A DNA stretch of 64,000 nucleotides from Gammaproteobacteria bacterium (GTDB lineage: Bacteria; Pseudomonadota; Gammaproteobacteria; Steroidobacterales; Foliamicaceae): NCBI GenBank assembly GCA_009845905.1, contig VXYS01000004.1, positions 151,285 to 215,284 of the forward strand. The letters run 5' to 3'. Every line of letters begins with the position of its first letter. Position 1 is the first letter of the stretch. The notes beneath the pieces are model-generated. The model worked only from the letters and a program-made list of their open reading frames with translations, searched no databases and was not told the DNA's origin. The translations under genes and the position numbers were made by a program. This document shows, piece by piece, positions 1-64,000 of this stretch.

Positions 1-2
1 CC

Positions 3-1292
3 GCCGGCGCGCAGAACCTGCTGGTCGAGAACGTTTCGCTGCTGGACGGTACGGGTGGTCCCGCCGTTGCCGGAATGTGGGTAGCAGTGGAGGACGGGCG
101 CATCAGCGCCGTGGACAATGCGCCGCTCGAAACGCCGGCCGGCGCCGTCGTGCTGAATGGCGACGGCCGCTACCTGATGCCGGGCCTGGTGGACATGCAC
201 ATCCACCTGCGCGGCGGAGTGCGCACCCCGCCCGAAGGGCTTCAGGAACCGCCCTCCCCCAACTTCGAGGAAGGAATTCAGGCGCTGCATGGCTATCTGT
301 ACAGCGGATTCACAATGCTCTACGATGCGGGCAACGACCCCGACTTCATCCTGGCGCTAAGGGAAAAGGAGCGCGCCGGAGAGATCGAAAGCCCGCGCAT
401 TTTCGCCACCGGCGGGATCGTGACCTATCCGGGCAGCCACGGCAGCTCGGCAGGCGCCACGCTGGTGGATGACTGGCCGGAGGCCAAGCCGCTGCTGGAT
501 GCGCACATCGCGCGCGAACCCGACGTGCTCAAGCTCACCTACGAGGAGCGCGGCTGGGGCTCGCGGCCCACCATTCCGCGCCTGCCCGTCGAGCTGATGC
601 AGACCATCGTGGAGTACTACAACGAGCGCGGCATCCGCACCACCGTGCACACCTCAAGCGAACTGCGCGCCCGCCAGGCCATTTTCGCCGGCGTGGACAC
701 GCTGGCGCACCCGATCATCCAGGGTCCGGTTACCGAGCAATTCGCTCGCCTGATGGCCGCCAAGGGCGTTCCCATGGTCACCACGCTCACGATCGGCGAG
801 AACTACGCACGGCTGGTCGAGCAGCCCGAGTACCTGGACCAGCCGATCTACCGGGACACGATCAACCCGGACGAAATCGAGACGCTCAGGACCGAAACCC
901 GCGCGGAATACGAGGCGCGGCCCTGGACCTGGTGGATGAAGGTGATGACCGAAATCGCCAAGGAAAACGTGCGGATGGTCCACGCCGCGGGCGGAGTCCT
1001 GGTGGCCGGATCGGACCAGTCCTCGGGACCGGCGGGACACCGCGAACTGGAACTGCTGCAGGACGCCGGTATCGCGGCTGTCGACATCATCCCCATCGCG
1101 ACGCTCAACGGCGCGGTCTTTCTAGGCATGCAGCACAAGTTCGGATCGATCGAACCGGGCAAGTACGCGGACATGGTACTGCTCGACGCCAATCCCGCCG
1201 AGGACATCAACAACGCCAAGGCCATCGTGGAGGTTATCAAAGGCGGCAGAGTCATCGACCGCTCCGCCCTGAGCCTGCCCGTCAACCGCTAA
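3..1292 (+). CDS. Amidohydrolase family protein, 5'-truncated by window edge
   Basis: Frame is open from position 3 (AGAQNLLVENVSLLDGTGG...). Metal motif DMHIH and C-terminal GSIEPGKYADMVLLDANP are typical of the family. Confidence 0.85.
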   Translation, partial: AGAQNLLVENVSLLDGTGGPAVAGMWVAVEDGRISAVDNAPLETPAGAVVLNGDGRYLMPGLVDMHIHLRGGVRTPPEGLQEPPSPNFEEGIQALHGYLYSGFTMLYDAGNDPDFILALREKERAGEIESPRIFATGGIVTYPGSHGSSAGATLVDDWPEAKPLLDAHIAREPDVLKLTYEERGWGSRPTIPRLPVELMQTIVEYYNERGIRTTVHTSSELRARQAIFAGVDTLAHPIIQGPVTEQFARLMAAKGVPMVTTLTIGENYARLVEQPEYLDQPIYRDTINPDEIETLRTETRAEYEARPWTWWMKVMTEIAKENVRMVHAAGGVLVAGSDQSSGPAGHRELELLQDAGIAAVDIIPIATLNGAVFLGMQHKFGSIEPGKYADMVLLDANPAEDINNAKAIVEVIKGGRVIDRSALSLPVNR

Positions 1293-2938
1293 CCTGGGTG
1301 GGAGGGCGTCCCCTGGGAGCGAGGACGTCCCCCGGGGGCGAGGGCGTCCCGCCCTCGGGGAAGACGGGACGTCTTCCCTCCCGGGTCGGCGGCTCCAGCG
1401 GCGGGCTGTATTCGCTGCCGGTAACGCGCTTCGATGAAGTCGAGGCGCTCCCGGGAGACGCCCCCGCGCACTTCGTCCTCAATGCCGAACACGAGCCAGC
1501 GGTCGTCTTCCTGCCGGTATTCCGGCCATTGCAGGCGGCTCCCCCCGTTCGGATCGCCGTTACGCGCGAAGTCGAGCCAGTAGCCGAACAGGCGTCCCGC
1601 CAGCGCCTGCTGCCCGGCATCGGGCAGGTCCGCCCCGGAAAAGAGCAGCCTGCGGTCGTAGCCGTGCGGCGCGCCCGGCGAGTCGCTCGGGGGCCCGGCG
1701 ACGGGGACATCCAGGTAGTAGATCCATGCCGGGGAGTTCCTGCGCGCCATTCCCATTGCGAGCGTCCGGGCGGCAAGCAGGTAGCGATTGTCCCCGAACA
1801 GGCGCTTTATGCCGATATCCGGAGACTTGTCGAAGTCTTCCCGGTAAAGAGCCCGCGCGGCCGGATAGTCCGCGCCCCAGATGCGTTCGTACGCTTCTTT
1901 CGATATCCCCGAAACCGGCATGATGATGCCTTCGTAGCTGGTTCCGCCGGTCATGACGGGCACATCGTGCTGTTGGCCGGCCAGGAACAGTACGCCGGGT
2001 TCTTCGCGCAGCGTGACACCATCGACCAGCGGCAGGTGAAATCCCTCGACGGCTCTCATCAGCGCCATCGCATCCAGGGCCCGCAACTCGTCGAACGTGT
2101 CCGCGTCGGGAGAAACGCGGTCGATCAGCTCCCGGGCCAGCGACTCCGCGCTCTGCGCGGGATTCAGATCCATGCCCAGCGGGCCGGGCGTGGGAGCGTC
2201 GGCGGTGCGCGGAAGGGCCCAGGTTCCATAACCGCTCTGCGCAATGGCGCCGTGGAACAGCCCCCGCGCCGCGTCGTTCGCCAGCAGCATGCTCACCGCC
2301 ATCCCACCCGCGGACACGCCGAAGACGGTAACCCTGCCCGGATCGCCTCCAAAGGCGGAAATGTTGTCCCGCACCCATTCCAGCGCCATGACCATGTCCA
2401 GCAAGCCGAAGTTGGCTACCGGGCCCTCGAGCGCCGGATGCGCGAAGAAACCGAGCGGTCCCAGCCGGTAGTTGATCGAAACGAAGACAACGCCCCGCGC
2501 TGCGAACAAACCACCCGGCACATCGCTGGTGCCCGCAACGAAGCCGCCGCCGTGAATCCAGACCATGACCGGACGTGCGCCGCCGTCAACGGCGGGCGTC
2601 CAGACATTGAGCGTAAGACAGTCTTCGTCCATTGACCTGACGGGCCGGACCTGGGGACAGGACGGACCGAAATCGAGCGCCTGGCGCACGCCTTCGTGCT
2701 TCGGCTCCGCCTGCGGCGGCAGCCAGCGACGATCTCCGGTCGGCGCGTTGCCGTAGGGAATGCCGCGAAAAACCAGCGCGCCGTTCTCGACGGTCCCTTC
2801 AAACGCGCCTTGCGGCGTTTCAACTACGTTTCCGGCAGACGCCGCACCGGCCGTAAGCACCCAAAGAAGGAATGCGCCAAGCAGAAGCCGAGCGCCCAAG
2901 TCGCAACTACCCTGCCCCGCCTCCTGCGAGCCGGACAC
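1289..2938 (-). CDS. Carboxylesterase type B (secreted); C-terminus runs through a repeat element
   Basis: FRGIPYG, EDCLTLNVW, WIHGGGF, INYRLGPLGF and catalytic G-V-S-A-G motifs; hydrophobic N-terminal signal. Confidence 0.9.
   Translation of the reverse strand: MSGSQEAGQGSCDLGARLLLGAFLLWVLTAGAASAGNVVETPQGAFEGTVENGALVFRGIPYGNAPTGDRRWLPPQAEPKHEGVRQALDFGPSCPQVRPVRSMDEDCLTLNVWTPAVDGGARPVMVWIHGGGFVAGTSDVPGGLFAARGVVFVSINYRLGPLGFFAHPALEGPVANFGLLDMVMALEWVRDNISAFGGDPGRVTVFGVSAGGMAVSMLLANDAARGLFHGAIAQSGYGTWALPRTADAPTPGPLGMDLNPAQSAESLARELIDRVSPDADTFDELRALDAMALMRAVEGFHLPLVDGVTLREEPGVLFLAGQQHDVPVMTGGTSYEGIIMPVSGISKEAYERIWGADYPAARALYREDFDKSPDIGIKRLFGDNRYLLAARTLAMGMARRNSPAWIYYLDVPVAGPPSDSPGAPHGYDRRLLFSGADLPDAGQQALAGRLFGYWLDFARNGDPNGGSRLQWPEYRQEDDRWLVFGIEDEVRGGVSRERLDFIEARYRQRIQPAAGAADPGGKTSRLPRGRDALAPGGRPRSQGTPSHPG
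1293..1385. repeat. Palindromic REP/MITE-like element, family A, composite copy
   Basis: Starts CCTGGGTGGGAGGGCGTCCC directly after TAA. Contains GAGGGCG-TCC-CGCCCTC and GAAGACG-GGA-CGTCTTC hairpins and ends CTCCCGGG. Confidence 0.85.
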
Positions 2939-2953
2939 GGCCGCCTGTCCGTC

Positions 2954-3580
2954 CTAGTCCGTTTCCGGAGCTGCGCAAACCCCGGGCTTGGCGGCGATCA
3001 GCGCCTTGGCCGCGACAAAGCGCGCCCGGTTCTCGTCGGTGGTGGCGAGCGCCTCGCCGGAAATGAACACGCCGAATACCGGTTCGCCCTTGCCGTCATA
3101 GAACAGCACGCCCTGCACGCGGCCCTCGCCCTCGCCGATCTCAAGGTCGAGGGCGTAGATTGCCGCAAATTCGTCAGGACGCAGGTGACCGCGCAGCGGC
3201 TTCGTGTACTCGATATTGAAATACTGGCTTCGTGTGGATGGAGCGCCAGGCGAAACACCGCTCAATACCTCAAAAACGGTGCCTCCCTTGGTGATCAGGA
3301 AACTGGCCTCCGAGACTTCGGACAACGCCGCCCACACTTCCTCAAACGCGCTTCCCGGCGCGGATACGGCCTGTTCGGCAGGCAATGCGGCAACCACTTT
3401 AGCCTCGGGCAATCCCAGGCGCCGGGCGGCGGTAAACGGCAAAACGCCGGCAGATTCCTCATAAAAGGCGCGCACCTGCTCGCGTTCCTGATCCGTAGCG
3501 CAGATTTCCTCCGCCAGCGCTGCGTTCAGGGCCATCAGGCCTGTAAGCGCAATGGACAATTGAACAGTTCTGGTTTTCAT
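2954..3580 (-). CDS. ChuX/HutX-like (heme-binding fold) protein with signal peptide
   Basis: ARRLGLPEAKVVAALP, FEV, YFNI, GHL and FYDGKGEPVFGVF resemble the ChuX/HutX pattern. Start moved to ATG 3580 (MKTRTVQLSIAL...ALA). Confidence 0.6.
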   Translation of the reverse strand: MKTRTVQLSIALTGLMALNAALAEEICATDQEREQVRAFYEESAGVLPFTAARRLGLPEAKVVAALPAEQAVSAPGSAFEEVWAALSEVSEASFLITKGGTVFEVLSGVSPGAPSTRSQYFNIEYTKPLRGHLRPDEFAAIYALDLEIGEGEGRVQGVLFYDGKGEPVFGVFISGEALATTDENRARFVAAKALIAAKPGVCAAPETD

Positions 3581-3634
3581 GGCTGGTTTCCCCTTCCCGA
3601 CCTCCACTCCGGTCGGCAGGCCAAAAAATGGATT

Positions 3635-4807
3635 CTATCCGCGCGCGGCGAAGAAGGCGTGCATGCGGTCCATCGCTTCCTCCAGACGCTCATAGGGCTC
3701 GGCGCCGAAACACACGCGCAAATGCCCTGCCCCCGCCTGTCCGTAGAACGATCCCTCCTCCACGCAGACGCTGGTCTCCTTCAGCAGCGCCCGCGCCAGC
3801 TCGGCGTCGTCCCAGCCGGTCCCTGAAATGTCCGGAAACGCGTAGATGCTGCCCTCCGGCGCCGGACAGCGCACGCCCGGCATCGCGTTCATGCGCTCCA
3901 CCACGAGGTCGCGGCGGCGGCAGTCTTCGCGCACCATTTCCTCGACCGCCTCCTGGGAGCCGGACACGGCCGCGCGTCCGCCCTCCTGGATGAACACGTT
4001 GACGTGGGCGATGTCGTTCTTCGAGATCTTCAGCATGGCGTCGATGAACCGCTTCGGGGCCACGGCGTAGCCCATCCGCCAGCCGTCCATTGCGTACGCC
4101 TTGGTGAAGGCGAAGTGCGTAATGGTCCGCTCCCACATGCCGGGCAGCGAAGCGATGCTGATGTGCCGGGCGCCGTCGAAGACGATCTGTTCGTAGACGT
4201 CGTCCGACATGACCAGGAGGTCGTATTCGATCGCGATGTCCGCCAGTTCCTGCAGCTCTTCGCGGGTATAGACGCGTCCCGTGGGGTTGGCCGGGTTGAC
4301 CAGGACGATCATGCGGGTGCGCGGGCTCAGTCGTTCGCGGATCGCCTTCCCGTCGAGCGCAAAATCCCGCGAACGGTCCAGGGGCGCCGTCACCACCACG
4401 CCTTCCGCCAGTTCGATCTTGTTGATGTGCTGAGGGTAATACGGAGAAAGCAGCATGACCTCGTCACCCGGATCCAGGGCCGCCATGCAGGTGATGTAGG
4501 CCCCGTGCGTCAGACCGCTTGTCACCAGGATCTCGTCGAGGGCCGCCTCGATGCCGTTCCGGGCGGCCAGCTTCTCCGCCAGCGCCCGGCGAAACGGCTC
4601 ATTGCCCAGGAAATCGCCGTAATGCACCATCCCGGAATCCAGGGCCGCCTTGCAGGCTTCCTTGATATGCGCCGGCGTGTCGAAGCTGGGCATGCCCACT
4701 TCCAGGTGGATCACGTCGACGCCCTGCGCCATGAGCGGCAGGGCTTCCTCGTACATGCCGAAGCTCTTCTCCGAACTCTGGACGATCCGGTCTGCGGGCC
4801 ATTTCAT
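3635..4807 (-). CDS. PLP-dependent aminotransferase class I/II
   Basis: NPANPTG, SDDVY and FTKAYAMDGWRMGY (PLP lysine) motifs. Confidence 0.92.
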   Translation of the reverse strand: MKWPADRIVQSSEKSFGMYEEALPLMAQGVDVIHLEVGMPSFDTPAHIKEACKAALDSGMVHYGDFLGNEPFRRALAEKLAARNGIEAALDEILVTSGLTHGAYITCMAALDPGDEVMLLSPYYPQHINKIELAEGVVVTAPLDRSRDFALDGKAIRERLSPRTRMIVLVNPANPTGRVYTREELQELADIAIEYDLLVMSDDVYEQIVFDGARHISIASLPGMWERTITHFAFTKAYAMDGWRMGYAVAPKRFIDAMLKISKNDIAHVNVFIQEGGRAAVSGSQEAVEEMVREDCRRRDLVVERMNAMPGVRCPAPEGSIYAFPDISGTGWDDAELARALLKETSVCVEEGSFYGQAGAGHLRVCFGAEPYERLEEAMDRMHAFFAARG

Positions 4808-4828
4808 ACGCGTGTCCTTCTTCCTGTT

Positions 4829-6418
4829 TCAGCGGTCCCGGAACACCGAGCCCGGCCGCTCGACGAAAGGCTCGCGCCAACCGGGGAAGCGGTCGCGGAA
4901 TATGTGGTTTTGTCCATAGTGCGTGTCGAGCAGGATCGCCTTGGCCGAGCCGCCCCGCCACAGGTCGTATTCCGGCGCCGAATGGCGCGCAAAGAAGTGG
5001 GTAAGCCGTGCGTCCAGTTCCGCCACCACTTCCGCGTGCGCCGGATCGTCGATGAGATTGCGCTTTTCTCCGGGATCGTCGGCCAGGTCAAACAGCGTGT
5101 GAGGCTCGCCGGTGTCGAACCGCTTCATGTATTTCCAGCGCCCGGAGCGCACGACGCGGACCGTAACGAACTCGAAAAACGCCGTGCTGTCCCATTCCGT
5201 TTCCGCGTCTTGCAGCATCGGGGCAAAGCTGCGCCCCCCGGAGTTGCGGATCTCGAGCTCCTCGAGGCCCACGAAATCGAGCAGGGTCGGGAACACGTCC
5301 ACCTGGTTGATGAATTCCTCGCGCACCGCCCCCTCGGGCACCCGTCCGGGCTGCGAGAACATCAGCGGCACCTCCATGTTGACCTGGTGCACGGTGAACG
5401 GAAAGCTCCAGGACGTATTGCCCCAGAGGCCGCCGTGTCCGAACCGCGAGCCCTGGTCGGAGGTGTAAATGACCAGCGTGTTCTCCCGCAGCCCCTGTTC
5501 CTCCAACGCTTCCATCAGCCGCCCTACCCCGTCGTCCACCATCGTCGTTTCGGCAGCCGTATTGATCATCGCCACGGGATTGTTGATAGCGTTGATCGCG
5601 CGCCAGGCGGTGGTGCCGTCGCGGACCATTTCGCCGGTCGGGCTCCTGCCCCGCGCCCAGGCTTCCAGGTAGGGATGGATGGGCTCGTGCGGCATCGACG
5701 GCGGGTTCTGACGGTAACGCTCCGCGTGCCGGTTGCGGGGCGGAAACAGCACGGTCGGCGGCAGCATGTACGGACCGTTGTACGACAGGTACAGGAAGAA
5801 AGGCTCCTCGCTGCCCTGCCGCTGCCCGATGAACTCGATCGCCTTGTCCGTCCAGAAGTCTGTGAGGTGCTTCTCCACGCGGTAATGCCGGCCGTTGTCG
5901 ATCACCTCCTGGTCGTAGAAGGTAGTCGTATGGCCCGACGGGAAAGTCACCCACCACGAGAACCCCAGTTGCGGGCGCTCGTGCCGCCCCAGGTGGTACT
6001 TGCCCACCAGTCCGGTGAAGTAGCCGGCGTCCGCCAGCGTCTGCGGCAGGTTGCGGAACTCCTCGATCGCCGACCAGCCTTCCAGCTCCGGCTGGGGAGG
6101 CAAGGCCACGTGTATGCCTGTCTGCGAAGGCATGAGGCCGGTCAACAGGGCGGCGCGCGCAGGCGAACAGACGCCGCTGGCCGCGAAGGCGTTGCGAAAC
6201 AGCACGCCCGAACGGGCCAGCGCGTCGATATTGGGCGTTGCGATTTCGTTGTTGCCGTAGGCGCCCAACAGGCGCGCGGACTGGTTGTCCGAAACGATCA
6301 GGATGACGTTCGGACGCTCTGCAGCGGAAGATTCCTGCGCGGCCGCGCCCGGAAACACCGCGGCCAACAGAAGTGCGAGGCCGGGCAGCGATCCTGCGGC
6401 TTTGATGGTGGTCGTCAT
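4829..6418 (-). CDS. Sulfatase (Cys-type formylglycine), secreted
   Basis: PNVILIVSDNQ, CSPAR, GKYHLG and YTSDQG motifs. Start moved to ATG 6418, followed by a signal peptide. Confidence 0.9.
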   Translation of the reverse strand: MTTTIKAAGSLPGLALLLAAVFPGAAAQESSAAERPNVILIVSDNQSARLLGAYGNNEIATPNIDALARSGVLFRNAFAASGVCSPARAALLTGLMPSQTGIHVALPPQPELEGWSAIEEFRNLPQTLADAGYFTGLVGKYHLGRHERPQLGFSWWVTFPSGHTTTFYDQEVIDNGRHYRVEKHLTDFWTDKAIEFIGQRQGSEEPFFLYLSYNGPYMLPPTVLFPPRNRHAERYRQNPPSMPHEPIHPYLEAWARGRSPTGEMVRDGTTAWRAINAINNPVAMINTAAETTMVDDGVGRLMEALEEQGLRENTLVIYTSDQGSRFGHGGLWGNTSWSFPFTVHQVNMEVPLMFSQPGRVPEGAVREEFINQVDVFPTLLDFVGLEELEIRNSGGRSFAPMLQDAETEWDSTAFFEFVTVRVVRSGRWKYMKRFDTGEPHTLFDLADDPGEKRNLIDDPAHAEVVAELDARLTHFFARHSAPEYDLWRGGSAKAILLDTHYGQNHIFRDRFPGWREPFVERPGSVFRDR

Positions 6419-6516
6419 ACGCCGGGAGAATACCCGCAAGCAATCGGTGTGTGCAAAGGGCGGGCTAAAATGACTGATCGATCCCGCAGGGGAGACACAT
6501 AGCGGCAGGAAGGTCA

Positions 6517-7587
6517 ATGAGCGACTCAACCCAAAAGCCCGTAATCGCGAAATACAAGCCGTATTTCGCCGAGCTGAAAAAAGACAAACGGTATTTCTGG
6601 TGCGCCTGCGGGCGTTCGAAGAACCAGCCTTATTGCGACGGCTCGCACAAGGGGACCGGCATGGCGCCGATTCCCTACAAGGCGCTCAAGGAAGGCGAAG
6701 AGGTGCTGTTCTGCGGCTGCAAGCACACGGGGGAAGCCCCGTTCTGCGACGGCAGCCATAACAACCTGCTGGAAGAGTACGAGACCGAAGACCCCCTAAG
6801 CCCGGAGAACCGCGCGATACCCCAGGCCGCCCAGGCCGCACCCGGCCGCGTGGTTCTTGATGGCGGCTGCCAGGTCGCGCGGGTGGAACAACTGGCCGAT
6901 GAGGGCGCCGGGGTCATTGAAGTCCGCAAGCTGATCGGCGCGGAGGACGGCGCGCGCCATCAGTCGCAGTTTCACCTGTGGCTGGGCCCCGGCTATTCGC
7001 AGGCCATGGAATTTCCGGGCTGCCAGGTGCTCCTTTTCGTCAAGGACGATACGGGTGGGCTCACCATCGGCCGCCAGGAATTCGCGCTTGCGCCCCGCAG
7101 CGGTGCGTTCGTGCGTCCCGGCGAGGCGTTTGCGCTGACCGCACCGACCGACCGGCCCCTCAACGTGTACGCCAGCACCTTCCCGCAGTTCGAGGGCCCC
7201 CGGTGGCTTCAGGAACTGCCGGACCGCTTCGACACAAACTACCCGGACCGCACCATCGCAATGGACCGGGACAAGGCCACGCCGATGGCCGACCGCTTCT
7301 TCCAGGTCCTGATCGACAAGCGCCAGGGATTCGAGAACGGCGCCCAGTTCATCGGCGAAATTCCGCGGTCCAAGGCGGTTGCCCATAGGCACCTCTACGA
7401 GGAAACGCTGATCATGGTTTCAGGCGAAGGCTGCCTCTGGACGGACAACGTGAAGACACCGGTCGAGGCAGGCGACGTGATTTTTCTGCCGCCAAAGCAG
7501 CGCCACTCGCTGGAATGCACCAGCGAGGACGGAATGCTGGTGGCCGGGGTGATCTTCCCCGGCGACAATCCCTCGATCAACTACTAG
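6517..7587 (+). CDS. Fusion of two CDGSH [2Fe-2S] motifs to a bicupin
   Basis: CACGRSKNQPYCDGSH and CGCKHTGEAPFCDGSH; C-terminal cupin HRHLYEE...GDVIFLPPKQRH. Confidence 0.8.
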   Translation: MSDSTQKPVIAKYKPYFAELKKDKRYFWCACGRSKNQPYCDGSHKGTGMAPIPYKALKEGEEVLFCGCKHTGEAPFCDGSHNNLLEEYETEDPLSPENRAIPQAAQAAPGRVVLDGGCQVARVEQLADEGAGVIEVRKLIGAEDGARHQSQFHLWLGPGYSQAMEFPGCQVLLFVKDDTGGLTIGRQEFALAPRSGAFVRPGEAFALTAPTDRPLNVYASTFPQFEGPRWLQELPDRFDTNYPDRTIAMDRDKATPMADRFFQVLIDKRQGFENGAQFIGEIPRSKAVAHRHLYEETLIMVSGEGCLWTDNVKTPVEAGDVIFLPPKQRHSLECTSEDGMLVAGVIFPGDNPSINY

Positions 7588-7599
7588 AAATCGCGGAAA

Positions 7600-8463
7600 T
7601 CAGCCGGTCGGCTTCACGAAGAGAAGCGTGAAGCGGTCGCTTTCGCCGATCGCCAGACTCTTGATCCGCTGCGCCTCGTCCACTTCGGGCCAGCCTTCGA
7701 ACGCCAGGTAACGAAGCGTGGGCGGCAGACGCCAGACACGCTTTTCGTAGTCCTTGTCGTCCATCGGGTTGTTGTTGATGTCGCTGGTCGCGACCAGTTG
7801 CCATCCGGCCTCCTCGGCAAGCCTGATGGTATAGCCCTCGTTGACGTAACCGGATACGGCCTCGGGGTCCTGCCGGATCAACGGATTCCCGCGGTGTTCG
7901 ACGATACCCAGGTGGCCGCCGGGTTTCGCCGATACGTACATCATTTCCAGCATCTCGTGGATGCTGCCGCTGGTCATCCAGTTATGGATGTTCCTGAAGG
8001 TCAGCACGAGGTCGGCCGATCCCGGCTCGATGGGCCTGAAATTGTCCCCGCTGATGCTCACGACCTCGGCGTCGCCGTACAGTTCCCTGTCGGCGTCGAT
8101 CAGCTCCGCGAGCTCGTAGAAGGCGCCCTGGGCCCACTCGCTGGTATCGGGGTCCCACATCGTTGCAAAGTACTTGCCCGTGCCGGCGACGACGGGTGCA
8201 ATGATCTCCGTATACCAACCGCCTGTCGCATTGATTTCCAGCACCGTCATGTCTTCCCTTAGACCAAAGAAAGTCAGTGTTTCGTAGGGGTTGCGATAGG
8301 CGTCCCTGGCCCTTTTCTCCGCCGATCGATGCTCGCCGGTTATGACGGCGCGCAGGCGCGCGTCGGTGGAGTCGCCGGCATGGCTGTCTGCGAGTGCAGT
8401 GGAGCCGAAGTATGCCGTAAATAGCGCCAGGGCAAGCACCGGGGATTGTCGTATGAACTTCAT
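7600..8463 (-). CDS. Class I SAM-dependent methyltransferase with signal peptide (COG4798-like)
   Basis: RDAYRNPYETLTFFG, VLEINATGGWYT, FRNIHNW and ESDRFTLLF motifs. Start at ATG 8463. Confidence 0.8.
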   Translation of the reverse strand: MKFIRQSPVLALALFTAYFGSTALADSHAGDSTDARLRAVITGEHRSAEKRARDAYRNPYETLTFFGLREDMTVLEINATGGWYTEIIAPVVAGTGKYFATMWDPDTSEWAQGAFYELAELIDADRELYGDAEVVSISGDNFRPIEPGSADLVLTFRNIHNWMTSGSIHEMLEMMYVSAKPGGHLGIVEHRGNPLIRQDPEAVSGYVNEGYTIRLAEEAGWQLVATSDINNNPMDDKDYEKRVWRLPPTLRYLAFEGWPEVDEAQRIKSLAIGESDRFTLLFVKPTG

Positions 8464-8494
8464 TTGCGGTTCCTTCTTAAATCCGAACGCCATC

Positions 8495-8568
8495 TGGAGG
8501 CCAGGGCCGGAATTGAACCGGCGTCCACGGATTTGCAGTCCGCTGCATAGCCACTCTGCCACCTGGCC
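8495..8568 (-). tRNA. tRNA-Cys (GCA)
   Basis: GGCCAGGTGGCAGAGTGG...CTGCAAA...GGTTCAATTCCGGCCCTGGCCTCCA; cloverleaf with encoded CCA. Confidence 0.97.
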
Positions 8569-8617
8569 TGGCTGTTCGGCAGGCCGCGCCCCGCCGCGCT
8601 GATTCCTGCCGGAAAAA

Positions 8618-8692
8618 TGGAGCGGGAAACGGGACTTGAACCCGCGACCCCAACCTTGGCAAGGTTGTGCTCTACCACTGAGCTATTCCCGC
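8618..8692 (-). tRNA. tRNA-Gly (GCC)
   Basis: GCGGGAATAGCTCAGTGGTAGAGC...TTGCCAA...GGTTCAAGTCCCGTTTCCCGCTCCA. Confidence 0.97.
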
Positions 8693-8706
8693 TCGAAGCG
8701 GCGCCG

Positions 8707-8736
8707 AGTCTAGCAGTAACGCCGCTCCCGATTCAA
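8707..8736 (-). promoter_or_regulatory. Putative sigma70 promoter for tRNA-Gly/tRNA-Cys
   Basis: Minus strand TTGAAT-18 nt-TAGACT with extended -10 TG, about 14 nt upstream of the tRNA 5' end. Confidence 0.55.
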
Positions 8737-8741
8737 TAGAC

Positions 8742-9488
8742 TCAGGAGAAGAAGGTGCCTCCGTTGATGTCGAAACTCGCGCCGGTAATGAAGCTTGCCC
8801 GGGACGAGGCAAGGTAGGCGACCAGGTCCGCGACTTCCCGGGATTCTCCCTCGCGCCGCAGCGGCGTTCCCGCCGCGACGTTGGCGCGCACGGCGTCCTT
8901 GGTGAACGTGTCGTGGAAGGTGGTGTCGATCATTCCCGGGCACACGCAGTTGACCCGGATGCCGCTCGGCCCCAGTTCCTTGGCCATCGCCCGGGTAAGC
9001 GACATCACCGCGCCCTTGGACGTCGAGTAGGCCGCCGCACCCGGACCGCCGCCGTCCCGTCCGGCCTGCGAGGCAAGATTGACGATGGATCCACCCTCCG
9101 CCATGTGGGGAAGAACGCACTGCGTCGTCAGGAAGGTGCTGGTCACGTTCAGCCGCAAGACATGTTCCAGGAACTCCTCATCCATCTCCGGCAACGGCTT
9201 TCGCGCGACCATGCCACCCACGACGTTGACCAGGACGTCAATAGAGTCGCCGAATGCGCGGCGGGTCTCGGCCACCAGCTTCTCGACGTCCCCGCGCCTG
9301 GTCATATCGCCGGCGACGGCGGTCGCGGTTCCGCCCGCCTGCCGAATGCTCTCGACCGTCTCCTGCCCCGCGGCGGCATTATTGAAATAGTTGACGACCA
9401 CGCGGGCGCCGGCCTCGGCCAGGGCCAGCGACACGGCCCTGCCGATGTCCCTGGAACCGCCGGCGACGATTGCTACCTTGCCTTCCAT
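8742..9488 (-). CDS. Short-chain dehydrogenase, putative DEH (4-deoxy-L-erythro-5-hexoseulose uronate) reductase
   Basis: GGSRDIG and YSTSK SDR motifs; last gene after two alginate lyases, so substrate is inferred from context. Confidence 0.75.
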   Translation of the reverse strand: MEGKVAIVAGGSRDIGRAVSLALAEAGARVVVNYFNNAAAGQETVESIRQAGGTATAVAGDMTRRGDVEKLVAETRRAFGDSIDVLVNVVGGMVARKPLPEMDEEFLEHVLRLNVTSTFLTTQCVLPHMAEGGSIVNLASQAGRDGGGPGAAAYSTSKGAVMSLTRAMAKELGPSGIRVNCVCPGMIDTTFHDTFTKDAVRANVAAGTPLRREGESREVADLVAYLASSRASFITGASFDINGGTFFS

Positions 9489-9506
9489 ACCTGTATCCCC
9501 CAATGA

Positions 9507-11723
9507 CTAATTTGAATGTTTCGAGGCGACCGGCCCCTTCTGATCGAACAGACCATAGAAGCCGCTCCACATGAACTCCCGGCCGGCGACCCTGATTGCA
9601 TGCTCAAGGTCGTCGTCGGGGTCGTAAGAAAGAGCCAGGTAGCGCTCACCGCGCTGCCTGTTGACAATTTTCACCAGCGTGCGGTTGCCTTCCCGGATTC
9701 GCTCGATCGCGGCGATAGACCCTTCGCTGCCGATTGTGGACTCTTCCGCCGCGTCGTACTCGCCATGCGCTTCCAGCGTGGAAACGAAGGTGCTGTCGCC
9801 CGAGCTTCGTGTTCGCAGGATCACGGCCTGCTCGCGCCGGAGATTGATCTGGGGATCGTTGGCGCCCAGTTCCGCAAAGAGCACCTGCAGCGGTTCTTCG
9901 GCCTGGATCGAATACGTATAGAAGCGATCGTCGGCAAGCCAGGTCATCGAGAACAGCTCGCCGGCAGCCACCTCGGTTTCCGCCCGCAGCCATAGATGCT
10001 GGTAACCATTGGCGCTGCCCAGCGGCATCATTTTGTCGGTCATTGCGCGAAGCGACGGGCTGGTGGCTATGACCTGGCCCTTGAAGTGAACCGGCAAATC
10101 GTATTGCCGTGCCCCCGATCCTGTCACTTCAAGCACGTCCACAACGACGGGGCCGTCCGCTAGCACGCCGTCCGCCAGAACCAGAGTGCGACTGAAGGAA
10201 ACGCCCTCATAGGCGCCGTCCATGGACGCCGCCGCGACATGAACGCCCTTCTCGCTTGCGTAGTACAGCATCTCGGGATGGAAACGCTCGCCGACCGACA
10301 AACGGGCGCCGAAATGACTCTCCCCGTCCACGACCAGCGTATTGTGGGCAACCGTCTGCTTGGCCCAGGATTCGTTCTCGGGCAAGTAGCGCCCGCCGTT
10401 CTTGGGCTCGATATTGAGGAAACGCGCGGCGCCGTAGTCGGCCACGATCTCGTTGCCGTTGTCGTAGAAGATCCAGTTCAGCTTGTCGAAATGGCCGTGT
10501 CCCATTCCCTGCGCCGTGGCCTTGAACACCAGCGCCTGGTGGCCCGGTCCCGCGCCGTTGCGAAGAACCGCCAGACCGCCCTGTTCGCCGGCGGGGCCGT
10601 CCCTGAGCAGCACGGATCGGTGCTCGTAGGGCTCCGCCTCGCCGCGGTCCGCCGCCAGCGCCGCCTCGAAGCCGTCCCCGGTCAGCACGTAGGACTCCTG
10701 CCGCCGCGCCACCGACAGCAGCCTCGGGTCGCCGGTGAGCGCGTAGGCGATGGCTACGCCGTGGCGCAACTCGACGGTGTCCAGTCCCTTCTCCCGGATC
10801 GCGTCGTTGATCGGAAAGAACAAGCCGCCGTAGGAAAGCTCGATGCAGGCATAGATCGCCTTCAGCAACAGGCCGTCGCGATACTCGAATATCTTCAGTT
10901 CCGGATCGTTGTTCTCGATGCTGCGGGCAAATACCACCAGCGGCATCAATGCGTAACGCTGGTAGTACGGGCCCTCGGCGTAGTAGCCGTCCGGCGATAG
11001 CAGCAGGTCGAGCTGCCGGATGAACCCGGCTTCACCGTCGCCGTTGAGGCCGTAAAGCGACATTTCCACGTACGACGGGTCGTCGAGCGTGTATCCGGTC
11101 ATCCCGACAGCGGCCACCGCCCAGGTTCCGTGGTTGTGAATCCGGTCGAACGTCTGCGGCGATTCCACCGAAAGGAAGTCGGCCATGGGCCGCAGCAAAC
11201 GTTCTTCTATTACGCTCTTTTCGTCGTCGGAAAGGGTGTCGACAATCGCATCGTAGCCCTGGATTGCGTGAACCAGCCAGACGGATTCATTGAGGCTCTG
11301 CCAGAACAGCCGGCCCGGCGTCTGCTCCTTCTTCATCGGATGCTCGCCCAGGCCCGGATACAGGACCGCATACGCCAGCAACAACGATTTGGCATGATCG
11401 GCGTAGCGCCCGTCGCCGGTGAGCTGATAGACAACTCCGGCTTCGTGGATCGCGACGCCGTTTCGCTTGTGCTGTTCGTGCGAATAGCCGCCGCCGGCGT
11501 CGATGGGAGCGGGCACGTCGGGCTCGGATGCGAAATAAAGGTCGACGCGCGCCCGGGTCCGCTCCAGCGAGCGCATGAAGCCCGGCGACTCGCCCATCGC
11601 GGCGGTGACACTCGCGACGTCACCTGCGGTCAGCAGCAGGCGAGGATGCGATGCCCGGCCATCCTGCGGCCAGCCGCCGATCGCCAGGGCCGCCAGGGCC
11701 GGAACGACAAGGGACCGGCGCAT
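9507..11723 (-). CDS. PL17-type exo-oligoalginate lyase (heparinase II/III C-terminal domain)
   Basis: QSLNE, HNHGTW, YYAEGPYYQRYA, HGHFDKL and DYGAARF motifs as in Alg17c-type enzymes; signal peptide. Confidence 0.9.
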   Translation of the reverse strand: MRRSLVVPALAALAIGGWPQDGRASHPRLLLTAGDVASVTAAMGESPGFMRSLERTRARVDLYFASEPDVPAPIDAGGGYSHEQHKRNGVAIHEAGVVYQLTGDGRYADHAKSLLLAYAVLYPGLGEHPMKKEQTPGRLFWQSLNESVWLVHAIQGYDAIVDTLSDDEKSVIEERLLRPMADFLSVESPQTFDRIHNHGTWAVAAVGMTGYTLDDPSYVEMSLYGLNGDGEAGFIRQLDLLLSPDGYYAEGPYYQRYALMPLVVFARSIENNDPELKIFEYRDGLLLKAIYACIELSYGGLFFPINDAIREKGLDTVELRHGVAIAYALTGDPRLLSVARRQESYVLTGDGFEAALAADRGEAEPYEHRSVLLRDGPAGEQGGLAVLRNGAGPGHQALVFKATAQGMGHGHFDKLNWIFYDNGNEIVADYGAARFLNIEPKNGGRYLPENESWAKQTVAHNTLVVDGESHFGARLSVGERFHPEMLYYASEKGVHVAAASMDGAYEGVSFSRTLVLADGVLADGPVVVDVLEVTGSGARQYDLPVHFKGQVIATSPSLRAMTDKMMPLGSANGYQHLWLRAETEVAAGELFSMTWLADDRFYTYSIQAEEPLQVLFAELGANDPQINLRREQAVILRTRSSGDSTFVSTLEAHGEYDAAEESTIGSEGSIAAIERIREGNRTLVKIVNRQRGERYLALSYDPDDDLEHAIRVAGREFMWSGFYGLFDQKGPVASKHSN

Positions 11724-13927
11724 TACGGCGCGCCGATCTCGCCCACGATCGGCTCCGGCGTGCCGGCAAACCGATTGCCCCCGATTCGCGTGATCGGATC
11801 GCCGACCGTGTGCGTAACGCGTATCGGAAGGCTGTCGATGAATTCGTTGTCGTGAATGTCGGCCACCTGCACGCCCAGCAGCCGTATCGACGCGGCCGTC
11901 TTGTTGCGCGTATTGTGACCGACCGAGTCCAGCACGCTGGAACGGATTTCGAGCCGGGGGCCGAAGGTGCTCTCGTCCGTACCGCCGCGGTAAATGTCCA
12001 CCACGGCGCCGCCGATGTTGGTGAACCGGCTTTCGACAACCGAAATGACCTCGCCGTTATAGCGGCCCAGGTCGTCGATTTCCCTGCTCAGCGAAATCAC
12101 GCTGCCGGTAATGTCGCTGAATTCGGAGCGCGTGATGCGAATCTCATTCGCAAAGGTGTTCTTGGCCACCAGGAAGAAATTGAAAAGGTAATTGACGTCC
12201 AGGTCGCTTACGGAGCAATCGTCGACCAACAGGCCGTAGTTGCTCGTCATCGAGTAGCGGCTGGTGCGAACCACCGAGTTGCCCGAAATGTCGGGAGAAG
12301 CTGCGCCGGAAATCTCCAGGCCCGAAAGCTCGAGGCGCCCGCCATCGTCAATCTCGAACAGCGCCGGGCGCTCGAACTCCAGCCTCACCGTTCCACGGCC
12401 CCGGGATGCCCTTATGCTCAAGGGCCGGTCGACCATGATCGTCTTCCTGACCCGGTAATCGCCCGGGGCCAGTTCCAGGACGGAACCCGCTTCGGCCCGG
12501 GCGGCGGCATTGAACAGGGCATCCTCGCCGGGCGTGACGAGGATTGTGGGCGGGGCCACGGGGGAGGAACCCGGTTTCGGATACCAGGCAACGCCCGTTT
12601 CGTCCTTGTCCAGCACCTTCAGGTCCGCGCGAACGCCGATTGAAGCGAGGTCGTCTCCGACCGGATACCAGAGCCCATTGGCGGCCTGCCGCATCTCGAC
12701 GGGGGCGTTCGAAAAACCGCTCTTTAGCGGCAGATCGTCGACCGCGTTCGCCGCATTGTCCTCGAATGCGATCCCGCTGATGTCGTCATGCACCCGGATG
12801 ACGTTCTCGCCGTCACGGTTGAATACCAGGTTGGAACGGAACACGCTGTCGATCGGCGTCGCCGAGCGCTCTTCGTCACTGCCCCCGGCCATTTCGATGT
12901 AGTCGCACTGAATGATCGAGTTGCTCTCCATCACCACGTCCTCGACCTGGTGATAACGGTTCAGCGGCGAATCCGGAACTCCGTTCATGACCGTGAAGGC
13001 GGCCCCGAAACGGTAACCGGTCAGCCCATGCAGGTAGTTGTTGCGGACCACATGCCCCTTGTTGATGACCCGTATGCCGCCGGTGTTCGGAACACCGTTG
13101 CCGAGGAACACGTTGTCCTCCACCACGGCGTTGTTGCCGTGCCGCATCGTGAGCGTGCCGCGCGATTCCAGGAACAGGTTTCCGCGGAAGGTGTTTCCGC
13201 CGGACTTGTTGGAGATGATCTCCAGCTCGCCGTCGCAGCGATCGAACACGTTGTTCTCGACGACGGTCAGCGAATCGGCCATCGAGTAGTGGCTGGTGCC
13301 GATACGCAGCGTCTCGCCGCCGTTGGACCCCAGTATCGGCCGCGGGCCGAAATAGTTGTGGTCGATGCGGTGGTGGTTTAGCTGGTTTTCCTCGCCGTCC
13401 AGCCGCACGGCCATGGTGACCCCGAGATTGCCCTTGCCCTCGACGTGGTTGTGGTCGAAGCGGTTGTGGCGCCCGAACATCAGCACCCAGAAATCGATCT
13501 CATGCCGTTCCGGGTTGTTGAACCGGTCGATGACGGTCTCGGTCACCCTTGAGTAATTGGCGGGTTCGCCCTTCGTCCGGCGAAAGGAAATCACGGTACT
13601 GGTCGGCGTGTAGCCGTCCCTGAACACCAGTCCGGAAACGACCAGGTGGTTGCCGGCGAGACGCAGGTTGGACTGGCCGCTGATCACGACCTGCCCCTTT
13701 GTTTCCGCCGTCAGGGTAATCGGCCGGTCCGGCTCCCCGTTGCCGACAAGGAGAATCTCGAAATCGCGCCAGACCCCGTTGGCGAGCACGATGACGTCAC
13801 CCGGCCCGGCGCGCTCGACCGCATCACGGTATTCCTCCTGATTTGTAACGAGCGTTTCGGCTGCGGATGCGCTTCCCGCCGCGAAAAAGGCGAGCGCGGA
13901 AGCTACCAGAAATCTCCGGTACGACAT
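11723..13927 (-). CDS. PL6 alginate lyase (chondroitinase-B-like beta-helix, two-domain)
   Basis: NGGETLRIGTS, EIISNKS (catalytic Lys) and TLTMRHG (catalytic Arg) motifs; signal peptide. Confidence 0.9.
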   Translation of the reverse strand: MSYRRFLVASALAFFAAGSASAAETLVTNQEEYRDAVERAGPGDVIVLANGVWRDFEILLVGNGEPDRPITLTAETKGQVVISGQSNLRLAGNHLVVSGLVFRDGYTPTSTVISFRRTKGEPANYSRVTETVIDRFNNPERHEIDFWVLMFGRHNRFDHNHVEGKGNLGVTMAVRLDGEENQLNHHRIDHNYFGPRPILGSNGGETLRIGTSHYSMADSLTVVENNVFDRCDGELEIISNKSGGNTFRGNLFLESRGTLTMRHGNNAVVEDNVFLGNGVPNTGGIRVINKGHVVRNNYLHGLTGYRFGAAFTVMNGVPDSPLNRYHQVEDVVMESNSIIQCDYIEMAGGSDEERSATPIDSVFRSNLVFNRDGENVIRVHDDISGIAFEDNAANAVDDLPLKSGFSNAPVEMRQAANGLWYPVGDDLASIGVRADLKVLDKDETGVAWYPKPGSSPVAPPTILVTPGEDALFNAAARAEAGSVLELAPGDYRVRKTIMVDRPLSIRASRGRGTVRLEFERPALFEIDDGGRLELSGLEISGAASPDISGNSVVRTSRYSMTSNYGLLVDDCSVSDLDVNYLFNFFLVAKNTFANEIRITRSEFSDITGSVISLSREIDDLGRYNGEVISVVESRFTNIGGAVVDIYRGGTDESTFGPRLEIRSSVLDSVGHNTRNKTAASIRLLGVQVADIHDNEFIDSLPIRVTHTVGDPITRIGGNRFAGTPEPIVGEIGAP

Positions 13928-13946
13928 GAAAAGGCTCCTGGCTTAG

Positions 13947-14720
13947 CTAGATTCGTGCGCTTTTGAGGAAACGCTCGCGGCTCTCGCTGGCCTTCCTGCG
14001 AACGTCCCTGAGCGCCTTCTGCTCGGTCACGTCCAGCATGGATTCCAGCAGCCGCGTGAAGTGCTTTCTCATCGCCATCCGCGCCTGTGAGGGATTGCGG
14101 CTATGCAGCGCATCGAGAATCTCCCGGTGTTCTCCCCCGCGAACCGCCGCATCTTCCGAGCAAACGGAGTCATACACCTTCTTGACCGGCGCCAGTTCCA
14201 TGCGCATCCGCCAGAGCTTCTCGACGATGTAGTAGAGCACCGAATTCCCGGCGGCGGCGGCAATGGTCAGGTGAAAGTCCCGGTCCGCGAGTTCCGCCGC
14301 ATCGACGTCTTCGTGGTCGTCGCTGCTCATGTCCTCGATGAGTTGCTCAAGCTCGGCCAGCGTCTCGTCGCTGATGTCGGGCGCCGCAAGCGCCGCCACT
14401 TCGGACTCGAACAGGGAACGCGCTTCGGTCAGTTCGAGCGCGCTTACGCTGGGCAGCACGTCCACCTGGGAGACGGCGGCGTCCAGTACGTGCGCTCCCG
14501 ATCCGGGCCGCACTTCGAGCTTTCCGAGAGCCTGCAGCGAAATCAGCGCCTGGCGGACCGTGATCCGGCTGACATTGAATTGTTCGGCCAGCTCGCGCTC
14601 CCCGGGCAAGCGGGTGCCGGGCGGATACACGCCTTTTTGCATCCGCTGCGCAATCCGTTGCGCAACGGCCTCATACAACCTTTGTTCCTTCATCTTTGTC
14701 GGCGATGCGGCAACATTCAA
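13947..14720 (-). CDS. GntR/FadR-family transcriptional regulator
   Basis: LPGERELAEQFNVSRITVRQAL wHTH plus FCD domain (DRDFH...EHREILDAL). Alternative start ATG 14693. Confidence 0.92.
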   Translation of the reverse strand: MNVAASPTKMKEQRLYEAVAQRIAQRMQKGVYPPGTRLPGERELAEQFNVSRITVRQALISLQALGKLEVRPGSGAHVLDAAVSQVDVLPSVSALELTEARSLFESEVAALAAPDISDETLAELEQLIEDMSSDDHEDVDAAELADRDFHLTIAAAAGNSVLYYIVEKLWRMRMELAPVKKVYDSVCSEDAAVRGGEHREILDALHSRNPSQARMAMRKHFTRLLESMLDVTEQKALRDVRRKASESRERFLKSARI

Positions 14721-17700
14721 AACCTCGCTGTAACACCGGCGAATATACGTGGGCCATACTCCAGGGTTTGAACCACCTCGCCTTCCAACGCGCGGAAATC
14801 GACACGTGGCTCACCAAGCACGTTAATGCCTTCCAGCGAAAGCTGGATATTGTCGGTCATGTCGTACCTCAGGCGAAGGTCCAGCGTTTTGTAGCCATCC
14901 ACATATCGAACGCGAGCCGTAGTATCGCGACCATAGCCCTGGAAGTACTGGGAACGCGCCTTGAAAATCGCCTGCACGCTGAAGCGATCATTTTGCCAGT
15001 AAAGCTGCGTTGCGCTGGTATGACGTGACAGCCCCCACAGCCCGGCCGGCGGCAAAAGGCCCAGGAGCGGGGTCGGATTGCCGTCAGCGTCGAAGGCCGT
15101 ACCGTCACCGCCGTGCCCATCCTCGAATTCGAAATCGGAATCCGCGTAGTTATAGCTGAACTTCGCACCAAAGCCGCTCAGAAAACCTGGCAGATAGTCG
15201 AACGCATGGGTAGCGGTGACTTCAAGACCGGTGAGGTCGCTCTTGTCGCCGGACACCTGAGTGGTCCTTACGGTACCGCTGACCGTATTTCCATCAATCA
15301 CAAAGTCTTCCTGCTGATAAACATTCTCGAAACCACCCTGAAACCGCTTCCAGTAGACACCCGCCGCCAACATCGTGTCTTCGTTGGCATACCATTCCAG
15401 ACTAACGTCCAGATTCCAGGATGGCAGAGGTTCCAGCTTCGGGTTGCCCGGCGCGCCAATACCCTGCACCGCTTCTTCCAGGGTGGCGTAACCCGAATCC
15501 GGGTCATCGGAGTCATTGGTGTTGATGCCGCGACTGTTCCCGTAGGAGTGAGGATCCGGACGCGAAGTACCCTTGAACACGCCGCCCCGGAATACCCAAT
15601 CGGCATTCAGATCCATGATGAAGGTCAGACTGGGCAAGACTTGCGTATAGCTATTGGTCTGCACCACTTGTTCGAAATCCGCGCCCGCTACCGGCTCAAC
15701 AAAATACAAGCCGCCTTCCTGTACGACGGTTAGCGGAGTTCGGTATCCGATCGACGAAATGTCCGTTTCAACGACACGCACGCCAAAGTTGCCGCGCACG
15801 GGCTTACCGGCCATTGCGGTTTCATAATTGGCCTGCACGTACACAGCCGTTGCATCTTCCGTCAAGTCGATACTGCCGGTCGAGAGTCCATTCTGGAAGC
15901 CGATTGCGGATCTGCCACCGTAGTTGGCAAGCAATTCATCAAGCAGGCAGCCATGATCGAATGTTGCCCATCCGGTGCCGGTGCCAATACCACTGGCAAC
16001 CGTAACAAGATCATTACCGCCTCTGGATTCCGACAGGAAACCAGGCTCCGGGAAACTGGGCTCACCGCAATTGTTGGCAGCGTTGAATACCACGGCGCGG
16101 GCTTCGGCCGTGTTGGAAGTGCCGCCGGGGACGCCGTCAAAATCCTCGTCCTCGAACAGACTCAATCCGTCGTCATTGCGAGCGCCGCCGAAGGTGCGGT
16201 ACTCCAGCCGGGAAGAGCGTACGCCTGCCTCGACATTATTGACGAAGCCCAGGGACTCGGTATCCCAGGACAGGTCCAGCCTGAAGGCGTCAATCGTGTG
16301 CTCGCGAATCTGCTGCCTGGCGCGAATTCGCGCACGATCGCGAGCGGTAAAGTAGGCAGGATTGGTAATGTCGAAGTCCAGCAGGGAAGCAGGATCACGC
16401 GAACTGCTGCCGTCCGTGCTGAGAATGGTTGGCAGCGTAAGTCCATCCGTGCCGGGCGCATTCACGTCGAAATGGACCCAGAACTCTTCTCTGCCTGAAG
16501 TGCGGTCCGGATCCGTGATCAATACCTCGTTGGCAGCCATGCGAACCTCAACGTCCGTCTCGGTGCGCTTGGTGTCCGCGAAAGCCGCATCAAACGAAAT
16601 TTCCAGGCTATCCGTGGCTTGCCAGGCAATGTTCAGGCCGGCGCCTTCATACTCTTCAAAACGTGTGAAGTCCGTTGTATTGGATCGGATGTCGGTATCT
16701 GCGACGAAACTTTGCAGTAGCCCCGTACGCGGGTTGGAAACGACGTCCCGCAGGTTATTCTGGGTTGCTCCGAACTGAAGGTCCTGGCGCAGTTCCTTCT
16801 GATCCCGCTCGGACTGCTGGAAATCGAGCATGAAATCCAGACGATCATTGGGTTGCCACTGGATCACCCCGAACAAGGCCTCACGGTCGTCATCCGTTGT
16901 GTTCCGGCGGAACGTACGATCACGAGCTATGTAGGCAAACGGAATATCCGAAACGCTGTTGTAGTTGGGATTGGAATCGATAAGGTCCTGAAGCTGGTCA
17001 TTGCTCAAGTCGGGGTCGCCTGCGTTTTCATCGCACCGGCCGGACGTATCGAGCGGCTGCGCGTTGGAATCGAATGAATCCAGCACACAGGCTTCAAACC
17101 GCCCGCCGCCGGTGGTATGAGTGGCCTCCGCCTCGGGGTTGGAGTCGTCCCGCACTTGTCCTCCGATGGATATGCCGATCCTGCCCAGACCTTCAAATTC
17201 CCATGAATTGATATAGCTGGCGGTGGCGCGGTGGCCATACTCATCCTGGCCGATTATGTTGCCGTCGTCGGGATGCGCCGAGCTCTTGACGCTGAATTGC
17301 ATGCGCTGGTCGCCGTACTCGATAGGCCGCCGGGTGCTTAAGTGAACCTGACCGCTGACGGCGCCTTCAAGATAGCTCGCAGACTGCGTTTTATGAATGG
17401 CAACGGCATTGAACAATTCAGAAGGGAAGATACTGAAGTTGACCGCGCGGTTGCCGCTTCCGTTCGTGGACTCCCGGAAATTGACGACCGTGTTGCCCAG
17501 GTAGGGCCCCAAGCCCCGGATCGCAACCTCGGTAGCGCCTCCGTTCTCGCGATGAGTGGCGGCGCCTGTGACTGTCTCCAGTGCTTCGCCGATGGACAAG
17601 GCCGGCAGTGCGCCGATCTCTTCCGCATTGAGTCCGTCAACGATTGTGACGGAATTCCGCTTGAGCCGGATGGAATCCTGGATCTCGCGTCGCACTCCTG

Positions 17701-17866
17701 TTACGACAATCTCTTCAATCATCGACTCATCGACCTCGAGCGGCACATCGGAATCTTCCTCTTCCTGCGCGTATGCGGGCGAACCCGCAAGCACGATGGC
17801 CAGAATTCCGCATATCGGGACCAGCGTACGGCGCCGTTGGCCAGCAGCAATCGCTACTTTCCGCAT
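14717..17866 (-). CDS. TonB-dependent receptor of the alginate locus
   Basis: Signal peptide, EEIVVTG TonB box, plug domain, terminal Phe. Start moved to ATG 17866 after GAGGAG. Confidence 0.92.
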   Translation of the reverse strand: MRKVAIAAGQRRRTLVPICGILAIVLAGSPAYAQEEEDSDVPLEVDESMIEEIVVTGVRREIQDSIRLKRNSVTIVDGLNAEEIGALPALSIGEALETVTGAATHRENGGATEVAIRGLGPYLGNTVVNFRESTNGSGNRAVNFSIFPSELFNAVAIHKTQSASYLEGAVSGQVHLSTRRPIEYGDQRMQFSVKSSAHPDDGNIIGQDEYGHRATASYINSWEFEGLGRIGISIGGQVRDDSNPEAEATHTTGGGRFEACVLDSFDSNAQPLDTSGRCDENAGDPDLSNDQLQDLIDSNPNYNSVSDIPFAYIARDRTFRRNTTDDDREALFGVIQWQPNDRLDFMLDFQQSERDQKELRQDLQFGATQNNLRDVVSNPRTGLLQSFVADTDIRSNTTDFTRFEEYEGAGLNIAWQATDSLEISFDAAFADTKRTETDVEVRMAANEVLITDPDRTSGREEFWVHFDVNAPGTDGLTLPTILSTDGSSSRDPASLLDFDITNPAYFTARDRARIRARQQIREHTIDAFRLDLSWDTESLGFVNNVEAGVRSSRLEYRTFGGARNDDGLSLFEDEDFDGVPGGTSNTAEARAVVFNAANNCGEPSFPEPGFLSESRGGNDLVTVASGIGTGTGWATFDHGCLLDELLANYGGRSAIGFQNGLSTGSIDLTEDATAVYVQANYETAMAGKPVRGNFGVRVVETDISSIGYRTPLTVVQEGGLYFVEPVAGADFEQVVQTNSYTQVLPSLTFIMDLNADWVFRGGVFKGTSRPDPHSYGNSRGINTNDSDDPDSGYATLEEAVQGIGAPGNPKLEPLPSWNLDVSLEWYANEDTMLAAGVYWKRFQGGFENVYQQEDFVIDGNTVSGTVRTTQVSGDKSDLTGLEVTATHAFDYLPGFLSGFGAKFSYNYADSDFEFEDGHGGDGTAFDADGNPTPLLGLLPPAGLWGLSRHTSATQLYWQNDRFSVQAIFKARSQYFQGYGRDTTARVRYVDGYKTLDLRLRYDMTDNIQLSLEGINVLGEPRVDFRALEGEVVQTLEYGPRIFAGVTARF

Positions 17867-17916
17867 TTTCCTTCTCCTCACCAAGATTATGCGAAAAGTA
17901 TAGCCCAATTTGCTGA

Positions 17917-17933
17917 GATCAATAGTACCAGTT
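17917..17933. promoter_or_regulatory. Second, weaker FadR-type operator candidate
   Basis: Minus strand AACTGGT-ACT-ATTGATC. Confidence 0.35.
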
Positions 17934-17951
17934 ATCTGTGCCCTCAGTTTG

Positions 17952-17968
17952 AATTGGTAATATCAATC
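17952..17968. promoter_or_regulatory. Putative FadR-subfamily operator
   Basis: AATTGGT-AAT-ATCAATC resembles the PdhR/LldR/UxuR-type dyad AATTGGTnnnACCAATT; lies in the AT-rich region upstream of the TBDR. Confidence 0.55.
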
Positions 17969-17983
17969 TTGCGTGCGGGTGCG

Positions 17984-18610
17984 CTAATCCGTCTCGGGCC
18001 ACTTGCCCTCGATTTCCTTCTTCAGCATCCCGATCAGCATGGTCGGATAGAAGTCGTCCGTAGCCTCGGCCGCCGCGGCAAGAAACGCCAGCATTTGCGC
18101 CGGTTCAACCAGGCCTTCGCAACCGTCGAAACCGCCGTCCAGCGCATAATAGGCAAACCCGACCTGCGCGGCGAGGCGGCCGTACTCCGCCGAGCGTCGA
18201 ATCAGTCGGCCGGCCCTGCAGGCGTCCCCTCCGGTGTCGGTGTAGCCGAGATATTGCATGTAGCCGCTCACGAACAGCGCCTGCGGATACTCCGCGGCCA
18301 CGGCGGCCTCCATGTGCGGCCATCCCTTTCCGGTCTGCCCGCTGTAGGTGTACACGCGGGCGAGTTGATAGCGCAGCCTGGGGTTGCCCGGGTCCTCGGC
18401 CACCGCCGCCTCGCAGGCCGCAATCGCGCCGGGAAAGTTCATGTCCGACTGGGACACGCCCGGCGCCACCTTGTTGGGGTCCAGCGGGTGCGAAGTCGCC
18501 AGGTCGCACGGCGTAACTTCCTGCGAATACGGCGATGCATCCCATTCAAGCGTTTCCGCGGAAGTCCCGCCAAACGCAAGCAGTCCGCAAAAGGCAATCA
18601 GTTTCTTCAT
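17984..18610 (-). CDS. Secreted Sel1/TPR-like protein, paralog 2
   Basis: Signal peptide; CD..SHP.DP, AIAAC and PRLRYQLARVY; conserved Cys; 208 aa. Confidence 0.65.
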   Translation of the reverse strand: MKKLIAFCGLLAFGGTSAETLEWDASPYSQEVTPCDLATSHPLDPNKVAPGVSQSDMNFPGAIAACEAAVAEDPGNPRLRYQLARVYTYSGQTGKGWPHMEAAVAAEYPQALFVSGYMQYLGYTDTGGDACRAGRLIRRSAEYGRLAAQVGFAYYALDGGFDGCEGLVEPAQMLAFLAAAAEATDDFYPTMLIGMLKKEIEGKWPETD

Positions 18611-19233
18611 TGGTTTTCTCCCTCAAGTGCCCTGACCTCTTTCTTGAGCATCGCGATCAGCATGCTCTCGTAGAAGTCGCTGTTCGATTCCGCCGCCGCC
18701 TCGAGGAACATCATGAGTTCGCCCGGGTCGATGGTCACGTCGCAGCCCTCGAAAGCGCCGTCCAGGGCGTAGCGCGTGAATCCGACCTGTCCCGCCAGCC
18801 GGCCGTATTGCGCCGAACGCCGAAACAGGCTGCCCGCACGGCATATGTCTTTCCTGGCCTTGTTGATGCCCAGAAAGTGCAGGTAGCCGTTGACGAACAG
18901 CGCCTGCGGGTAGTCCGCCGCAATTGCCGCTTCGCGATGCGGATAGGCCTTCTCGCCCTGCCCGCTGTACCCGTACACCCGCGCCAGCTGATACCTCAGC
19001 CGCGGATTGCCGGGATCGGCCTCCACCGCCGCCTGGCAGGCCGTCGTGGCCCTGGCGAAGTCCATGTCCTGCTGCGACACGCCCGGCGACACCGAATACG
19101 GATCGTCGCCGTGCGAAGCCTCGATATCGCAAGGCGTGACTTCCTGGGAGTACGTCGAGGTGTCCCACTCGAGGGTTTCGGCCGAAGCTCCTGCGGCAAG
19201 GAACAGTCCGCAGGCTAACCAGCTTGCTTTCAT
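18607..19233 (-). CDS. Secreted Sel1/TPR-like protein, paralog 1
   Basis: Colinear with the neighbour (ETLEWD.S.YSQEVTPCD...PRLRYQLARVY); 208 aa; ATGA overlap. Confidence 0.65.
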   Translation of the reverse strand: MKASWLACGLFLAAGASAETLEWDTSTYSQEVTPCDIEASHGDDPYSVSPGVSQQDMDFARATTACQAAVEADPGNPRLRYQLARVYGYSGQGEKAYPHREAAIAADYPQALFVNGYLHFLGINKARKDICRAGSLFRRSAQYGRLAGQVGFTRYALDGAFEGCDVTIDPGELMMFLEAAAESNSDFYESMLIAMLKKEVRALEGENQ

Positions 19234-19262
19234 GTTTACTCCTCCTGACGGTTGAGGCTGCG

Positions 19263-20675
19263 CTAGTGAACGGGCATAAGCCGGCCGCGCGCGATGACGC
19301 GGTCGATCTTGCGGGTGTTACGAATGTCGGTGAGCGGGTTGGCGCGCAGCAGCACCAGGTCGGCGCGCATTCCCGGGGCGATCGCACCCATTTCATCCTC
19401 GAGCGCGAAAAACTTCGCCGGCTGAACCGTGGCGGCGCCCAAGGCGTCAAGCGGCGTCAGCCCGGCGGCGACCAGCACTTCCAGTTCGTTGTGCAGGCTG
19501 TAGCCGGGAATGGCCAGCGCTATCGGCGTGTCCGTGCCGGCGCCGACCGGCACCCCGGCTTCGTGCATGCGGGCGATCATGTCCAGCGTGTACCGCGCGA
19601 CCGTGAGATCGCGCTGCCCCGGGTCCCGGCTGACCCACGGCGAGGGCGAAGGACCGCTCCATTCGTCCTGCACCGCCTGCGGTATTTCGGCGAGCGCCAC
19701 CGGCCAGTCGTCCCGGTCGAAGACGGGAAACATGGAAAGCGCATTCAGGCGCGCGGTCGGAACCTGAATGGTGTTTCGCAGCGTCCCCAGGACTTCGGCG
19801 CATTGCGCTTCATCAAAAGCGGCGATCGCTTCCCTGCGCTGCAGACTGTGCAGGAACGTGCGCAGCTTCATGCCGGAGCTTTCTTCGCCCGCCGACAGTT
19901 GCTGCCGGCGCGTTTCGAGCAACTCATCGGAGTTTGCGGCGCAGTCCAGCTCGACATTCCGCAGGTGCTCCATCGAATTCACATGCGGACCGGCCGTTGA
20001 GGCGCGCATGGAAAGGGGCACGTGGGAGGCAATCGGCAGGCCGTACGTCCCCGCCGCTTCGACCAGTGCCGCGAACACTTCGGGGCTGACCATCTCGTAG
20101 ATCTTGATGAAGTCCACGCCCTGAGACTTGAGTTCCGCGACCCTGGACCGGGCCGTCGGGGCCTCAGGGTTCGGAACGCCGATTTCCGGCGCGTCGATTC
20201 CATCGTAAACCACCGTGGCGCCGTCCAGCAGCGGGCCGCTGAAGAACACCCGCGGCGCAACCGCTCCCTGGGCGCGCATGCGTTCCACCACGGGCGCCAT
20301 CTTCTCCATCAACCCGCCGGTATCGCGCACGCTGGTAATTCCGTATCGGATAAACATCTCCGGCATCGTGGCCGTGAACCGCTCGTCGTAGGTCAGGTGA
20401 ACGTGCATGTCCCACAGGCCCGGAATAAGGAACTTGCCGGTGCCGTCGATCTTCTCCGCGGCCGTGAAGTAGATCGAATCGGCGGGACCGACCAGCACGA
20501 TCCGGTCGCCGTCGATGAGCACCGTCTGCCCCGGCCGCTCGCCGGACACGGCGTCGATCACGGTCACGTTGCGGATCGCAATTCCGGATTGCGCATCCTC
20601 GGGCCCGGGCCCGCAGGCCCCGGTGGCCAGCAGGACCGGCAGGAAGCCGGCGACGAGCCTGGCTCGCGCGTTCAT
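19263..20675 (-). CDS. Amidohydrolase family lipoprotein
   Basis: Start at ATG 20675 overlapping the pgsA stop; lipobox-like ATGAC; PGLWDMHVH and GTDTP motifs. Confidence 0.85.
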   Translation of the reverse strand: MNARARLVAGFLPVLLATGACGPGPEDAQSGIAIRNVTVIDAVSGERPGQTVLIDGDRIVLVGPADSIYFTAAEKIDGTGKFLIPGLWDMHVHLTYDERFTATMPEMFIRYGITSVRDTGGLMEKMAPVVERMRAQGAVAPRVFFSGPLLDGATVVYDGIDAPEIGVPNPEAPTARSRVAELKSQGVDFIKIYEMVSPEVFAALVEAAGTYGLPIASHVPLSMRASTAGPHVNSMEHLRNVELDCAANSDELLETRRQQLSAGEESSGMKLRTFLHSLQRREAIAAFDEAQCAEVLGTLRNTIQVPTARLNALSMFPVFDRDDWPVALAEIPQAVQDEWSGPSPSPWVSRDPGQRDLTVARYTLDMIARMHEAGVPVGAGTDTPIALAIPGYSLHNELEVLVAAGLTPLDALGAATVQPAKFFALEDEMGAIAPGMRADLVLLRANPLTDIRNTRKIDRVIARGRLMPVH

Positions 20676-21232
20676 GAGGCGGATGTGCTGCGCACGGCCG
20701 TCCTGGCCCGCAACATGTACAAGGCGCCGGTCAGCAGCGTCAGCACGGCCGATAACAGCAGTAATACGTAACCGATTTCGTACAGCGGCAGGAACCACAG
20801 CGGTTCTTCGTACAGCATGAACGCCAGGGCCACCATCTGCCCGATGGACTTGTACTTGGCCAGCTGGATGACGTTGACCCGTCCCCGCTGACCGAGCGCC
20901 GCCATCCATTCCCGCAGCGCCGAAACGGCCACCTCCCGGCCGATGATCACGATCGCCACCAGCGCCAGCACCATACCCGGATTGGCCTGAACCAGGAGCA
21001 GCAGCGCGGCGATGACCAGCAGCTTGTCCGCTACCGGGTCCAGGAAAGCCCCGAAACGCGATCCCTGGTCGAAGCGCCTCGCCACCCAGCCGTCCGCCCA
21101 ATCGGTGAGCGCGGCGGCGCCGAACACGAGACCGGCAACCGGGTGCGCCCAGGGATACGGAAGGTAGTAAAGGGCCACGATGCTGGGCATGGCGGCGACC
21201 CGGAACCACGTCAGGATGATCGCGAGGTTCAT
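20672..21232 (-). CDS. pgsA: CDP-diacylglycerol--glycerol-3-phosphate 3-phosphatidyltransferase
   Basis: TDWADGWVAR...GAFLDPVADK CDP-alcohol motif; follows uvrC. Confidence 0.96.
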   Translation of the reverse strand: MNLAIILTWFRVAAMPSIVALYYLPYPWAHPVAGLVFGAAALTDWADGWVARRFDQGSRFGAFLDPVADKLLVIAALLLLVQANPGMVLALVAIVIIGREVAVSALREWMAALGQRGRVNVIQLAKYKSIGQMVALAFMLYEEPLWFLPLYEIGYVLLLLSAVLTLLTGALYMLRARTAVRSTSAS

Positions 21233-21273
21233 GCCGCCACTATAGCCAATTCGCCCCCGCCCCGGCGCATGGG

Positions 21274-23100
21274 TCAGTGCAGCGCGCCGTAGATTCTCTG
21301 CGCGAGTTCCGGACCGATGCCGGGCAGTTTGCGCAAATCCTCCACGGGAGCGGCCTCTACGCCGCGCAATCCGCCAAAATGGCGCAGGAGCTGGCGGCGG
21401 CGCTTGGGCCCCAGCCCCGGCACTTCCTCCAACACCGAGGACTTGCGCGCGCCGTGGCGTCGGCGACGGTGGCCTTCCAGTGCGAAGCGGTGGGCTTCGT
21501 CGCGTATTCGCGCGATCAATTTCAGCGCCGCGGAGCCCGACCCCGGAATCAGCGGCCGGGCGAAATCCGGCATGTAGATACGCTCGCGGCCCTCGCGGCG
21601 CCCGAAACCCTTGGCCACGGCGGCCACCGGCATGCTCGACAGCCCCAGCGCTTCCAGCTCGGCGCGCGCCGCATTCAGCTGGCCGCGGCCGCCGTCGATC
21701 AGCAGCAGTTCCGGCAACGGCGATTCTTCCCGGACAAGCCGGCCATAGCGCCGGCGTACGGCCTCGGCAATGGCGCCGTAGTCGTCGCCGCTTTCGGCGC
21801 CGCGGATATTGAACCGCCGGTACTCGGACCGGCTCGCACCCTCGGGCGAGAAGACCACGCAGGACGCAACCGGAGACTCACCGCCGGTATGGCTGATGTC
21901 GAAGCACTCGATGCGCTCGGGCGGGCGCATCAGGCGCAATTCCCTTGCCAAGGCCTTCAATTGGGAAGCGAGGCCCCGGGCGCCCGCGGCCTGCTGCAGC
22001 GCCCCGGCCTCCGCGTTCCTCCGCGCCAGCTCGACCCAGCGCCGGCGCCAGCCGCGCACATTCCAGCGCACCGCCACGCGATGGCCGCTCTGCATGCCCA
22101 GCGCGCCCTCCAGCAGTCCGCGCCGGCTGACCGGTCCGCCGGTAATGACTTCCCTCGGTGCGCCGCGCTCGAAGTAATGCTGCGAGATGAAGGCGCCCAG
22201 CACCTCGTCGGACTCGGCCCCCGGCACGACCCGCGGAAAGAACAGCCGGCTGCCGGTCAGCGTGCCGCGCCGGATCCACAACACGGCCACGCAGAAGACG
22301 CCGCCGCTTTCGGCCACCGCGACCACGTCCAGGTCGCGCGCCGCGCCGCCCGCCACCGACTGGCTGGCCTGTATCCGCTGAAGCGCGGCCACCCGGTCGC
22401 GCAGCTGCGCCGCGCGTTCGTAATCCAGGTCCTCCGCCGCCCGTTCCATGCGTCCCAGCAGGTCCTCCAGCACCGCTTCGTTCTTTCCTTCCAGAAACAG
22501 CAGCGCCTGGCTTGCATCGGCCGCATATTCCTCTTCGCTCACCAGGCCCACGCAGGGCGCCGTGCAGCGGTCCAGCTGGTACTGCAGGCAGGGCCGCTCA
22601 CGGTAGCGGAAATAGGAGTCCTCGCAAAGCCGGATGCGGAACAGCTTCTGCGCCTGGCCCAGCGCGCTGCGCACCGCCGCGGCATTGGAATAAGGGCCCA
22701 GGTAACGGCCCTTGCCGCGCCGCGCGCCACGATGGAAGGCAAAGCGCGGGAACGGGTCGCGGGTGGTCGCGTAGATGTACGGATAGCTCTTGTCGTCGCG
22801 CAGATAGATATTGAACCGCGGCTTGTGGCGCTTGATCAGGTTGCATTCCAGCAGCAAGGCTTCCTGCTCCGTTTCCGTGACGGTCACTTCCACCCGCCGG
22901 GTGCGGTTCATCAGTTTCTGGATGCGCGGCTGATGGCTGCGCGAACCGAAGTACGACGCCACCCGGCGCCTCAGGTTCTTGGCCTTGCCCACGTAAAGGA
23001 TGGCGCCCCTGCCGTCCAGCATCCGGTAGACGCCGCAGCTCCGGGTCAGGCTCTCGAGGAATTTCCCCGGATTGAAATCGTCCTGTTTTTCGGCGCTCAT
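21274..23100 (-). CDS. uvrC: Excinuclease ABC subunit C
   Basis: GVY...YVGKAKNL GIY-YIG, RIECFDISH, IDGG.GQ, RDEAHRFA and HhH motifs. Start moved to ATG 23100. Confidence 0.97.
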   Translation of the reverse strand: MSAEKQDDFNPGKFLESLTRSCGVYRMLDGRGAILYVGKAKNLRRRVASYFGSRSHQPRIQKLMNRTRRVEVTVTETEQEALLLECNLIKRHKPRFNIYLRDDKSYPYIYATTRDPFPRFAFHRGARRGKGRYLGPYSNAAAVRSALGQAQKLFRIRLCEDSYFRYRERPCLQYQLDRCTAPCVGLVSEEEYAADASQALLFLEGKNEAVLEDLLGRMERAAEDLDYERAAQLRDRVAALQRIQASQSVAGGAARDLDVVAVAESGGVFCVAVLWIRRGTLTGSRLFFPRVVPGAESDEVLGAFISQHYFERGAPREVITGGPVSRRGLLEGALGMQSGHRVAVRWNVRGWRRRWVELARRNAEAGALQQAAGARGLASQLKALARELRLMRPPERIECFDISHTGGESPVASCVVFSPEGASRSEYRRFNIRGAESGDDYGAIAEAVRRRYGRLVREESPLPELLLIDGGRGQLNAARAELEALGLSSMPVAAVAKGFGRREGRERIYMPDFARPLIPGSGSAALKLIARIRDEAHRFALEGHRRRRHGARKSSVLEEVPGLGPKRRRQLLRHFGGLRGVEAAPVEDLRKLPGIGPELAQRIYGALH

Positions 23101-23111
23101 AGGCGCCAACG

Positions 23112-24476
23112 CTAAGCGGCCGCCTGTTGCGTGATCGACATGGCCAGTTCCATCGCCTGCTCGTAGTTCAGGCGCGGATCGACCTGGGTGCGGTAGCTCT
23201 TGTCGAGACCCGCCTCGTCCAGCCCACGCGCGCCGCCGATGCACTCGGTGACGTTCTCGCCGGTCAGTTCCAGGTGCACGCCGCCGAGGACGGTGCCGGC
23301 GCGCGAATGCAGTTCGAAAGACTGCTTCAGTTCCGCTTCGATATTCTCGAGCCGGCGCGTCTTGCGGCCGTTGGCGACCGTCTCGATATTGCCGTGCATG
23401 GGATCGCACATCCAAAGGACCAGTGCGCCGGCGCGCTGCACCGCGTCGATCAGGGACGGCAGCACCTCGCCGACCTTGCCCGCGCCCATGCGGTGGATCA
23501 GCGTGATGCGTCCCGGCTGGTTGTCAGGGTTCAGGATCCGGAGCAGGTCCAGCAGCCACTCGGGCGTCATTCCCGGGCCGATCTTGATCCCCATGGGATT
23601 GGCCACCCCGCGGAAAAACTCCACGTGCCCGCCGTCGGGTTGCGCGGTTCGCATGCCGATCCAGGGGAAATGAGCGGTCAGGTCGTACCACAGCCCTCGG
23701 TGATCCAGGTATCGGGTCTGGGCCTGCTCGTAGTGCAGCAGCAGGCCCTCATGCGAAGTGTAGAAATCGGTGCGGCGCAGGCGGCTCAGGTCGCGCCCGG
23801 TCGAGTGCTCGATAAAATCCAGGGAGCGGGTAATCCGGTCCACGATCACTTCGTAAGCCTGGGACTGGGGCGAATGATTCACCCAGTCCAGGTCCCAGTT
23901 CTCCGGGTGGTGCAGATCGGCGAACCCGCCGTCCACCAGCGAGCGGATGAAGTTCAGCGTCAATGCGGCGCGCTCGTAGCCGCGCAGCAGCAGTTTGGGG
24001 TCCGGCTCGCGGTCGCCGGTGGTGAACGATTCCCGGTTCACCAGGTCGCCGCGGAAGCTCGGCAGCGACACCTGCTCGCGCGACTCCAGCGGCGCCGAGC
24101 GCGGCTTGGCGTATTGCCCGGCCATGCGACCGATGCGCACGATCGGCTTGCGCAGACCGTAGCTCAGCACCAGGCTCATCTGCAACAGCACTTTCAGCCG
24201 ACTCACGATGATGTCGGAGGTGCATTCCTCGAAGGTCTCGGCGCAGTCGCCGCCCTGCAGCACGAAGCTCTCGCCCCGCTGCGCCTCCGCGATGGCCGTG
24301 CGCAGCGATTCGACTTCCCAGCTGGTCACGATGGGCGGCAGCGCGGACAGCTCTTTCAGCGCCGCGTCCAGCGCCTCGGCGTCACGGTATTCCGGCTGTT
24401 GCTGGGTTTCCCGGCCGAGCCAGCCGTCCGGACTCCACTCGTCCGATGCCTGTTTGTCGGTCAGCGCGAAAGCCAT
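23112..24476 (-). CDS. Class II DAHP synthase
   Basis: QGGDCAE, GRMAGQYAKPRS, CDPMHGN, HLELTG.NVTEC and DPRLN motifs. Confidence 0.95.
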   Translation of the reverse strand: MAFALTDKQASDEWSPDGWLGRETQQQPEYRDAEALDAALKELSALPPIVTSWEVESLRTAIAEAQRGESFVLQGGDCAETFEECTSDIIVSRLKVLLQMSLVLSYGLRKPIVRIGRMAGQYAKPRSAPLESREQVSLPSFRGDLVNRESFTTGDREPDPKLLLRGYERAALTLNFIRSLVDGGFADLHHPENWDLDWVNHSPQSQAYEVIVDRITRSLDFIEHSTGRDLSRLRRTDFYTSHEGLLLHYEQAQTRYLDHRGLWYDLTAHFPWIGMRTAQPDGGHVEFFRGVANPMGIKIGPGMTPEWLLDLLRILNPDNQPGRITLIHRMGAGKVGEVLPSLIDAVQRAGALVLWMCDPMHGNIETVANGRKTRRLENIEAELKQSFELHSRAGTVLGGVHLELTGENVTECIGGARGLDEAGLDKSYRTQVDPRLNYEQAMELAMSITQQAAA

Positions 24477-24559
24477 TTTTCGTCCCCCCTGCGGTTTTGC
24501 CGGGCGAACCCCGAATTCTAACGGCGAACACCCTTGCGTGCTATGATGCTACGCCCTTT

Positions 24560-26140
24560 ATGCAAGCACCTTCCAAAGCGCGCAAGTTGCTGTTTTCGTC
24601 CGCCCTGCTGGTCCTTGCGGGCGTATTTTTGTGGCGCGCGGGCCCGGCGCAGGATGCTCCCGAAGAGCCCGTCGAAGAGGAGTCCCGGGACCTCGCGCTG
24701 GTGCTCACGATCGAAGACGCCATCAGCGTTGCGACCGCCGAGTTTTTCATCACGAGTCTCGAGACCGCGCAGGAGCGCAAGGCCAGGATCCTGGTGCTTG
24801 AACTGGACACGCCCGGCGGCCTGATGATCGCGATGGAAGACATGATCAAGGCGATCCTGGCTTCGGACGTGCCGGTGGCGGTGTACGTGACGCCGAGCGG
24901 AGCCAAGGCGGCCAGCGCGGGCACGTATATCCTCTACGCCAGCCATGTCGCCGCCATGAACCGCACGACGACGCTGGGCGCGGCGACACCGGTGAGCATG
25001 GGCCAGGCCGGCGGCGCTGCCGCTTCGATCGGGGCGGTGCTGCTTGACGAACACGAGTCCTCCAGTAGCGAAAGCGATGACGCGGGCGCCTCGCGGGACG
25101 AAGCGGAAGAAGGCCCAGCCGGTGAAGACGGCGACTCCTCGGAAGACGGCGATTCCTCCGAAGATGCCGAGGAGTCTCCGGGCAGGACCGCGGAGGAAAT
25201 CGACGCCGAGGCCATGAAGCGCAAGATCGTCAACGACGCGGTGGCCCGGATACGCTCGCTCGCCAACCTGCGCGGGCGCAACGCCGACTGGGCCGAAGAG
25301 GCGGTGCGCGAGGGCGTGACGCTGGAATCCGAGGAAGCCGTCGATATGAACGTCGCCGACTTCATCGCCAACGATCTGACGGACCTGCTCGAGAAGGCGG
25401 ACGGCCGGGAGGTGGACCTGAACGGCGAGAAAGTCCGCCTTCAGACGGCCGGAGCGGAGGTCGAGCGGCTGGAACCCGACTGGCGCACCCGCTTCCTGTC
25501 GATCCTGACCAACCCGAACGTGGCTTACCTGCTGCTGATCGTCGGCCTTTACGGGCTGCTGCTGGAAGGTTATAACCCCGGCACATGGATACCCGGAGTC
25601 ATCGGCGTTATCTGCCTGCTGCTGGCGGCCTATGCGCTGAGCATATTGCCGGTCAATTACGCGGGGCTGGCGCTCATGGCCCTGGGGGTGGGCCTTATCG
25701 TTGCGGAATCCATTACGCCCAGTTTCGGCGTATTGGGATTTGGAGGAGTCGTGGCATTCGTTGTGGGATCGATCATTCTGTTTGACACCGGCATTCCCGG
25801 ATTCGAGGCGCCGCTACGCGTGATCGGGGGCGTGGGGCTGGCGGCCGGGCTGATCATGTTTGGCCTGGTCGTTGTGCTTGCCCGCAGCCGGCGCCGGCCT
25901 GTGGTCAGCGGCGCGGAAAGCCTGGTGGGCCGCAGGGCCGTGGTCCTGGAGGACTTTGAGAGCGCCGGGCCGGTGCTGGTTCAGGGCGAGCGCTGGCATG
26001 CCACCAGCGAGTCTCCGGTCAGGAAGGGCCAGGAACTTTACGTGCAGTCGGTGGACCGGCTGCGCCTGGAAGTAGGGGATGCGCCGCCCGTGCGCGCGAC
26101 GCGTCCAAACTTATTCTCTTTGTTGAAGAAAACGGGATAA
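24560..26140 (+). CDS. nfeD: NfeD family membrane serine protease
   Basis: LDTPGGL, AASAG and GAATPV motifs, TM segments, C-terminal OB-like domain. Start moved to ATG 24560. Confidence 0.9.
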
Positions 26141-26150
26141 GGAGTTAATA

Positions 26151-26903
26151 ATGTTGACTTATGTCATTGCGGGAATAATCGTTCTCGTGCTCATAGTCGC
26201 CTCGGTGCGAATCCTCTCGGAGTACGAGCGCGGGGTGATTTTCCTGCTCGGCCGGTTCTGGAAGGTAAAGGGACCGGGACTGATCATCGTGATTCCGCTG
26301 GTCCAGCGGATGGTCCGGGTGGACCTGCGCGTCATCGTGATGGACGTGCCCACCCAGGACGTGATCTCACGCGACAACGTATCGGTGAAAGTCAATGCGG
26401 TGGTGTATTTCCGTATCGTGGATCCCGAGCGGGCCATCATCCAGGTGGCGAACGTTTTCGAGGCCACCAGCCAGCTGGCGCAGACGACCCTGCGCTCCGT
26501 GCTGGGCCAGCATGAACTGGACGAAATGCTGTCCGAGCGCGACAAGCTCAACCAGGATATCCAGGTGATCCTCGATCAGCACACCGACGCCTGGGGCATC
26601 AAGGTCTCCAACGTCGAGATCAAGCATGTGGACCTGGACGAGAGCATGATCCGGGCGATCGCCGCCCAGGCCGAGGCCGAGCGGGCCCGGCGCGCCAAGG
26701 TCATTCACGCCGAAGGCGAAAGTCAGGCTGCCGGACAATTGTCGGAAGCCGCGTCCAAATTAGCCGAACAGGGACAAGCCTTGCAGTTGCGTTACCTGCA
26801 AACGCTTACCGAGGTGGCGAATGAGGGCACTTCCACCATCGTCTTCCCGTTGCCGATAGACCTCATTGAGCCTCTGCTGAAGATGGCCGGCAAAAAATCA
26901 TGA
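26151..26903 (+). CDS. SPFH/stomatin-like protein
   Basis: [28 protein letters not shown] and QLRYLQTL motifs. Confidence 0.95.
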
Positions 26904-28330
26904 GCCGGGAATACGACGTCATCGTGGTCGGCGCCGGTTCCGCCGGCCTGCCGGCGGCCATCTTCGCGGCCCAGGGCGGCGCCCGCGTGCTGCAGATCGA
27001 CGCCGACACGCGCGTCGGCGGGACGCTCTACTGGTCTTCCGGCCAGATCAGCGCCGCGGGCACGCGCCAGCAGGCCGCACTGGGCATCGAGGACAGCCCC
27101 GAGGAACACTACCAGGACGCCCAGCGCATCGCCTACGGCGGGATAGACCCGGTCCTCGGGCGGCTGGCGACAGGCGGCGCCGCGGACACCCTGCACTGGC
27201 TCATGGACATCGGTCTCGAGCTGGCGCCGGAAACGCCCGTCGCAGGGATGGTGCACGAACCCTATACGACGCGCCGGTACGTCTGGGGCCATGAGCAGGC
27301 GATTTCGATTCTCAAGGTGATCGAGCCCGTGCATCGTGAACTGGTGGCGTCGGGGGCGATCGACCTGCGGCTGCAGACCCGCATGACCGGCCTGCTCACT
27401 TCCGCTTCCGGGTCCGTGGTCGGAGTCAAGGCCGAAAGCAACGGCCAGGAAGTCGAATTCCGGGCGCCGAGCGTGGCGCTGACCACCGGCGGTTACGCCG
27501 CCAATCCCGAACTGTGGAACGAGGTCACGCCCTACCCCCTGCATTCCCATTGCAACCCGTTTTCACGCGGTGAAGGCATCATTGCGGCCCGCGAGATCGG
27601 CGCCAAGATCGACCGCACCGACCAGTTCCTGGCCACCTTCGCGGGCTTCCTGCAGGACCCGGGCGATCCCCTGAGCGCCTGGTTCTTCCAGCTTGCGCCG
27701 GCCTACCGGGCGCCATGGGAAATCTACGTGGACGGCCAGGGCAAGCGGTTCCTGCGCGAGGACCACCCGAGCATTCACTACAGCGAAACTTCGCTGTTGA
27801 AGCAGCCCGGCATGCGCATGGTCATCGTGTTCGACGAAGGCATACGCCAGAACGCGACGCCGATGTCCGTATTGGACAAGCAGGGCCGAGACCTGCGTCC
27901 CGAATTCAATACGCACCCGTCGTTCCAGAAGGCCGACTCCATCGAGGAACTGGCCGGCCGGTTCGATATCCCGCCGGACAACCTCGTGGCGACGGTCAAT
28001 CGTTACAACGAAGCCGTCGACAATCACGAGGACCCCGAATTCAATCGCCTGTACATGCCGCGCCGCGTCGACCGCGCGCCGTTTTACGGCATTGAGGCGG
28101 TGGGCGTGACCGTGATCAGTCCCGGCGGCGTCAACGTGAACGGCGACCTGCAGGTCGTGGACGAGTCCGACAAGCCGATCGGCGGCCTCTACGCCGCCGG
28201 CGAAATACTCGGCTTCACGCGCCTGTCGGGCGCGGCCTTCGTCGGCGGCATGTCGCTGATGCCGGCCATGACCTTCGGCCGCATGATCGGCGAGCAGGCC
28301 GCCGCCCAACTGAAAGCCCGCGCCGCCTGA
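26900..28330 (+). CDS. FAD-dependent oxidoreductase (fumarate reductase/ketosteroid dehydrogenase superfamily)
   Basis: [18 protein letters not shown] and GLYAAGE motifs; ATGA overlap with the SPFH gene. Confidence 0.85.
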
Positions 28331-28417
28331 CCTGGAAGCGAGGGCGTCCTGGGTGGGAGGGCGTCCCGCCCTCCTTTAAGGCGGTGACGCCGTGGGGGCC
28401 ATGCCCCCACTCCCAGG
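28331..28417. repeat. Family A palindromic element, composite copy
   Basis: CCTGG...GAGGGCG-TCC-CGCCCTC...GTGGGGGC-CAT-GCCCCCAC...CCCAGG, directly after TGA, between convergent genes. Confidence 0.85.
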
Positions 28418-28418
28418 G

Positions 28419-30716
28419 CTAGTGCCCCAGGAACTGGGTGACCGGATCCTGTGGCTGGGTCTGCTGAATTGCCACCCCCGGGTCAGCCAGGCGCGAAGAT
28501 GCAGTGGCGCCGCAACTGCCGGTTTCCAGATAGCGCAAGGCGGCAGCCAGCCGGGCCTCTTGGGGATCGCCTAGTTGGCGGGTGAGATCGTCCTCGACCT
28601 GGCAGCCTTCGGTGACCGGAAGGCCGTCGTAGTATTCCTCGAAACCCTCCGCGTTGATGGTCGCGAAGGTCACGGCCCAAAGATCCCCCTGTCGCGCATT
28701 GCGATCAGGAGGGCAAAAGTACCGTGCGTATTGACCCACGGGTTTCCCGTAGGTGCGCTCACCCACCAGGGAGACGTTCTCGTACGGCTGAAGCGAGGTA
28801 ATGACGAGTTCGCTAGCGGAAGCGGACCCCCGGCCGGTGATGAACACGACATTTTCGACGTTCCGTATCGCAGATTCGTTCCGACAGCGTGCGGCCATAC
28901 TCCCCGGGTAGACGTCGCATCCGAAATAGGCCGTCTCATCCAGCGAACTGGCAAACAGGTTGTGAACTCTTCTTGACATCACCGTCAGCGTCTGGTTCTC
29001 GAACAGTTCGGGGCCGCCGATCAGGGTGGTCAGGCCATAGGCAATCGGCACGCTGCCTCCGCCGTTGTAGCGCAGGTCAACGATCAGGTTCTTGACGCCG
29101 GCGGCATTGAATTCGGCGAATTCCTGCAACAGGCGTCCGTTCGCGTCCCCGAAGAAGGTCCGAAAATGCAGGTAGCCTACTTTTCCTGCGTCGGTGTCCA
29201 GAATTCGGACGTGTTCCTCGGGAACCGTCGGGACCTCTACCTCCGCCTTGGCCATGCTGAAGGTCCGGCGCTCGCCCGATTGCTTCTCAACTTCGAAGCT
29301 GACTTCGAAGCCTTCCTCGTTGGGGCCGAATTCCTCGAAGACTCCCTCGACAGTCAGGCTGTCGACCGGTTTCCCGTTAAGGCCCACGATCCGGTCGCCT
29401 CGTTCCAGGCCAGCGTTGCCTGCCGGAGCACTCGCATAGACATCGATGACCTGGTAATAGAGCGGTTCCTCGAACACATCCACGATGACCCGTCCGCGAA
29501 ACCCGAAGATGAACGCCCGTCCATCGAACAGCATGTCCGTTTCCGCCGCGCTGCTCCAATAGCTGAAATTGCGGTCATGGGTTTCCGGCCGCCAGCGCAG
29601 GTCGTCCAGCAGGCTGTCGAGGTCGTCGTAATCCTCGATCACGATTTCGCCATAACGCGCCCGCTGCTCGGGCTCGTCGTTCCAGTAGTACCAGTCCTGC
29701 ATCAGATCGAAAACTTCCTGCCGGGCTTCCGGATAGGTGCAGGCAGACGACGCGAACCAGTCCTGGCTCAGCGTAAGCGACTGGGGCGAATTGTTGGCCG
29801 CCAGCGCCGTCACGGTCACGTCCAGTTCGCGGTCTGCGCCGCCGTTCAGCCCGTAACGGACCACGATTTCACCGGCATTCGTGCCTTCCTCGCCGCTCTC
29901 GATGTAGGCCCAGTCGGTACCGTCCGGCAGGCTGGCGCTCCAGCGCATCATCGCGTAGCCGGTGTTGCTCACCTGCAGGGAAATGCTGCCGCCGTAGCCG
30001 TCCAGTTCCGTGCTTGCAGCGGTAAGTTCCAGCATTGCGGGCGCCTCGGCCTGTTGTACGGTAACGGTGCGGGAGCCCGCATCGCCAGCCGAAACGGTCA
30101 GCTCGAATTCGCGCGCGGCGCCCGCGTTGGCGTCGATTTCGATCGCTATGGTTCCGGCGTCGGTGCCGCTGGAGCCGCTGGAGATACGCGCCCAGTCCAC
30201 GCTGCCCGCAATCGAGGCGTTCCAGTCCAGCGTTCCCCCGCCCCGGTTGGTCACGTTCACGGATGCATTGCCGCCCCCGGCTTCGGCGTCGATACGGGCG
30301 GGAGAGACGTTGAGGTTCGGCGCCCCTTCGGCCTGCCGCACGGCAACGGTGCGCGAGCTTGCTCCGGTGGCGGACACGGTCAGTTCGAATTCGCGAGCGG
30401 CGCCCGTGTTGGCGTCAATTGTGATCTGTATGGTTCCGGAATTGGTGCCGCTGGCACCGCTGGAGATACGTGCCCAGTCCACGCCGCCCGCAATGGAGGC
30501 GGTCCAGTTCAGCGTGCCGCCGCCTCCATTGGATACGTCCACCGATGCGTCGCCACCCCTCGCTTCGGCGTCGATGCTGGTGGTGGACAGTTCAATGCTG
30601 GCGGGATCCGGCGGTGGCGGCGACGGCGGCGATCCGTCGGAACCCGAACCTCCGCAGGCCGAAATCAGCACGGCCGCGGCAATGCCAATGAAGCAAGTCC
30701 GTCCCTGGCGGCCCAT
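28419..30716 (-). CDS. S41 peptidase lipoprotein with three BACON-like repeats and a PDZ domain
   Basis: Lipobox ISAC; three ~90 aa repeats (W..IS...G..N...R..TV.Q); DLRYNGGG, SASASE (Ser) and TYGK (Lys) motifs. Confidence 0.85.
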   Translation of the reverse strand: MGRQGRTCFIGIAAAVLISACGGSGSDGSPPSPPPPDPASIELSTTSIDAEARGGDASVDVSNGGGGTLNWTASIAGGVDWARISSGASGTNSGTIQITIDANTGAAREFELTVSATGASSRTVAVRQAEGAPNLNVSPARIDAEAGGGNASVNVTNRGGGTLDWNASIAGSVDWARISSGSSGTDAGTIAIEIDANAGAAREFELTVSAGDAGSRTVTVQQAEAPAMLELTAASTELDGYGGSISLQVSNTGYAMMRWSASLPDGTDWAYIESGEEGTNAGEIVVRYGLNGGADRELDVTVTALAANNSPQSLTLSQDWFASSACTYPEARQEVFDLMQDWYYWNDEPEQRARYGEIVIEDYDDLDSLLDDLRWRPETHDRNFSYWSSAAETDMLFDGRAFIFGFRGRVIVDVFEEPLYYQVIDVYASAPAGNAGLERGDRIVGLNGKPVDSLTVEGVFEEFGPNEEGFEVSFEVEKQSGERRTFSMAKAEVEVPTVPEEHVRILDTDAGKVGYLHFRTFFGDANGRLLQEFAEFNAAGVKNLIVDLRYNGGGSVPIAYGLTTLIGGPELFENQTLTVMSRRVHNLFASSLDETAYFGCDVYPGSMAARCRNESAIRNVENVVFITGRGSASASELVITSLQPYENVSLVGERTYGKPVGQYARYFCPPDRNARQGDLWAVTFATINAEGFEEYYDGLPVTEGCQVEDDLTRQLGDPQEARLAAALRYLETGSCGATASSRLADPGVAIQQTQPQDPVTQFLGH

Positions 30717-30730
30717 GGCGCAGCCTCAGG

Positions 30731-31780
30731 CTACAGCGGCTTGTGGCAGTGCCAGGTCTTGACCACCAGGAACTGGCGCGGTCCGGGCGTGATCTCGAAG
30801 CCGGCGGACGTCAGCACGCCGTCGAAGTCGTTCTCCATCAGGTCGATCGACCAGGGCTCGCCGTTGTCGCGATGGTCCATTTCAAACATGTAGCGTGATT
30901 CCGGCGACATCGGATCGCCGACCGGGAAATCGTAGATATTGAACACGCCGCCGGGGCGCAGGATCCGGTAGATCTCATGCACCACCTTCTCGGTGGCGCT
31001 GAACGGAATCTCGTGAAACAGGATGTAGCTGTTGATGACGTCGAAATGGTCGTCGTCGAAACCGGTGGCTTCGCCCCGGGCCTGTTTGAAGCGCACCGGC
31101 AGCCCCATGCCCCTGGCGCGCTTGTGAGCGTACCGCAGCAGCGGTTCGGACGGGTCCAGCCCCCAGACCTCGGCATCGGGATAGCGCTGCTTGAGTGCGG
31201 TGGCGCACTGGCCGATGCCCGTGGCCATGTCGAGCGCGCGCTCCACGCCGCCGCTCAATGGCGCCTGCCCGCAGGCCACCAGGCCGTTGTGGACCATGTC
31301 GCCGGCGTTGAAACCCATGTAGAACGCATTGGTACCGTGGTGATAGACCTCGCCCGCCAGCGCGTCGCCGACATAGCCGCCCGGCTGCAGGTGAAAGTCG
31401 AACTGGATGTAGTCCGGCATCTCAAGGTCCGGGGCCAGTTCCAGCAGGGAATCGTCGGAGTCCGCGTGCAATTCCCGCTCCAGCCGCTCGCGATCGCCGT
31501 CAACGGCGCTGAAGGCGGAGTCCCAGGTCATTTCCTGGAGGCTGCGCAGCATCCGGTTTCGAATCTGCGTGTCCGGGATGCGGTCCATGACGCGGCAGAT
31601 CGCTTCCACGTCGTCGGACTGGATACCCTCTTCCTTCAGGGCCGCGCTGCCCGCCGCGCGCGACTTGGCGCTGACGCCGCCGGCAGTGATCATCGTGCGC
31701 AAGCTCAAGGCAAAGCCGAGCCGCTGCTCGGCGTCCAGGGATGGAAGGCGGCTCAGGCCGCCCAGTTGTCCTCGATCCAT
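30731..31780 (-). CDS. Class I SAM methyltransferase B1, no signal peptide
   Basis: FHLQPGGY, LDMATGIG and ILFHE motifs. Start moved to ATG 31780 after AAGGAG. Confidence 0.85.
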   Translation of the reverse strand: MDRGQLGGLSRLPSLDAEQRLGFALSLRTMITAGGVSAKSRAAGSAALKEEGIQSDDVEAICRVMDRIPDTQIRNRMLRSLQEMTWDSAFSAVDGDRERLERELHADSDDSLLELAPDLEMPDYIQFDFHLQPGGYVGDALAGEVYHHGTNAFYMGFNAGDMVHNGLVACGQAPLSGGVERALDMATGIGQCATALKQRYPDAEVWGLDPSEPLLRYAHKRARGMGLPVRFKQARGEATGFDDDHFDVINSYILFHEIPFSATEKVVHEIYRILRPGGVFNIYDFPVGDPMSPESRYMFEMDHRDNGEPWSIDLMENDFDGVLTSAGFEITPGPRQFLVVKTWHCHKPL

Positions 31781-31790
31781 TTCTTTCTCC

Positions 31791-32069
31791 TTATGGCTCC
31801 GGCGGGGCCTCCTGCACTTCCCCGCCCCGGGCAAATCCGGCGTATATCCGCCGGACGAAGGCGTCCCGCCGCGCGGCCTCTGCCTCGACTTCTTCGGCGG
31901 ACGGCATGTAAAGCTCCACGGCGTCATCGGGCAAGGCGCCGGCATCGGCCAGCACCTTCTCCAGCAGCTCCAGGCGACGCCTCGTGGTCCACAATTCGCT
32001 GCCGAGCTGCATCACGGTTTCAACCAGATGGTCCAGCACCGGATGGTCAAAGTATTGCGGATCGTTCAT
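31791..32069 (-). CDS. Small helical protein A1, uncharacterised
   Basis: 92 aa; clear paralog of 33108-33452; ends 10 nt before the B1 start. Confidence 0.8.
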   Translation of the reverse strand: MNDPQYFDHPVLDHLVETVMQLGSELWTTRRRLELLEKVLADAGALPDDAVELYMPSAEEVEAEAARRDAFVRRIYAGFARGGEVQEAPPEP

Positions 32070-32174
32070 TGGCGCCTCGCAGCACTGATTCCTGCAGTCC
32101 GTGGGACGGTCATTCTAACGTCCCGAGTAACTTCCCGGCCCCCGGGCGGAGTCCGCTTTCCGCGACGGCGGCGC

Positions 32175-33044
32175 TTACGCGGACCACGCTTCCACTTCCG
32201 CCAGCAGGCCGGGGAACACCTCTTCGGTGCGCCGGCTGAAGCCGGCGGGCAGATCGCCGACCGTCATCGCCTTGCGGCCCTGGCTGCGCCAGATGTGATG
32301 GCCCGCCCACTGGCCCATTTTCATGAAGCCCATCCAGTCGTTCTTCATGATCCAGACCTCGGCGGTCTCGACCGCCGGGCGGTCCGGATCATTGAGTTGA
32401 TCCAGCCGTCCGATCAGCGTCTGCACCTGCATTTCCCAGCGCACCGGCCCGGTGGAGGCGCGGGGGAACCGATCGGGCGTGTAATACGCCGGAAACGAGA
32501 TGAACTTGTCGATCTGAAGGTAGGCCATGCCGTCGGCGACCATCCAGTCATAGACGTAGGGTCCGTAGTCCGCTGCGAACTCCGAGCGGCCGTCGCGGCC
32601 CTGACCGTGGGTCGAAAAGATATGGTTGAAGCCGCCCCCGCCCCGAAACGGCGTGAGTTCGATGGTCTCGCGCGTATAGGGGTTGACCATGGAGTCGATG
32701 GGCTCACCGGTTTCCATGTCCACGAAGTACAGCCATTCACGCAAACCCATGTCGTAGGCGCCGTCCTCGCGCGGCCTGAACACGCGCGCCGCGCAACCTT
32801 CCCAGTCGGCGAGCGGGAGGGCGTGCTCTTCGGGACGCATCCCGAACAGCCGCCCGCGGTTATAGCCGTACGTGGCTGTGCCATCCGCGCTGCCCATCAT
32901 TCGCACGGCGGCATGCATATTGGCCACGGGGTCGGTCACGTCGAAGGCGATTTCAGCCGCGCTGGCCCTTGCCGGAGCCGACCCCGCGAAAGCCATTCCC
33001 GCCACCGTGGCGCCGCCCGAAATCAGTACATCGCGCCTTTTCAT
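32175..33044 (-). CDS. DUF1838-like protein with Tat signal
   Basis: MKRRDVLISGG...PARA leader; WEG...RE..YF.D.ETGE...NPYT.E pattern. Start ATG 33044 after GGAGG. Confidence 0.7.
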   Translation of the reverse strand: MKRRDVLISGGATVAGMAFAGSAPARASAAEIAFDVTDPVANMHAAVRMMGSADGTATYGYNRGRLFGMRPEEHALPLADWEGCAARVFRPREDGAYDMGLREWLYFVDMETGEPIDSMVNPYTRETIELTPFRGGGGFNHIFSTHGQGRDGRSEFAADYGPYVYDWMVADGMAYLQIDKFISFPAYYTPDRFPRASTGPVRWEMQVQTLIGRLDQLNDPDRPAVETAEVWIMKNDWMGFMKMGQWAGHHIWRSQGRKAMTVGDLPAGFSRRTEEVFPGLLAEVEAWSA

Positions 33045-33107
33045 GACCCCCTCCACTGCGTTGCCCGGCAGGCATGATAATCTAGGCGTGTAAAGGGAGA
33101 AAACAAC

Positions 33108-33452
33108 ATGAGCGAAAAAGTCGAGAAAGGGCGCAGCAGGGCCGCGCCTTTCATCCCGGCGGACACGGATGCCGCCATATTCCTGGGTAACCCGCACATC
33201 GACAACCTGATGTCCGTCGTGATCGCGCTCGGAGCGGAAATCTGGGCCGACCGCCAGCGCATCAAGGTTATCGAACGGCTGATGGAAACCGAAGGCATGG
33301 CTACGACTGAAATGGTCGAGGCCTACGTGCCGACCGACGCCGAGAAAGAGGCGTGGGAAGCGGAACGTATGGAAATGGTCGAGCGGGTCTACAGCGTCCT
33401 GTCGCGCGATACGTCGAGCGCACGTCCGTTCGGCGAAGAACGCCAGTTCTAG
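33108..33452 (+). CDS. Small helical protein A2, uncharacterised
   Basis: 114 aa; NP.IDNL...LGAEIW.DR.R...E...VEAYVP...ER...VERVY aligns with A1. Confidence 0.8.
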   Translation: MSEKVEKGRSRAAPFIPADTDAAIFLGNPHIDNLMSVVIALGAEIWADRQRIKVIERLMETEGMATTEMVEAYVPTDAEKEAWEAERMEMVERVYSVLSRDTSSARPFGEERQF

Positions 33453-33465
33453 GAGGTAGCGAAAA

Positions 33466-34713
33466 ATGATCAACAGACGATCCGTAATGGGTTTGTTCGC
33501 CGGGGCAGCATCCCTGGTGGCAGCGCCATTCGCGAGCCGCGCAGCGCAGCAACGCACCGCGCCGCCGGCGATGGGATTTTTCGAAACGCGGGACGATCTG
33601 CCGCCCCCGCCCAAGACGACCGGGAACGTACCGGGCACTCTGGCGCCGCGGGGCCGCAACGGGCGCATGGAACGCCTGCCGGAAATCGACCTGGAAAGCC
33701 GGATGGATTTCCTGATGTCGGTACGGACCTTCGCCAACCAGACGTTGAGCCAGGCCGCCGGCCGGCGCGCAAACGATATTCTGGCCAGCAAGGGCATTTC
33801 TCCGGACACGGAACTGCCGATGCAGGAAGCCATCGCCCTGCTGCAGGACGATCCCGTCGTAAGCGCAAGGACCCGGACCTGGATGTCGGTGCAGCAGCTT
33901 TCTTGGAACAACATGAAAGCCGAGTGCGAAAACAATGCCGACACCTACCTGAGCGAGATGGAAGCGGTCGACAACCGCGGTCCCGGAACCCTGGAACTGA
34001 ACCCCGACCTCGAGATGCCCGACTACACGCGCCACGAGATCCACATCCAGCCGGGCGGCTACGTGGGCAACGACTTCGCAGGGCACATGTACGACTACGG
34101 CACCAACGGCTTCTATACCGGGCGCAACGACCAGGATGCGTTGCACATGACAGCGGCCTTCGGGCTGCCGATACCGGAGGACGGCAAGGTCAAGCGCATT
34201 CTGGACCTCGGCACCGGCGTCGGCCAACTGGCCATGGCGCTGAAGGAGCGTTTCCCGGATGCGGAAGTCTGGGGCATCGACGTCGGCGGGCCAATGGTGC
34301 GGTACGGCCATCTGCGCGCGGTGGAAAGGGGGCTGGACGTCAATTTCGCCCAGCGCCTGGCGGAAGACACGCGCTTCCCCGACAACCACTTCGACCTGGT
34401 GACCAGCTACATCATGCTTCATGAAGTCTCGCCCCAGGGCACGAAGGACATCGTCAACGAGGCCTTCCGCATCACGCGCCCGGGCGGAATCTTCTACCCC
34501 ATCGACTTCAACCTGAAGAACCCGTTTCCCCGGACGGCATACGGCCAGTACCGGCGCTGGTGGGACCATCGCTGGAACAACGAGGTGTGGACGATCAAGT
34601 ACCGCACCAACGGGCTGCAGGACCTTGTCCGCGCCGCCGGGTTCGATCTGAATGAGGAGGGGCCGGTCGCCCTGCCGCGGTTCGGCGTGATGAACGCCAC
34701 CAAGCCCGCATAA
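33466..34713 (+). CDS. Class I SAM methyltransferase B2 with Tat signal
   Basis: MINRRSVMGLFAG...ASRA leader; IHIQPGGY, LDLGTGVG and IMLHE motifs; paralog of B1. Confidence 0.85.
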   Translation: MINRRSVMGLFAGAASLVAAPFASRAAQQRTAPPAMGFFETRDDLPPPPKTTGNVPGTLAPRGRNGRMERLPEIDLESRMDFLMSVRTFANQTLSQAAGRRANDILASKGISPDTELPMQEAIALLQDDPVVSARTRTWMSVQQLSWNNMKAECENNADTYLSEMEAVDNRGPGTLELNPDLEMPDYTRHEIHIQPGGYVGNDFAGHMYDYGTNGFYTGRNDQDALHMTAAFGLPIPEDGKVKRILDLGTGVGQLAMALKERFPDAEVWGIDVGGPMVRYGHLRAVERGLDVNFAQRLAEDTRFPDNHFDLVTSYIMLHEVSPQGTKDIVNEAFRITRPGGIFYPIDFNLKNPFPRTAYGQYRRWWDHRWNNEVWTIKYRTNGLQDLVRAAGFDLNEEGPVALPRFGVMNATKPA

Positions 34714-34717
34714 CGGC

Positions 34718-35557
34718 GTGCGCGACAGGAACGGGAAGCTTACCCGCCGGCAGACGCTCGCGGGGGCTGGCGCCGCGCTCGTCGCTTCGGCGGCGGGGTC
34801 GGTCGCGAAGGCCGAGGCCGGGGAAGAATCCAAGACCTTCATCCTCGTACACGGCACCTGGCTGGGCGGCTGGAGCTGGCAGTTCGTGCGCCGCATCCTG
34901 GAGCAGGCCGGCCACGACGTATACGCGCCTTCGCTGACCGGCTGCGGCGACCGCGCCCACACGACAAGTCCGGACGTGGGTCTCGACACCCATATCCAGG
35001 ACATCGTCAACATCATCGACTTCGAGAGCCTCGATGACGTCATCCTCGTCGGACATTCCTTCGCCGGCATGGTCATTACCGGCGTCGCGGATGCAAGGCG
35101 CGAGCGCATACGGCGCATCGTCTTCTTCGATGCGCTGGTCCCGGCGGGTGACCGCATGAGCGGCGTGAGCCGCACGCCCGAGGGAGAACTGTCCCAATAC
35201 TTCATCAAGCGCATGGAGAAATTCGTCGACGGCTACCGGATGGACTACTTCGACTCCTACCCCCTCAAGATGGTGGTGCCGGATTCCGAACCCGAGCTGC
35301 AGGCGCTGCTGAAGGAGAAGATCACGCTCCATCCGATGCGCGCCTGGAGCGATGTGCTGGAGCTGAAAAACGGCGGCTGGGAGGGCCTGCCGCGCACGTA
35401 CATCCACTGCGTGGGCCAGGAATACTCGATGACCAGCGACTTCATGGTCGGCCCCGCGCGCGAACCCGGATGGCAATTCATCGAAATGGACATCCCGCGC
35501 GGCGGCATGCTGACCCACCCGGAACTGGTCGCCGAGACCTTCGTCAATCTGACCTGA
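34718..35557 (+). CDS. Alpha/beta hydrolase (methylesterase-like) with Tat signal
   Basis: TRRQTL leader; LVHGTWLGGWSW and nucleophile GHSFAG. Confidence 0.88.
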   Translation: MRDRNGKLTRRQTLAGAGAALVASAAGSVAKAEAGEESKTFILVHGTWLGGWSWQFVRRILEQAGHDVYAPSLTGCGDRAHTTSPDVGLDTHIQDIVNIIDFESLDDVILVGHSFAGMVITGVADARRERIRRIVFFDALVPAGDRMSGVSRTPEGELSQYFIKRMEKFVDGYRMDYFDSYPLKMVVPDSEPELQALLKEKITLHPMRAWSDVLELKNGGWEGLPRTYIHCVGQEYSMTSDFMVGPAREPGWQFIEMDIPRGGMLTHPELVAETFVNLT

Positions 35558-36813
35558 TGCGCCGGGCACTGGTTCTGGCGACGGCCCTCGCCTGGGCCGC
35601 GGCCGCACACGGCCAGGTCGCGCCGGAGACTCGCGCGCTCCATGATCGCGTGTTCACCTTCGACGCCCACGTGGACATTTCCCTCTCGTTCGCGACGGAA
35701 GAATCGGACCCGGGCGTGGACGGGTTCGAACCGGTGGATCTGCCGAAGATGGAACGTGGGGGGCTGGACGCCGCCGCCTTTGCCGTATTCGCCTCGCATG
35801 GGCCGCTGGACGAAACCGGCTACGCGCGGGCGCTCGAACAGGCCCGCACCAAGGCCGCGGCCATCCGCCGCATGGCTCTCGAAATGTATCCGCGGCGCAT
35901 TAGCCTGGCTTTGACCGCGGACGATCTGCGCGCGCATGCGTCCGAAGGACGGCGAAGCGCCCTGATGTCGATGCTGAACGCCTACAGCCTGGGCGCCGCG
36001 GGCGAGCACCTCGACGAGTTCTTCGCTGCCGGCGTGCGCATGGTCGGATTCACCCATCTCGGACACAACCAGTTCGCCGACTCGGCCCGCCCCAGCCCTC
36101 AGTTGGGCGACGGCCCGGCGCTTCACGGAGGCCTGTCGGACGCGGGCCGGAACCTGGTGGCCCGGCTGAACGTCCTGGGCGTGATCATCGACGTATCGCA
36201 GATCACGGAGGACGCCCTGCTCCAGACCGTCGCCCTGAGCCGCGCGCCGGTCGTGGCGTCGCACGTGGGCGTGAAGGCGCTGGTGGACCATCCGCGCAAC
36301 CTGAGCGACCGGGCCCTTGAGGCGGTCGGCTCGTCCGGCGGCGTCGTTCACATCGTCGCGTTCGGCAGCTACCTCGAGGAACCCAGCCCCGAGCGCTCGA
36401 ACGCCATTCTGGATCTGTTGAGCCGCAACCGGCGCGAGACCGTCGAGCAGAGCGAGGCCTACTTCCGGGAAATGCGCGAAATCAATGAACGCCTGCCCGG
36501 CGCCTCCGTCTCCGATCTCGTGGACCAGGTGGACTACGTTGTGGAACTACTGGGAATCGACCACGTGGGGCTGGCCACGGATTTCAACCACGGGGGCGGC
36601 ATCGACGGCTGGAGCGACGAGGGCGACGCAGCCAACGTCACGGCGGAACTGGCCCGCCGCGGCTACTCCGAAGAGGACATCGCCAAAATCTGGGGCGGCA
36701 ACTTCCTGCGCGTGTTCGAACAGGTCACCGCCCTGGCCCGCCCTACGCAGCCGCGCCCGGCAGCAGGTCACAGTAATGGAAACCATCCCTCCGCACCCGT
36801 TGGCCTTCCGTAA
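35557..36813 (+). CDS. Membrane dipeptidase (M19), secreted
   Basis: DAHVD, ASHVG and HVGLATDF..GGG motifs; start ATG 35557 overlaps the previous stop. Confidence 0.88.
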   Translation: MRRALVLATALAWAAAAHGQVAPETRALHDRVFTFDAHVDISLSFATEESDPGVDGFEPVDLPKMERGGLDAAAFAVFASHGPLDETGYARALEQARTKAAAIRRMALEMYPRRISLALTADDLRAHASEGRRSALMSMLNAYSLGAAGEHLDEFFAAGVRMVGFTHLGHNQFADSARPSPQLGDGPALHGGLSDAGRNLVARLNVLGVIIDVSQITEDALLQTVALSRAPVVASHVGVKALVDHPRNLSDRALEAVGSSGGVVHIVAFGSYLEEPSPERSNAILDLLSRNRRETVEQSEAYFREMREINERLPGASVSDLVDQVDYVVELLGIDHVGLATDFNHGGGIDGWSDEGDAANVTAELARRGYSEEDIAKIWGGNFLRVFEQVTALARPTQPRPAAGHSNGNHPSAPVGLP

Positions 36814-37426
36814 ACTCGATGGGCCGCGAAAACGTGGGTCCATCAAAAACAAACGTATGAAACTCTCCGTTTTCGCCGCAGGGATCGACCTGGGGTGGTA
36901 GATCGTCGAGAAACGCCGAATTAAACCGACGCCCCGCAAAGGACCCATCCAGCACTTTCGGGTCAACGCACACGGTCACCGCGCGAAATTCTCCATCGAT
37001 AAACGTCCGGGCCAGCGGTCGAGTCGGCTTCTTCCATAGCGGAAAGAAGCAGCCCAGACCCACGGCTTCCAGTTGGCGTTCTCTATAGGCCCGCAGATCT
37101 TCGAGAAAGATATCGCCGAAAGCGATTCGGCGGATTCCCTTTTCACGAATGCGCGAGAATGCCATTCCCATTTCCCTTTCGTAGATGGCATTCGACGATT
37201 GCGGCGGCACCACGACTACCGTAACCGGTATACCCAGGGACTCCGCCTGTCGGCGAAGCAGTTCGCGACGTACGCCGTGCATGCTCACCCGATCGTAGGC
37301 ATCGGTCACCGTAGTCACCAACTCCGTCACGCGGCACTCGCCCCGCTTCTGGATTTCCCAAAGCGCCATGACGCTGTCCTTGCCGCCGCTGAAGCAAAGG
37401 GCAATCGGTTCGCTGAGGGTCTCCAC
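36743..37426 (-). CDS. DUF71/Dph6-like PP-loop ATPase
   Basis: FSGGKDS, RVSMHG, FGDIFLED and DPCGENGEFHTFVFDGP motifs. Confidence 0.9.
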   Translation of the reverse strand: METLSEPIALCFSGGKDSVMALWEIQKRGECRVTELVTTVTDAYDRVSMHGVRRELLRRQAESLGIPVTVVVVPPQSSNAIYEREMGMAFSRIREKGIRRIAFGDIFLEDLRAYRERQLEAVGLGCFFPLWKKPTRPLARTFIDGEFRAVTVCVDPKVLDGSFAGRRFNSAFLDDLPPQVDPCGENGEFHTFVFDGPTFSRPIEFTEGQRVRRDGFHYCDLLPGAAA

Positions 37427-37432
37427 TGATCC

Positions 37433-38227
37433 TCAACGAGGCGTCAGCCGATCGTCGATATCCTCAAAGCCCGCGCGCAGACCGATGGTCTGTCCGACCT
37501 TGAACTTGATCGGGCGGTGCGTCGTATCCACCCAGAGGTTCGAGTGCGTTTCGTACCCCTCGCCGGTACCGTCCAGCGAACCTTTCTCGTCAAACACGAA
37601 ATGACGAACGGTGATCTCCGATCCGTCGGCGCGGGCAACGCTGAAGTCCCGCACATGATCGATGCTCACGACCACGTCGAATGACCGCATGTCCTGGTTC
37701 AGCACGAACGCCATCCAGCGAAAATCCTGCACGCCCGCCGTATCGGCGTCGTAGCGCCGCGACATCGTGAATTGCGGTATGGCGCCCGGCATCATGTCCA
37801 TCAGACAACCCGACGGGCACTCTCCCTCGTAGGTCACCCGTTCGCCGGACTCGTATGCGACGGACATCGTGGCGGCATCGGCGTCTCTCGTCAGAGTCAC
37901 CTCGAACGCGCGCCCGTCGGCATGCTTTCCCCAGCCCGCTGCGCCTGTGGCCTCTTCTTTGGCGTCATAGTCCCAGCGCGCCGGAATTTCAAAGCTGTTG
38001 TCCGCGGCGGACACCATACTGACGATTGTTCGGCCCCCATCCGCGCGACGAATAACCTGGAATTCTTCGCTGCTGATGTCCTGACCCAGTCGCGACACAT
38101 TCATGACGCCGCTGTCGATCACCTCGTCCCCGGAGGACAACTGGTACAGGCGAGGATCAACGATATCGGCGCACGCGCTGCCCACCACCAACGCGCCGAT
38201 TGCGAGAAATCCGGACAACCCTTTCAC
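37433..38227 (-). CDS. Hypothetical secreted protein
   Basis: GTG 38227 overlaps the upstream stop; signal peptide; typical codon usage; no family recognised. Confidence 0.6.
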   Translation of the reverse strand: MKGLSGFLAIGALVVGSACADIVDPRLYQLSSGDEVIDSGVMNVSRLGQDISSEEFQVIRRADGGRTIVSMVSAADNSFEIPARWDYDAKEEATGAAGWGKHADGRAFEVTLTRDADAATMSVAYESGERVTYEGECPSGCLMDMMPGAIPQFTMSRRYDADTAGVQDFRWMAFVLNQDMRSFDVVVSIDHVRDFSVARADGSEITVRHFVFDEKGSLDGTGEGYETHSNLWVDTTHRPIKFKVGQTIGLRAGFEDIDDRLTPR

Positions 38228-38820
38228 TGGGGCTCCCTGTGCTGGAATCGATAGACAAACGCCGGGGGCACGTTCAGCGCGGCGACTCCCAGACGCGATG
38301 CCTTGAGTCCGAGGCTGTCGAGCGTGCGCCTGCCGACCGGGCAAATGCCCCCATAGGTGAACTGATGAAAGGCGCCGCACTCGCCGAGCAGCGCGAAGGC
38401 CGCCGTCAGCAGCCGGCGCTTTCTGGCCTCCGAAAACAGCAGCAACGGCAGGCCGCTGATGATGTAATCGACCTGGCCCGTCAGGTCCTGCAAATGCTCG
38501 CCCAGCGACAAGGCGTCGCCATGCACGGTGCGGGCGCCGGGGAAGTTCTCCCGGAGGATTTCGACGAATCGCTCGTCACTGTCCACCAGGCACAGGTCCC
38601 CTTCGGATACGCCTGTATTCAGGATGGCCCGGGTCAGTGCGCCCGTTCCCGCTCCCACTTCGACAACGCGCGCGCCGGCCCCACAGCCGCGGGCCATGAG
38701 CCGGCCCAGCGATGCGCCGCTGGGCACCACCGCGCCCACCGAGCGCGGATCGCTGACCAGGCTGCGGAAAAACCCGCCAAGCTGGCCGTTCCCGTTCGGC
38801 AGGGAGCCGTTGTTCGTCAC
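38224..38820 (-). CDS. Phospholipid/ornithine-lipid N-methyltransferase-like (rhizobial PmtA type)
   Basis: PRSVGAVVPS, VVEVGAGTG, ISGLPL and FHQFTY motifs. Confidence 0.75.
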   Translation of the reverse strand: MTNNGSLPNGNGQLGGFFRSLVSDPRSVGAVVPSGASLGRLMARGCGAGARVVEVGAGTGALTRAILNTGVSEGDLCLVDSDERFVEILRENFPGARTVHGDALSLGEHLQDLTGQVDYIISGLPLLLFSEARKRRLLTAAFALLGECGAFHQFTYGGICPVGRRTLDSLGLKASRLGVAALNVPPAFVYRFQHREPQ

Positions 38821-39590
38821 ACCGGATCCTGTTGGAGATACTGCAAGGCGTCGCGCCAGATCCCGACCTCGGGAGTGATCGCGTTAAGGACCGTGAAGGT
38901 CGTGTTGATCGCCTTTTCGCTGACCGCGCATTCGACCAGAACCGAGGCGCTGTCCTCGCGGCAGATCATGAACGGCCCGCCCGGCGGGATGGGTTCCGAT
39001 TGCAGGAGCATGATGCCGTACTCGCCGCCGGGCCTGTCCGAGAGACCGGGCGTGCGCGAAATGGTGTAGTGGATTCCGGAAGCGCGCAGCACAGCCTCGC
39101 CTCTGGCCTTGGCGTCCATCGAGGGAGCAAGTCGCTCGGGCATCCAGCCGGCGGGCGACCGGCCGGCGGACGAAAGCAGAACGAAGCGCTTCACGCCCGT
39201 GCGTATGGCCACCTCCGCCGTATCGGCAACGCCCGTGTGGTAGACGTCGTACAGGTCGCTGACTTCGACCTCGGAGAAAGTCACGCCCACAGCATAGATG
39301 AGAGCATCCACGCCTTCGAGCGCCGGACCCATGGATTCCGGCCTGCGCACGTCGGCGCTGATCCAGGTCACGCCGTCTTGCGGCGGCTGCGCGCCGGCTC
39401 TCCTGGAGATGCCCCGCACGGCATGCCCGCGCGCGAGCAGATCTCCGACAATAAACTTGCCGGTGCGTCCGGTCGCGCCCAGAACGGCGACGGTAAGGGG
39501 GGTTTCGGCGGCGGCGGAAAGCCTGGCGCCCAGCAGGACGGACGAGCCCAGGGCGAGACCGTTGAAGAGGATGGTGCGGCGTGTGGTCAT
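38817..39590 (-). CDS. NAD(P)-binding atypical SDR (NmrA-like) with twin-Arg leader
   Basis: VLGATGRTG Rossmann motif; TRRTILF leader; start ATG 39590. Confidence 0.8.
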   Translation of the reverse strand: MTTRRTILFNGLALGSSVLLGARLSAAAETPLTVAVLGATGRTGKFIVGDLLARGHAVRGISRRAGAQPPQDGVTWISADVRRPESMGPALEGVDALIYAVGVTFSEVEVSDLYDVYHTGVADTAEVAIRTGVKRFVLLSSAGRSPAGWMPERLAPSMDAKARGEAVLRASGIHYTISRTPGLSDRPGGEYGIMLLQSEPIPPGGPFMICREDSASVLVECAVSEKAINTTFTVLNAITPEVGIWRDALQYLQQDPV

Positions 39591-39628
39591 GGCAGTACCC
39601 GCCCCGGTCGGCGGCTCCACTTTCGGTG

Positions 39629-39701
39629 TGGGTCGTGCAGGAATCGAACCTGCGACCTACTGGTTAAAAGCCAGCTGCTCTACCAACTGAGCTAACGACC
39701 C
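39629..39701 (-). tRNA. tRNA-Lys (TTT), CCA not encoded
   Basis: GGGTCGTTAGCTCAGTTGGTAGAGC...CTTTTAA...GGTTCGATTCCTGCACGACCCA; follows cpoB as in other gammaproteobacteria. Confidence 0.96.
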
Positions 39702-39726
39702 GTGGCGCGCAATTGTAGCTGCTGGG

Positions 39727-40554
39727 TCAGCGCGAGCGGGCTTCGATCTGGGCCAGGCGGATGGTCGCGAGGTTGGCGGCGTCGACGCCGGCGAAGTCCT
39801 GGCGCACGCGCTCAAGCGTAGCGGTGGCCGCCTCCGTTTCGCCCAGCTCATCCTGGGTGTATCCGAGCTTGAGCAAGGCGTCCGGGAGCTTGTTGGAATC
39901 CGGGTAATCGGACACGACCCGGGCGAACTCCGCGCCCGCTTCCTGGTACTGGCCCTGCACGTAGAAGGTTTCCCCCAGCCAGTAGCGGGCATTGGCCGCC
40001 AGACCTCCGCCGGGATTGGCATCGAGGTAGCGCATGAACTCGGCCCCGGCCGCCTGGTACTGGGCCTGCCCCAGCAGTTCGCGTGCCTGTTCGTAATTCT
40101 CCTGACTGCCGGCCGCAATCGCAGGCTCAGCGTCTTCCGGAGGTTGAGCACCGGGAACCGCGCCGTCGACCGCGTCCGCGGCGCCGCCCGGGGTCTCCCC
40201 CGTCGCGTCCTGTGGCCCCGCCGGCGCCGGCGTGTATCCGCGGGCCTCCATCGCCGCCAGGCGTTCCTCGAGCGCCGCAAACTGACTGCGCCGCAATTCG
40301 GCGTTGCGCCGCAGGTCCTCATCCAGGCGCTCGACCGCGTCGCGCAGCGCCTGTATCTCGCGCCTGAGCTCATCCTGGGCGTTGATCAGCGCCACAACGT
40401 TGTCGGCGCGGATCTGCTGCTCCAGCACGCCCACCCGGGTCTCCAGTTCCTCCAGCACTTCGCGGTCGCGGCGGCGTTGCGCATCGGCCGGCGCCGCCAG
40501 CACGAAGACGAGAGCCAGCGCTATCGCCATGACGGGCCAGTCAGTTCGTTTCAT
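39727..40554 (-). CDS. cpoB: Tol-Pal coordinator CpoB (YbgF)
   Basis: Coiled coil plus TPR (ARYWLGE, PDALLKLG); position after pal. Confidence 0.92.
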   Translation of the reverse strand: MKRTDWPVMAIALALVFVLAAPADAQRRRDREVLEELETRVGVLEQQIRADNVVALINAQDELRREIQALRDAVERLDEDLRRNAELRRSQFAALEERLAAMEARGYTPAPAGPQDATGETPGGAADAVDGAVPGAQPPEDAEPAIAAGSQENYEQARELLGQAQYQAAGAEFMRYLDANPGGGLAANARYWLGETFYVQGQYQEAGAEFARVVSDYPDSNKLPDALLKLGYTQDELGETEAATATLERVRQDFAGVDAANLATIRLAQIEARSR

Positions 40555-41140
40555 ATACCAACTCCACACGGCGATTCTGCGACCATGCCATCTCGTCGGC
40601 TCCTTCCGCGGCAGGACGCTCCTCGCCGAAACTTACCGCGTTCAATTGTGCACCGGCCGCGCCCAGCGCGGTCAGTGCCTGGGTCACGGCGTTAGCCCGG
40701 CGCGATCCCAGCGCCAGGTTGTATTCGGGCGTTCCGCGTTCGTCCGCGTGTCCCTCGAGCCGCACGGTCTGTCCCTGGTTGGCTGCAAGCCAGGCGCCGT
40801 GGGCCTGGAGAACCTGGCTGTATTCCTCGCGGATCGAGCTTCGGTCATAGTCGAAATAGATCACCAGCGTGCCCTGGGGACCGCCGATCCAGTCTCCGCT
40901 GGCACTGCGCCCGGGCTCGGCGGCGACCGGCGGACCCTCCCGGTTGACGACCGTGCCGCTGGCGATGGCGCCGCTGCCCGCGCCGGCGGCGGTGGCCCCG
41001 CCGGCCGCTGTTGCGTTGTCGGAGCCCACCGGTTCCGGGCCCGGCTCGGGTCCTGCCGCCGTTTCGGAGGTTTCGCAGGCCGCAACAGTAAGCGCGAGCA
41101 GGATCAAAAGGCAGGCATTTTGGGTTGTGAGAGATTTCAT
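40541..41140 (-). CDS. pal: Peptidoglycan-associated lipoprotein
   Basis: Lipobox VAAC; IYFDYD, EGHADERG..EYNLALG.RRA and NRRVE motifs. Confidence 0.96.
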   Translation of the reverse strand: MKSLTTQNACLLILLALTVAACETSETAAGPEPGPEPVGSDNATAAGGATAAGAGSGAIASGTVVNREGPPVAAEPGRSASGDWIGGPQGTLVIYFDYDRSSIREEYSQVLQAHGAWLAANQGQTVRLEGHADERGTPEYNLALGSRRANAVTQALTALGAAGAQLNAVSFGEERPAAEGADEMAWSQNRRVELVYETN

Positions 41141-41176
41141 GGCGTTAATCCTTGATGTTTGGATATCAGTTCTTTT

Positions 41177-41208
41177 CCTGATCGAGGGCGGGACGCCTCT
41201 TTCCCAGG
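41177..41208. repeat. Family A element, short copy abutting the tolB stop
   Basis: Minus strand TGA|CCTGGGAAAGAGGCGTCCCGCCCTCGATCAGG. Confidence 0.75.
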
Positions 41209-42549
41209 TCAGTTTTCATAGGGTCCCCAGGCGGGTTCGCGAAGGATTCCCTCGGGCGCGCGCAGCAGGCGCACTACGCCGCTGTCGATGAAATAGACGC
41301 CCAGCCCCCGGCCGGCGGTCGTGCCCGCGCCGAAGATCAGCGCGCGGCCGTTGGGAGCAAAACTCGGCGACTCGTCCAGCGGGCCGTCGGTAAGCAGGCG
41401 CAGCGACTCGTCACGCAGGTCCATGAGGCCGATCCTGAAGCGCCCGTCCTGCTGGTGCACGACCGCCATCTGGTTCCGGTCCGGCTGCAGCCGCGGCCGC
41501 GCATTGTACGAGCCGGTAAAACTGACCCGTTGCGCCTGGCCGCCCCGCGCCGGCGCGACGTACACCTGCGGGCCGATCCCGCGGTCGGACGTGAAGTACA
41601 CGCGATCGCCGTCAGGGGAAAATTCGGGCTCGGTCTCGGTGGCGGAATGGCGCGTCAGGCGCCGCGGCGAGCCCCCGTCTATCGGGTAGATATAGATGTC
41701 GCTGTTTGCGTTCACGTTCCGGGCCACCGCCAGGAATCTCCCGTCGGGCGACCAGGCGGGAGCGCTGGCGGAGGTCCGGTCCGGCGACAGGGGCCGGCGC
41801 TGGCCGGTCGCGACCTCCTGCACGAAGACCTCGGCGTGGCCGGCTTCGAACGACACGTACGCCAGCCAGGCGCCGTCCGGCGACCAGCTCGGCGACATGA
41901 TGGGATCGGTCGAGCGCAGCACGACGATCGGGTTCTGGCCGTCGGCGTCGGCCACGATCAGCCGGAATTCCTCACGGCCCGGCGTGACCTGAACATAGGC
42001 CAGGCGGGTGGAGAACATTCCGCGCGCGCCGGTCAGCTGCTCGTAGACCAGGTCGGCGATACGGTGGGCCGTGGCGCGGAATGCGTCCCGGGAACTTTGC
42101 AGACGGTAGACGAGGAGCGATTCGCCCGCAAAGACGTCCACCAGCTCGAACTCGACGGTCGGGTTGGCTTCGCTGCCCGACACATGGCCGACGAGCACGG
42201 CCTCGACGTCCATGATGCGCCAGTTGGTCAGGCGCATTTCCGAAAAACGGGTCGGCCGGGTAATCATCGTCTCGCGGCCCATCGGCGCGAACTGTCCGGT
42301 CCGCTCGAGGTCGGCCTCCACGATCTCGGCGAAGTCATACGGCAGCCCCAGCGTCACGCGCCACTCGAAGGGAACGATCGCGATGGGAATGGCGCGCTGC
42401 GTGGAGCGCGTAATGACGATATCGAGCTGCGCGGAGGCCGCGAGCGGCAGGAGCGCGAGGACGGCGAGCCAGAGCGCCTGGGAGGGAGGACGTCTCGTCC
42501 TCCTGGAGGGCGGGGACGCCCTCCCACCCAGGATATAGCGAAGTTTCAT
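41209..42549 (-). CDS. tolB: TolB
   Basis: PIAIVPF, HRIAD.VYE.LTG..G.FSTRLAYV and WD40-like SPSWSPDG repeats. Confidence 0.95.
   Translation of the reverse strand: MKLRYILGGRASPPSRRTRRPPSQALWLAVLALLPLAASAQLDIVITRSTQRAIPIAIVPFEWRVTLGLPYDFAEIVEADLERTGQFAPMGRETMITRPTRFSEMRLTNWRIMDVEAVLVGHVSGSEANPTVEFELVDVFAGESLLVYRLQSSRDAFRATAHRIADLVYEQLTGARGMFSTRLAYVQVTPGREEFRLIVADADGQNPIVVLRSTDPIMSPSWSPDGAWLAYVSFEAGHAEVFVQEVATGQRRPLSPDRTSASAPAWSPDGRFLAVARNVNANSDIYIYPIDGGSPRRLTRHSATETEPEFSPDGDRVYFTSDRGIGPQVYVAPARGGQAQRVSFTGSYNARPRLQPDRNQMAVVHQQDGRFRIGLMDLRDESLRLLTDGPLDESPSFAPNGRALIFGAGTTAGRGLGVYFIDSGVVRLLRAPEGILREPAWGPYEN
42477..42532. repeat. Family A element inside the tolB 5' coding region
   Basis: Terminal inverted repeat CCTGGGAGGGAG/CTCCCACCCAGG with two internal hairpins; read in frame. 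Confidence 0.85.
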
Positions 42550-43568
42550 TCGCCCTGCTCCGTCGGTGGGTAGCGCAGGCGCATTTGTCGCTCGAACAAC
42601 TCCGGTATCGGCGGCTCGGGCAGCGGCGACGATCGGCGAATTGCGGTTTCAATGTATCGGCGATCGGTCTCCGTACCGTTGAATGCCTCAAATCGAATTC
42701 CGTCAACTTCATTGCCGGGCAAGATGTCCAGCAATACAACCCACATCAGGCCCTCCGGGATTCCACCCGGTGGACTCCAGTTGCTTTCGATCCGTTGCCG
42801 GATGCGCGCCTTGTATTCGTCGAGTTGACCGGACTCGATGGCCTCATTTCGCCGTTCCTCCGCCATTTCCCGGCGCATACGCTCAGCCAGCTCGGCCTCC
42901 CGCCTTCTGCGCTCGGTCTCCTCGATCTGGCGCTGCGCCGCCTCGGCCTCCTCGGCCAGCTTGCGGGTCTCCTCCTCGGCGCGCTGCCTCTCCGCTTCAG
43001 CTGCCTGGCGTTCGGCTTCGGCCGTCCGGGCCCGCTCCTCCTCTTCCTGACGCTCGCGTTCGATCCGCTCCAGCCGCTCGGTCTCTTCCTGCTGGCGGCG
43101 CTGCATCTCGCTGAGCTGGCGGCTGGCCTGCGTCTGCTGCTCGCTCAGCTCGCGCCGGGCCTGCTCGGTCTGCGTGCTCAAGGCGCTCAACTCCTGTTCC
43201 TGGCGCCTCTGCCGCTGCTCCTGCTCCTCGATCTGCGCGCGCAGGCGCTCGACCTCCCGTTCGCGCTCGATCACCGCCGCGCGCTCCAGTTCGTCGAGAC
43301 GCTGAATTTCCCTTTGAACCGCCTCGTCGTCCAGCACTACGCCGTCGATGGCGATGGTACCAAAGGCCGGCTCGTCCGGTTGAATCCGGGTGGCAAAGCC
43401 GATCAGCAGGAACGCCATCAGCGCGGCGTGACCTAATACCGACCAGGAGCACGGACGCAGCATGGGAAGCGGTGGCGCGTTGGGATTGGCACCCGGTGAG
43501 CGAATACCCGGGCCGGTCCGCAAGGACCGAGCCACACGCTCAATCAGCGCCTTCAGGCGATCCATCAT
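42546..43568 (-). CDS. tolA: TolA
   Basis: Single TM (HAALMAFLL), long E/R/Q/A helical region, C-terminal I...W..P domain. Confidence 0.88.
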   Translation of the reverse strand: MMDRLKALIERVARSLRTGPGIRSPGANPNAPPLPMLRPCSWSVLGHAALMAFLLIGFATRIQPDEPAFGTIAIDGVVLDDEAVQREIQRLDELERAAVIEREREVERLRAQIEEQEQRQRRQEQELSALSTQTEQARRELSEQQTQASRQLSEMQRRQQEETERLERIERERQEEEERARTAEAERQAAEAERQRAEEETRKLAEEAEAAQRQIEETERRRREAELAERMRREMAEERRNEAIESGQLDEYKARIRQRIESNWSPPGGIPEGLMWVVLLDILPGNEVDGIRFEAFNGTETDRRYIETAIRRSSPLPEPPIPELFERQMRLRYPPTEQGE

Positions 43569-43990
43569 TCCTCCACAGGCAACGGCCGCGTCACGAGTCC
43601 GACCTTGTCCGCGCCCGCTCGCTGAAGCAGGGCCATCACCGTAACCACGTCGCCGTAAGGCAATTCCTCGCTGGCGCGAACCAGCACCGGCGTTTCCGGC
43701 TGGCGTTGCAGAACGGCGGCGGCACGCGCCACCACGACCGGGGATTCCACGGCATCGTCGGGGTCTTCGCCGATATTCAGATACATCCGACCCTCGGCAT
43801 CCACGGTAAGAATGAGCGGCCGGTTGTCGCGTATCAACTCCTGCGGAAGCGGCTCGGTCGCCAGTCGCGGGAGGTCGACGTGAATGCCCTGGGTCAGCAG
43901 TGGCGCGGTGATCATGAAAATCACCAGCAGCACCAGCATGACGTCGATATAGGGAACGACGTTGATTTCATTGACGAGCCGGCGGCGCAT
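43565..43990 (-). CDS. tolR: TolR
   Basis: EINVVPYIDVMLVLLVIFMITAP motif. Confidence 0.96.
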   Translation of the reverse strand: MRRRLVNEINVVPYIDVMLVLLVIFMITAPLLTQGIHVDLPRLATEPLPQELIRDNRPLILTVDAEGRMYLNIGEDPDDAVESPVVVARAAAVLQRQPETPVLVRASEELPYGDVVTVMALLQRAGADKVGLVTRPLPVEE

Positions 43991-44695
43991 CTAGCCTCCT
44001 AACTCGAAATCCGAATGGGCATGTTCGCTCAACAACGTCACGCATTCTTCCCGGTAGGCCTGATAGCGGATCTCCAGGTTGCCCACGCGATAGGCAAAGC
44101 GGTTATACGCGATGACCGCGGGGATCGCGGCGAACAGACCCATGGCCGTTGCGATCAGCGCCTCCGCGATACCCGGCGCCACCAGCGAAATCGTGGCCGA
44201 CTCGACGTTGCCCAGTGCACGGAAGGAATTCATGATGCCCCAGACGGTCCCGAACAGCCCGACATAGGGACTCACCGAGCCGATCGTGGCCAGCCAGGGC
44301 AGGCCGCTTTCCAGACGTTCCAACTCGTTCATCTGCGCCAGTCGCATCTCCCGCCGGCCGACTTCAACCAGGCGCTCGGGATCGGTCTTGCCGCGCGCCG
44401 CCTGGCGATGGAATTCGCGCATCCCGGCCTCGAAAACCCAGGCCATGCCGGTAGTGCTGCGGCTCTTGTTGCGCGATAGCGCCACGAACAGTGACTCCAG
44501 GCTGTCACGCTGCTTGAACGCCTGCTCGAAATCGCTCAAGTCACGCTCGGCCCCGCTCAGGATTACACGCCGTTGCAGGATGATGATCCACGACAGGATG
44601 GAAGCCGCCAGCAGCAGGCCCATGATCAGCTGCACCAGCAGAGTGGCCTGGCTGATCAGTTCCCAGAATCCCATGTTTACGCCGACTTCACCCAC
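43991..44695 (-). CDS. tolQ: TolQ
   Basis: LATIGSVSPYVGLFGTVWGIM and PGIAEALIATAMGL motifs. Confidence 0.96.
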   Translation of the reverse strand: MGEVGVNMGFWELISQATLLVQLIMGLLLAASILSWIIILQRRVILSGAERDLSDFEQAFKQRDSLESLFVALSRNKSRSTTGMAWVFEAGMREFHRQAARGKTDPERLVEVGRREMRLAQMNELERLESGLPWLATIGSVSPYVGLFGTVWGIMNSFRALGNVESATISLVAPGIAEALIATAMGLFAAIPAVIAYNRFAYRVGNLEIRYQAYREECVTLLSEHAHSDFELGG

Positions 44696-44727
44696 GTCTT
44701 TGCCTCACCAATTGCATGAACCGTTCC

Positions 44728-45774
44728 TCACGTTTCCAGTCCTTCCAACGGCGGATTATCGCCGTGTTTTCCGGGCCTCTTCAGGCCCAGTGCCGAGTAG
44801 GCGGCGGGGCCCGCCACCCGGCCGCGCGGAGTGCGCAACACGAAGCCCGCGCGCACCAGAAACGGCTCGTAGACGTCCTCGATCGTGCCGCGGTCCTCGC
44901 CTATTCCGGCCGCCAGCGCCTCGACGCCCGCCGGCCCGCCGTTGAAGCGCTCGATCAGCACGCTCAGCAGGCGCCGGTCCATGCGGTCCAGGCCGTTGGC
45001 GTGCACGTTGTACAGCTTCATCGCGGCGGCTGCTGTCCTGCCGCTCACCTTGCCGTCGGCCCGCACTTCGGCATAGTCGCGGGCCCGCCTCAGCAGGCGG
45101 TTGGCCACACGCGGCGTGCCGCGCGCGCGCCCGGCGATTTCCGACGCTCCCTTCGGCGTGCAGGGGATGTCCATGATTCCGGCGGAGCGCAGGACGATGC
45201 GCTGCAGCTCTTCCCTGGAATACAGTTCCAGCCGTTCCTGTATTCCGAAACGGTCGCGCAGCGGCGAGGACAGCAGGCCCGCCCTCGTGGTCGCTCCCAC
45301 CAGCGTGAAGGGCTTGAGCTTCAGCCGCATGGTGTGCGCGGCCGGGCCCTCGCCGATCACGATGTCGAGCCGAAAGTCCTCCATCGCTGGATAGAGCAAT
45401 TCCTGTACGACCGGGTTCAGCCGGTGCACCTCATCCACGAACAGCACGTCGCGGGCCTTCAGATTGGTCAGCAGCGCGGCCAGGTCGCCCGGGCGTTCAA
45501 GCACCGGCCCGGACGTATGCCGCAGGCCGACTCCGAGCTCGCGCGCGATCACCTGCGCCAGGGTCGTCTTGCCCAGGCCCGGCGGACCGTACAGGAGCGT
45601 GTGGTCCATCGCTTCGTCGCGCCTGCCGGCTGCCGTCACGCTGATCTCTATGCGTTCCTTGACCTGGCGCTGGCCGAGAAATTCCGACATCTGCCGCGGA
45701 CGGACGGAGTTCTCCACGTCGCGCTCGTCGGACCGCAACTCGCCCGAGAGAATCCGGTCGTCCTTGTCGTTCAC
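44728..45774 (-). CDS. ruvB: Holliday junction helicase RuvB
   Basis: [20 protein letters not shown] and RGTPR motifs. Confidence 0.97.
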
Positions 45775-46346
45775 GACGCGGCAACCCCTCCGGACAAGGC
45801 CTCGCGCACCAGTTCCTCCACGTCCCGGCCGCCGGGATCGCCGACCTGCTTGAGCATGCGCGCGGCTTCGACCGGCGTATAGCCCAATCCCGTCAGCGCC
45901 TTGAGCGCCAGGTTGGCGGCGCTGGACTCGCCGTGCGCCGGAACCGCTTCCAGCCGGCCGCGCATCTCGACGATAAGACGGCTGGCGGTCTTGGGACCGA
46001 TGCCTGGCAGGCGGGTCAGCGCCTTGACATCGCCGGCCTGGATCTGTTCGGCGAATTCGGCCACGCCGCTTTGCGAGACGATGTTGAGCGCCAGTTTCGG
46101 ACCGATGCCCGGCACGCGGATGAGTTCGCGGAACCAGGCGCGATCGGCCGTTTTCCGGAAACCGTACAGGCTGAGCTCGTCTTCGCGCTGCACCAGTTGC
46201 GTCGAAACCTTCAGCTCCCCGCCCACCGCCGGCAGTTCGGACAGGTCGCTGAGCGGCAGTTGCAGTTCGAAGCCCACGCCGTGCACGTCCAGCAGGATCA
46301 TCGGCGGCTCCACAGCCAGCAGCCTGCCTTTCAGCGAACCGATCAT
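45771..46346 (-). CDS. ruvA: RuvA
   Basis: MIGSLKG, GVGFE, LYGF and PGIGPK motifs. Start moved to ATG 46346. Confidence 0.95.
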
Positions 46347-46876
46347 GAGACGGCTTCTTCCTTCCGGCTGCGGGCGAACTCCGCCGTCTGCGCCATGCGC
46401 CGATGGTGCGCGTGGCAAATTCCCAGCGCCAGACCGTCGGCCTCGTCCTCGGCCAGTTCCTCGTCGTAATCCAGCAATCGCGCCACCATGGCGCTCACCT
46501 GGTCCTTGCCGGCGGCCCCGTAGCCGCACACGGCCTGCTTGACGCGCCGCGGCGAATACTCGGCCGGTTCGGCCACCCCCGCCATGATCAGCGCGCACAG
46601 CGCGGCGCCGCGCGCCTGGCCCAGCTTGAGCGCGCTTTGCGCGTTCTTGTGCATGAAGACGGTCTCGATCGCGGCCTCGTCGATCCTCGTCCGCCGGGCG
46701 ATATCGCCCAGCTCGGTGAAGATCCGGGCCAGGCGCTCCCCCATCGGCTGGCCGCGCGCCAGGGCGATGCAGCCGCTGTCCACGTAGCGGCTTTCGGTGC
46801 CGTCGCTTTCGATGACTCCCCAGCCGGTGAATCGGGAACCGGGATCCACACCCATGATCCGGACCGGGGCGTTCAC
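46343..46876 (-). CDS. ruvC: RuvC resolvase
   Basis: GVDPGS..TGWG, AIETVF, KLGQARG and DEADGLA motifs. Start GTG 46876. Confidence 0.95.
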
Positions 46877-46881
46877 GTCGG

Positions 46882-47619
46882 TCAGTCGCCGCCCACCGGT
46901 TGCAGTTCGGCGTTGGTCCACACGTCCTGCACGTCGTCCAGGTCCTGCAGGTACTCGAGAAGTCTCAGCGCCTGCTCCGAGCGCTTGTTGTCCAGCGGCG
47001 CGTCGACCGACGCGCGCATCGTGACTTCGGCGTTTTCCGGCGGAAGTTCGGCTCCACGCAAGGCTTCCAGCACCGCGGAAAAGTCGCGCGGGTCGGCCAG
47101 CACCTCGATCGTCCCGTCGTCGTCGCTGACCACGTCCTCGGCCCCGCCTTCAATCGCCGCGTCGATGATCGCCGCCTCGTTCGAGTCCGGCGAATAGGTG
47201 AACACGGCTACTTCGCTGAACAGGTAGGCGACGGCGCCGTCGGCGCCCAGGTTGCCGCCGTGCTTGCTGAAACCGTGGCGGACTTCCGCCACCGTGCGGT
47301 TGCGGTTGTCGGTCAGGCAGCGCAGCAGGATCGCCGCGCCGCCGGCGCTGTAGCCCTCGTAGGTGACCTCCTCGAGGTCGGCGCCTTCGCCACCGCTGGT
47401 CCCGCGGCTGATCGCGCGGTTGATATTGTCCTTGGGCAGGCTCTGGGCGCGCGCTTTCTCGATGGCCAGCCTGAGTTGGGCGTTATTGGCGGGGTCCGGT
47501 CCGCCCGTGCGCGCGGCGACGGTGATTTCGCGCGCGAGGCGTGTGAAGAGTTTACCGCGTTTGGCGTCCTGCCGGCTCTTGCGGTGCTGGATATTGGCCC
47601 ACTTTGAGTGCCCCGCCAT
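46882..47619 (-). CDS. yebC: YebC/PmpR family protein
   Basis: MAGHSKWANI, YEGY and TDNRNRT motifs. Confidence 0.97.
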   Translation of the reverse strand: MAGHSKWANIQHRKSRQDAKRGKLFTRLAREITVAARTGGPDPANNAQLRLAIEKARAQSLPKDNINRAISRGTSGGEGADLEEVTYEGYSAGGAAILLRCLTDNRNRTVAEVRHGFSKHGGNLGADGAVAYLFSEVAVFTYSPDSNEAAIIDAAIEGGAEDVVSDDDGTIEVLADPRDFSAVLEALRGAELPPENAEVTMRASVDAPLDNKRSEQALRLLEYLQDLDDVQDVWTNAELQPVGGD

Positions 47620-47637
47620 GGGCTCTCCATGATACCA

Positions 47638-47656
47638 GCACCCTGGACCAGGGTGC
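47638..47656. promoter_or_regulatory. Perfect 9-1-9 palindrome upstream of yebC
   Basis: GCACCCTGG-A-CCAGGGTGC; on the minus strand it sits within TTGGCA-19 nt-TATCAT. Confidence 0.4.
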
Positions 47657-47666
47657 CAAGTCCGCC

Positions 47667-47898
47667 TTCTCTTCGGCCCTCCTCTTCCGGGAGACGCATG
47701 AACCCGTCCATGGGGCTTTGTTCCGCCATCCCTGGCTCACAAACTCCCGGAAGAGGAGGGCCGAAGAGAATGCTACCGCCGGCGTTTGGCGAGACTAGAG
47801 CCTTGCTTCGTTCTCCCCTTTCGGAGGAGCGTTGAAGCAGGATAGCGAAACCGAGCCAGGGATGGCGTCTCCACCGAAAGGGGAGAACGAAGCAGGGC
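47667..47898. repeat. Two related long hairpins (family B) in inverted orientation
   Basis: Arms 47667-47693/47744-47770 (27/27 match) and 47800-47829/47869-47898 (28/30 match). Confidence 0.85.
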
Positions 47899-47919
47899 GA
47901 GGGTCGGCCGTCTGCGTCT

Positions 47920-49347
47920 CTAGCGGTTTATGGCGTGGATGGCGCGCTTGTCCACCGAAAGGGCCGCTTCGTGAAGGGCCTCGCACAGCGTGGGGTGGCC
48001 GTGGACCGTGCGCTGCAGGTCCTCGGTGCTGGCCTCGAACTCCATCGCCAGCACCGCCTCCTGGATCAGCTCGCCGGCCATGGGGCCGACGATGTGCACG
48101 CCCAGGATCGCATCGGTGTCGGGGTCCGACAGAAACTTCGCCAGGCCCGCGTCCTGCGCCATGGCCTTGGCCCGGCCGTTGGCCGCCATGTTGAAGGCGC
48201 CCACCTTGTAGGACTGTCCGGACTGCTGCAGTTCTTCCTCGGTCCGCCCCACCCAGGCGATCTCGGGCGAGGTGTAGATCACCGATGGGATGGCGCCGTA
48301 ATTCACCTCGGCGGACCGGCCGGCGATCATCTCGGCCACCATCATGCCCTCCTCGGAGCCCTTGTGCGCCAGCATCGGCCCGCGGACCAGGTCGCCGATC
48401 GCCCAAACGCCATCCGCGCTGGTGCGGCAGTTTCCGTCCACCTGCACATGGCCTCTTTCGGTCAGGACGATCCCGGCGCTCTCGTCGATCAGGCCTTCGG
48501 TCGCCGGCCTTCTGCCGACCGCTACCACCAGCCTGTCCACGGTGATGTGATGATCGCCCTCCCGGTCGCTGAACCGCACTTCCACCTGTTCGTCCACGCG
48601 GCGGGCGCTTTCCACCTTCGCGCCCAGGCGCGTGTCCAGCCCCTGGCGCTTGAACTGGCGCTGGGCCTCGCGGGCCACCTGGCTGTCGGCCATGAACAGA
48701 AAGCGGTCCATGGCCTCCAGGATCGTGACTTCCGAACCCAGCCTATTCCAGACGCTGCCGAGCTCCAGCCCGATGACCCCTCCGCCGATGACCCCCAGGC
48801 GATGCGGCGGACGGTCGAACTCCAGCGCGCCTTCCGAATCCACGATGTATTCGCCGTCGAATGGCGCGATCGGCAACTCCACCGGCAGCGAACCGGCGGC
48901 CAGAATGACATGTTCGGCGTGCAGCAGGTGCGGGTCGCCCTCGTGCGGAGTGACTTCCACCTGCCGGCCGGCCAGCAGTTTCCCCCACCCGTTAAAGGCC
49001 GTTACGCCGTTGGCGCGAAACAGCGCGTTGATGCCCGTAGTGAGCTGGCGAACGATACGGTTCTTGCGGTCCTGCATCGCGTCCAGGTCCAGCTTCACTT
49101 CCGGGATCATGATGCCGTGGCCGGCAAACTCCTCGCGGGTCCGGTGGTACAGCTCGGATGATTCGAGAAGCACCTTGGATGGTATGCAGCCGGCGTTCAG
49201 GCAGGTGCCGCCCAGCGCCGGCTTGCCCTTGCCGTCGCGCCAGTCGTCCACGCAGGCCACCGACATGCCGAGTTGCGCGGCGCGTATCGCTCCCACGTAG
49301 CCGGCAGGACCGCCGCCAACGACGATTACATCATATTTATCAGTCAT
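47920..49347 (-). CDS. lpdA: Dihydrolipoamide dehydrogenase (E3)
   Basis: GGGPAGY, GGTCLNAGCIPSK and HPT motifs. Confidence 0.97.
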   Translation of the reverse strand: MTDKYDVIVVGGGPAGYVGAIRAAQLGMSVACVDDWRDGKGKPALGGTCLNAGCIPSKVLLESSELYHRTREEFAGHGIMIPEVKLDLDAMQDRKNRIVRQLTTGINALFRANGVTAFNGWGKLLAGRQVEVTPHEGDPHLLHAEHVILAAGSLPVELPIAPFDGEYIVDSEGALEFDRPPHRLGVIGGGVIGLELGSVWNRLGSEVTILEAMDRFLFMADSQVAREAQRQFKRQGLDTRLGAKVESARRVDEQVEVRFSDREGDHHITVDRLVVAVGRRPATEGLIDESAGIVLTERGHVQVDGNCRTSADGVWAIGDLVRGPMLAHKGSEEGMMVAEMIAGRSAEVNYGAIPSVIYTSPEIAWVGRTEEELQQSGQSYKVGAFNMAANGRAKAMAQDAGLAKFLSDPDTDAILGVHIVGPMAGELIQEAVLAMEFEASTEDLQRTVHGHPTLCEALHEAALSVDKRAIHAINR

Positions 49348-49365
49348 ATAACAAGAATATATAAA

Positions 49366-50637
49366 CTAGAAAGAAAGAATCATGCGGGCCGGATCTTCGA
49401 TTGACTTCTTGATTTCCGACAGGAACAGCACGGCTTCGCGGCCGTCCACGATGCGGTGGTCGTAACTGAGCGCGAGGTGCATCATCGGGCGGGCGACGAT
49501 CTCGCCGTCCACCACCACGGCCCGCTGCTCGATGCGATGCATGCCGAGTATTCCGCTCTGCGGAGGGTTCAGAATCGGCGTGGACATCAGCGAGCCGAAT
49601 ACGCCGCCGTTGGTGATCGTAAAAGTGCCTCCGGTCAGTTCGTCCAGCCCGATGGTCCCGGCGCGCGCCCGCGAAGCGAAGGTGCCGATCGTCTGCTCGA
49701 TGTCGGCGAAGCTCAGCCGGTCGGCGTCACGCAGCACGGGCACCAGCAGCCCGCGTTCGGTGGATACGGCCACGCCGACGTCGTAGTAGTCGTGATAGAC
49801 GATCTCGTCGCCCTCCACGCTGGCGTTGACTACCGGAAAGCGCTTGAGGGCCGCAACGCTGGCGGCCACGAAAAAGCTCATGAAACCGATCCGCACTCCG
49901 TGCCGGGCCTCGAATTCCTCGCCGTGGCGGCGGCGCAGATCGAGCACAGCGCTCATGTCGGCGTCGTTGAACGTGGTCAGCATGGCCGCCTCGCGCTGCG
50001 ATTCCACCATCCGCTGGGCGATGCGGGCCCTAAGGCGGCTCATGGTCTCGCGCCTTTCCTGTCGGGCCGGCTGTGCCGCGGGCGCGGGCGGCGCCTCGAT
50101 CGTTTCACCGGCGTCCGCCTCGGCCGTATCCGGTTCCTCGACCCGGGCCGCGGTGGCCGCGCCGGCCGCGCTGCTCAGCACCGCCAGCACGTCGCGCTTG
50201 AGAACCCTGCCCCGCTTGCCGCTGCCCTTGATCGACGATATGTCGAGATCGTGCTCTTCCAGGAGCCGCCGGACCGCAGGCGACATCGCAACGGAACCGT
50301 TACCGCCGGCGGCCGTCTCGATTGCCGGGCGTCCGGCGCCGTCCCCGGCGGACTCCGGCGCCGCATCGCCGACGACCGCACCGCCGCCGTCCGCGGCCGC
50401 GTCCAGCACGGCCAGCGGCGTTCCTGCGTTCACCACCGCGCCGGCGTCAGCCAGGATCTTCTCCAGCACGCCGTCCGCCGGCGCCGGCACTTCCAGCACC
50501 ACCTTGTCGGTTTCCAGGTCGGCCAGGTTCTCGTCCTGCACCACGGACTCGCCGGCCGACTTGTGCCAGACCAGGACCTTGGCGTCGGCCACCGATTCGG
50601 GAAGTTCCGGCGTCCTGATCTCGATTGACTTGCTCAT
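49366..50637 (-). CDS. sucB: 2-oxoglutarate dehydrogenase E2
   Basis: ETDKVVLE lipoyl lysine; LSYDHRIVDG. Confidence 0.97.
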   Translation of the reverse strand: MSKSIEIRTPELPESVADAKVLVWHKSAGESVVQDENLADLETDKVVLEVPAPADGVLEKILADAGAVVNAGTPLAVLDAAADGGGAVVGDAAPESAGDGAGRPAIETAAGGNGSVAMSPAVRRLLEEHDLDISSIKGSGKRGRVLKRDVLAVLSSAAGAATAARVEEPDTAEADAGETIEAPPAPAAQPARQERRETMSRLRARIAQRMVESQREAAMLTTFNDADMSAVLDLRRRHGEEFEARHGVRIGFMSFFVAASVAALKRFPVVNASVEGDEIVYHDYYDVGVAVSTERGLLVPVLRDADRLSFADIEQTIGTFASRARAGTIGLDELTGGTFTITNGGVFGSLMSTPILNPPQSGILGMHRIEQRAVVVDGEIVARPMMHLALSYDHRIVDGREAVLFLSEIKKSIEDPARMILSF

Positions 50638-50640
50638 TGC

Positions 50641-53448
<2,808 letters not shown>

Positions 53449-53502
53449 CGCACAAGGCATTTTATAGCGCGGGTAACTTCCGTAGGCGACAATACGCACG
53501 CC

Positions 53503-54243
53503 GTGAACAAGCCCGGAATAAGCATTGTGGCGCCGGCCCACGAAGAGGCCGAAAGCCTGCCGGAACTGTTGCGCAGCGTCGCCAATGCCTTCAGCGCCTT
53601 CGATGCCTGGGAGCTCATCGTTGTTGACGACGGCAGCCGGGACAACACCGCCGGGGTGCTGGCCGGCCTGCAAAGCGAGCACCCAAGGCTGAGGGTCGTC
53701 CGGCACTTGAACAACAGGGGCCAAAGCGCCGCGATGTGCACGGGCGCGGACGCCGCGCGATTCGCCTGGCTCGGCTTTCTCGACGCGGACGGGCAGAACG
53801 ATCCGGCCGACCTGGCGAAGCTGTATTCCGAAATGCTCGAGGTGGGCGAAACGGCCCCCGGCATGATCATGGGCCATCGGCGGGAACGCAAGGACGGGTG
53901 GTTGACGCGAGTGTCCTCGCGCACTGCCAATGCGGTGCGCGCGGGTTTGCTGCGCGACCGAACGCCGGACACCGGCTGCAGCCTGAAAGTCCTGGCACGC
54001 GGTGATTTCCTGGCGCTGCCACGGTTCGACCACATGCACCGTTTTCTGCCTGCCCTGCTGCTGCGTCAGGGCCTGCAGACCGTTTCCCGACCGGTGGCGC
54101 ACTATCCGCGGCGCGCCGGGCGTTCAAAATACGGCCTGGGGAACCGGCTGTGGGTGGGGATCGCCGACCTGCTCGGTGTCTGGTGGCTCGGCCGGCGGCG
54201 CTTCCGGCCGGGAACAAGTGAGGAGATACGACACGATGACTGA
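53503..54243 (+). CDS. GT2 polyprenyl-phosphate glycosyltransferase (ArnC/RgtE-like)
   Basis: VDDGSRD, LDADGQNDP, DTGCSLK and HRFLP motifs. Start GTG 53503. Confidence 0.88.
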   Translation: MNKPGISIVAPAHEEAESLPELLRSVANAFSAFDAWELIVVDDGSRDNTAGVLAGLQSEHPRLRVVRHLNNRGQSAAMCTGADAARFAWLGFLDADGQNDPADLAKLYSEMLEVGETAPGMIMGHRRERKDGWLTRVSSRTANAVRAGLLRDRTPDTGCSLKVLARGDFLALPRFDHMHRFLPALLLRQGLQTVSRPVAHYPRRAGRSKYGLGNRLWVGIADLLGVWWLGRRRFRPGTSEEIRHDD

Positions 54244-54544
54244 ATTGATTGAGCAATGGCTGGCGCTGCCCACCACCGATCTGATCTGGCTGGCAGTGGG
54301 TTTCGGCGGGCAGGCCATATTCGCGTCGCGGTTCCTCTACCAGTGGATCGCCAGCGAACGTGCGGGCCGCAGCCACATTCCCCGGGCGTTCTGGTACCTG
54401 AGCCTGGCCGGCGGCCTCACGCTGCTCAGCTACGCCATCCATCGCGGCGATCCCGTTTTCATCCTCGGCCAGACGACCGGCGCAATGATCTACATTCGCA
54501 ACCTAGTCCTGCTGCACCGCGGCGGCCAGCTCGAGTCCACCTGA
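54236..54544 (+). CDS. Lipid-A-disaccharide synthase N-terminal (LAB_N) domain protein
   Basis: GQAIFASRFLYQW..SE...S.IP..FW..SL.GG pattern. Confidence 0.85.
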   Translation: MTELIEQWLALPTTDLIWLAVGFGGQAIFASRFLYQWIASERAGRSHIPRAFWYLSLAGGLTLLSYAIHRGDPVFILGQTTGAMIYIRNLVLLHRGGQLEST

Positions 54545-54556
54545 CGTGTCTAGTGC

Positions 54557-54620
54557 GCAGGCGTCCCGCCTTCGGGGAGGGCGGGCGCGCTGAGAAGGCA
54601 GCACCCTCTCTCCCGGGAGT
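54557..54620. repeat. Family A element, degenerate copy
   Basis: AGGCG-TCC-CGCCTTC core and a CTCCCGGGAG end. Confidence 0.65.
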
Positions 54621-54624
54621 TCGC

Positions 54625-56307
54625 TTGAACATCGGCAAGAACGAATTCTGGCTCGGCGCGGCGGCGCTGCTGACGCTGGCGGCGGGCCTCGGCCTGCGCG
54701 ATCCGTGGGCGCCGGACGAACCGCGCTACGCGCTGATCGCCGCCGAAATGATGCAGTCCGGGGACTGGTCGGTGACCCGGCTGGGCGGCGTCATTTACGC
54801 GCAAAAGCCGCCCGTGTATTTCTGGCTGCTGGCCGCCGCCGAATGGCTGGCCGGCCTCCGGTTCGGGTTCCTGCTGCCGTCGCTCCTGGCGGGCCTGGGA
54901 ACCCTTGCGCTCGTCTGGGACCTGGCCCGCCGGCTCTGGTCGTGCGAGACGGCATGGTGGGCGGCCCTGGGGCTGCTTGCCTGCCTGCAGTTCACGATGC
55001 AGGCCCGCAGCGCGCAGATCGACGCCGTCCTGGTCCTGTTCACGACGCTGAGCCTCTACGGACTGCTCCGCCACCTACTGCTGGGGCCGGACTGGCGCTG
55101 GTTCAACGTCGGTTTTCTTGCCGCGGGCGCGGGCGTGATGACCAAGGGCGTAGGCTTTCTGCCGCTGCTGGTGCTGTTGCCCTGGGCCGGAATGCGCTGG
55201 GCCGGCTGGAGCTTGCCGCGGCTCGGCGGCGGAACGCGATGGCTGCTCGGGCCGGCGGCGTTCCTTGCACCGCTCGCACTCTGGCTGGTCCCGCTGTTGC
55301 TCCGGGCCCAGGGCGATCCTGAAATCGCCGGCTACCTGGACAACCTGCTGTTTCGCCAGACCATTACCCGTTACGCGGACCCCTGGCATCACTTCCAGCC
55401 CTTCTGGTACTTCTTCGTGGAAGTCATTCCATGGGCCTGGTTCCCGCTCGTTCTGCTGTTGCCCTGGCTGGTTGCGAGGTGGGCGCGGCGCTGGCGCGAC
55501 CGCGATGCAAGCGTCGTCCTGCTTGCGGGCTGGATCGTTCTGGTCCTGCTGTTCTTCACCATCAGTTCCGCCAAACGCGATGTCTACCTGCTGCCGGTGG
55601 CGCCGGCGCTGGCGCTGCTCTCGGCGCCGCACCTCCCGGAACTTGCCGTCCGGCTGTCCTGCCGACGCATCCTGCGCGCCGCGGCGCTGCTGCTGTCGCT
55701 GGTCCTGGCCGCCGGTTCCGCCTGGCTGCTGTTCGTGGACACGGAGCGGCTGGCCGAGCTGTCGGCACGCTACGAGACCGGCGCCGGACCTCTCTGGACG
55801 CTGTTCATCGCGGCGCTGGTCGGCGCCGTTCTCGCCCTGGCCGTCCCCGCCCGGCGGACCGCGGCGATGTTTGCGGCGTTCATGCTTCTCGGCTGGCATG
55901 TCTGGGGCTGGGTGCTGCAACCGCAGATCAACGACGCCCGCTCCGGTGGACGTATCGCGGCCCGCACGCTGGAGGCCATGCCGGGAGACGCTCCTCTGGG
56001 ACTGGCGCACTGGCGCGCCCAGCAGGTTCTGCATCTCGACCGGCCGGCGGTGCATTTCCAGCGTGGCGGTCTCACGGGACAGGAAGAAATGGAACAGGCC
56101 GCCGCATGGCTCGCGATGGACGGCGAGCGCCGGCTGCTGGTGCCGGCCGAACACCGTCAGCCGTGCTTTGGCGCGGGCGGGGGATTGCGCCTCGGGTACG
56201 CCCACCGTCGCGACTGGGTGCTATTGTCCTCCGAAGACTTGAGTGGCGCCTGCACCGGGATTGTCGATCCCGCAAACCAGGTTCGCCTTCCGGCGCTGCG
56301 TCCGTAG
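54625..56307 (+). CDS. ArnT/GT83-family glycosyltransferase
   Basis: PDEPRY, KPPVYFW and TKG motifs; multiple TMs; start TTG 54625. Confidence 0.88.
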   Translation: MNIGKNEFWLGAAALLTLAAGLGLRDPWAPDEPRYALIAAEMMQSGDWSVTRLGGVIYAQKPPVYFWLLAAAEWLAGLRFGFLLPSLLAGLGTLALVWDLARRLWSCETAWWAALGLLACLQFTMQARSAQIDAVLVLFTTLSLYGLLRHLLLGPDWRWFNVGFLAAGAGVMTKGVGFLPLLVLLPWAGMRWAGWSLPRLGGGTRWLLGPAAFLAPLALWLVPLLLRAQGDPEIAGYLDNLLFRQTITRYADPWHHFQPFWYFFVEVIPWAWFPLVLLLPWLVARWARRWRDRDASVVLLAGWIVLVLLFFTISSAKRDVYLLPVAPALALLSAPHLPELAVRLSCRRILRAAALLLSLVLAAGSAWLLFVDTERLAELSARYETGAGPLWTLFIAALVGAVLALAVPARRTAAMFAAFMLLGWHVWGWVLQPQINDARSGGRIAARTLEAMPGDAPLGLAHWRAQQVLHLDRPAVHFQRGGLTGQEEMEQAAAWLAMDGERRLLVPAEHRQPCFGAGGGLRLGYAHRRDWVLLSSEDLSGACTGIVDPANQVRLPALRP

Positions 56308-56324
56308 CAGGCGAGCCGAAACGC

Positions 56325-57296
56325 TTAGGCCGAATACTCCCGGAACCAGCGGACAAACTTCGCGACGCCTTCCTTCAAATCAACACTGGGCTCAAACCCG
56401 AAATCCCCGCGCATGGCCGACATGTCCGGCAACGTGGCGCGCATCTCGCCGGGCGGTTCCGGCGCGAACTCGACCTCCGATTCAACGCCCATGGTCCGGC
56501 CGAGAATGCGAATGAAATCCAGCAGCTCCACGTCTTCGGTCGAACCCAGGTTGTAGAGTGCCGCCGGGGGCTCTCCGGCGGGCGCTCCGCCATCGAGGAC
56601 GGCCAGCGTTCCCCGCACGGCATCGTCAATATAGGTAAAAGCGCGTCTCTGGCGTCCGTCTCCAAACACTTTCAGGGGCTTGCCGGCCCGCAGGCCTTCG
56701 GCGAACCTTAATGCCGCCATGTCCGGCCGACCCCACGGTCCGTATACCGTGAAGTAGCGAATTCCGGTGCTGGGCAGCCCGTGTATCCGGGCATACGAGT
56801 AAGCCAGCAATTCGCCCGAGCGCTTGGTGGCCGCATATACGCTTCTCGGGCGAGCGGCGGCGTCCTGTTCGGAAAAAGGTGATTGGTCCGTATCGCCATA
56901 CACCGACGAGGACGAGGCGTACAGCAGGTGCTGTACGCCGTTGCGAACGCAGCACTCCAGCAGCACGGTGAATCCGGCGATATTGCTTGATATGTACTGA
57001 TCCGGCGCTTCGATCGAATAGCGCACACCTGCCTGGGCAGCCAGGTGCGCCACTTGCGAAAATTCACGCCGCTCGAACAGGGACTGCATCCCGCTTTCGT
57101 CCGTCAGTTCCAGCTTGTGGAACGAAAACCCGTCATGCTCCCGCAACCGGGCCAGGCGGGCATTCTTCAGCGCCGGGTCGTAGTACGTATTCAGGTTGTC
57201 CACGCCAACAACCTCGCGACCATCGGACAACAGCGCCTTCGCGATCGCGTGACCGATAAAACCGGCCGCACCCGTAATCAGAATCGGCGTCTTGAT
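56325..57296 (-). CDS. NAD-dependent epimerase, UDP-glucuronate 4-epimerase-like; lacks a canonical start
   Basis: ITGAAGFIG, HLAAQAGVRYS, YAATK and FTVYGPWGRPDMA motifs; expected start position reads ATC. Confidence 0.8.
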   Translation of the reverse strand: MKTPILITGAAGFIGHAIAKALLSDGREVVGVDNLNTYYDPALKNARLARLREHDGFSFHKLELTDESGMQSLFERREFSQVAHLAAQAGVRYSIEAPDQYISSNIAGFTVLLECCVRNGVQHLLYASSSSVYGDTDQSPFSEQDAAARPRSVYAATKRSGELLAYSYARIHGLPSTGIRYFTVYGPWGRPDMAALRFAEGLRAGKPLKVFGDGRQRRAFTYIDDAVRGTLAVLDGGAPAGEPPAALYNLGSTEDVELLDFIRILGRTMGVESEVEFAPEPPGEMRATLPDMSAMRGDFGFEPSVDLKEGVAKFVRWFREYSA

Positions 57297-57306
57297 GTCG
57301 GTCCAG

Positions 57307-58626
57307 CTAGGTCGAGGCGCGGACTTCCTTCGCGGACATGCCCGGGGCTCGCACCAGCACGACCAGCGCAGCGATGACCACTAGGAAGTTGACGACCCCC
57401 ATCATCGCAAACGGCGCCCCCCTGCCGATCTTGTCGAACACGATTCCGCCCACGAAGCTCGTGCACAGGATGGAGAATGCGCCCACCAATCCGAAAACGC
57501 CCACCACCGCGCCCCGCCGCTCCTTCGGCGCTTCCTGGCCAAGCAGGGCCCCGCCCGACACCAGCGCGGCGATCTCGCCGATGCCCACGGCAACACTGGC
57601 AAGCAGGGCGGCGGTAACGAACGGGTCTTTGGCCAGGTACATGGAGAAATAGGCCACTCCGGCCACGCTGAAACCGAAAACCACGGTAACCACCCGATTC
57701 AGGCGGTCGGCAATGAACCCCATGATGGGCGACCACAGCACGCTGGTGCCGAACACCAGCGCGAACATGATGCCCGCCCGCTGCATGCCCTCGGCGCTGG
57801 TCAGCCCCACGTCGTTGCTGTGCTGGACCACCCAAAGCGGTAGGAATATGCCGACCGCCACGAGGTCGCCCCTGGAGGCGAAGGACGTCATGAAAGCGAG
57901 GGCGATCCGGGGGTTTTTCGCGGCCTCGGAGAAACCCTTTCCCACCTTGGCCAAAAGCGGCTCCTGCGTTTGATTCTGCGCAACCCGTCCCGAGCGCCAC
58001 GAAAGGCGGATCACCAGCGCGACGAACAGCGCGAAACCCACCATCAGCCAGCACGTGTAGATGCCCGCGTCGGCCGGGCTGATCCCCATTTCGGTCAGGT
58101 AACCGGGCAGATTGCCGATATTTCGGGACATTACCGCCATGCCGATGGCCGTCATGATGCTGCCGATGCCCAGAAGCAAACCGCGCGAACGGTTGGCCGG
58201 CAGGTCCTGCAGCGATGTCCCGTACATCACCGGGGCAATCGCGGCGCCGACGGCAAATACGGCGCGGTAGGCGAATATCTGAAACTCGTTCTGCGCCAGC
58301 GGGTAGATCAGCAGCCCCAGCGCCACAAAACCCAGCCCGATGACCATGATCACGCGCCGGCCGAAGTTGTCCGAGGCCGCGCCCACGATGCCCATCAGCA
58401 GCAGGACCACGATCTCCTGCATCGAGGCCAGTTGCCCTGTCAGTTGCCCCTGGTTCTCGGTGATGCCGAAGACTTCCGTCAGGAGGTAGGGCTGTATGAA
58501 GCCGATAAAGCCCAGGAGCGGTATTACGGTAAGCCCGGCAAACATGACGCCGCCGGCGTTGAGCCAGGTATAACCGAGCGTCAGCGTCAGCGGACCGATA
58601 CGGCGGGGTTCGCTTGTCTCACTCAT
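57307..58626 (-). CDS. MFS transporter, paralog 2
   Basis: About 12 hydrophobic segments; motif A GAASDNFGRR. Confidence 0.9.
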   Translation of the reverse strand: MSETSEPRRIGPLTLTLGYTWLNAGGVMFAGLTVIPLLGFIGFIQPYLLTEVFGITENQGQLTGQLASMQEIVVLLLMGIVGAASDNFGRRVIMVIGLGFVALGLLIYPLAQNEFQIFAYRAVFAVGAAIAPVMYGTSLQDLPANRSRGLLLGIGSIMTAIGMAVMSRNIGNLPGYLTEMGISPADAGIYTCWLMVGFALFVALVIRLSWRSGRVAQNQTQEPLLAKVGKGFSEAAKNPRIALAFMTSFASRGDLVAVGIFLPLWVVQHSNDVGLTSAEGMQRAGIMFALVFGTSVLWSPIMGFIADRLNRVVTVVFGFSVAGVAYFSMYLAKDPFVTAALLASVAVGIGEIAALVSGGALLGQEAPKERRGAVVGVFGLVGAFSILCTSFVGGIVFDKIGRGAPFAMMGVVNFLVVIAALVVLVRAPGMSAKEVRAST

Positions 58627-58635
58627 GGCGTGCGA

Positions 58636-59949
58636 TCAGGTCGAAGTGCGGACTTCCTTTGCTGCCATCCCCGGTGCGCGGATCAGCACGTACAGGGCAA
58701 CCAGCGCCACGACGAGGTTCACTATTCCCATCATGACGAACGGCGCCACCCGGCTGATCGTGTCGAAAACGATGCCTCCGAAGTAGTTCGTGCAAAGGAT
58801 GGAAAAAGCGCCGATAAGACCGAACACGCCTACCACCGCGCCACGTCTCGCCTTCGGCGCTTCCTGCCCCAGCAGCGCGTTGCCGGTGATGATGACGGAA
58901 ATCTCGCCGATGCCCACAAACACGCACGCGACCAGCGCGATGTTGAGGTACGGGTCCTCGACCAGCGCCATGCCCAGGTACGCGACTCCGGCAACCGCAA
59001 ACGCAATGAATACCGCCAGAACGCGGTTCATGCGATCCACAAACCGGCCGATAAAGACGGCTACAAGAAGCCCGATGCCATTGATCGCCGCAATCATGAT
59101 GCCCGCCCTTCTCGTGCCCTCGGCGGTGGTCAGACCTGCGTCCCAGCCGTCCTGCACCACCCAGAGCGACAGGAAAGTCAGGATCACGACCAGGTCGCCG
59201 CGGGAAGCGAACGAAGTCAGGTAAGCAAGAGCGATGCGGGGATTCCGGACCGCGCCGGAGAATCCCTGCGCCAGGTTCCGCCGGACAGGCTCGCGTGGCG
59301 CGCCGGCCGCCACGCGGCCTGCGCGCCAGGTCAGCCGGACCATCAGCGCAACGATGGCCGCGAATGCGACCATGCACCAGCAGGTGTAGATGCCGGCGTC
59401 CTCGGGCGTGAGGCCGCGCGCGACCAGGTATTCGGGCAGCCTCGCAATCGTAAGACCCATCACGATGACGCCCCCGCCCGTGGCGATGCTGCCGAACCCG
59501 ATGAACTGACCGCGGGAGCGGTTCGCCGGCGTGTCCTGCATGGAAGTCCCGTACATCAGGGGAGCCGTCGCGGCCCCGAGTGCGAATACCGCCCGGTATC
59601 CGTAAATCTGCAGTTCGTTCTCGGCCAGCGGGTAAACCAGAAGCCCCAGGCCCACCAGGCACAGACCCACGACCATGAGTACGCGCCGCCCGAAGTTGTC
59701 GGACGCCGCCCCGACGACCCCCATCAGCGCGATCACGATGATTTCCTGCAGCACTCCCAGATTGCCCGTCATCCGCCCGTGAAAAGCGGGGTCAATCTCG
59801 AATACCTCCTTGAGAAGAGTCGGCATGATCAGGCCCATGAAGGCCAGCAAGGGGATGATCGAGAAACCGCCCAGCAGCACGCCGAACGCGTTCAGCCGCG
59901 TGTAGCCTTCCGCAAGGACGATCGGACCGAACTTCCTCGGTTCGCTCAT
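58636..59949 (-). CDS. MFS transporter, paralog 1
   Basis: Colinear with the neighbour (GAASDNFGRR, FASRGDLV, GQEAPK.RRG). Confidence 0.9.
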   Translation of the reverse strand: MSEPRKFGPIVLAEGYTRLNAFGVLLGGFSIIPLLAFMGLIMPTLLKEVFEIDPAFHGRMTGNLGVLQEIIVIALMGVVGAASDNFGRRVLMVVGLCLVGLGLLVYPLAENELQIYGYRAVFALGAATAPLMYGTSMQDTPANRSRGQFIGFGSIATGGGVIVMGLTIARLPEYLVARGLTPEDAGIYTCWCMVAFAAIVALMVRLTWRAGRVAAGAPREPVRRNLAQGFSGAVRNPRIALAYLTSFASRGDLVVILTFLSLWVVQDGWDAGLTTAEGTRRAGIMIAAINGIGLLVAVFIGRFVDRMNRVLAVFIAFAVAGVAYLGMALVEDPYLNIALVACVFVGIGEISVIITGNALLGQEAPKARRGAVVGVFGLIGAFSILCTNYFGGIVFDTISRVAPFVMMGIVNLVVALVALYVLIRAPGMAAKEVRTST

Positions 59950-59957
59950 GTCAACTC

Positions 59958-60028
59958 CCCGGGAGCGAAGGCGTCCCGCCTTCGCGGAGGGCGGAATGGC
60001 CGTGGGGGCGATGCCCCCACTCCCCAGG
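59958..60028. repeat. Family A element, composite copy
   Basis: GAAGGCG-TCC-CGCCTTC plus GTGGGGGC-GAT-GCCCCCAC, ending CCCAGG. Confidence 0.85.
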
Positions 60029-60054
60029 TCTGCAAGCGCAGTATCTTGCGGAAC

Positions 60055-61323
60055 TCAACCGCCGCGCCGCTTCGCCTGGACGGCGTCAAGAATCGCGATG
60101 TTGGCCTCGGTAATGCCCTGCTTCTGCGCCTCGGAGATCACGGCGCTGATGGCCGCGCCGCGGAACATGCGCGGAATCTTCTTGAGCCGCGCCGCCGCGC
60201 CGGGCGTAAACACCATGCCGTGCCTGTTCTCGTTCAGCTTGCTCAGGAACTTGGGATCGACGTCCACGGCATGTTCGTCTTCCGGTTGCGCCGCCCCATT
60301 GCCCGATTCGGCAGCCGCGCCATTGCCTTGCGCCGGCTCTTCGCCGTCCACGTGGTAGGTCAGTTCGGGCTTGTTGACGAAAAGGTCCTCCACGCGGATG
60401 AAGTCGGCATTCCTGTCGTACTCCATGCGCGGCTCCTCGTCGGGGTTCAGCGACGGGCGGCGGTCGTCGATAATCGGTATACGGTGCATCAGCCGGAACG
60501 CCGGCGAGAAGTCGTTGATCCCGCGGTGCTGCGTGCATCGGTTGTCCCATATCGCCACCGAGTTGTCGCGCCAGAAGAAGCGGCACTCGTGCTCCGGCTG
60601 GTAGCTGTGCTCGAGCAACATTGCAATCAGCGCATCGCTTTCGTCCTGGTTCAGCTCCATGATGCGCGACGTGGTCATCTGGCATACGTAGAGGCACTTG
60701 CGGCCCGTTTCGGGGTGCCTGCGAACCACCGGGTGCACGACCGGCGGGTTGCGCTTCATCATGTCTTCATAGGCCTTGGCGCCCCCGCCCTCGAGAATGC
60801 CCGGGCCGAAGTTCTTCGACAGGGTCTGTTCCGCGGTCAGGCCCTCCAGGAACTTCTGCATGGGTTTGGAAAGGCTCGCGTACGCCTTCTCCATGTCGCA
60901 CCAGATGGTGTTTCCGCCGCCGGTGGGCATGGTCAGACCGCGGAGAATGGACATGCGGGACGGGTAATCGCGGAAGATGTCGTCCGTGTGGTAGTTCACG
61001 TCGCCGCCGATGGTCTGATACTCGTCCATGCGCTGCAGGCGGATCATCGGGTAGCCCTCGACCTGCGGTATCGAACCCGGGCCTTGCGGCATCCCGAACT
61101 TGCGGGCCAGCCTCAGGTGCTGCTCGTCCGTCATCTCCTGGTCACGAAAGAAGATGACCTTGAATTCCAGCAGCGCCGCGTAGATTTCGTCGATGACGTC
61201 CTGGGCGAGGTCGTCGGCCAGGTTGGCGCCGCTTATTGTCGCGCCCAGCGCACCCGACAGCGGTTCCGCTTCCAGATGCTTGAATTCCGGCAGGTCGCGC
61301 TGGGAAGTAAACAGGTATGACAT
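60055..61323 (-). CDS. TauD/TfdA Fe(II)/2OG dioxygenase with C-terminal PCP_red-like domain
   Basis: VIFFRDQ, YHTD, HPVVRRHPETGRK, WDNRCTQH and MHR motifs. Start ATG 61323. Confidence 0.88.
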   Translation of the reverse strand: MSYLFTSQRDLPEFKHLEAEPLSGALGATISGANLADDLAQDVIDEIYAALLEFKVIFFRDQEMTDEQHLRLARKFGMPQGPGSIPQVEGYPMIRLQRMDEYQTIGGDVNYHTDDIFRDYPSRMSILRGLTMPTGGGNTIWCDMEKAYASLSKPMQKFLEGLTAEQTLSKNFGPGILEGGGAKAYEDMMKRNPPVVHPVVRRHPETGRKCLYVCQMTTSRIMELNQDESDALIAMLLEHSYQPEHECRFFWRDNSVAIWDNRCTQHRGINDFSPAFRLMHRIPIIDDRRPSLNPDEEPRMEYDRNADFIRVEDLFVNKPELTYHVDGEEPAQGNGAAAESGNGAAQPEDEHAVDVDPKFLSKLNENRHGMVFTPGAAARLKKIPRMFRGAAISAVISEAQKQGITEANIAILDAVQAKRRGG

Positions 61324-61426
61324 AGGAAATCCCCCAATGCCCGCGCTGCCAGCATACCCTAACCAGGGAGCACGGGCATGACCCCCGCCATCGGCGTGTC
61401 CCGTGCTCCCGTGATATGGTCGCGCA

Positions 61427-61951
61427 ATGCCCCGGTCCGGCAACAGGCGTCTGTTTTTCGCGCTGTGGCCCGACGACGACCTTCGCACCGGCATCGTCCG
61501 CGCCACCCGCGCCGAAGTGAGAGGAACGGGCGGCAAGCCCACGCCGCCCGAGAATCTGCATATGACGCTGCATTTCCTGGGACCGACTCCACAGGAACTC
61601 ATTCATCCACTGATCGAGCGGGTGTCGGCCTTGCCGCTGGACCCGTTCGAGTTGACGCTGGAGCAATACGGCTACTGGCAGCGTGCAAGAACCCTGTGGC
61701 TGGGCCCGAACGAAACCCCTCTCCCACTGATGGAACTGGTCCGCGACATCGGCCGGATCTCGCACGAACTGGGGCTGCCCCGAAACCGGCGCGCGTTCAT
61801 CCCGCACATGACCCTGGCGCGAAAGGTCAATCGCCTCACGCCGAGGGAACCGCCTCGTCCCTTGCACTGGCCGGTAAACGAGTTCGTGCTGGTGGAGTCG
61901 GTACTCGGCGGGCGCCACTCCCGCTACTCCATCCTCGAACACTTCGACTGA
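61427..61951 (+). CDS. thpR: RNA 2',3'-cyclic phosphodiesterase (2H family)
   Basis: RLFFAL and two HxT motifs (HMTLHFLG, PHMTLAR). Confidence 0.92.
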   Translation: MPRSGNRRLFFALWPDDDLRTGIVRATRAEVRGTGGKPTPPENLHMTLHFLGPTPQELIHPLIERVSALPLDPFELTLEQYGYWQRARTLWLGPNETPLPLMELVRDIGRISHELGLPRNRRAFIPHMTLARKVNRLTPREPPRPLHWPVNEFVLVESVLGGRHSRYSILEHFD

Positions 61952-61980
61952 CCCCTCGGAGCGAGGACGTCCCGTCCTCG
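61952..61980. repeat. Family A element, minimal copy after the thpR stop
   Basis: GGAGC-GAGGACG-TCC-CGTCCTC. Confidence 0.7.
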
Positions 61981-62010
61981 AAATGCCGCCGGCGATTCAG
62001 GATTCTTTTA

Positions 62011-62928
62011 TCAGCCGTCGAACGGACTCAGATCCACGGCGAGCAGCTCCGGATTGTCGCGCTCGATCCGGGCGAAGTACTCGGCCGGCAACTGGTGCAC
62101 GCCATCCAGTTTCTTGCCGCTCCAGATCGCGAACATGTGCCCCGGAATGTCCCCCATCTCCAGCCAGCGGGGATAGGGAAAGACATAGCCGCCGGCCGTG
62201 CCCATGGGCAGCCTCGTGATGGAAGGGTCCTCGAACAGGGACCTGGCCGTCCAGTTGTGCGACGTTTCGATGAAAGGCGTCACCCAGTTGTCCGGCGGTA
62301 CGCGAATCTGCTCCGCCTTCACGATGTCGTCCTCGATTCGGAACACCGTGCTGGTGGGCGTGTAGTCCTCCCCTTCCCGGTCCAGCGGATGCTTGCCTTC
62401 CGGCGAGTACAGCATTCCCGGGTCTTCCGTGAGAATCGTCGGCTCGACCCTGACCGTCTCGCCCGTAACCGGGTTGTGAACGCGTTCTATGAACTCGCCC
62501 GTAACCGGATGGCGCGGATACGAGGTATTGTGCCCGTGCACGCGAAAGACATGCGTGTCGATCCGCTTGTGATGAGAGAACTCGATTCCCTCATAGCGCA
62601 CTACGGGCTCCACGCGCCGGCCCTCGGCGACGATGAACATCGTGAAGTGATACCAGAGCAGCACGTCCGCTTCGTCCGCCAGGTCGCGGTAGATGCGAAA
62701 CTCGGCGGTCATCTTGTCGAGCGGGTCGTCAAAGGCGAAGAATTCCGAGCGCACCCGCCCTTCCGATGGAGGCATGTATGTGGCTTCCGGCTGCGCGCCC
62801 GCCTGCGCCGGGCGGAACGGCGCGAGCGCGAGGGCGGCCGCCCCGGCCGCCGGCAGAACAAGCGCGTCGCGGCGGGACATGCACAGCGCGGCGCCACCGC
62901 CAAAGGCCCGCTTCATGATGTCGAGCAT
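62011..62928 (-). CDS. DUF1838-like protein with Tat-like signal
   Basis: SRRDALV...AQA leader; YEG...PVTGE...NPVTGE.V.V pattern shared with 32175-33044. Confidence 0.65.
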   Translation of the reverse strand: MLDIMKRAFGGGAALCMSRRDALVLPAAGAAALALAPFRPAQAGAQPEATYMPPSEGRVRSEFFAFDDPLDKMTAEFRIYRDLADEADVLLWYHFTMFIVAEGRRVEPVVRYEGIEFSHHKRIDTHVFRVHGHNTSYPRHPVTGEFIERVHNPVTGETVRVEPTILTEDPGMLYSPEGKHPLDREGEDYTPTSTVFRIEDDIVKAEQIRVPPDNWVTPFIETSHNWTARSLFEDPSITRLPMGTAGGYVFPYPRWLEMGDIPGHMFAIWSGKKLDGVHQLPAEYFARIERDNPELLAVDLSPFDG

Positions 62929-62978
62929 GTCCCCTCCTCCGGCTGCACCCGAACCTCGAAATCCATCGTCAAGTAGAG

Positions 62979-63052
62979 CGCCCCGACCAGGATTCGAACC
63001 TGGGACCTTCCGCTTAGGAGGCGGACGCTCTATCCAGCTGAGCTACCAGGGC
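62979..63052 (-). tRNA. tRNA-Arg (CCT), CCA not encoded
   Basis: GCCCTGGTAGCTCAGCTGGATAGAGC-TCCGC-CTCCTAA-GCGGA...GGTTCGAATCC. Confidence 0.94.
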
Positions 63053-63072
63053 GTGGCGGCGTCCAGCATAAG

Positions 63073-63113
63073 CGAATGCGCCGGCGCGGGAAAGCCGCAC
63101 GCCGGCGCATTCG
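63073..63113 (-). terminator. Putative terminator hairpin after the TBDR
   Basis: 14-bp perfect stem CGAATGCGCCGGCG/CGCCGGCGCATTCG; weak U-tract. Confidence 0.5.
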
Positions 63114-63131
63114 GTTGAAGCTTACGGAAAA

Positions 63132-64000
63132 CTAGAACGTATAGCTGGCGCGCAAGCCGAATTCACGCGGGTCCGGGTAATAGATGTTCGTGGAGTTGGG
63201 GAACAACTGCGTCACGAACACCCGTCCCGGAGGCGGAACCCGTGGCGGAGGCACAAACCCGGCAACCACGCTGATGCCGGCAAAATCGGGAGCGCTGAGC
63301 GCGCTGCGCATCGTGTCGTCGTCGAACAGATTGCTGACGTACAGCATCGCCGTCCAGGGGCCGCGCGACACGCCCACGCGCAGGTCCGCCAGCATGTAGC
63401 TCTCGATTTCCAGCAGATTCCATTCGGCCTCGTAGCGCGATCCCTGGTACTGGACATCGAAGTCCACCATGAACTCGCCGCCGTTGGCCATGGGGGAGCG
63501 CCAGGAAATGCCGGCGAACAGCTGATGCTGCGGCACATCCTCGATCTCGTTGCCCGTCAGGTCGATCAGACAGGTGGTGTTATTGCCCAGCGTGACCAGT
63601 TCGCAGGTGCCGCCGCGCACGGCATCGCTTATCGATGAGCTCAACTTGGCGTATTCGTCATATTCGGAATCGAGCCAGGTGTAGCCCCAGTTCATCGTGA
63701 GGTTGTCGGTCAGCACCGCGGTTGTGTCGATTTCAATCCCGGTAATCTTGGCGGCGGAGGCGTTTTCCGGCCGGCTGCCCAGGACCGCGCCTTCGCCGGG
63801 CGGCAGGTACTGCGTGGTGAGCTGCTTGTCGCTGAAATCCTGATAGAAAACGGCGCCATTGAAACGAAGCCGGTTGTCCATCCAGCTCGTCTTCCAGCCG
63901 AATTCATAGACGGTGATTTCCTCGGCATCGAAGCGATATACCTCGGGATTGTCGTATCCCTGCGGCCCCACCAGCGTGCTGATGCCTGCAGGCTTCACGC
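63132..64000 (-). CDS. TonB-dependent receptor, C-terminal part (truncated by window edge)
   Basis: YEFGWKT, NGAVFYQD, LYVSNLFD and FGLRASYTF with terminal Phe. Confidence 0.9.
   Translation of the reverse strand, partial: VKPAGISTLVGPQGYDNPEVYRFDAEEITVYEFGWKTSWMDNRLRFNGAVFYQDFSDKQLTTQYLPPGEGAVLGSRPENASAAKITGIEIDTTAVLTDNLTMNWGYTWLDSEYDEYAKLSSSISDAVRGGTCELVTLGNNTTCLIDLTGNEIEDVPQHQLFAGISWRSPMANGGEFMVDFDVQYQGSRYEAEWNLLEIESYMLADLRVGVSRGPWTAMLYVSNLFDDDTMRSALSAPDFAGISVVAGFVPPPRVPPPGRVFVTQLFPNSTNIYYPDPREFGLRASYTF

Follow-up and report, generated by a model that had tools for sequence, protein, structure and literature searches.

A window of 64,000 nucleotides (the whole stretch of DNA that was analysed) from Candidatus Foliamicus contains dispersed copies of a short palindromic repeat. 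All seven copies described in the first-pass annotation exist, no more than 2 nt away from where it had placed them, and a looser scan of the window did not find an eighth (Table 1). The core motif GARGRCG-N3-CGYCYTC occurs six times in the window against an expectation of 0.01, while an additional hairpin, GTGGGGGC-N3-GCCCCCAC, which had been noticed in two copies, does occur twice against an expectation of 0. A search of the window against Rfam returned four tRNAs only and no known RNA family at the repeats.

The cluster at 1293 begins directly behind the TAA of an amidohydrolase gene and is translated as the 31-aa C-terminal tail of a minus-strand carboxylesterase ORF (1289..2938), and the mosaic at 28331 occupies the interval from the TGA of an FAD oxidoreductase gene to the stop (28419) of a convergent S41 peptidase gene. 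Two copies are associated with tolB: the singlet at 41184 is directly behind its stop (TGA, 41209-41211, minus strand) and upstream of pal, and the doublet at 42477 is in frame within the ORF and contributes LGGRASPPSRRTRRPPSQ to the signal peptide's n-region. The mosaic at 59958 separates the stop (60055) of a TauD-family gene from the start (59949) of an MFS gene, both on the minus strand. The 31 nt behind the singlet at 61954 (61980-62010) are unique sequence, which came with it and is common to the congener G006. The first-pass annotation had also placed four copies immediately behind stop codons, and all four junctions are correct: TAA-CCTGG at 1290, TGA-CCTGG at 28328, TGA-CCTGG at 41209-41211 (minus strand) and TGA-CCCC at 61949.

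Table 1. Repeat copies in the window, with their modules
Feature	Coordinates	Strand	Modules and remarks
REP cluster	1293..1385		Convergent genes either side; two truncated units (1293-1311, 1312-1330) and an inverted doublet: unit A 1331-1356 (hairpin 1340-1356), 1-nt joint, inverted unit with hairpin 1360-1376 and terminus 1377-1385
REP mosaic	28331..28417		Truncated unit 28331-28347; unit A 28348-28373; degenerate inverted unit; W hairpin GTGGGGGCCATGCCCCCAC 28392-28410; then terminus TCCCAGG
Degenerate REP singlet	41184..41208	-	CCTGGGAAAGAGG-CGTCCCGCCCTC; left arm with 1-nt deletion
Inverted REP doublet, REPIN-like	42477..42532		56 nt; three-way junction fold
Decayed REP doublet	54557..54617		Left terminus gone; insertion in second hairpin
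REP mosaic	59958..60028		Unit A2 (hairpin 59967-59983); degenerate inverted unit; W hairpin 60002-60020; terminus TCCCCAGG
REP singlet	61954..61979	+	CCTCGGAGCGAGGACGTCCCGTCCTC; 2 nt past the TGA of a LigT-like gene

Sequence and folding of the repeat unit

The repeat unit is 26 nt long and consists of a 5' tail, CCYGGGAG, followed by a G+C-rich stem of 8 bp that encloses the loop TCY. A 7-bp stem with covarying arms and a 3-nt loop had originally been proposed; the covariation is significant, but the bases that border the 7-bp arms on the outside covary too, as C..G or G..C, and we therefore count a stem of 8 bp. Named variants of the unit include A1 (GAGGGCG with loop TCC) and A2 (GAAGGCG with loop TCT). 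Among 109 distinct units, both sides of a pair had changed in 78 cells as compared to 25.4 +/- 3.7 after shuffling, with none of 500 shuffles reaching as high a value. In these units 93.9% of stem cells are paired, although detection was pattern-based and this intactness is therefore partly an effect of ascertainment; arm complementarity is perfect in approximately 95% of the pattern matches across the focal genome, G000 (other G-numbers denote congener genomes). A second, B-type unit has its first 15 nt in common with the main unit and differs in its hairpin, which is GCGAGGG-NCATG-CCCTCGC or the covarying form GTGGGGG..CCCCCAC.

Units are arranged as singlets, as inverted doublets of 55 nt or as mosaics with the second hairpin type. 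Each doublet comprises two inverted units with a 1-nt joint; as a single strand it adopts a three-way junction fold (z-scores between -3 and -6). The sequences CC(T/C)GG...CC(A/G)GG, which had been regarded as the bounds of most copies, are indeed seen; however, they mark where two inverted units end, since the unit itself includes the CCYGGGAG tail.

The columns of 174 ends and 152 units from G000 give the tail as CCYGGGAG(C/G), and the 5' tetranucleotide GTAG was not found before the palindrome in this set. Units that adjoin RAYT genes in congeners (see below) have the tail GGGAAY. Di Nocera et al. described GTAG- and CGTC-tagged superfamilies of REPs, the latter having an unpaired terminal CGTC, a stem of 8-9 bp with A-T first pairs and a loop of 4-5 nt (2013; PMC3733652). 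Membership of the CGTC superfamily is not supported for the Foliamicus units, in view of the position of CGTC at the stem-loop junction, with no unpaired terminal CGTC found, of the 3-nt loop and of a stem that begins G-C / A-T. The units resemble both superfamilies in having copies less than 20 bp from the 3' ends of ORFs, head-to-head dimers and occasional intragenic copies encoding 20-30 residues, N-termini included, but they carry neither tag as an unpaired terminal motif, and their termini abut the stop codon and do not supply it.

Genome-wide population, orthologous sites and placement

There are 138 loci of singlets, doublets and mosaics in G000, at a density of 8-14 loci per 100 kb over the large contigs. 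The genome contains 152 occurrences of the 26-nt unit and 46 of the B unit, while the reversed-genome control gave 0. In the module strings, inverted doublets number about 30 and mosaics that include B or W hairpins about 25; single units are also dispersed through the genome. The population is diverse: the 152 units represent 112 distinct 27-mers, the two units within each doublet differ at 3-10 positions and no two doublets are identical.

Clean empty orthologous sites were found for five of the seven window copies and a sixth has a REP-free orthologous site; target duplications were detected at none of these six. For 54557, the doublet of 55 nt at the orthologous position in G013 is intact, whereas the site is empty in eight other congeners, with 3 nt between the TGA and the TTG start of the next gene. 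The mosaic at 59958 is common to G013, and its site is empty in G005, G007, G016 and G006. The site of the 61954 singlet is a 4-6-nt spacer between stop codons in G013, G005, G007, G016 and G014. The two relatives ranked closest by TolB identity lack the tolB doublet, its site is occupied by doublets or clusters in four other congeners, and both tolB-flanking copies are missing in G016 and G006. In five species or more, the signal-peptide doublet has stayed in frame with a conserved ATGA start.

These sites do not bear out the original proposal that the element targets CCTGG. The clean empty sites read TGA-CGTTTG, TGA-CTGCAACC, TGACCCGCGCTA and TAACGGCGGTATCA, and CCTGG is found in none of them; no conserved base was detected upstream of the terminus, and CCYGGGAG is the element's own conserved 5' end. 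Moreover, CCTGG occurs about 7,700 times in G000 and thus cannot explain the placement of the repeats. The suggestion of a MITE-like element fares no better, as flanking direct repeats are no commoner than in controls across all 138 loci and there are no conserved flanking bases. Long target duplications that copy gene ends were considered separately and rejected, scores over the 138 loci being equal to those of the control, with one plausible case at C8:276701.

The placement of the loci relative to genes is extreme. A stop codon lies within 2 nt of 41 of the 138 loci as compared to 1.9 +/- 1.4 expected, approximately 20-fold above chance, and gene junctions are occupied most often when convergent (10.8%), less often when unidirectional (2.6-2.9%) and least often when divergent (0.5%). 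Between unidirectional genes, repeats often lie 0-2 nt behind the upstream stop and leave 55-180 nt of spacer on their downstream side. This adjacency is partly explained by native spacers that are already tight, as 41% of the convergent spacers that carry no REP do not exceed 20 nt. Counts of loci inside genes have been left out as evidence because our rough gene calls over-extend some ORFs through repeats and add spurious antisense ORFs (e.g., 57970..61320). Known REP families have a matching placement pattern (PMC3733652). Singlets exhibit no bias for replication strand relative to GC skew (13, 16, 12 and 11 in four classes), though insertion on the lagging strand, as for IS200/IS605 elements, might predict an orientation bias.

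Copies located after stop codons are probably transcribed as 3' hairpins. G+C-rich hairpins behind stop codons could be independent intrinsic terminators, or convergent structures that belong to no single family, but this explanation is already refuted. A run of four or more Ts within 12 nt, on either strand, was found at 0 of the 138 loci, which rules out intrinsic (Rho-independent) terminators; the identity of unpaired tail, loop and linker is common to these loci, some copies are located within ORFs or form arrays beside a transposase gene, and the family is restricted to one genus, where it is polymorphic for presence and absence.

A second possibility is that the repeats are kept in G000, which has no RAYT gene, mainly for use by the host, as transcribed hairpins without a U-tract that protect mRNA ends or tune the termination and coupling of translation. 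Position at stop codons and intact stems would then be due to selection and not to history, an explanation that is compatible with a RAYT origin. The near-exact abutment on stop codons, the asymmetric spacing between unidirectional genes, stems that are 94% paired while tails and loops vary, and the tail side of singlets adjoining the stop more often than the other side (20 versus 9) are all in keeping with host use, and other bacteria provide established cases of REPs that affect mRNA (reviewed in PMC8266576). However, close relatives thrive without individual copies (G016 and G006 without either tolB-flanking copy, G013 without the 61954 copy), seven congeners have zero or one copy, decay is visible at 54557 and 41184, and copies behind stops occur in both orientations; tight native spacers account for a part of the adjacency and pattern-based detection for a part of the intactness. 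We therefore consider it unlikely that host use is the main reason for the retention of these repeats.

RAYT genes and the origin of the repeats

The family was found in Candidatus Foliamicus only, at 0 to 509 copies per genome in a sample of 22 species-representative genomes, and 19 other genera of the order lacked it; seven congeners have no copy or one copy. A single-copy RAYT gene was detected in 5 of the 22 genomes (G002, G020, G012, G001 and G014) by PF01797 and protein searches. On NF047646 (cut-off 80) the protein of G002 reaches 96.3 bits; it also matches the TnpA-REP of PDB 4ER8, with the HUH and Tyr motifs aligned. Inverted arrays of the repeat flank all five RAYT genes, and their stem variants are lineage specific. 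One flank of the RAYT locus is syntenic in all five genomes and both flanks in four. The first-pass annotation had proposed to look for a RAYT gene flanked by the same units; such genes exist in these five congeners but not in G000, where the gene has been lost. The flanks of the locus are retained in G000 (C13:6138-7154 and C13:8690-9993), with the slot between them being occupied by an MBL-fold gene that has REP remnants at both edges. No RAYT remnant was found in G000 by tblastn, in the syntenic slot or elsewhere, and neither a RAYT nor any other Y1_Tnp homologue was detected in this genome; mobilisation of the repeats in G000 is hence historical and not current.

Two of the RAYT-positive genomes, G002 and G020, hold the largest and most homogeneous populations, with exact master units making up 304 of 509 and 197 of 395 units, respectively, as compared to 24 of 126 in G000. 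G014 is RAYT positive yet has only 54 copies in an assembly that is 78% complete. RAYT genes are confined to repeat-bearing genomes (5 of 5, within the 15 such genomes of the 22), an association that is not significant on its own (hypergeometric p ~0.11).

Our results suggest, with a probability of roughly 85%, that the palindromes in the window are REP/BIME elements of the REPIN type, non-autonomous partners of a RAYT (TnpA-REP, a Y1 HUH enzyme), and that the population in G000 is orphaned. The REP/BIME-like, non-autonomous character first proposed for them is upheld by the 138 loci, the restriction to one genus with variable copy number, the empty sites and the RAYT genes with arrays in five congeners. 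By analogy with TnpA-REP of E. coli and the IS200/IS605 family, the RAYT would bind single-stranded REP DNA at the folded hairpin and the 5' tail, cut it and rejoin it at new sites without target duplications. Copying may be limited to copies with an intact hairpin, so that the arms would stay complementary. In G000 the RAYT has been lost from its conserved single-copy locus, which leaves the approximately 140 loci of this genome as diverged orphans that can only decay or be deleted. Copies would persist where they are least harmful, overwhelmingly in the first few bases behind stop codons, with a few in coding positions that tolerate them, such as the signal peptide of TolB and the C-terminus of the carboxylesterase. 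One counterpoint to this reading is the absence of GTAG, the canonical 5' tag on which the TnpA-REP enzymes studied depend crucially (PMC8266576), the tail being CCYGGGAG or GGGAAY.

Doublets with inverted termini of 8-9 bp, in a genome that has repeats but no RAYT, could also be viewed as MITE-like elements or as moved by a different enzyme, such as a DDE transposase acting on the CCYGGGAG termini or a small nuclease of the DUF559/Vsr-fold or GIY-YIG type, with the link to RAYT being secondary. We regard this as very improbable: there are neither target-site duplications nor a conserved target, single units are dispersed besides pairs, all five RAYT genes lie within inverted arrays of the unit, which co-varies with the RAYT lineage, and the populations are largest and most homogeneous in two RAYT-positive genomes. 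Returning to the orphaned REPIN-type population, near-exact abutment on stop codons and intact stems long after the loss of the RAYT raise the idea that the hairpins are more than fossil transposons and could have been co-opted as 3'-end or termination-coupling elements lacking a U-tract, or as translated segments, though we think this quite unlikely.

Rickettsia palindromic elements are repeats of ~100-150 bp with many copies in coding sequence. They show, as do the Foliamicus copies, that palindromic repeats can sit in frame in genes and be translated (mentioned in part in PMC3733652); they are longer, however, and intragenic copies are rare in the mainly extragenic Foliamicus family. The closer comparison is with REPtrons, the REP/BIME/REPIN and RAYT systems of E. 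coli (PDB 4ER8), Pseudomonas fluorescens and Stenotrophomonas maltophilia (Bertels & Rainey 2011, PMC3116915; Corneloup et al. 2021, PMC8266576). Common to these and to Foliamicus are short palindromes in high copy number with inverted doublets and multi-unit mosaics, a single-copy and apparently vertically inherited RAYT with inverted REP arrays alongside, extragenic location near the 3' ends of ORFs with convergent junctions preferred to unidirectional and divergent ones, absence of target duplication, and larger and more uniform populations when a RAYT is present; short, essentially perfect palindromes are found also in group 3 REPs. The Foliamicus system differs in its tag (CCYGGGAG, or GGGAAY beside RAYTs, rather than GTAG), in having a stem of only 8 bp, a 3-nt loop and a 1-nt doublet linker, which give a compact three-way junction, and in its host, an uncultured, sponge-associated genus whose focal genome has no RAYT.

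In summary, the palindrome family is an ordinary REP-RAYT system, of a known kind, in an uncultured genus associated with sponges; a literature search on the name Candidatus Foliamicus found no paper. This is a new host genus for such systems, and its REP unit lacks the canonical GTAG tag yet flanks a bona fide RAYT. There is also a warning for annotation, as extensions of ORFs through repeats are repeat-derived, e.g., the N-terminus of TolB and the C-terminus of the carboxylesterase. A single genus spans RAYT-positive genomes with expanding, uniform REPs, RAYT-less genomes with diverged orphans and REP-free genomes, a series of the type used to study the persistence or decay of REPINs. If the hairpins have been co-opted, this series of RAYT-positive, orphan and purged genomes would provide a measure of REPIN decay versus host co-option, and the genus would offer a non-GTAG REP-RAYT pair for work on the role of the 5' tag in setting the cleavage site.

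Structure and abundance of the repeat

The repeat family reported from the window is real. Seven palindromic copies had been described, and direct reading of the window (C7:151285-215284 in the focal assembly of 2.80 Mb, 13 contigs and 64.6% G+C) found the described hairpin at each of the seven positions. The window has 6 matches to the pattern GARGRCG-N3-CGYCYTC, whereas dinucleotide shuffles predict 0.01, and the second hairpin attributed to two copies, GTGGGGGC-N3-GCCCCCAC, was indeed seen twice with 0 expected. A looser module scan yielded no additional copies in the window, the remaining matches being isolated 16-mers with three mismatches.

Genome-wide, the core hairpin has approximately 150 copies, and in some 95% of matches the two arms are fully complementary. 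This core is only part of the true unit, which comprises 26 nt and reads CCYGGGAG-(C/G)-GARGRCG-TCY-CGYCYTC in oriented listings. The bases outside the 7-bp arms covary (C..G 64 times, G..C 45 times), so that the stem is one of 8 bp. Covariation of the arms, an earlier claim, was upheld among 109 distinct units, in which 93.9% of stem cells are paired and 78 changes affect both sides of the stem; shuffling gave 25.4 +/- 3.7, and none of 500 shuffles reached the observed value. At a tolerance of up to 5 mismatches, the genome holds 152 units, together with 46 of a second type, CCTGGGAGCGAGGGCATGTCCCTCGC..., and reversed-genome controls gave 0 for both. The second type has its first 15 nt in common with the 26-nt unit and continues into another hairpin, GCGAGGG-NCATG-CCCTCGC; the previously noted GTGGGGG...CCCCCAC hairpin differs from it by two compensated changes.

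Clustering of matches gave 138 loci of at least 26 nt. These include about 47 singlets, about 30 inverted doublets and about 25 mosaics with either of the last two hairpins. Some also carry extra truncated half-units (tail, left arm and loop) that end in ...GCGTCC; slippage, or cleavage and joining inside the loop, are possible origins. In doublets, 1 nt separates the two hairpins and the outer tails, CCYGGGAG and CTCCCRGG, pair; when folded as single strands, doublets take the form of three-way junctions (z-scores -3 to -6). The CC(T/C)GG...CC(A/G)GG ends are therefore present as described, but they are the termini of two inverted units and not anchors in a flanking target.

Coordinates of the repeats and associated features
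Feature	Location	Remark
Palindromic copies	window, starting near 1293, 28331, 41184, 42477, 54557, 59958, 61954	
Truncated half-units	window 1293-1330, 28331-28347	precede complete units head to tail
tRNA genes (Rfam)	window 8498-8568, 8621-8692, 39629-39701, 62979-63052, minus strand	no repeat copy associated with any of the four
Shine-Dalgarno-like motif from REP terminus	window 54612-54628	6-7 nt before TTG start at 54626
Shine-Dalgarno-like motif from REP terminus	window 59950-59962	6-7 nt before ATG start at 59949, minus strand
tolB	window 41209-42549, minus strand	contains doublet 42477-42532
Region with 3' end of carboxylesterase ORF (ORF 1289..2938)	window 1289-1440, minus strand	contains REP cluster 1293-1385
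31-nt stretch GAAATGCCGCCGGCGATTCAGGATTCTTTTA	window 61980-62010	between singlet and convergent stop
MBL-fold gene (motif HAHEDHVGG)	focal genome C13:7385-8637, outside window	REP remnants at ~C13:7300 and ~C13:8640-8690, the latter directly after TAG stop
Counterparts of RAYT-locus flanks	focal genome C13:6138-7154, C13:8690-9993	
RAYT reading frame in G001 (L009)	G001:C1:2045562-2046176	
Extra module GGAGTTTTCGCAGCGGGCGCCGCTGCGCTGRCGCGCAGGGAACAC	L014-L016 (tolB flanks); L135, G002:C1:987020-987320	joined to REP units in RAYT-positive species; not seen in the focal genome
Near-perfect palindrome (L133)	G009:C1:1971610-1972100	~150 nt
Singlet between overlap copies TGACGACGCATGCCCTGAC and TGACCACGCATGCTTGAAC	focal genome C8:276701-276726, outside window	stop/start overlap copies imperfect, ~14/19 bases alike

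Distribution in the genus and the RAYT partner

The unit is confined to the window's own genus, Candidatus Foliamicus, which is known from MAGs of uncultured Gammaproteobacteria, and was found in none of the 19 other genera of the order examined. At a tolerance of one mismatch, six genomes have 0 units, one has 1 and the others 9-90, apart from 126 (the focal genome), 141, 395 and 509; the values for congeners G012 and G001 are too low, as the variant that predominates there departs from the search pattern. Exactly one gene each for a Y1_Tnp domain (PF01797), the signature sought for a REP-associated tyrosine transposase (RAYT), occurs in five congeners (G002, G020, G012, G001 and G014), and inverted arrays of the 26-nt unit lie on both sides of all five. 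The protein of G002 has 246 aa with the motifs PNHVHVLV and YIHHNPV, scores 96.3 bits (cut-off 80) on NCBIfam NF047646, 'REP-associated tyrosine transposase', and matches E. coli TnpA-REP (PDB 4ER8), whose HUH and Tyr motifs line up with its own. On one side of its gene lie 11 units in tandem, repeating every 29 nt, and on the opposite side 6 units in inverted orientation. The units around the RAYT genes of G012 and G001 have a lineage-specific seventh stem pair (G-C to T-A or A-T), suggesting concerted change of RAYT and REP. The G001 frame has one internal TAA, and this copy may be a pseudogene. Judged by sequence, the cognate RAYT is thereby identified in congeners.

The expected association of units with a RAYT therefore holds in five congeners but not in the focal genome, which has no match to Y1_Tnp and no RAYT remnant anywhere by tblastn. 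One flank of the RAYT locus is common to all five carriers and both flanks to four. Between their counterparts in the focal genome is a 1.5-kb slot with an MBL-fold gene and REP remnants at both edges. The largest and most uniform unit populations are in RAYT-positive G002 and G020, with 304 of 509 and 197 of 395 exact master units, against 24 of 126 in the focal genome. There, 112 distinct 27-mers occur among 152 units, and all 55-nt doublets differ from one another (median 8 differences), so that the population looks old and its amplification over.

Orthologous sites and mode of insertion

Empty orthologous sites exist in relatives. Site 54557 has an intact 55-nt doublet in congener G013 and a decayed copy in the focal genome, and is empty (TGA-cgt-TTG between coupled genes) in eight other congeners. 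At site 59958 the focal genome and G013 have a copy in common, four species have differing REP versions, and G005, G007, G016 and G006 are empty. The copy at 61954 is common to the focal genome and G006, and the site is empty in G013, G005, G007, G016 and G014 (e.g., TGA-CCCGCG-CTA). The adjoining 31-nt stretch, which has no second copy in the focal genome, is also in G006 and missing from the empty sites, and hence arrived together with the repeat. Site 28331 has clusters of differing composition in eight species and is empty in G016 and G021; the REP-free G009 has a different palindrome at the ortholog. At site 1293, clusters are present in four species and absent from two, and one species has a remnant. 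Both tolB sites are empty in the two relatives whose TolB is most similar (94-95% identity), while more distant relatives have them occupied.

The proposal that the element targets CCTGG was rejected: clean empty sites lack CCTGG, no base upstream of the unit terminus is conserved, and CCYGGGAG is the unit's own terminus. Direct repeats flank the elements no more often than they flank random positions. These features agree with a mechanism of the Y1/HUH type and speak against a target-duplicating MITE. At only one locus among the 138, on contig C8, an overlapping gene junction looks from its sequence as if it had been duplicated around the insert.

Gene ends, coding overlaps and relation to known systems

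Elements occupy 10.8% of convergent, 2.6-2.9% of unidirectional and 0.5% of divergent junctions, and 41 of 138 loci have an edge no more than 2 nt from a stop codon, of any of the three kinds, against 1.9 +/- 1.4 for random non-coding positions; the gene calls, from a rough custom caller, are reliable for stop positions and not for starts. The element fills the whole stop-to-stop spacer of many convergent pairs. Spacers are naturally short (among convergent ones free of REPs, 41% have at most 20 nt), which accounts for part of this adjacency, but in unidirectional pairs distances of 0-2 nt from the stop occur alongside 55-180 nt of free downstream sequence. Known REP families have the same stop-adjoining placement (PMC3733652). 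Canonical terminators and known RNAs were rejected, as 0 of 138 loci have a T-tract and no Rfam family matches the elements. Where a terminus lies just 5' of a start codon, the palindromic CCCGGG and the next AG or GAG form a Shine-Dalgarno-like GGGAG or GGGGAG.

Within the tol-pal operon, a doublet is read in frame inside tolB, whose start is the ATG of an ATGA overlap with tolA, preceded by GGAG. The protein begins MKLRYI-LGGRASPPSRRTRRPPSQ-ALWLAVLALLPLAASAQLD, with 18 residues from the doublet, and those of relatives without the element begin MKLRGIFFAILAVLPLTASAQLD and MIRALCLAALALLPLTASAQLD. Ten genomes were compared, and in each the ATG that overlaps the tolA stop is the first in-frame start or the codon beside it; five, the focal genome included, have REPs here, and the doublets or clusters of the four other species are all in frame from the same start. 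The doublet is in the signal-peptide n-region, which is normally removed on export, and mature TolB would therefore be unchanged. The carboxylesterase ORF reads through its cluster and gains a C-terminal tail of 31 residues; it is cut short in G003 and G005, after 9 repeat-encoded residues, by a stop lying in the joint of the two hairpins, and in REP-free relatives it ends ...RSAATPAD.

The REP/BIME-like reading of the first-pass annotation is correct. Of the hallmarks of REP/BIME/REPIN-RAYT systems in structure, distribution and genetics, all but two are present: the canonical 5' GTAG tag is replaced by CCYGGGAG, or GGGAAY beside RAYTs, and the focal genome has no RAYT. In being short and perfect, the palindromes are like the group 3 REPs described in PMC8266576. 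The system is of a known type, represented here by an orphan REP population whose Candidatus Foliamicus host genome has no RAYT.

Follow-up and report, generated by a model that had tools for sequence, protein, structure and literature searches.

A methyltransferase-fold protein with a twin-arginine leader, its leaderless paralogs and their small helical partners

SAM is made and recycled in the cytoplasm, so SAM-dependent methylation is regarded as belonging to that compartment, and we know of no SAM supply or pool in the periplasm and of no route by which SAH is removed there. Export of a cofactor-loaded enzyme is nevertheless familiar from the glucose-fructose oxidoreductase of Zymomonas mobilis, which travels through the Tat system with tightly bound NADP. 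HybO-HybC, DmsA-DmsB and MelC1-MelC2 are Tat hitchhiker pairs, and Trm112, a small zinc-knuckle protein, is bound by several class I methyltransferases and activates them. SAM-dependent hydroxylases and pericyclases of methyltransferase fold use SAM or SAH as a structural or electrostatic cofactor. CysG and BelI, the closest solved relatives of the protein described here, are SAM- and Ca2+-dependent carboxyl O-methyltransferases of cystargolide and belactosin biosynthesis (PDB 9fcd, 9fd3, 9fce; PMC11408123); in these enzymes a His-His-Asp site holds the metal and an N-terminal Arg contacts the carboxylate of the substrate, and a dedicated hydrolase later removes their methyl-ester product (PMC11408123). 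Extracytosolic flavinylated reductase systems combine ApbE, an FMN_bind protein and an FAD_binding_2 reductase (Meheust et al. 2021, PMC8238504), and the word methyltransferase is absent from that survey.

We analysed a 64,000-nt stretch of gammaproteobacterial DNA (the window) that holds two modules, A1-B1 and A2-B2, each consisting of a gene for a small helical protein (A) and a gene for a methyltransferase-fold protein (B). A literature search for the phrase "periplasmic methyltransferase" returned no paper, and we found none describing this methyltransferase family; co-occurrence searches gave irrelevant results. The reading that we prefer, and to which we give about even credence, is that B2 is a Tat-exported, adenosyl-cofactor-bound enzyme of methyltransferase fold that forms a module with A2 and acts in the periplasm.

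Start site and fold of B2

B2 (33466..34713, forward strand) encodes a 415-aa protein of class I SAM-methyltransferase fold with an N-terminal Tat leader, as read from the open reading frame, Pfam and an AlphaFold model (pLDDT 87, pTM 0.86), and a sequence search returned 1556 homologs. The initial annotation took the ATG upstream of the twin arginines as the start, and this holds: a Shine-Dalgarno sequence read directly from the DNA, AGGAGG (33451..33456, forward strand), lies 9 nt 5' of that ATG and overlaps the stop codon of A2 (33450-33452), so that the frame opens with MINRRSVMGLFAGAASLVAAPFASRA. A later start at M68 (MERLP) was rejected because this Met is not conserved, being L, F, Y or H in relatives, while the leader is.

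The Rossmann SAM-binding core occupies residues 242-347 (34189..34506, forward strand) and contains LDLGTGVG, D272, AED, FD310 and H319-E320. All Pfam and PDB matches of B2 are restricted to it, including Methyltransf_25, which aligned over its full profile (1-97 of 97) with residues 245-341 (E 6.6e-20). Foldseek with the B2 model retrieved class I methyltransferases, and the fold and sequence searches together gave generic members of that class only, over the core only. Residues 246-253 (LDLGTGVG) form the glycine-rich motif I expected of class I enzymes. Across 152 aligned sequences, the position that closes strand 2 and would contact the ribose is always acidic, with D272 in 149 and Glu in the other three. 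E300-D301 and D310, which would provide the acidic residue near the adenine, are conserved, and for D272, D310, H319, E320 and G253 there are four exceptions at most. Judged by its sequence, B2 is a canonical class I SAM-methyltransferase core behind a Tat leader.

Ahead of the core lies a region specific to the family (33646..34188, forward strand; secondary structure from the model), with a PRGxxGRxERLPxLDLE motif, a helical cap (helices 74-167 in the AlphaFold model) and an HIQPGGY loop. R62, G63, R70, H193, P196 and G197 (B2 numbering) are invariant or nearly so in the family alignment, and neither sequence nor fold searches matched this region and its cap to a PDB structure. CysG/BelI were the best PDB sequence match to B2 (E 1e-11, residues 242-347) and among its top fold matches. 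In that alignment of 106 core residues H319-E320 falls on the His-His of the CysG/BelI metal site, the pair thus being His-Glu in B2 and His-His in CysG/BelI. Unlike B2, these cytoplasmic proteins of actinomycete secondary metabolism (~215-230 aa) lack a Tat leader, the 170-residue N-terminal cap and an A partner, and the similarity, which is confined to the Rossmann core, is too weak to infer the substrate of B2.

The twin-arginine leader

The leader of B2 (MINRRSVMGLFAGAASLVAAPFASRA; 33466..33543, forward strand) spans residues 1-26, with a likely cleavage after A26 by the -3/-1 rule. Its Tat motif reads N-R-R-S-V-M, with hydrophobic residues at the two positions past x; the twin arginines are followed by 19 uncharged residues and then by R25 and a small-x-small site, S24-x-A26. 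Of the leader anatomy first proposed, the twin Arg and the core, here an uncharged stretch, stand, while the likely cleavage site is S24-x-A26 and not a strict AxA. Among 84 leader-bearing relatives, with identities down to ~45%, the consensus is M-[IL]-[DN]-R-R-[TS]-L-[FLM]-G-A: the twin arginines are present in all 84, a basic c-region residue follows the hydrophobic, uncharged stretch in 79, and an A-x-A lies past the h-region in 83, the last being weak evidence since the leaders are Ala-rich. Twin arginines occurred within the first 25 residues of 115 of the 120 best homologs. Over leader codons 2-27, pN/pS among 20 orthologs was 0.195 (0.20 when rounded), indicating purifying selection, and a profile search located TatC (PF00902) elsewhere in the genome (226 bits, C8:591908-592540). 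In the 79 loci, 101 of 122 copies were scored as leader-bearing, including one false call (L017); the remainder comprised the B1 clade, copies truncated where contigs end and a single array member. These comparisons, together with neighbouring genes that have Tat leaders of their own, confirm at the sequence level that the Tat-type leader first noticed in B2 is genuine, family-wide and under selection.

A cytoplasmic B2, in which the twin-arginine segment serves as a retention, membrane-association or partner-binding element, would agree with SAM being a cytoplasmic metabolite. It would also fit the generic Tat-signal profiles, which gave the leader no score: PF10518 in a permissive scan did not score it, and neither did any NCBIfam Tat-signal model. 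Run on the leaders alone these profiles were uninformative; they barely score even the leader of the neighbouring hydrolase (E 0.6 in the same permissive scan). We regard a cytoplasmic B2 as very unlikely, as the combination of invariant RR, hydrophobic pair, uncharged stretch and basic c-region recurs in 84 sequences, and as genes of the family share operons with Sec- and Tat-exported proteins, some of them abutting or overlapping.

Between the leader and the mature domain is a Pro-rich linker (33544..33645, forward strand), which ortholog comparison showed to vary in length: a 14-aa indel separates forms of 415/416 aa from forms of 401 aa, and RR and the PRG motif lie 30 to 57 residues apart in members of the leader clade. 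Residues 1-37 of B2 are disordered in the AlphaFold model. A linker of this kind is what a tether would look like, and the S-R-A site of B2 is not a strict A-x-A, both of which would suit a leader that stays uncleaved and holds B2 on the inner membrane, facing the periplasm, in the manner of Rieske proteins. Against such an anchor are the A-x-A past the h-region in nearly all relatives, with the caveat on Ala-rich leaders given above, and the h-region itself, with the short length and abundance of Gly, Ala and Ser typical of cleaved Tat signals; we think anchoring quite improbable.

Leaderless paralogs and the small partner protein

B1 (30731..31780, reverse strand) is a 349-aa leaderless paralog of B2, with 40% identity over 337 residues (E 7e-81). 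The alignment begins at B2 residue 62, and the start of B1 is supported by its translation signals and by its orthologs: the ATG at 31780 is preceded by AAGGAG and lies 10 nt past the stop of A1, and in orthologs a stop codon stands immediately 5' of MDRGQ. The earlier observation that B1 lacks a leader and begins at the mature region is thus upheld. Leader-bearing proteins form one clade (SH-aLRT 100) with B1 outside it, and B1 is, on this phylogeny, a separate lineage and not a leader-deleted copy of B2. The genome encodes 16 paralogs, three leader-bearing and 13 leaderless, most of them adjoining a paralog of A. The leader clade has expanded to as many as ~20 modules per genome, in uncultured aquatic Alpha- and Gammaproteobacteria, and includes tandem arrays of 4-8 leader-bearing genes. 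One leaderless copy sits within an array, and two leaderless clusters, P0133 and P0134, are placed close to the leader clade or within it.

In both the leader-bearing (51) and the leaderless (101) sequences, the SAM motifs vary little or not at all, and the same is true of H193, H319, E320, R335, D310, D272 and E373. Because B2 and the 13 leaderless paralogs have the same active site, the chemistry would be the same in both compartments, and the conservation of the SAM motif and of the candidate catalytic residues in both groups fits the original suggestion to that effect. Leader-bearing and leaderless paralogs in one genome also provide a built-in comparison.

In most close-clade genomes the two modules are arranged head to head, and the gene for an exported S41 lipoprotein begins 14 nt 3' of B1, as would be expected if B1, with A1, were complexed with B2 and carried out with it, making both modules periplasmic. 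The other 12 leaderless paralogs of this genome are scattered, away from the leader-bearing copies, and B1 is just 40% identical to B2 and outside its clade, which makes joint export of B1 the most improbable of the readings considered here.

A2 (33108..33452, forward strand), directly 5' of B2, encodes a signal-less protein of 114 aa that is predicted from its model to form a helical hairpin (helices 29-62 and 77-99; residues 1-24 disordered). Profile searches gave no Pfam or NCBIfam match to A2, a fold search with its model found no match in the PDB, and Pfam on 33 A homologs returned chance-level matches only. A1 (31791..32069, reverse strand), the partner of B1, is a 92-aa paralog (33% identity, E 1e-14) without the N-terminal extension of A2. 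An A-like open reading frame adjoins B in 59 of the 79 loci, and the genome's two further leader-bearing modules have the stop of A overlapping the start of B. Within the genome, A and B paralogs co-diverge (Mantel r 0.76, p 0.0004; rank Mantel with a near-duplicate pair left out, r 0.41, p 0.013). A2 is signal-less, as initially annotated, its gene lies directly upstream of B2, and the two families diverge together.

This arrangement resembles the hitchhiker pairs, in which genes for a signal-bearing and a signal-less protein are adjacent, in some cases with the stop codon of one overlapping the start codon of the next. The hitchhiker proteins, however, show no similarity to A, whose genes also stand beside those of leaderless methyltransferases. 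In having one small partner family for many methyltransferase paralogs A is like Trm112, from which it differs in being a helical hairpin (model) and not a zinc-knuckle, with no homology between them. Some arrays have one A or none nearby, with a single A for up to eight methyltransferase genes. Since A paralogs also stand beside leaderless methyltransferases, A is not a leader-specific chaperone, and with such arrays as well, any role of A2 in export is a guess. For A2 as a Tat proofreading chaperone (TorD/DmsD, NapD) there was likewise no family or fold match, and the candidate was rejected. An apparent natural A-B fusion (P0168, 494 aa) was discarded as an assembly or gene-calling artefact, because its junction and C-terminus read frameshifted and its Tat leader is internal.

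Exported neighbours and the supply of SAM

An alpha/beta hydrolase gene (34718..35557, forward strand; Abhydrolase_6, E 9e-21), 4 nt past the stop of B2, encodes a Tat-type leader of its own (KLTRRQTLAGAGAALVASAAG). A hydrolase follows B2 in most close-clade genomes and in L020, and its position right after B2 recalls the hydrolase that acts on the product of CysG/BelI. In a single subclade, a gene for an FMN_bind protein with a Sec signal and an SGAT motif abuts the methyltransferase gene or overlaps with it (0-4 nt), in an operon composed of membrane protein-ApbE, A-MT-FMN_bind and a Tat-leader FAD_binding_2 reductase; this operon has the ApbE/FMN_bind/FAD_binding_2 set in common with flavinylated systems (PMC8238504). 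The window has no ApbE or FMN_bind gene beside B2, and its FAD_binding_2 gene near B2 (26900-28330) is without a leader.

Our computations show a conserved leader, a fold, a set of conserved residues and linked genes; from these we infer export, cofactor loading, a part for A2 and a substrate as follows. B2 would fold in the cytoplasm and most likely bind its adenosyl cofactor there, TatABC would carry the folded protein into the periplasm, and signal peptidase would probably remove the 26-residue leader on arrival. A2 may either ride out bound to B2 or ready B2 for export. Periplasmic B2 would then act on a small molecule with the exported enzymes encoded beside it, which would be the Tat-leader hydrolase here and a flavinylated FMN-binding protein and Tat-leader FAD reductase in relatives. 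The most economical account has SAM crossing the membrane already bound as a cofactor, with none taken from a periplasmic pool. In this respect the proposed B2 is like glucose-fructose oxidoreductase, a Rossmann-type protein exported folded through Tat with a cytoplasmic nucleotide cofactor, to which it has no sequence relationship. The NADP of that enzyme cycles between redox states and is not spent, whereas methyl transfer would consume SAM without recycling it. For a family with tandem arrays of 4-8 genes, enzymes that work only once seem too great an expense, a point against SAM-loaded export.

Such arrays of leader-bearing paralogs suggest catalytic use, and the SAM-binding motifs are as conserved as in leaderless paralogs, as they would be if exported B2 were an ordinary multi-turnover methyltransferase with SAM brought into the periplasm and SAH removed from it. 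The SAM could come through an unrecognised exporter, or from outside through porins. Among the gene clusters common to the 79 loci, however, no transporter gene is conserved beside the family, to our knowledge there is no periplasmic SAM pool, and the literature search offered no periplasmic methyltransferase; we consider multi-turnover use unlikely. The supply problem would disappear if B2 were exported and carried out no net methyl transfer, with SAM or SAH as a fixed structural or electrostatic cofactor, like that of the hydroxylases and pericyclases, with a bound methyl shuttle that a periplasmic methyl donor recharges, or with the pocket used only to bind a ligand. Such uses would accommodate the easy switching of lineages between leader-bearing and leaderless forms, seen in the leaderless array copy, P0133 and P0134, and the invariant H193, H319, E320 and E373 could bind a metal or a substrate for other chemistry. 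Given that the motifs of B2 match those of ordinary methyltransferases, and that CysG and BelI truly transfer methyl, we find this distinctly unlikely.

Returning to a cofactor-loaded B2, we offer a wider proposal only tentatively, and with less confidence than export itself: that there is SAM-based chemistry in the periplasm, in which a large family of holo-enzymes, exported by Tat with a dedicated small partner, keep or recharge their cofactor and work with exported hydrolases and flavinylated reductases on dissolved organic substrates. If true, SAM enzymology could no longer be assumed to belong to the cytoplasm alone. The leader clade suggests either that SAM is supplied or retained beyond the cytoplasm in some hidden way or that the fold serves a purpose other than net methyl transfer, and enzymology would gain something new in both cases.

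A further gene, which separates the two divergent modules, encodes a DUF1838 protein with a Tat-type leader (MKRRDVLISGGATVAGMAFAGSAPARA; 32175..33044, reverse strand; PF08894, E 4.4e-18). DUF1838 had two mentions in the literature, both incidental. Among the loci searched, the gene is present at this site in only the two closest genomes, L025 and L089.

A twin-arginine leader on one of two methyltransferase modules

The methyltransferase-fold protein B2 (33466-34713, + strand) is encoded by a 415-aa ORF with the N-terminus MINRRSVMGLFAGAASLVAAPFASRA, and AGGAGG lies 9 nt 5' of its ATG, overlapping the stop codon of the preceding gene for its small partner A2 (33108-33452, +; 114 aa). On the opposite strand, the paralogous module comprises the small protein A1 (31791-32069, −; 92 aa) and the methyltransferase B1 (30731-31780, −). 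The longest B1 frame reaches back to 31945, and we assigned the start to the ATG at 31780 because it is preceded by AAGGAG, lies 10 nt past the A1 stop, and orthologs carry a stop codon immediately before MDRGQ. B1 and B2 shared 40% identity over 337 residues (E 7e-81), with the alignment beginning at B2 residue 62, while A1 and A2 were 33% identical. The initial annotation had described a leader-bearing methyltransferase and a signal-less paralog starting at the mature region, and these ORFs and their alignment bear it out.

The leader was conserved across relatives. A twin arginine occurred within the first 25 residues in 115 of the 120 best B2 homologs (down to 50% identity), the remaining five being start-codon miscalls or truncations. 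We also collected 79 loci from one-genome-per-species collections, which yielded 122 B-like frames, and a Tat-type leader was scored in 101 of them (one, on L017, a false call); frames without it belonged to the B1 clade, were cut by contig ends, or, in one case, were a member of an eight-gene array. Across 84 leader-bearing sequences the consensus was M-[IL]-[DN]-R-R-[TS]-L-[FLM]-G-A with an invariant twin arginine, a basic residue followed the uncharged stretch in 79, and 30-57 residues separated the twin arginine from the first conserved mature motif. Over the leader codons of 20 close orthologs, pN was 0.07 and pS 0.35 (ratio 0.195), which indicates both translation of the leader and selection acting on it. 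An alternative start at B2 M68 was rejected, as relatives show L, F, Y or H at this position, so the leader is part of the protein rather than lying upstream of its true start. In the linker that follows (33544-33645, +), a 14-aa indel distinguishes close orthologs of 415/416 aa from those of 401 aa.

B2 thus carries the sequence features of a Tat substrate, and TatC is encoded in the same genome. Generic Tat-signal profiles gave the B2 leader no score, but they also barely registered the neighboring hydrolase's leader, which is plainly of Tat type. From these computational data, which are the only kind used here, B2 is likely exported; less probable readings are that it is kept in the cytoplasm, or that the leader stays uncleaved and acts as an anchor.

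A shared pocket and the evolution of the family

A confident AlphaFold model of B2 (pLDDT 87, pTM 0.86) placed a helical cap at residues 74-167 and a Rossmann core at 244-346, with residues 1-37 disordered. Foldseek and PDB sequence searches with the core returned only generic class I methyltransferases (Coq5, CysG/BelI, FPP methyltransferases and CouO/NovO), and the cap had no match in either; domain matches of B1 and B2 were confined to generic methyltransferase domains (residues 240-345). In sequence and fold, B2 has the features of a class I methyltransferase. Among 152 aligned members, D272, D310, G253, H193, H319, E320, R335 and E373 were invariant or nearly so in leader-bearing and leaderless sets alike, and a pocket common to the predicted exported and non-exported members is well supported. 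The earlier proposal of the same chemistry in two compartments fits this conservation of candidate active-site residues; another reading is that B1 is co-exported with B2. B2 probably falls outside the CysG/BelI family. Its H319-E320 pair lines up with His-His in the CysG His-His-Asp calcium site. CysG, a carboxyl O-methyltransferase, forms a methyl ester that a hydrolase later takes off. As leads only, the family might methylate carboxylates with metal assistance, and the hydrolase encoded 4 nt after B2 might reverse the methylation.

The window derives from an uncultured gammaproteobacterium, a relative of Candidatus Foliamicus, whose 2.8-Mb assembly encodes 16 B paralogs, three with a leader (B2 and those at contig positions C8:138909 and C7:555015) and 13 without. 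In a maximum-likelihood tree, leader-bearing proteins formed one clade (SH-aLRT 100). The B1 lineage was a long branch outside it, in a trichotomy with two further leaderless paralogs. B1 is accordingly a leaderless paralog, as first annotated, but represents a separate leaderless lineage rather than a B2 copy whose leader was lost. Searching 1.84 billion representative proteins with a profile recovered 340 clusters at E < 1e-30, the majority leaderless. Several leaderless clusters (P0124/P0127, P0133, P0134 and P0147) were placed beside or within the leader clade with weak support, so that the leader trait has changed more than once. One 494-aa protein, P0168, initially resembled an A-B fusion and was discarded as an artefact of a frameshifted assembly, its junction and tail being out of frame and its Tat leader internal.

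Some Rhodospirillaceae and other Alphaproteobacteria carried tandem arrays of 4-8 leader-bearing paralogs, and five array-carrying genomes had 13-27 A paralogs each. The paralogs were diverged in the arrays on L032 (1-12748), L045, L065 and L071; the L032 array held one A gene and one leaderless member, while the other three were without A, with 23-27 A paralogs elsewhere in those genomes.

In the best-supported account, to which we give about even credence, B2 would fold and bind its cofactor in the cytoplasm, be exported folded via Tat, and work in the periplasm through an active site shared with its cytoplasmic paralogs, with A2 probably a bound partner. Zymomonas glucose-fructose oxidoreductase is reportedly a precedent for Tat export of a nucleotide-cofactor enzyme, although a consumable cofactor such as SAM poses a different problem, and our literature search turned up no publication describing SAM methyltransferases that are periplasmic or Tat-dependent. 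One-shot use of SAM seems too costly given that the family occurs in arrays. Alternatively, SAM could reach the periplasm by an as yet unrecognised supply, the cofactor could be retained or recharged, or the methyltransferase fold could be used without net methyl transfer.

The small partner protein

A2 was predicted to have a disordered N-terminus followed by a helical hairpin (helices at 29-62 and 77-99). Fold and family searches found no match for A2, and domain and family searches none for A1. No signal was detected on A2 or its counterparts in any genome examined, in agreement with the original description of A2 as signal-less. An A-like ORF adjoined B in 59 of 79 loci; within the genome of the window, nearly all of the roughly eleven A paralogs directly adjoined a B gene, in either order, and the A stop overlapped the B start in the two other leader-bearing modules. 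Similarities among A paralogs tracked those of the adjacent B paralogs in this genome (Mantel r = 0.76, p = 0.0004; rank version without a near-duplicate pair, r = 0.41, p = 0.013), indicating that each A-B module duplicates and diverges as a whole, which does not in itself prove physical contact. In A proteins paired with leader-bearing B, an additional motif near the N-terminus, FIxxDxD, precedes FLGNP, and A1 and other leaderless-type A lack it; this difference probably reflects one evolutionary event and carries little weight. A is not a chaperone dedicated to the leader, as it occurs with leaderless methyltransferases as well. Judging from these patterns, A fits best as a subunit or activator, which may ride out with B2.

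Redox and hydrolytic gene contexts

The neighbors of B2 include genes for a DUF1838 protein and an alpha/beta hydrolase, each with a Tat-type leader. The DUF1838 gene (32175-33044, −) sits between the divergent modules, an arrangement found among the searched loci only in the two closest genomes (L025 and L089), with about 200 bp at this site in other clade members. The 2.8-Mb genome has 24-27 DUF1838 paralogs, many with twin-arginine leaders; our literature search found no functional study of DUF1838 and two mentions, both incidental.

In a well-supported subclade of Steroidobacteraceae-like and other genomes, the leader-bearing methyltransferase lies in a flavin operon (L053:4134-9202; also L047, L048, L060, L063, L067 and L077) ordered as a membrane protein and ApbE, then A, methyltransferase and FMN_bind, then a convergent FAD_binding_2 reductase gene. 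The membrane protein is small (146-178 aa) and had no Pfam or NCBIfam match, and the ApbE copies had no obvious signal peptide. The FMN_bind protein has a Sec signal as well as the flavinylation motif SGAT, its gene abutting or overlapping the methyltransferase gene by 0-4 nt (for example, L053 7095/7095 and L060 7071/7074). The reductase has a Tat leader, and Tat-leader members of its family also flank the alphaproteobacterial arrays. Methyltransferases go unmentioned in a survey of systems linked to flavinylation. Around the homolog P0086 (L090:1-17185), three family methyltransferases and one A gene occurred with three Rieske/VanA_C oxygenases, two DUF1838 proteins, three alpha/beta hydrolases, an FAD_binding_4 oxidase and a beta-propeller protein, which looks like a catabolic island. 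Leader-bearing methyltransferases thus look to belong with extracytosolic redox and hydrolytic enzymes in contexts that look catabolic, and the contexts examined point to no particular substrate.

Within the window, a leaderless FAD_binding_2 gene (flavocytochrome c/TcuA-like; 26900-28330, +) is coupled to an nfeD-stomatin pair, and several of the approximately 11 FAD_binding_2 genes in this genome lie ≤8 kb from B paralogs. A lipoprotein of the S41 peptidase type that contains BACON repeats (28419-30716, −) starts 14 nt past the B1 stop, which places the leaderless methyltransferase in one operon with an exported protease, and an S41 lipoprotein gene lies 3' of B1 in most close-clade genomes. 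Finally, an NAD(P)-binding protein (NAD_binding_10/NmrA-like; 38817-39620, −) has a TRRTILF leader, making it a further nucleotide-cofactor fold with an export signal, and relatives with Sec or Tat signals occur near leader-bearing methyltransferases in other genomes.

What the first reader, a model, noticed from the sequence alone, without database searches (positions are those of the whole stretch)
42477..42549. Repeat element translated in frame inside the TolB signal peptide
Seen: the tolB ATG is coupled to the tolA stop (ATGA) and there is no ATG/GTG/TTG between the element and the cleavage site. The leader reads MKLRYIL-GGRASPPSRRTRRPPSQ-ALWLAVLALLPLAASA. Removing these 51 nt restores a textbook Sec signal (MKLRYILALWLAVLALLPLAASA) and a single CCTGG. 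Established analogy: Rickettsia palindromic elements insert in frame into conserved genes. Inference: the insertion is tolerated because the signal is cleaved, and it reveals the target site. The hairpin could also tune TolB translation.
Basis: partly seen in the sequence, partly recalled or inferred. Interest (0 to 1): 0.7.

Follow-up and report, generated by a model that had tools for sequence, protein, structure and literature searches.

The report
Translated REP repeat inside TolB signal peptide
A 56-base mobile hairpin repeat (a REP doublet, or REPIN) sits in frame inside the export signal of the envelope protein TolB in a sponge-associated bacterium, and the same spot carries gained, lost or expanded copies across the whole related clade, so this is a clear natural example of a known phenomenon, not a new kind of element.

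Summary
tolB (41209-42549, minus strand) starts at an ATG that overlaps the tolA stop (ATGA). A 51-nt insert (42477-42527) adds GGRASPPSRRTRRPPSQ between MKLRYIL and the hydrophobic core. No other canonical in-frame start exists. The identical junction occurs in five independent assemblies.

The insert is a REPIN: two inverted REP units with CCWGG termini. Related copies lie at three other places in the window. RAYT transposase genes in relatives are flanked by the same REPs.

Close relatives have empty sites (ATCCGGG|CGCTCTG), matching the predicted excision boundaries. However, about two thirds of 46 clade TolB proteins carry REP-coded leaders of 40-87 aa at this spot. Short-leader forms are scattered tips in the tree. 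The site is therefore an old, unstable REP array, not a fresh insertion that reveals a target. CCTGG is the terminus of every copy.

Predicted accessibility of the start region is unchanged by the element. The element begins 13 nt after the tolA stop, within the distance at which E. coli REPs reduce upstream translation.

Intragenic REPs and Rickettsia palindromic elements are already described. This is a new, unusually clear member of that kind. No experiment was done; export and expression effects are inferred.

The parts
42477..42532 (-). REPIN: a REP doublet with CCTGG...CCAGG termini. The 51 nt absent from empty alleles are 42477-42527.
   Evidence: Sequence. Terminal inverted repeats CCTGGGTGGGAGG / CCTCCCTCCCAGG. 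The leader folds into one long hairpin of -57 kcal/mol; in wider context it folds as two hairpins, z = -2.95.
42505..42532 (-). REP-L unit (CCTGGGTGGGAGGGCGTCCCCGCCCTCC) with hairpin GGAGGGCG-TCCC-CGCCCTCC. It encodes L-GGRASPPS.
42477..42503 (-). REP-R unit, an inverted copy (reverse complement CCTGGGAGGGAGGACGTCTCGTCCTCC) with hairpin GGAGGACG-AGA-CGTCCTCC. It encodes RRTRRPPSQ.
42546..42549 (-). ATGA overlap of the tolB start codon and the tolA stop codon. The element begins 13 nt after the stop.
   Evidence: The overlap is present in 9 of the 10 loci and in most further junctions.
42558..42561 (-). GGAG Shine-Dalgarno motif 8 nt upstream of the tolB ATG
   Evidence: The motif is present at this spacing in all but one of the nine junctions printed; L091 is the exception.
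42429..42476 (-). Hydrophobic core and cleavage region of the signal peptide (ALWLAVLALLPLAASA). Mature TolB starts at QLDIV.
   Evidence: Mean Kyte-Doolittle hydropathy of the core is 2.49, against -2.03 for the insert.
41209..42549 (-). tolB, 446 codons including the insert
   Evidence: TolB_N and PD40/beta-propeller Pfam families are listed.
42546..43568 (-). tolA (TonB_2 family C-terminus)
1293..1390 (+). REP array of the same family. It starts one base after the stop of the amidohydrolase gene (75-1292). It is read as the last ~33 codons of the minus-strand carboxylesterase ORF (1289-2938).
28331..28418 (+). REP array of the same family that fills the whole spacer between two convergent genes (26900-28330 plus strand, 28419-30716 minus strand)
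61955..61981 (+). Single REP (GGAGCGAGGACGTCCCGTCCTCG) in the spacer between two minus-strand genes
   Evidence: It matches RAYT-flanking REPs of L221/L225 except for one compensatory pair.

Best explanation
The element is a REPIN: two inverted REP units of a family that RAYT-type tyrosine transposases mobilise. It lies 17 nt inside tolB, because tolB overlaps the tolA stop and there is no spacer between the two genes.

Shown from sequence: ribosomes that start at the ATGA must read through it, which adds 17 residues (net charge +5) between MKLRYIL and the hydrophobic core.

Inferred: the residues become part of a long, basic n-region of a Sec signal peptide that signal peptidase removes at ASA|Q, so mature TolB is unchanged. 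The copy persists because this is one of the few coding positions where a GC-rich palindrome can be tolerated. It must be a multiple of three in length and read in a basic frame.

Shown by comparison: the site is old and unstable across the clade. Arrays expand by tandem duplication or new units.

Inferred: arrays are lost by RAYT excision, or by slippage between the CCNGG termini that bracket the hairpin. On this reading the copy is mainly a tolerated passenger. Any effect on tol-pal expression would be secondary.
For: Identity as a REP/REPIN:
- The family is dispersed, with 5 hairpins against 0.01 expected by chance.
- It has an inverted-doublet architecture that folds into one long hairpin.
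- 42 of 50 family hairpins are perfectly paired, across at least 9 stem variants.
- RAYT genes are flanked by these REPs. They match NCBIfam NF047646 at 92.1 bits against a cutoff of 80 and Pfam Y1_Tnp above its cutoff. One RAYT lies on the same chromosome as a REP-bearing tolB and shares the 28-mer CTGGGAACGAGGGCGTCTCGCCCTCGAC with that leader. RAYT cluster members also sit on contigs of the same lengths as the chromosomes of L004 and L005 (3,573,228 and 3,529,867 bp).

Translation:
- There is a single in-frame start.
- The ATGA overlap is conserved (9 of 10 loci, most junctions), and the GGAG motif is present in all but one junction.
- The frame stays open from the start codon to the mature protein in all 10 genome loci, although leader lengths range from 54 to 255 nt.

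Tolerance:
- The frame in use gives +5 charge. The alternative frames give +3 and -4.
- The 12-residue hydrophobic core and the ASA site are intact.

Dispensability and turnover:
- Empty alleles occur in the closest relatives (L001, L002, P0124/P0127, P0133).
- There is a partial remnant (P0003), a tandem expansion (P0008) and multi-unit arrays (L005/L006).
- Empty forms are nested among filled ones in the tree.
- Outgroup TolB proteins (51% identity or less) have ordinary 21-25-aa leaders.

Reality: the junction is identical in five assemblies.
Against: - No experimental or proteomic evidence exists that the long leader is exported and cleaved. No signal-peptide predictor was available.
- No RAYT gene was found in the window, and none was proven to be in this genome. 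The best candidate is only on a 1.3-kb scaffold from the same metagenome sample.
- Occupation of this one site across the whole clade is more than a purely neutral passenger model predicts, unless the site is an insertion hot spot. By contrast, the tolB-pal spacer REPINs are seen only in L004-L006.
- The direction of change (gain or loss) at each node was inferred from a neighbour-joining tree of one protein and one six-gene locus.
Confidence: 0.72

Rival explanations
1. Selected RNA-level regulator of the tol-pal operon. The REPIN hairpin starts 13 nt after the tolA stop. On this reading it stalls terminating ribosomes, lowering TolA output and altering tolA-to-tolB coupling, and/or it stabilises the upstream tolQRA message. 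The coding read-through would be a by-product of the gene overlap.
For: - In E. coli, REPs lower translation of the upstream gene only when they lie fewer than 16 nt from its stop codon (prior study as cited in PMC12306157). Here the distance is 13 nt.
- Across the clade the array starts 17-21 nt after the A of the ATG, counted from the leader sequences.
- Other copies in the window directly abut stop codons.
- L004-L006 also carry REPINs at the tolB-pal junction.
- The site stays occupied in most subclades.
- Hairpins remain perfect despite sequence change.
Against: - About one third of clade members, including sister lineages of filled ones, lack the element. It is therefore dispensable.
- Perfect hairpins are a family-wide REP property and do not show selection at this site.
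- Predicted SD/AUG accessibility is unchanged by the element.
- No terminator-like or promoter-like site was found.
- No expression data exist.
Confidence: 0.18
2. Functional extended signal peptide. The long basic n-region would itself be selected, for example to slow or re-route TolB export, as proposed for the extended signal peptide regions of autotransporters.
For: - REP-coded leaders of 40-87 aa are widespread in the clade and always basic.
- The same reading phase ([GT]RASPPS...) recurs in distant members.
- Long functional signal sequences are known in autotransporters and two-partner secretion proteins (PMC2805444, listed).
Against: - The peptides vary greatly in length and sequence and have no conserved motif beyond what the REP DNA dictates.
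- Empty alleles occur in close relatives.
- The shared phase is expected from common ancestry plus duplications in multiples of 3 nt.
Confidence: 0.06
3. The element is not translated. On this reading tolB would initiate downstream of it at a non-canonical codon, so the REPIN would be an ordinary intergenic REP.
For: For other species, Di Nocera et al. caution that many REPs annotated at ORF N-termini may be extragenic, because translation may start downstream (PMC3733652).
Against: - There is no ATG/GTG/TTG in frame between the element and the mature protein.
- The only CTG would leave M-PLAASA, which has no hydrophobic core.
- The frame is open and in phase with the ATGA in all 10 loci, despite at least five different insert lengths.
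- The SD motif sits 8 nt before the ATGA.
Confidence: 0.03
4. Assembly or binning artefact at a repeat.
For: REPs are repeats, and short-read assemblers can mis-join at them.
Against: The 240-nt junction is identical in five assemblies made by different pipelines, including a 3.0-Mb contig and raw-run Logan contigs. Related filled alleles occur in chromosome-level assemblies.
Confidence: 0.01

Closest known systems
REPIN-RAYT systems (REP doublets mobilised by REP-associated tyrosine transposases; Bertels & Rainey 2011, PMC3116915; PMC3337134)
   Same: - Two short palindromic REPs in inverted orientation that fold into one long hairpin.
- Dispersed copies, mostly next to the 3' ends of genes.
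- RAYT genes flanked by the same REPs in clade genomes.
- Persistence within a lineage.
   Different: - This copy lies inside a coding sequence and is translated.
- The family lacks the GTAG tag of the classical E. coli and Pseudomonas REPs.
- A RAYT gene was not shown in this genome itself.
Rickettsia palindromic elements (RPE; Ogata et al. 2000; name and date from my own knowledge; RPEs are discussed as intragenic repeats in PMC3733652)
   Same: - A palindromic mobile repeat inserted in frame into a conserved gene.
- Translated, and tolerated because it lands in a permissive part of the protein.
   Different: - RPEs are longer (about 100-150 nt, from my own knowledge) and restricted to Rickettsia; this element was not compared with RPE sequences here.
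- RPE segments are described as part of the expressed protein (PMC3733652). Here the segment lies in the leader, which is presumably cleaved off.
Intragenic GTAG/CGTC REPs (Di Nocera, De Gregorio & Rocco 2013, PMC3733652)
   Same: - REP singles and dimers encoding 7-30 residues inside ORFs.
- Their supplement lists dimers at residues 10-31 and 5-32 of periplasmic binding proteins (PFL_1387, PSEEN3152).
   Different: - Those N-terminal cases were flagged as possibly untranslated. Here translation is forced by the lack of any other start.
- No TolB case is listed there.
- The clade-wide turnover at a single site is not described there.
- CGTC lies at the stem-loop border here, not at the end of the element.
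REPs within 15 nt of a stop codon that lower upstream translation in E. coli (prior study as cited in PMC12306157; from my own knowledge, Liang, Rudd & Deutscher 2015)
   Same: A REP hairpin starting 13 nt after the tolA stop codon.
   Different: - Here the downstream sequence is itself coding and translationally coupled.
- No functional test exists.
Extended signal peptide regions of autotransporters and two-partner secretion proteins (PMC2805444)
   Same: An N-terminal extension placed before an otherwise normal n-h-c Sec signal.
   Different: According to the literature (not compared here), extended signal peptide regions are a conserved protein motif. Here the extension is repeat DNA of variable length with no conserved peptide.

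Membership tests
REP / REPIN | Short (20-40 nt) imperfect palindrome that forms a stem-loop | tested here: met
   There are two ~27-nt units, each with a perfect 8-bp GC stem and a 3-4-nt loop.
REP / REPIN | Many similar copies dispersed in the genome, mostly extragenic and near the 3' ends of genes | tested here: met
   The 64-kb window has four sites, with 5 hairpins against 0.01 expected. Two arrays start within one base of a stop codon. Further copies occur in relatives' spacers. A whole-genome count was not possible.
REP / REPIN | Two REPs in inverted orientation able to form one long hairpin (the REPIN) | tested here: met
   The reverse complement of REP-R aligns with REP-L. The minimum-free-energy fold of the leader is a single long hairpin at -57.1 kcal/mol, and -63.0 in L093, where the termini carry a compensating change.
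REP / REPIN | A cognate RAYT gene flanked by the same REPs | tested here: inconclusive
   Met in clade relatives:
- L215, on the same chromosome as tolB locus L090, shares a 28-mer with that tolB leader.
- RAYT cluster members sit on contigs whose lengths match the chromosomes of L004 and L005.
- L184 scores 92.1 bits on NF047646 against a cutoff of 80.

Not shown for this genome:
- No RAYT is present in the window.
- A RAYT flanked by GGAGCGAGGGCGTCCCGCCCTCGA is on a 1.3-kb scaffold of the same sample.
GTAG-tagged REP superfamily | Terminal GTAG tetranucleotide at one end of the palindrome | tested here: not met
   No GTAG is present at either end of any copy read.
CGTC-tagged REP superfamily (includes RPE-4 and RPE-6) | CGTC at the end of the element, stems of 8-9 bp starting with A/T pairs, loops of 4-5 nt, and a CCA-like tail (as described in PMC3733652) | tested here: not met
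   CGTC is conserved (GAGGRCGTCC six times), but it lies at the stem-loop border. The stems are all G/C at their base and the loops are 3-4 nt. The paper's figures were not available for a full comparison.
Sec-type cleavable signal peptide | Basic n-region, hydrophobic core of 7-15 residues, and an AxA site before the mature protein | tested here: met
   The n-region is 24 residues with charge +7. The core ALWLAVLALLPL has mean hydropathy 2.49. ASA|QLDIV aligns with the mature N-terminus of all relatives. This was judged by inspection only, because no predictor was available.
Tat signal peptide | S/T-R-R-x-F-L-K motif before the hydrophobic core | tested here: not met
   SRRTRRPP has no F-L-K-like continuation. 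The RR pairs are dictated by the REP DNA and are absent from empty alleles.
Rfam sbcD RNA (RF01757) | Score at or above the gathering threshold of 40 bits | tested here: not met
   The score is 20.5 bits with E = 0.47 at 42434-42561, minus strand.

The most novel reading that the evidence does not exclude
The REP array at the tolA/tolB junction may be more than a passenger. It could be a clade-wide selected dual-use module. As an RNA hairpin it would set TolA termination, tolA-tolB coupling and tol-pal stoichiometry. As a peptide it would provide an adjustable extended n-region. RAYT activity would keep it in place and re-tune it over the whole history of this sponge-symbiont family.
Probability: 0.12. 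Interest if true: 0.7.

Novelty: new member of a known kind. Interest (0 to 1): 0.42.

Why it matters
- The case shows, with forced translation and natural filled and empty alleles, that a mobile REP doublet can live inside an essential-pathway gene by occupying the disposable n-region of a signal peptide.
- The clade supplies a ready-made natural series of TolB leaders from 19 to 87 residues. That series can be used to test how much extra basic sequence a Sec signal tolerates.
- The same series can test whether REP hairpins placed just after a stop codon regulate overlapping, translationally coupled genes.
- There is a practical warning for annotation. N-terminal REP-coded extensions of exported proteins need not be start-codon errors.

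Tried and rejected
- Alternative start codons: none lies in frame.
- Internal AGGAGG of the element acting as a Shine-Dalgarno site: no start codon follows it at a usable spacing and in frame.
- Tat motif: absent.
- Known RNA families: only a sub-threshold sbcD RNA hit.
- Promoter or intrinsic terminator at the junction: none found.
- Hairpin occluding the SD/AUG: accessibility is unchanged by the element.
- RAYT in the window: phmmer with E. coli RayT against all six-frame ORFs of the window found nothing. Pfam on ten ORFs, six of them flanking the other three REP sites, found no Y1_Tnp domain.
- RAYT in this exact genome: two homologue searches, a cluster listing and two contig look-ups found RAYTs in clade relatives and in the same sample, but none on a contig of this genome.
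- Literature: no paper on Candidatus Foliamicus and none on REP in signal peptides.
- My first hairpin tally used too strict a pattern and was redone.
Full report
**What is there**

On the minus strand the window carries ruvCAB-tolQ-tolR-tolA-tolB-pal-cpoB. tolA (42546-43568) ends GGC GAA TGA. tolB (41209-42549) starts at the ATG of the same ATGA, and a GGAG motif lies 8 nt upstream.

The tolB leader reads MKLRYIL-GGRASPPSRRTRRPPSQ-ALWLAVLALLPLAASA, followed by QLDIV. The only in-frame ATG/GTG/TTG between the upstream stop and the mature N-terminus is that ATG.

The DNA is ATATCCTGG|GTGGGAGGGCGTCCCCGCCCTCCAGGAGGACGAGACGTCCTCCCTCCCAGG|CGCTCTGG. The 51 nt between the bars are 42477-42527.

**Is it more than chance, and is it real?**

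- The two 8-bp GC hairpins are perfect.
- The pattern GAGGRCG-N2-6-CGYCCTC occurs 5 times in the window against 0.01 expected.
- The 19-mer CCTGGGTGGGAGGGCGTCC recurs at 1293 and 28348.
- The exact 446-aa protein is on at least 10 contigs. The 240-nt junction is base-identical in five assemblies from different pipelines, including a 3.0-Mb contig and two raw-run Logan assemblies. An assembly artefact is excluded for practical purposes.

**What kind of element is it?**

The 56-nt unit (42477-42532) consists of two ~27-nt REP units in inverted orientation. REP-L is CCTGGGTGGGAGGGCGTCCCCGCCCTCC. The reverse complement of REP-R is CCTGGGAGGGAGGACGTCTCGTCCTCC. Alone, the leader folds into one long hairpin (-57 kcal/mol). 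In wider context it folds as two hairpins (z = -2.95). This is the REPIN architecture described in PMC3116915 and PMC3337134.

Other copies in the window:
- 1293-1390 is an array that starts one base after the stop of an amidohydrolase gene.
- 28331-28418 fills a whole convergent spacer.
- 61955-61981 is a single unit.

Over 172 kb of clade sequence, 42 of 50 family hairpins are perfectly paired, in at least nine stem variants such as GAGGGCG/CGCCCTC, GAGGACG/CGTCCTC and GAGGGCA/TGCCCTC. That is the usual REP pattern.

**Link to a transposase**

- A scan of metagenome contigs with the REP pattern returned 120 loci.
- phmmer with E. coli RayT found three hits among their ORFs and none in the window.
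- The three hits pass the Pfam Y1_Tnp cutoff. The L184 protein scores 92.1 bits on NCBIfam NF047646, REP-associated tyrosine transposase, against a cutoff of 80.
- In L184 the gene has a REP at its 5' side and a REPIN at its 3' side.
- A homologue, P0138, lies on ERZ26166901 contig_1. That is the same chromosome as the REP-bearing tolB of P0020. It is flanked by CTGGGAACGAGGGCGTCTCGCCCTCGAC, the very unit present in that tolB leader.
- RAYT cluster members also sit on contigs whose lengths match the chromosomes of L004 and L005.
- A RAYT flanked by GGAGCGAGGGCGTCCCGCCCTCGA occurs in the same sample as this genome, but on a 1.3-kb scaffold. That flank equals the window copy at 61955 apart from one compensatory pair. 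Its link to this genome is unproven.
- The family has no terminal GTAG. Its conserved CGTC lies at the stem-loop border, so it does not fit either tagged superfamily of PMC3733652 as described in the text.

**Relatives**

The nine closest genome loci are uncultured Gammaproteobacteria assemblies, including three labelled Candidatus Foliamicus sp.. I take these to be sponge-associated, from isolate and sample names only.

A bootstrapped neighbour-joining tree of tolQRAB-pal-cpoB gives ((window,(L001,L002)),L003), then L004-L006, then L007-L009. L001+L002 has 98-99% support.

- L001 and L002 have 19- and 18-codon leaders (57 and 54 nt before the last signal-peptide codon; MKLRGIFFAILAVLPLTASA, MIRALCLAALALLPLTASA).
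- L003 to L009 have leaders of 135-255 nt. Those of L003-L006 are visibly REP arrays; no REP hairpin was found in those of L007-L009.
- The frame from the start codon to the mature protein is open in all ten loci.

A protein search and the 90% cluster listing added 46 clade TolB sequences.
- About two thirds have 40-87-aa leaders rich in R, S and P, with recurring [GT]RASPPS...RTRRP motifs.
- About one third have 19-26-aa leaders.
- On a tree of the mature protein, short-leader forms are scattered tips nested among long-leader forms: P0124/P0127 next to P0128, P0010 within P0001/P0002/P0130/P0131, P0019 next to P0020, P0027 next to P0029, P0031 next to P0033.
- P0003 keeps only the RPRSRA tail.
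- P0008 has four tandem REP-L copies.
- Outgroup TolB proteins have ordinary leaders.

DNA for eight of these confirms the REP nature of most inserts; that of L092 is degenerate.

The empty allele L086 reads ATG ATC CGG|GCG CTC TGG. That is the window sequence without the 51 nt, with one substitution and a further 12-nt deletion upstream.

**Consequences for the interpretation**

The insertion reading is right in kind. However, the site is an old, unstable REP array shared by a clade that goes down to 71% TolB identity. It is not evidently a fresh event in this genome. With L001+L002 as sisters and L003-L006 filled, parsimony on the locus tree favours presence followed by loss. The many scattered empty tips require repeated events in either direction.

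CCTGG/CCCGG is the terminus of every copy read, intergenic and RAYT-flanking ones included. It cannot be called a target-site duplication. Because the termini are near-palindromic, they also form short direct repeats around a strong hairpin. From general knowledge of palindrome instability, that geometry favours precise deletion by slippage. This step is inferred.

**How it most likely works**

*Shown.* The element is translated if TolB is made at all. It adds 17 residues with net charge +5. The other two frames would give +3 and -4. The hydrophobic core and the ASA site are intact.

*Inferred.* The residues extend the n-region of a Sec signal, which gives 24 residues with charge +7, and are removed on cleavage. 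Mature TolB is then unaffected, and only in-frame, non-acidic versions survive.

The first 17-21 nt of tolB are always retained before the array (counted from the leader sequences). That fits a need to keep the initiation region free, or a single ancestral site. Predicted accessibility of the SD/AUG region is the same with and without the element (0.44 against 0.45). The suggested tuning of TolB initiation is therefore not supported.

The element starts 13 nt after the tolA stop. That is inside the under-16-nt distance at which E. coli REPs reduce translation of the upstream gene (prior study as cited in PMC12306157). An effect on TolA output or on coupling is a live but untested rival. The frequency of empty alleles shows the element is dispensable.

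**Comparison with what is known**

- In-frame palindromic repeats are known from Rickettsia (RPE).
- Intragenic REPs have been catalogued in several species. Dimers at residues 5-32 of periplasmic binding proteins are listed, but the authors warn that such N-terminal cases may be untranslated (PMC3733652).
- No TolB case is listed there. Two literature searches found no paper on REPs in signal peptides and none on Candidatus Foliamicus.

I file this as a new member of a known kind. Its distinguishing points are forced translation, location in a cleavable leader, natural filled and empty alleles, and long-lived turnover at one site.

**Limits**

- There is no experiment, no signal-peptide predictor and no read-level data.
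- The trees are neighbour-joining on one locus.
- No RAYT was shown in this genome.

Noticed in passing
window 1289-1390 (carboxylesterase ORF 1289-2938, minus strand): The last ~33 codons of the carboxylesterase ORF (...DPGGKTSRLPRGRDALAPGGRPRSQGTPSHPG*) are read through the REP array at 1293-1390. The Pfam COesterase match ends at residue 501 of 549. This is a second case in the window of REP DNA inside an ORF, here as a C-terminal tail.
   Followed up: partly
window 28331-28418: The whole 88-nt spacer between two convergent genes (FAD-binding protein, S41 peptidase) is REP array. It starts on the base after one stop codon and ends at the other.
   Followed up: partly
L184:7000-7826 (minus strand), L133:4700-5700, L123:1-620: In three metagenome contigs a RAYT gene with its flanking REPs sits in frame inside a larger ORF that JGI names 'putative DNA methylase'. 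No stop codon separates host, REP, RAYT, REPIN and host sequence in L184. The L133 copy has an in-frame TGA where the others have a Trp codon. It may be an inserted REPtron read through as a fusion. The meaning is unknown.
   Followed up: partly
L004:4380-4480, L005:4330-4500, L006:4320-4420: The Candidatus Foliamicus loci also carry one or two canonical REPINs in the tolB-pal spacer. In those genomes both junctions of tolB are therefore occupied.
   Followed up: partly
L087:1001-1183 (TolB P0008): The leader has several REP-L copies in tandem before the REP-R unit. This gives the peptide repeat GGRASP[LP] and a predicted fold of -116 kcal/mol.
   Followed up: partly
window 42434-42561 (minus strand): There is a sub-threshold Rfam hit to sbcD RNA (RF01757; 20.5 bits against a gathering score of 40; E = 0.47) exactly over the element. 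It is probably a chance match or a generic GC-hairpin resemblance.
   Followed up: no
P0001, P0002, P0010, P0122, P0130-P0132; L088, L089: Some clade TolB proteins have a ~10-residue C-terminal extension (TQPNLQGSTP). In those loci tolB overlaps the pal start instead of leaving a spacer.
   Followed up: no
L215:2501-2560 (RAYT P0138): The annotated N-terminus of this RAYT (…PWERGRPALEK…) is itself REP-coded, in a different reading phase from the tolB copies. Either the true start is downstream or this is another translated REP.
   Followed up: no
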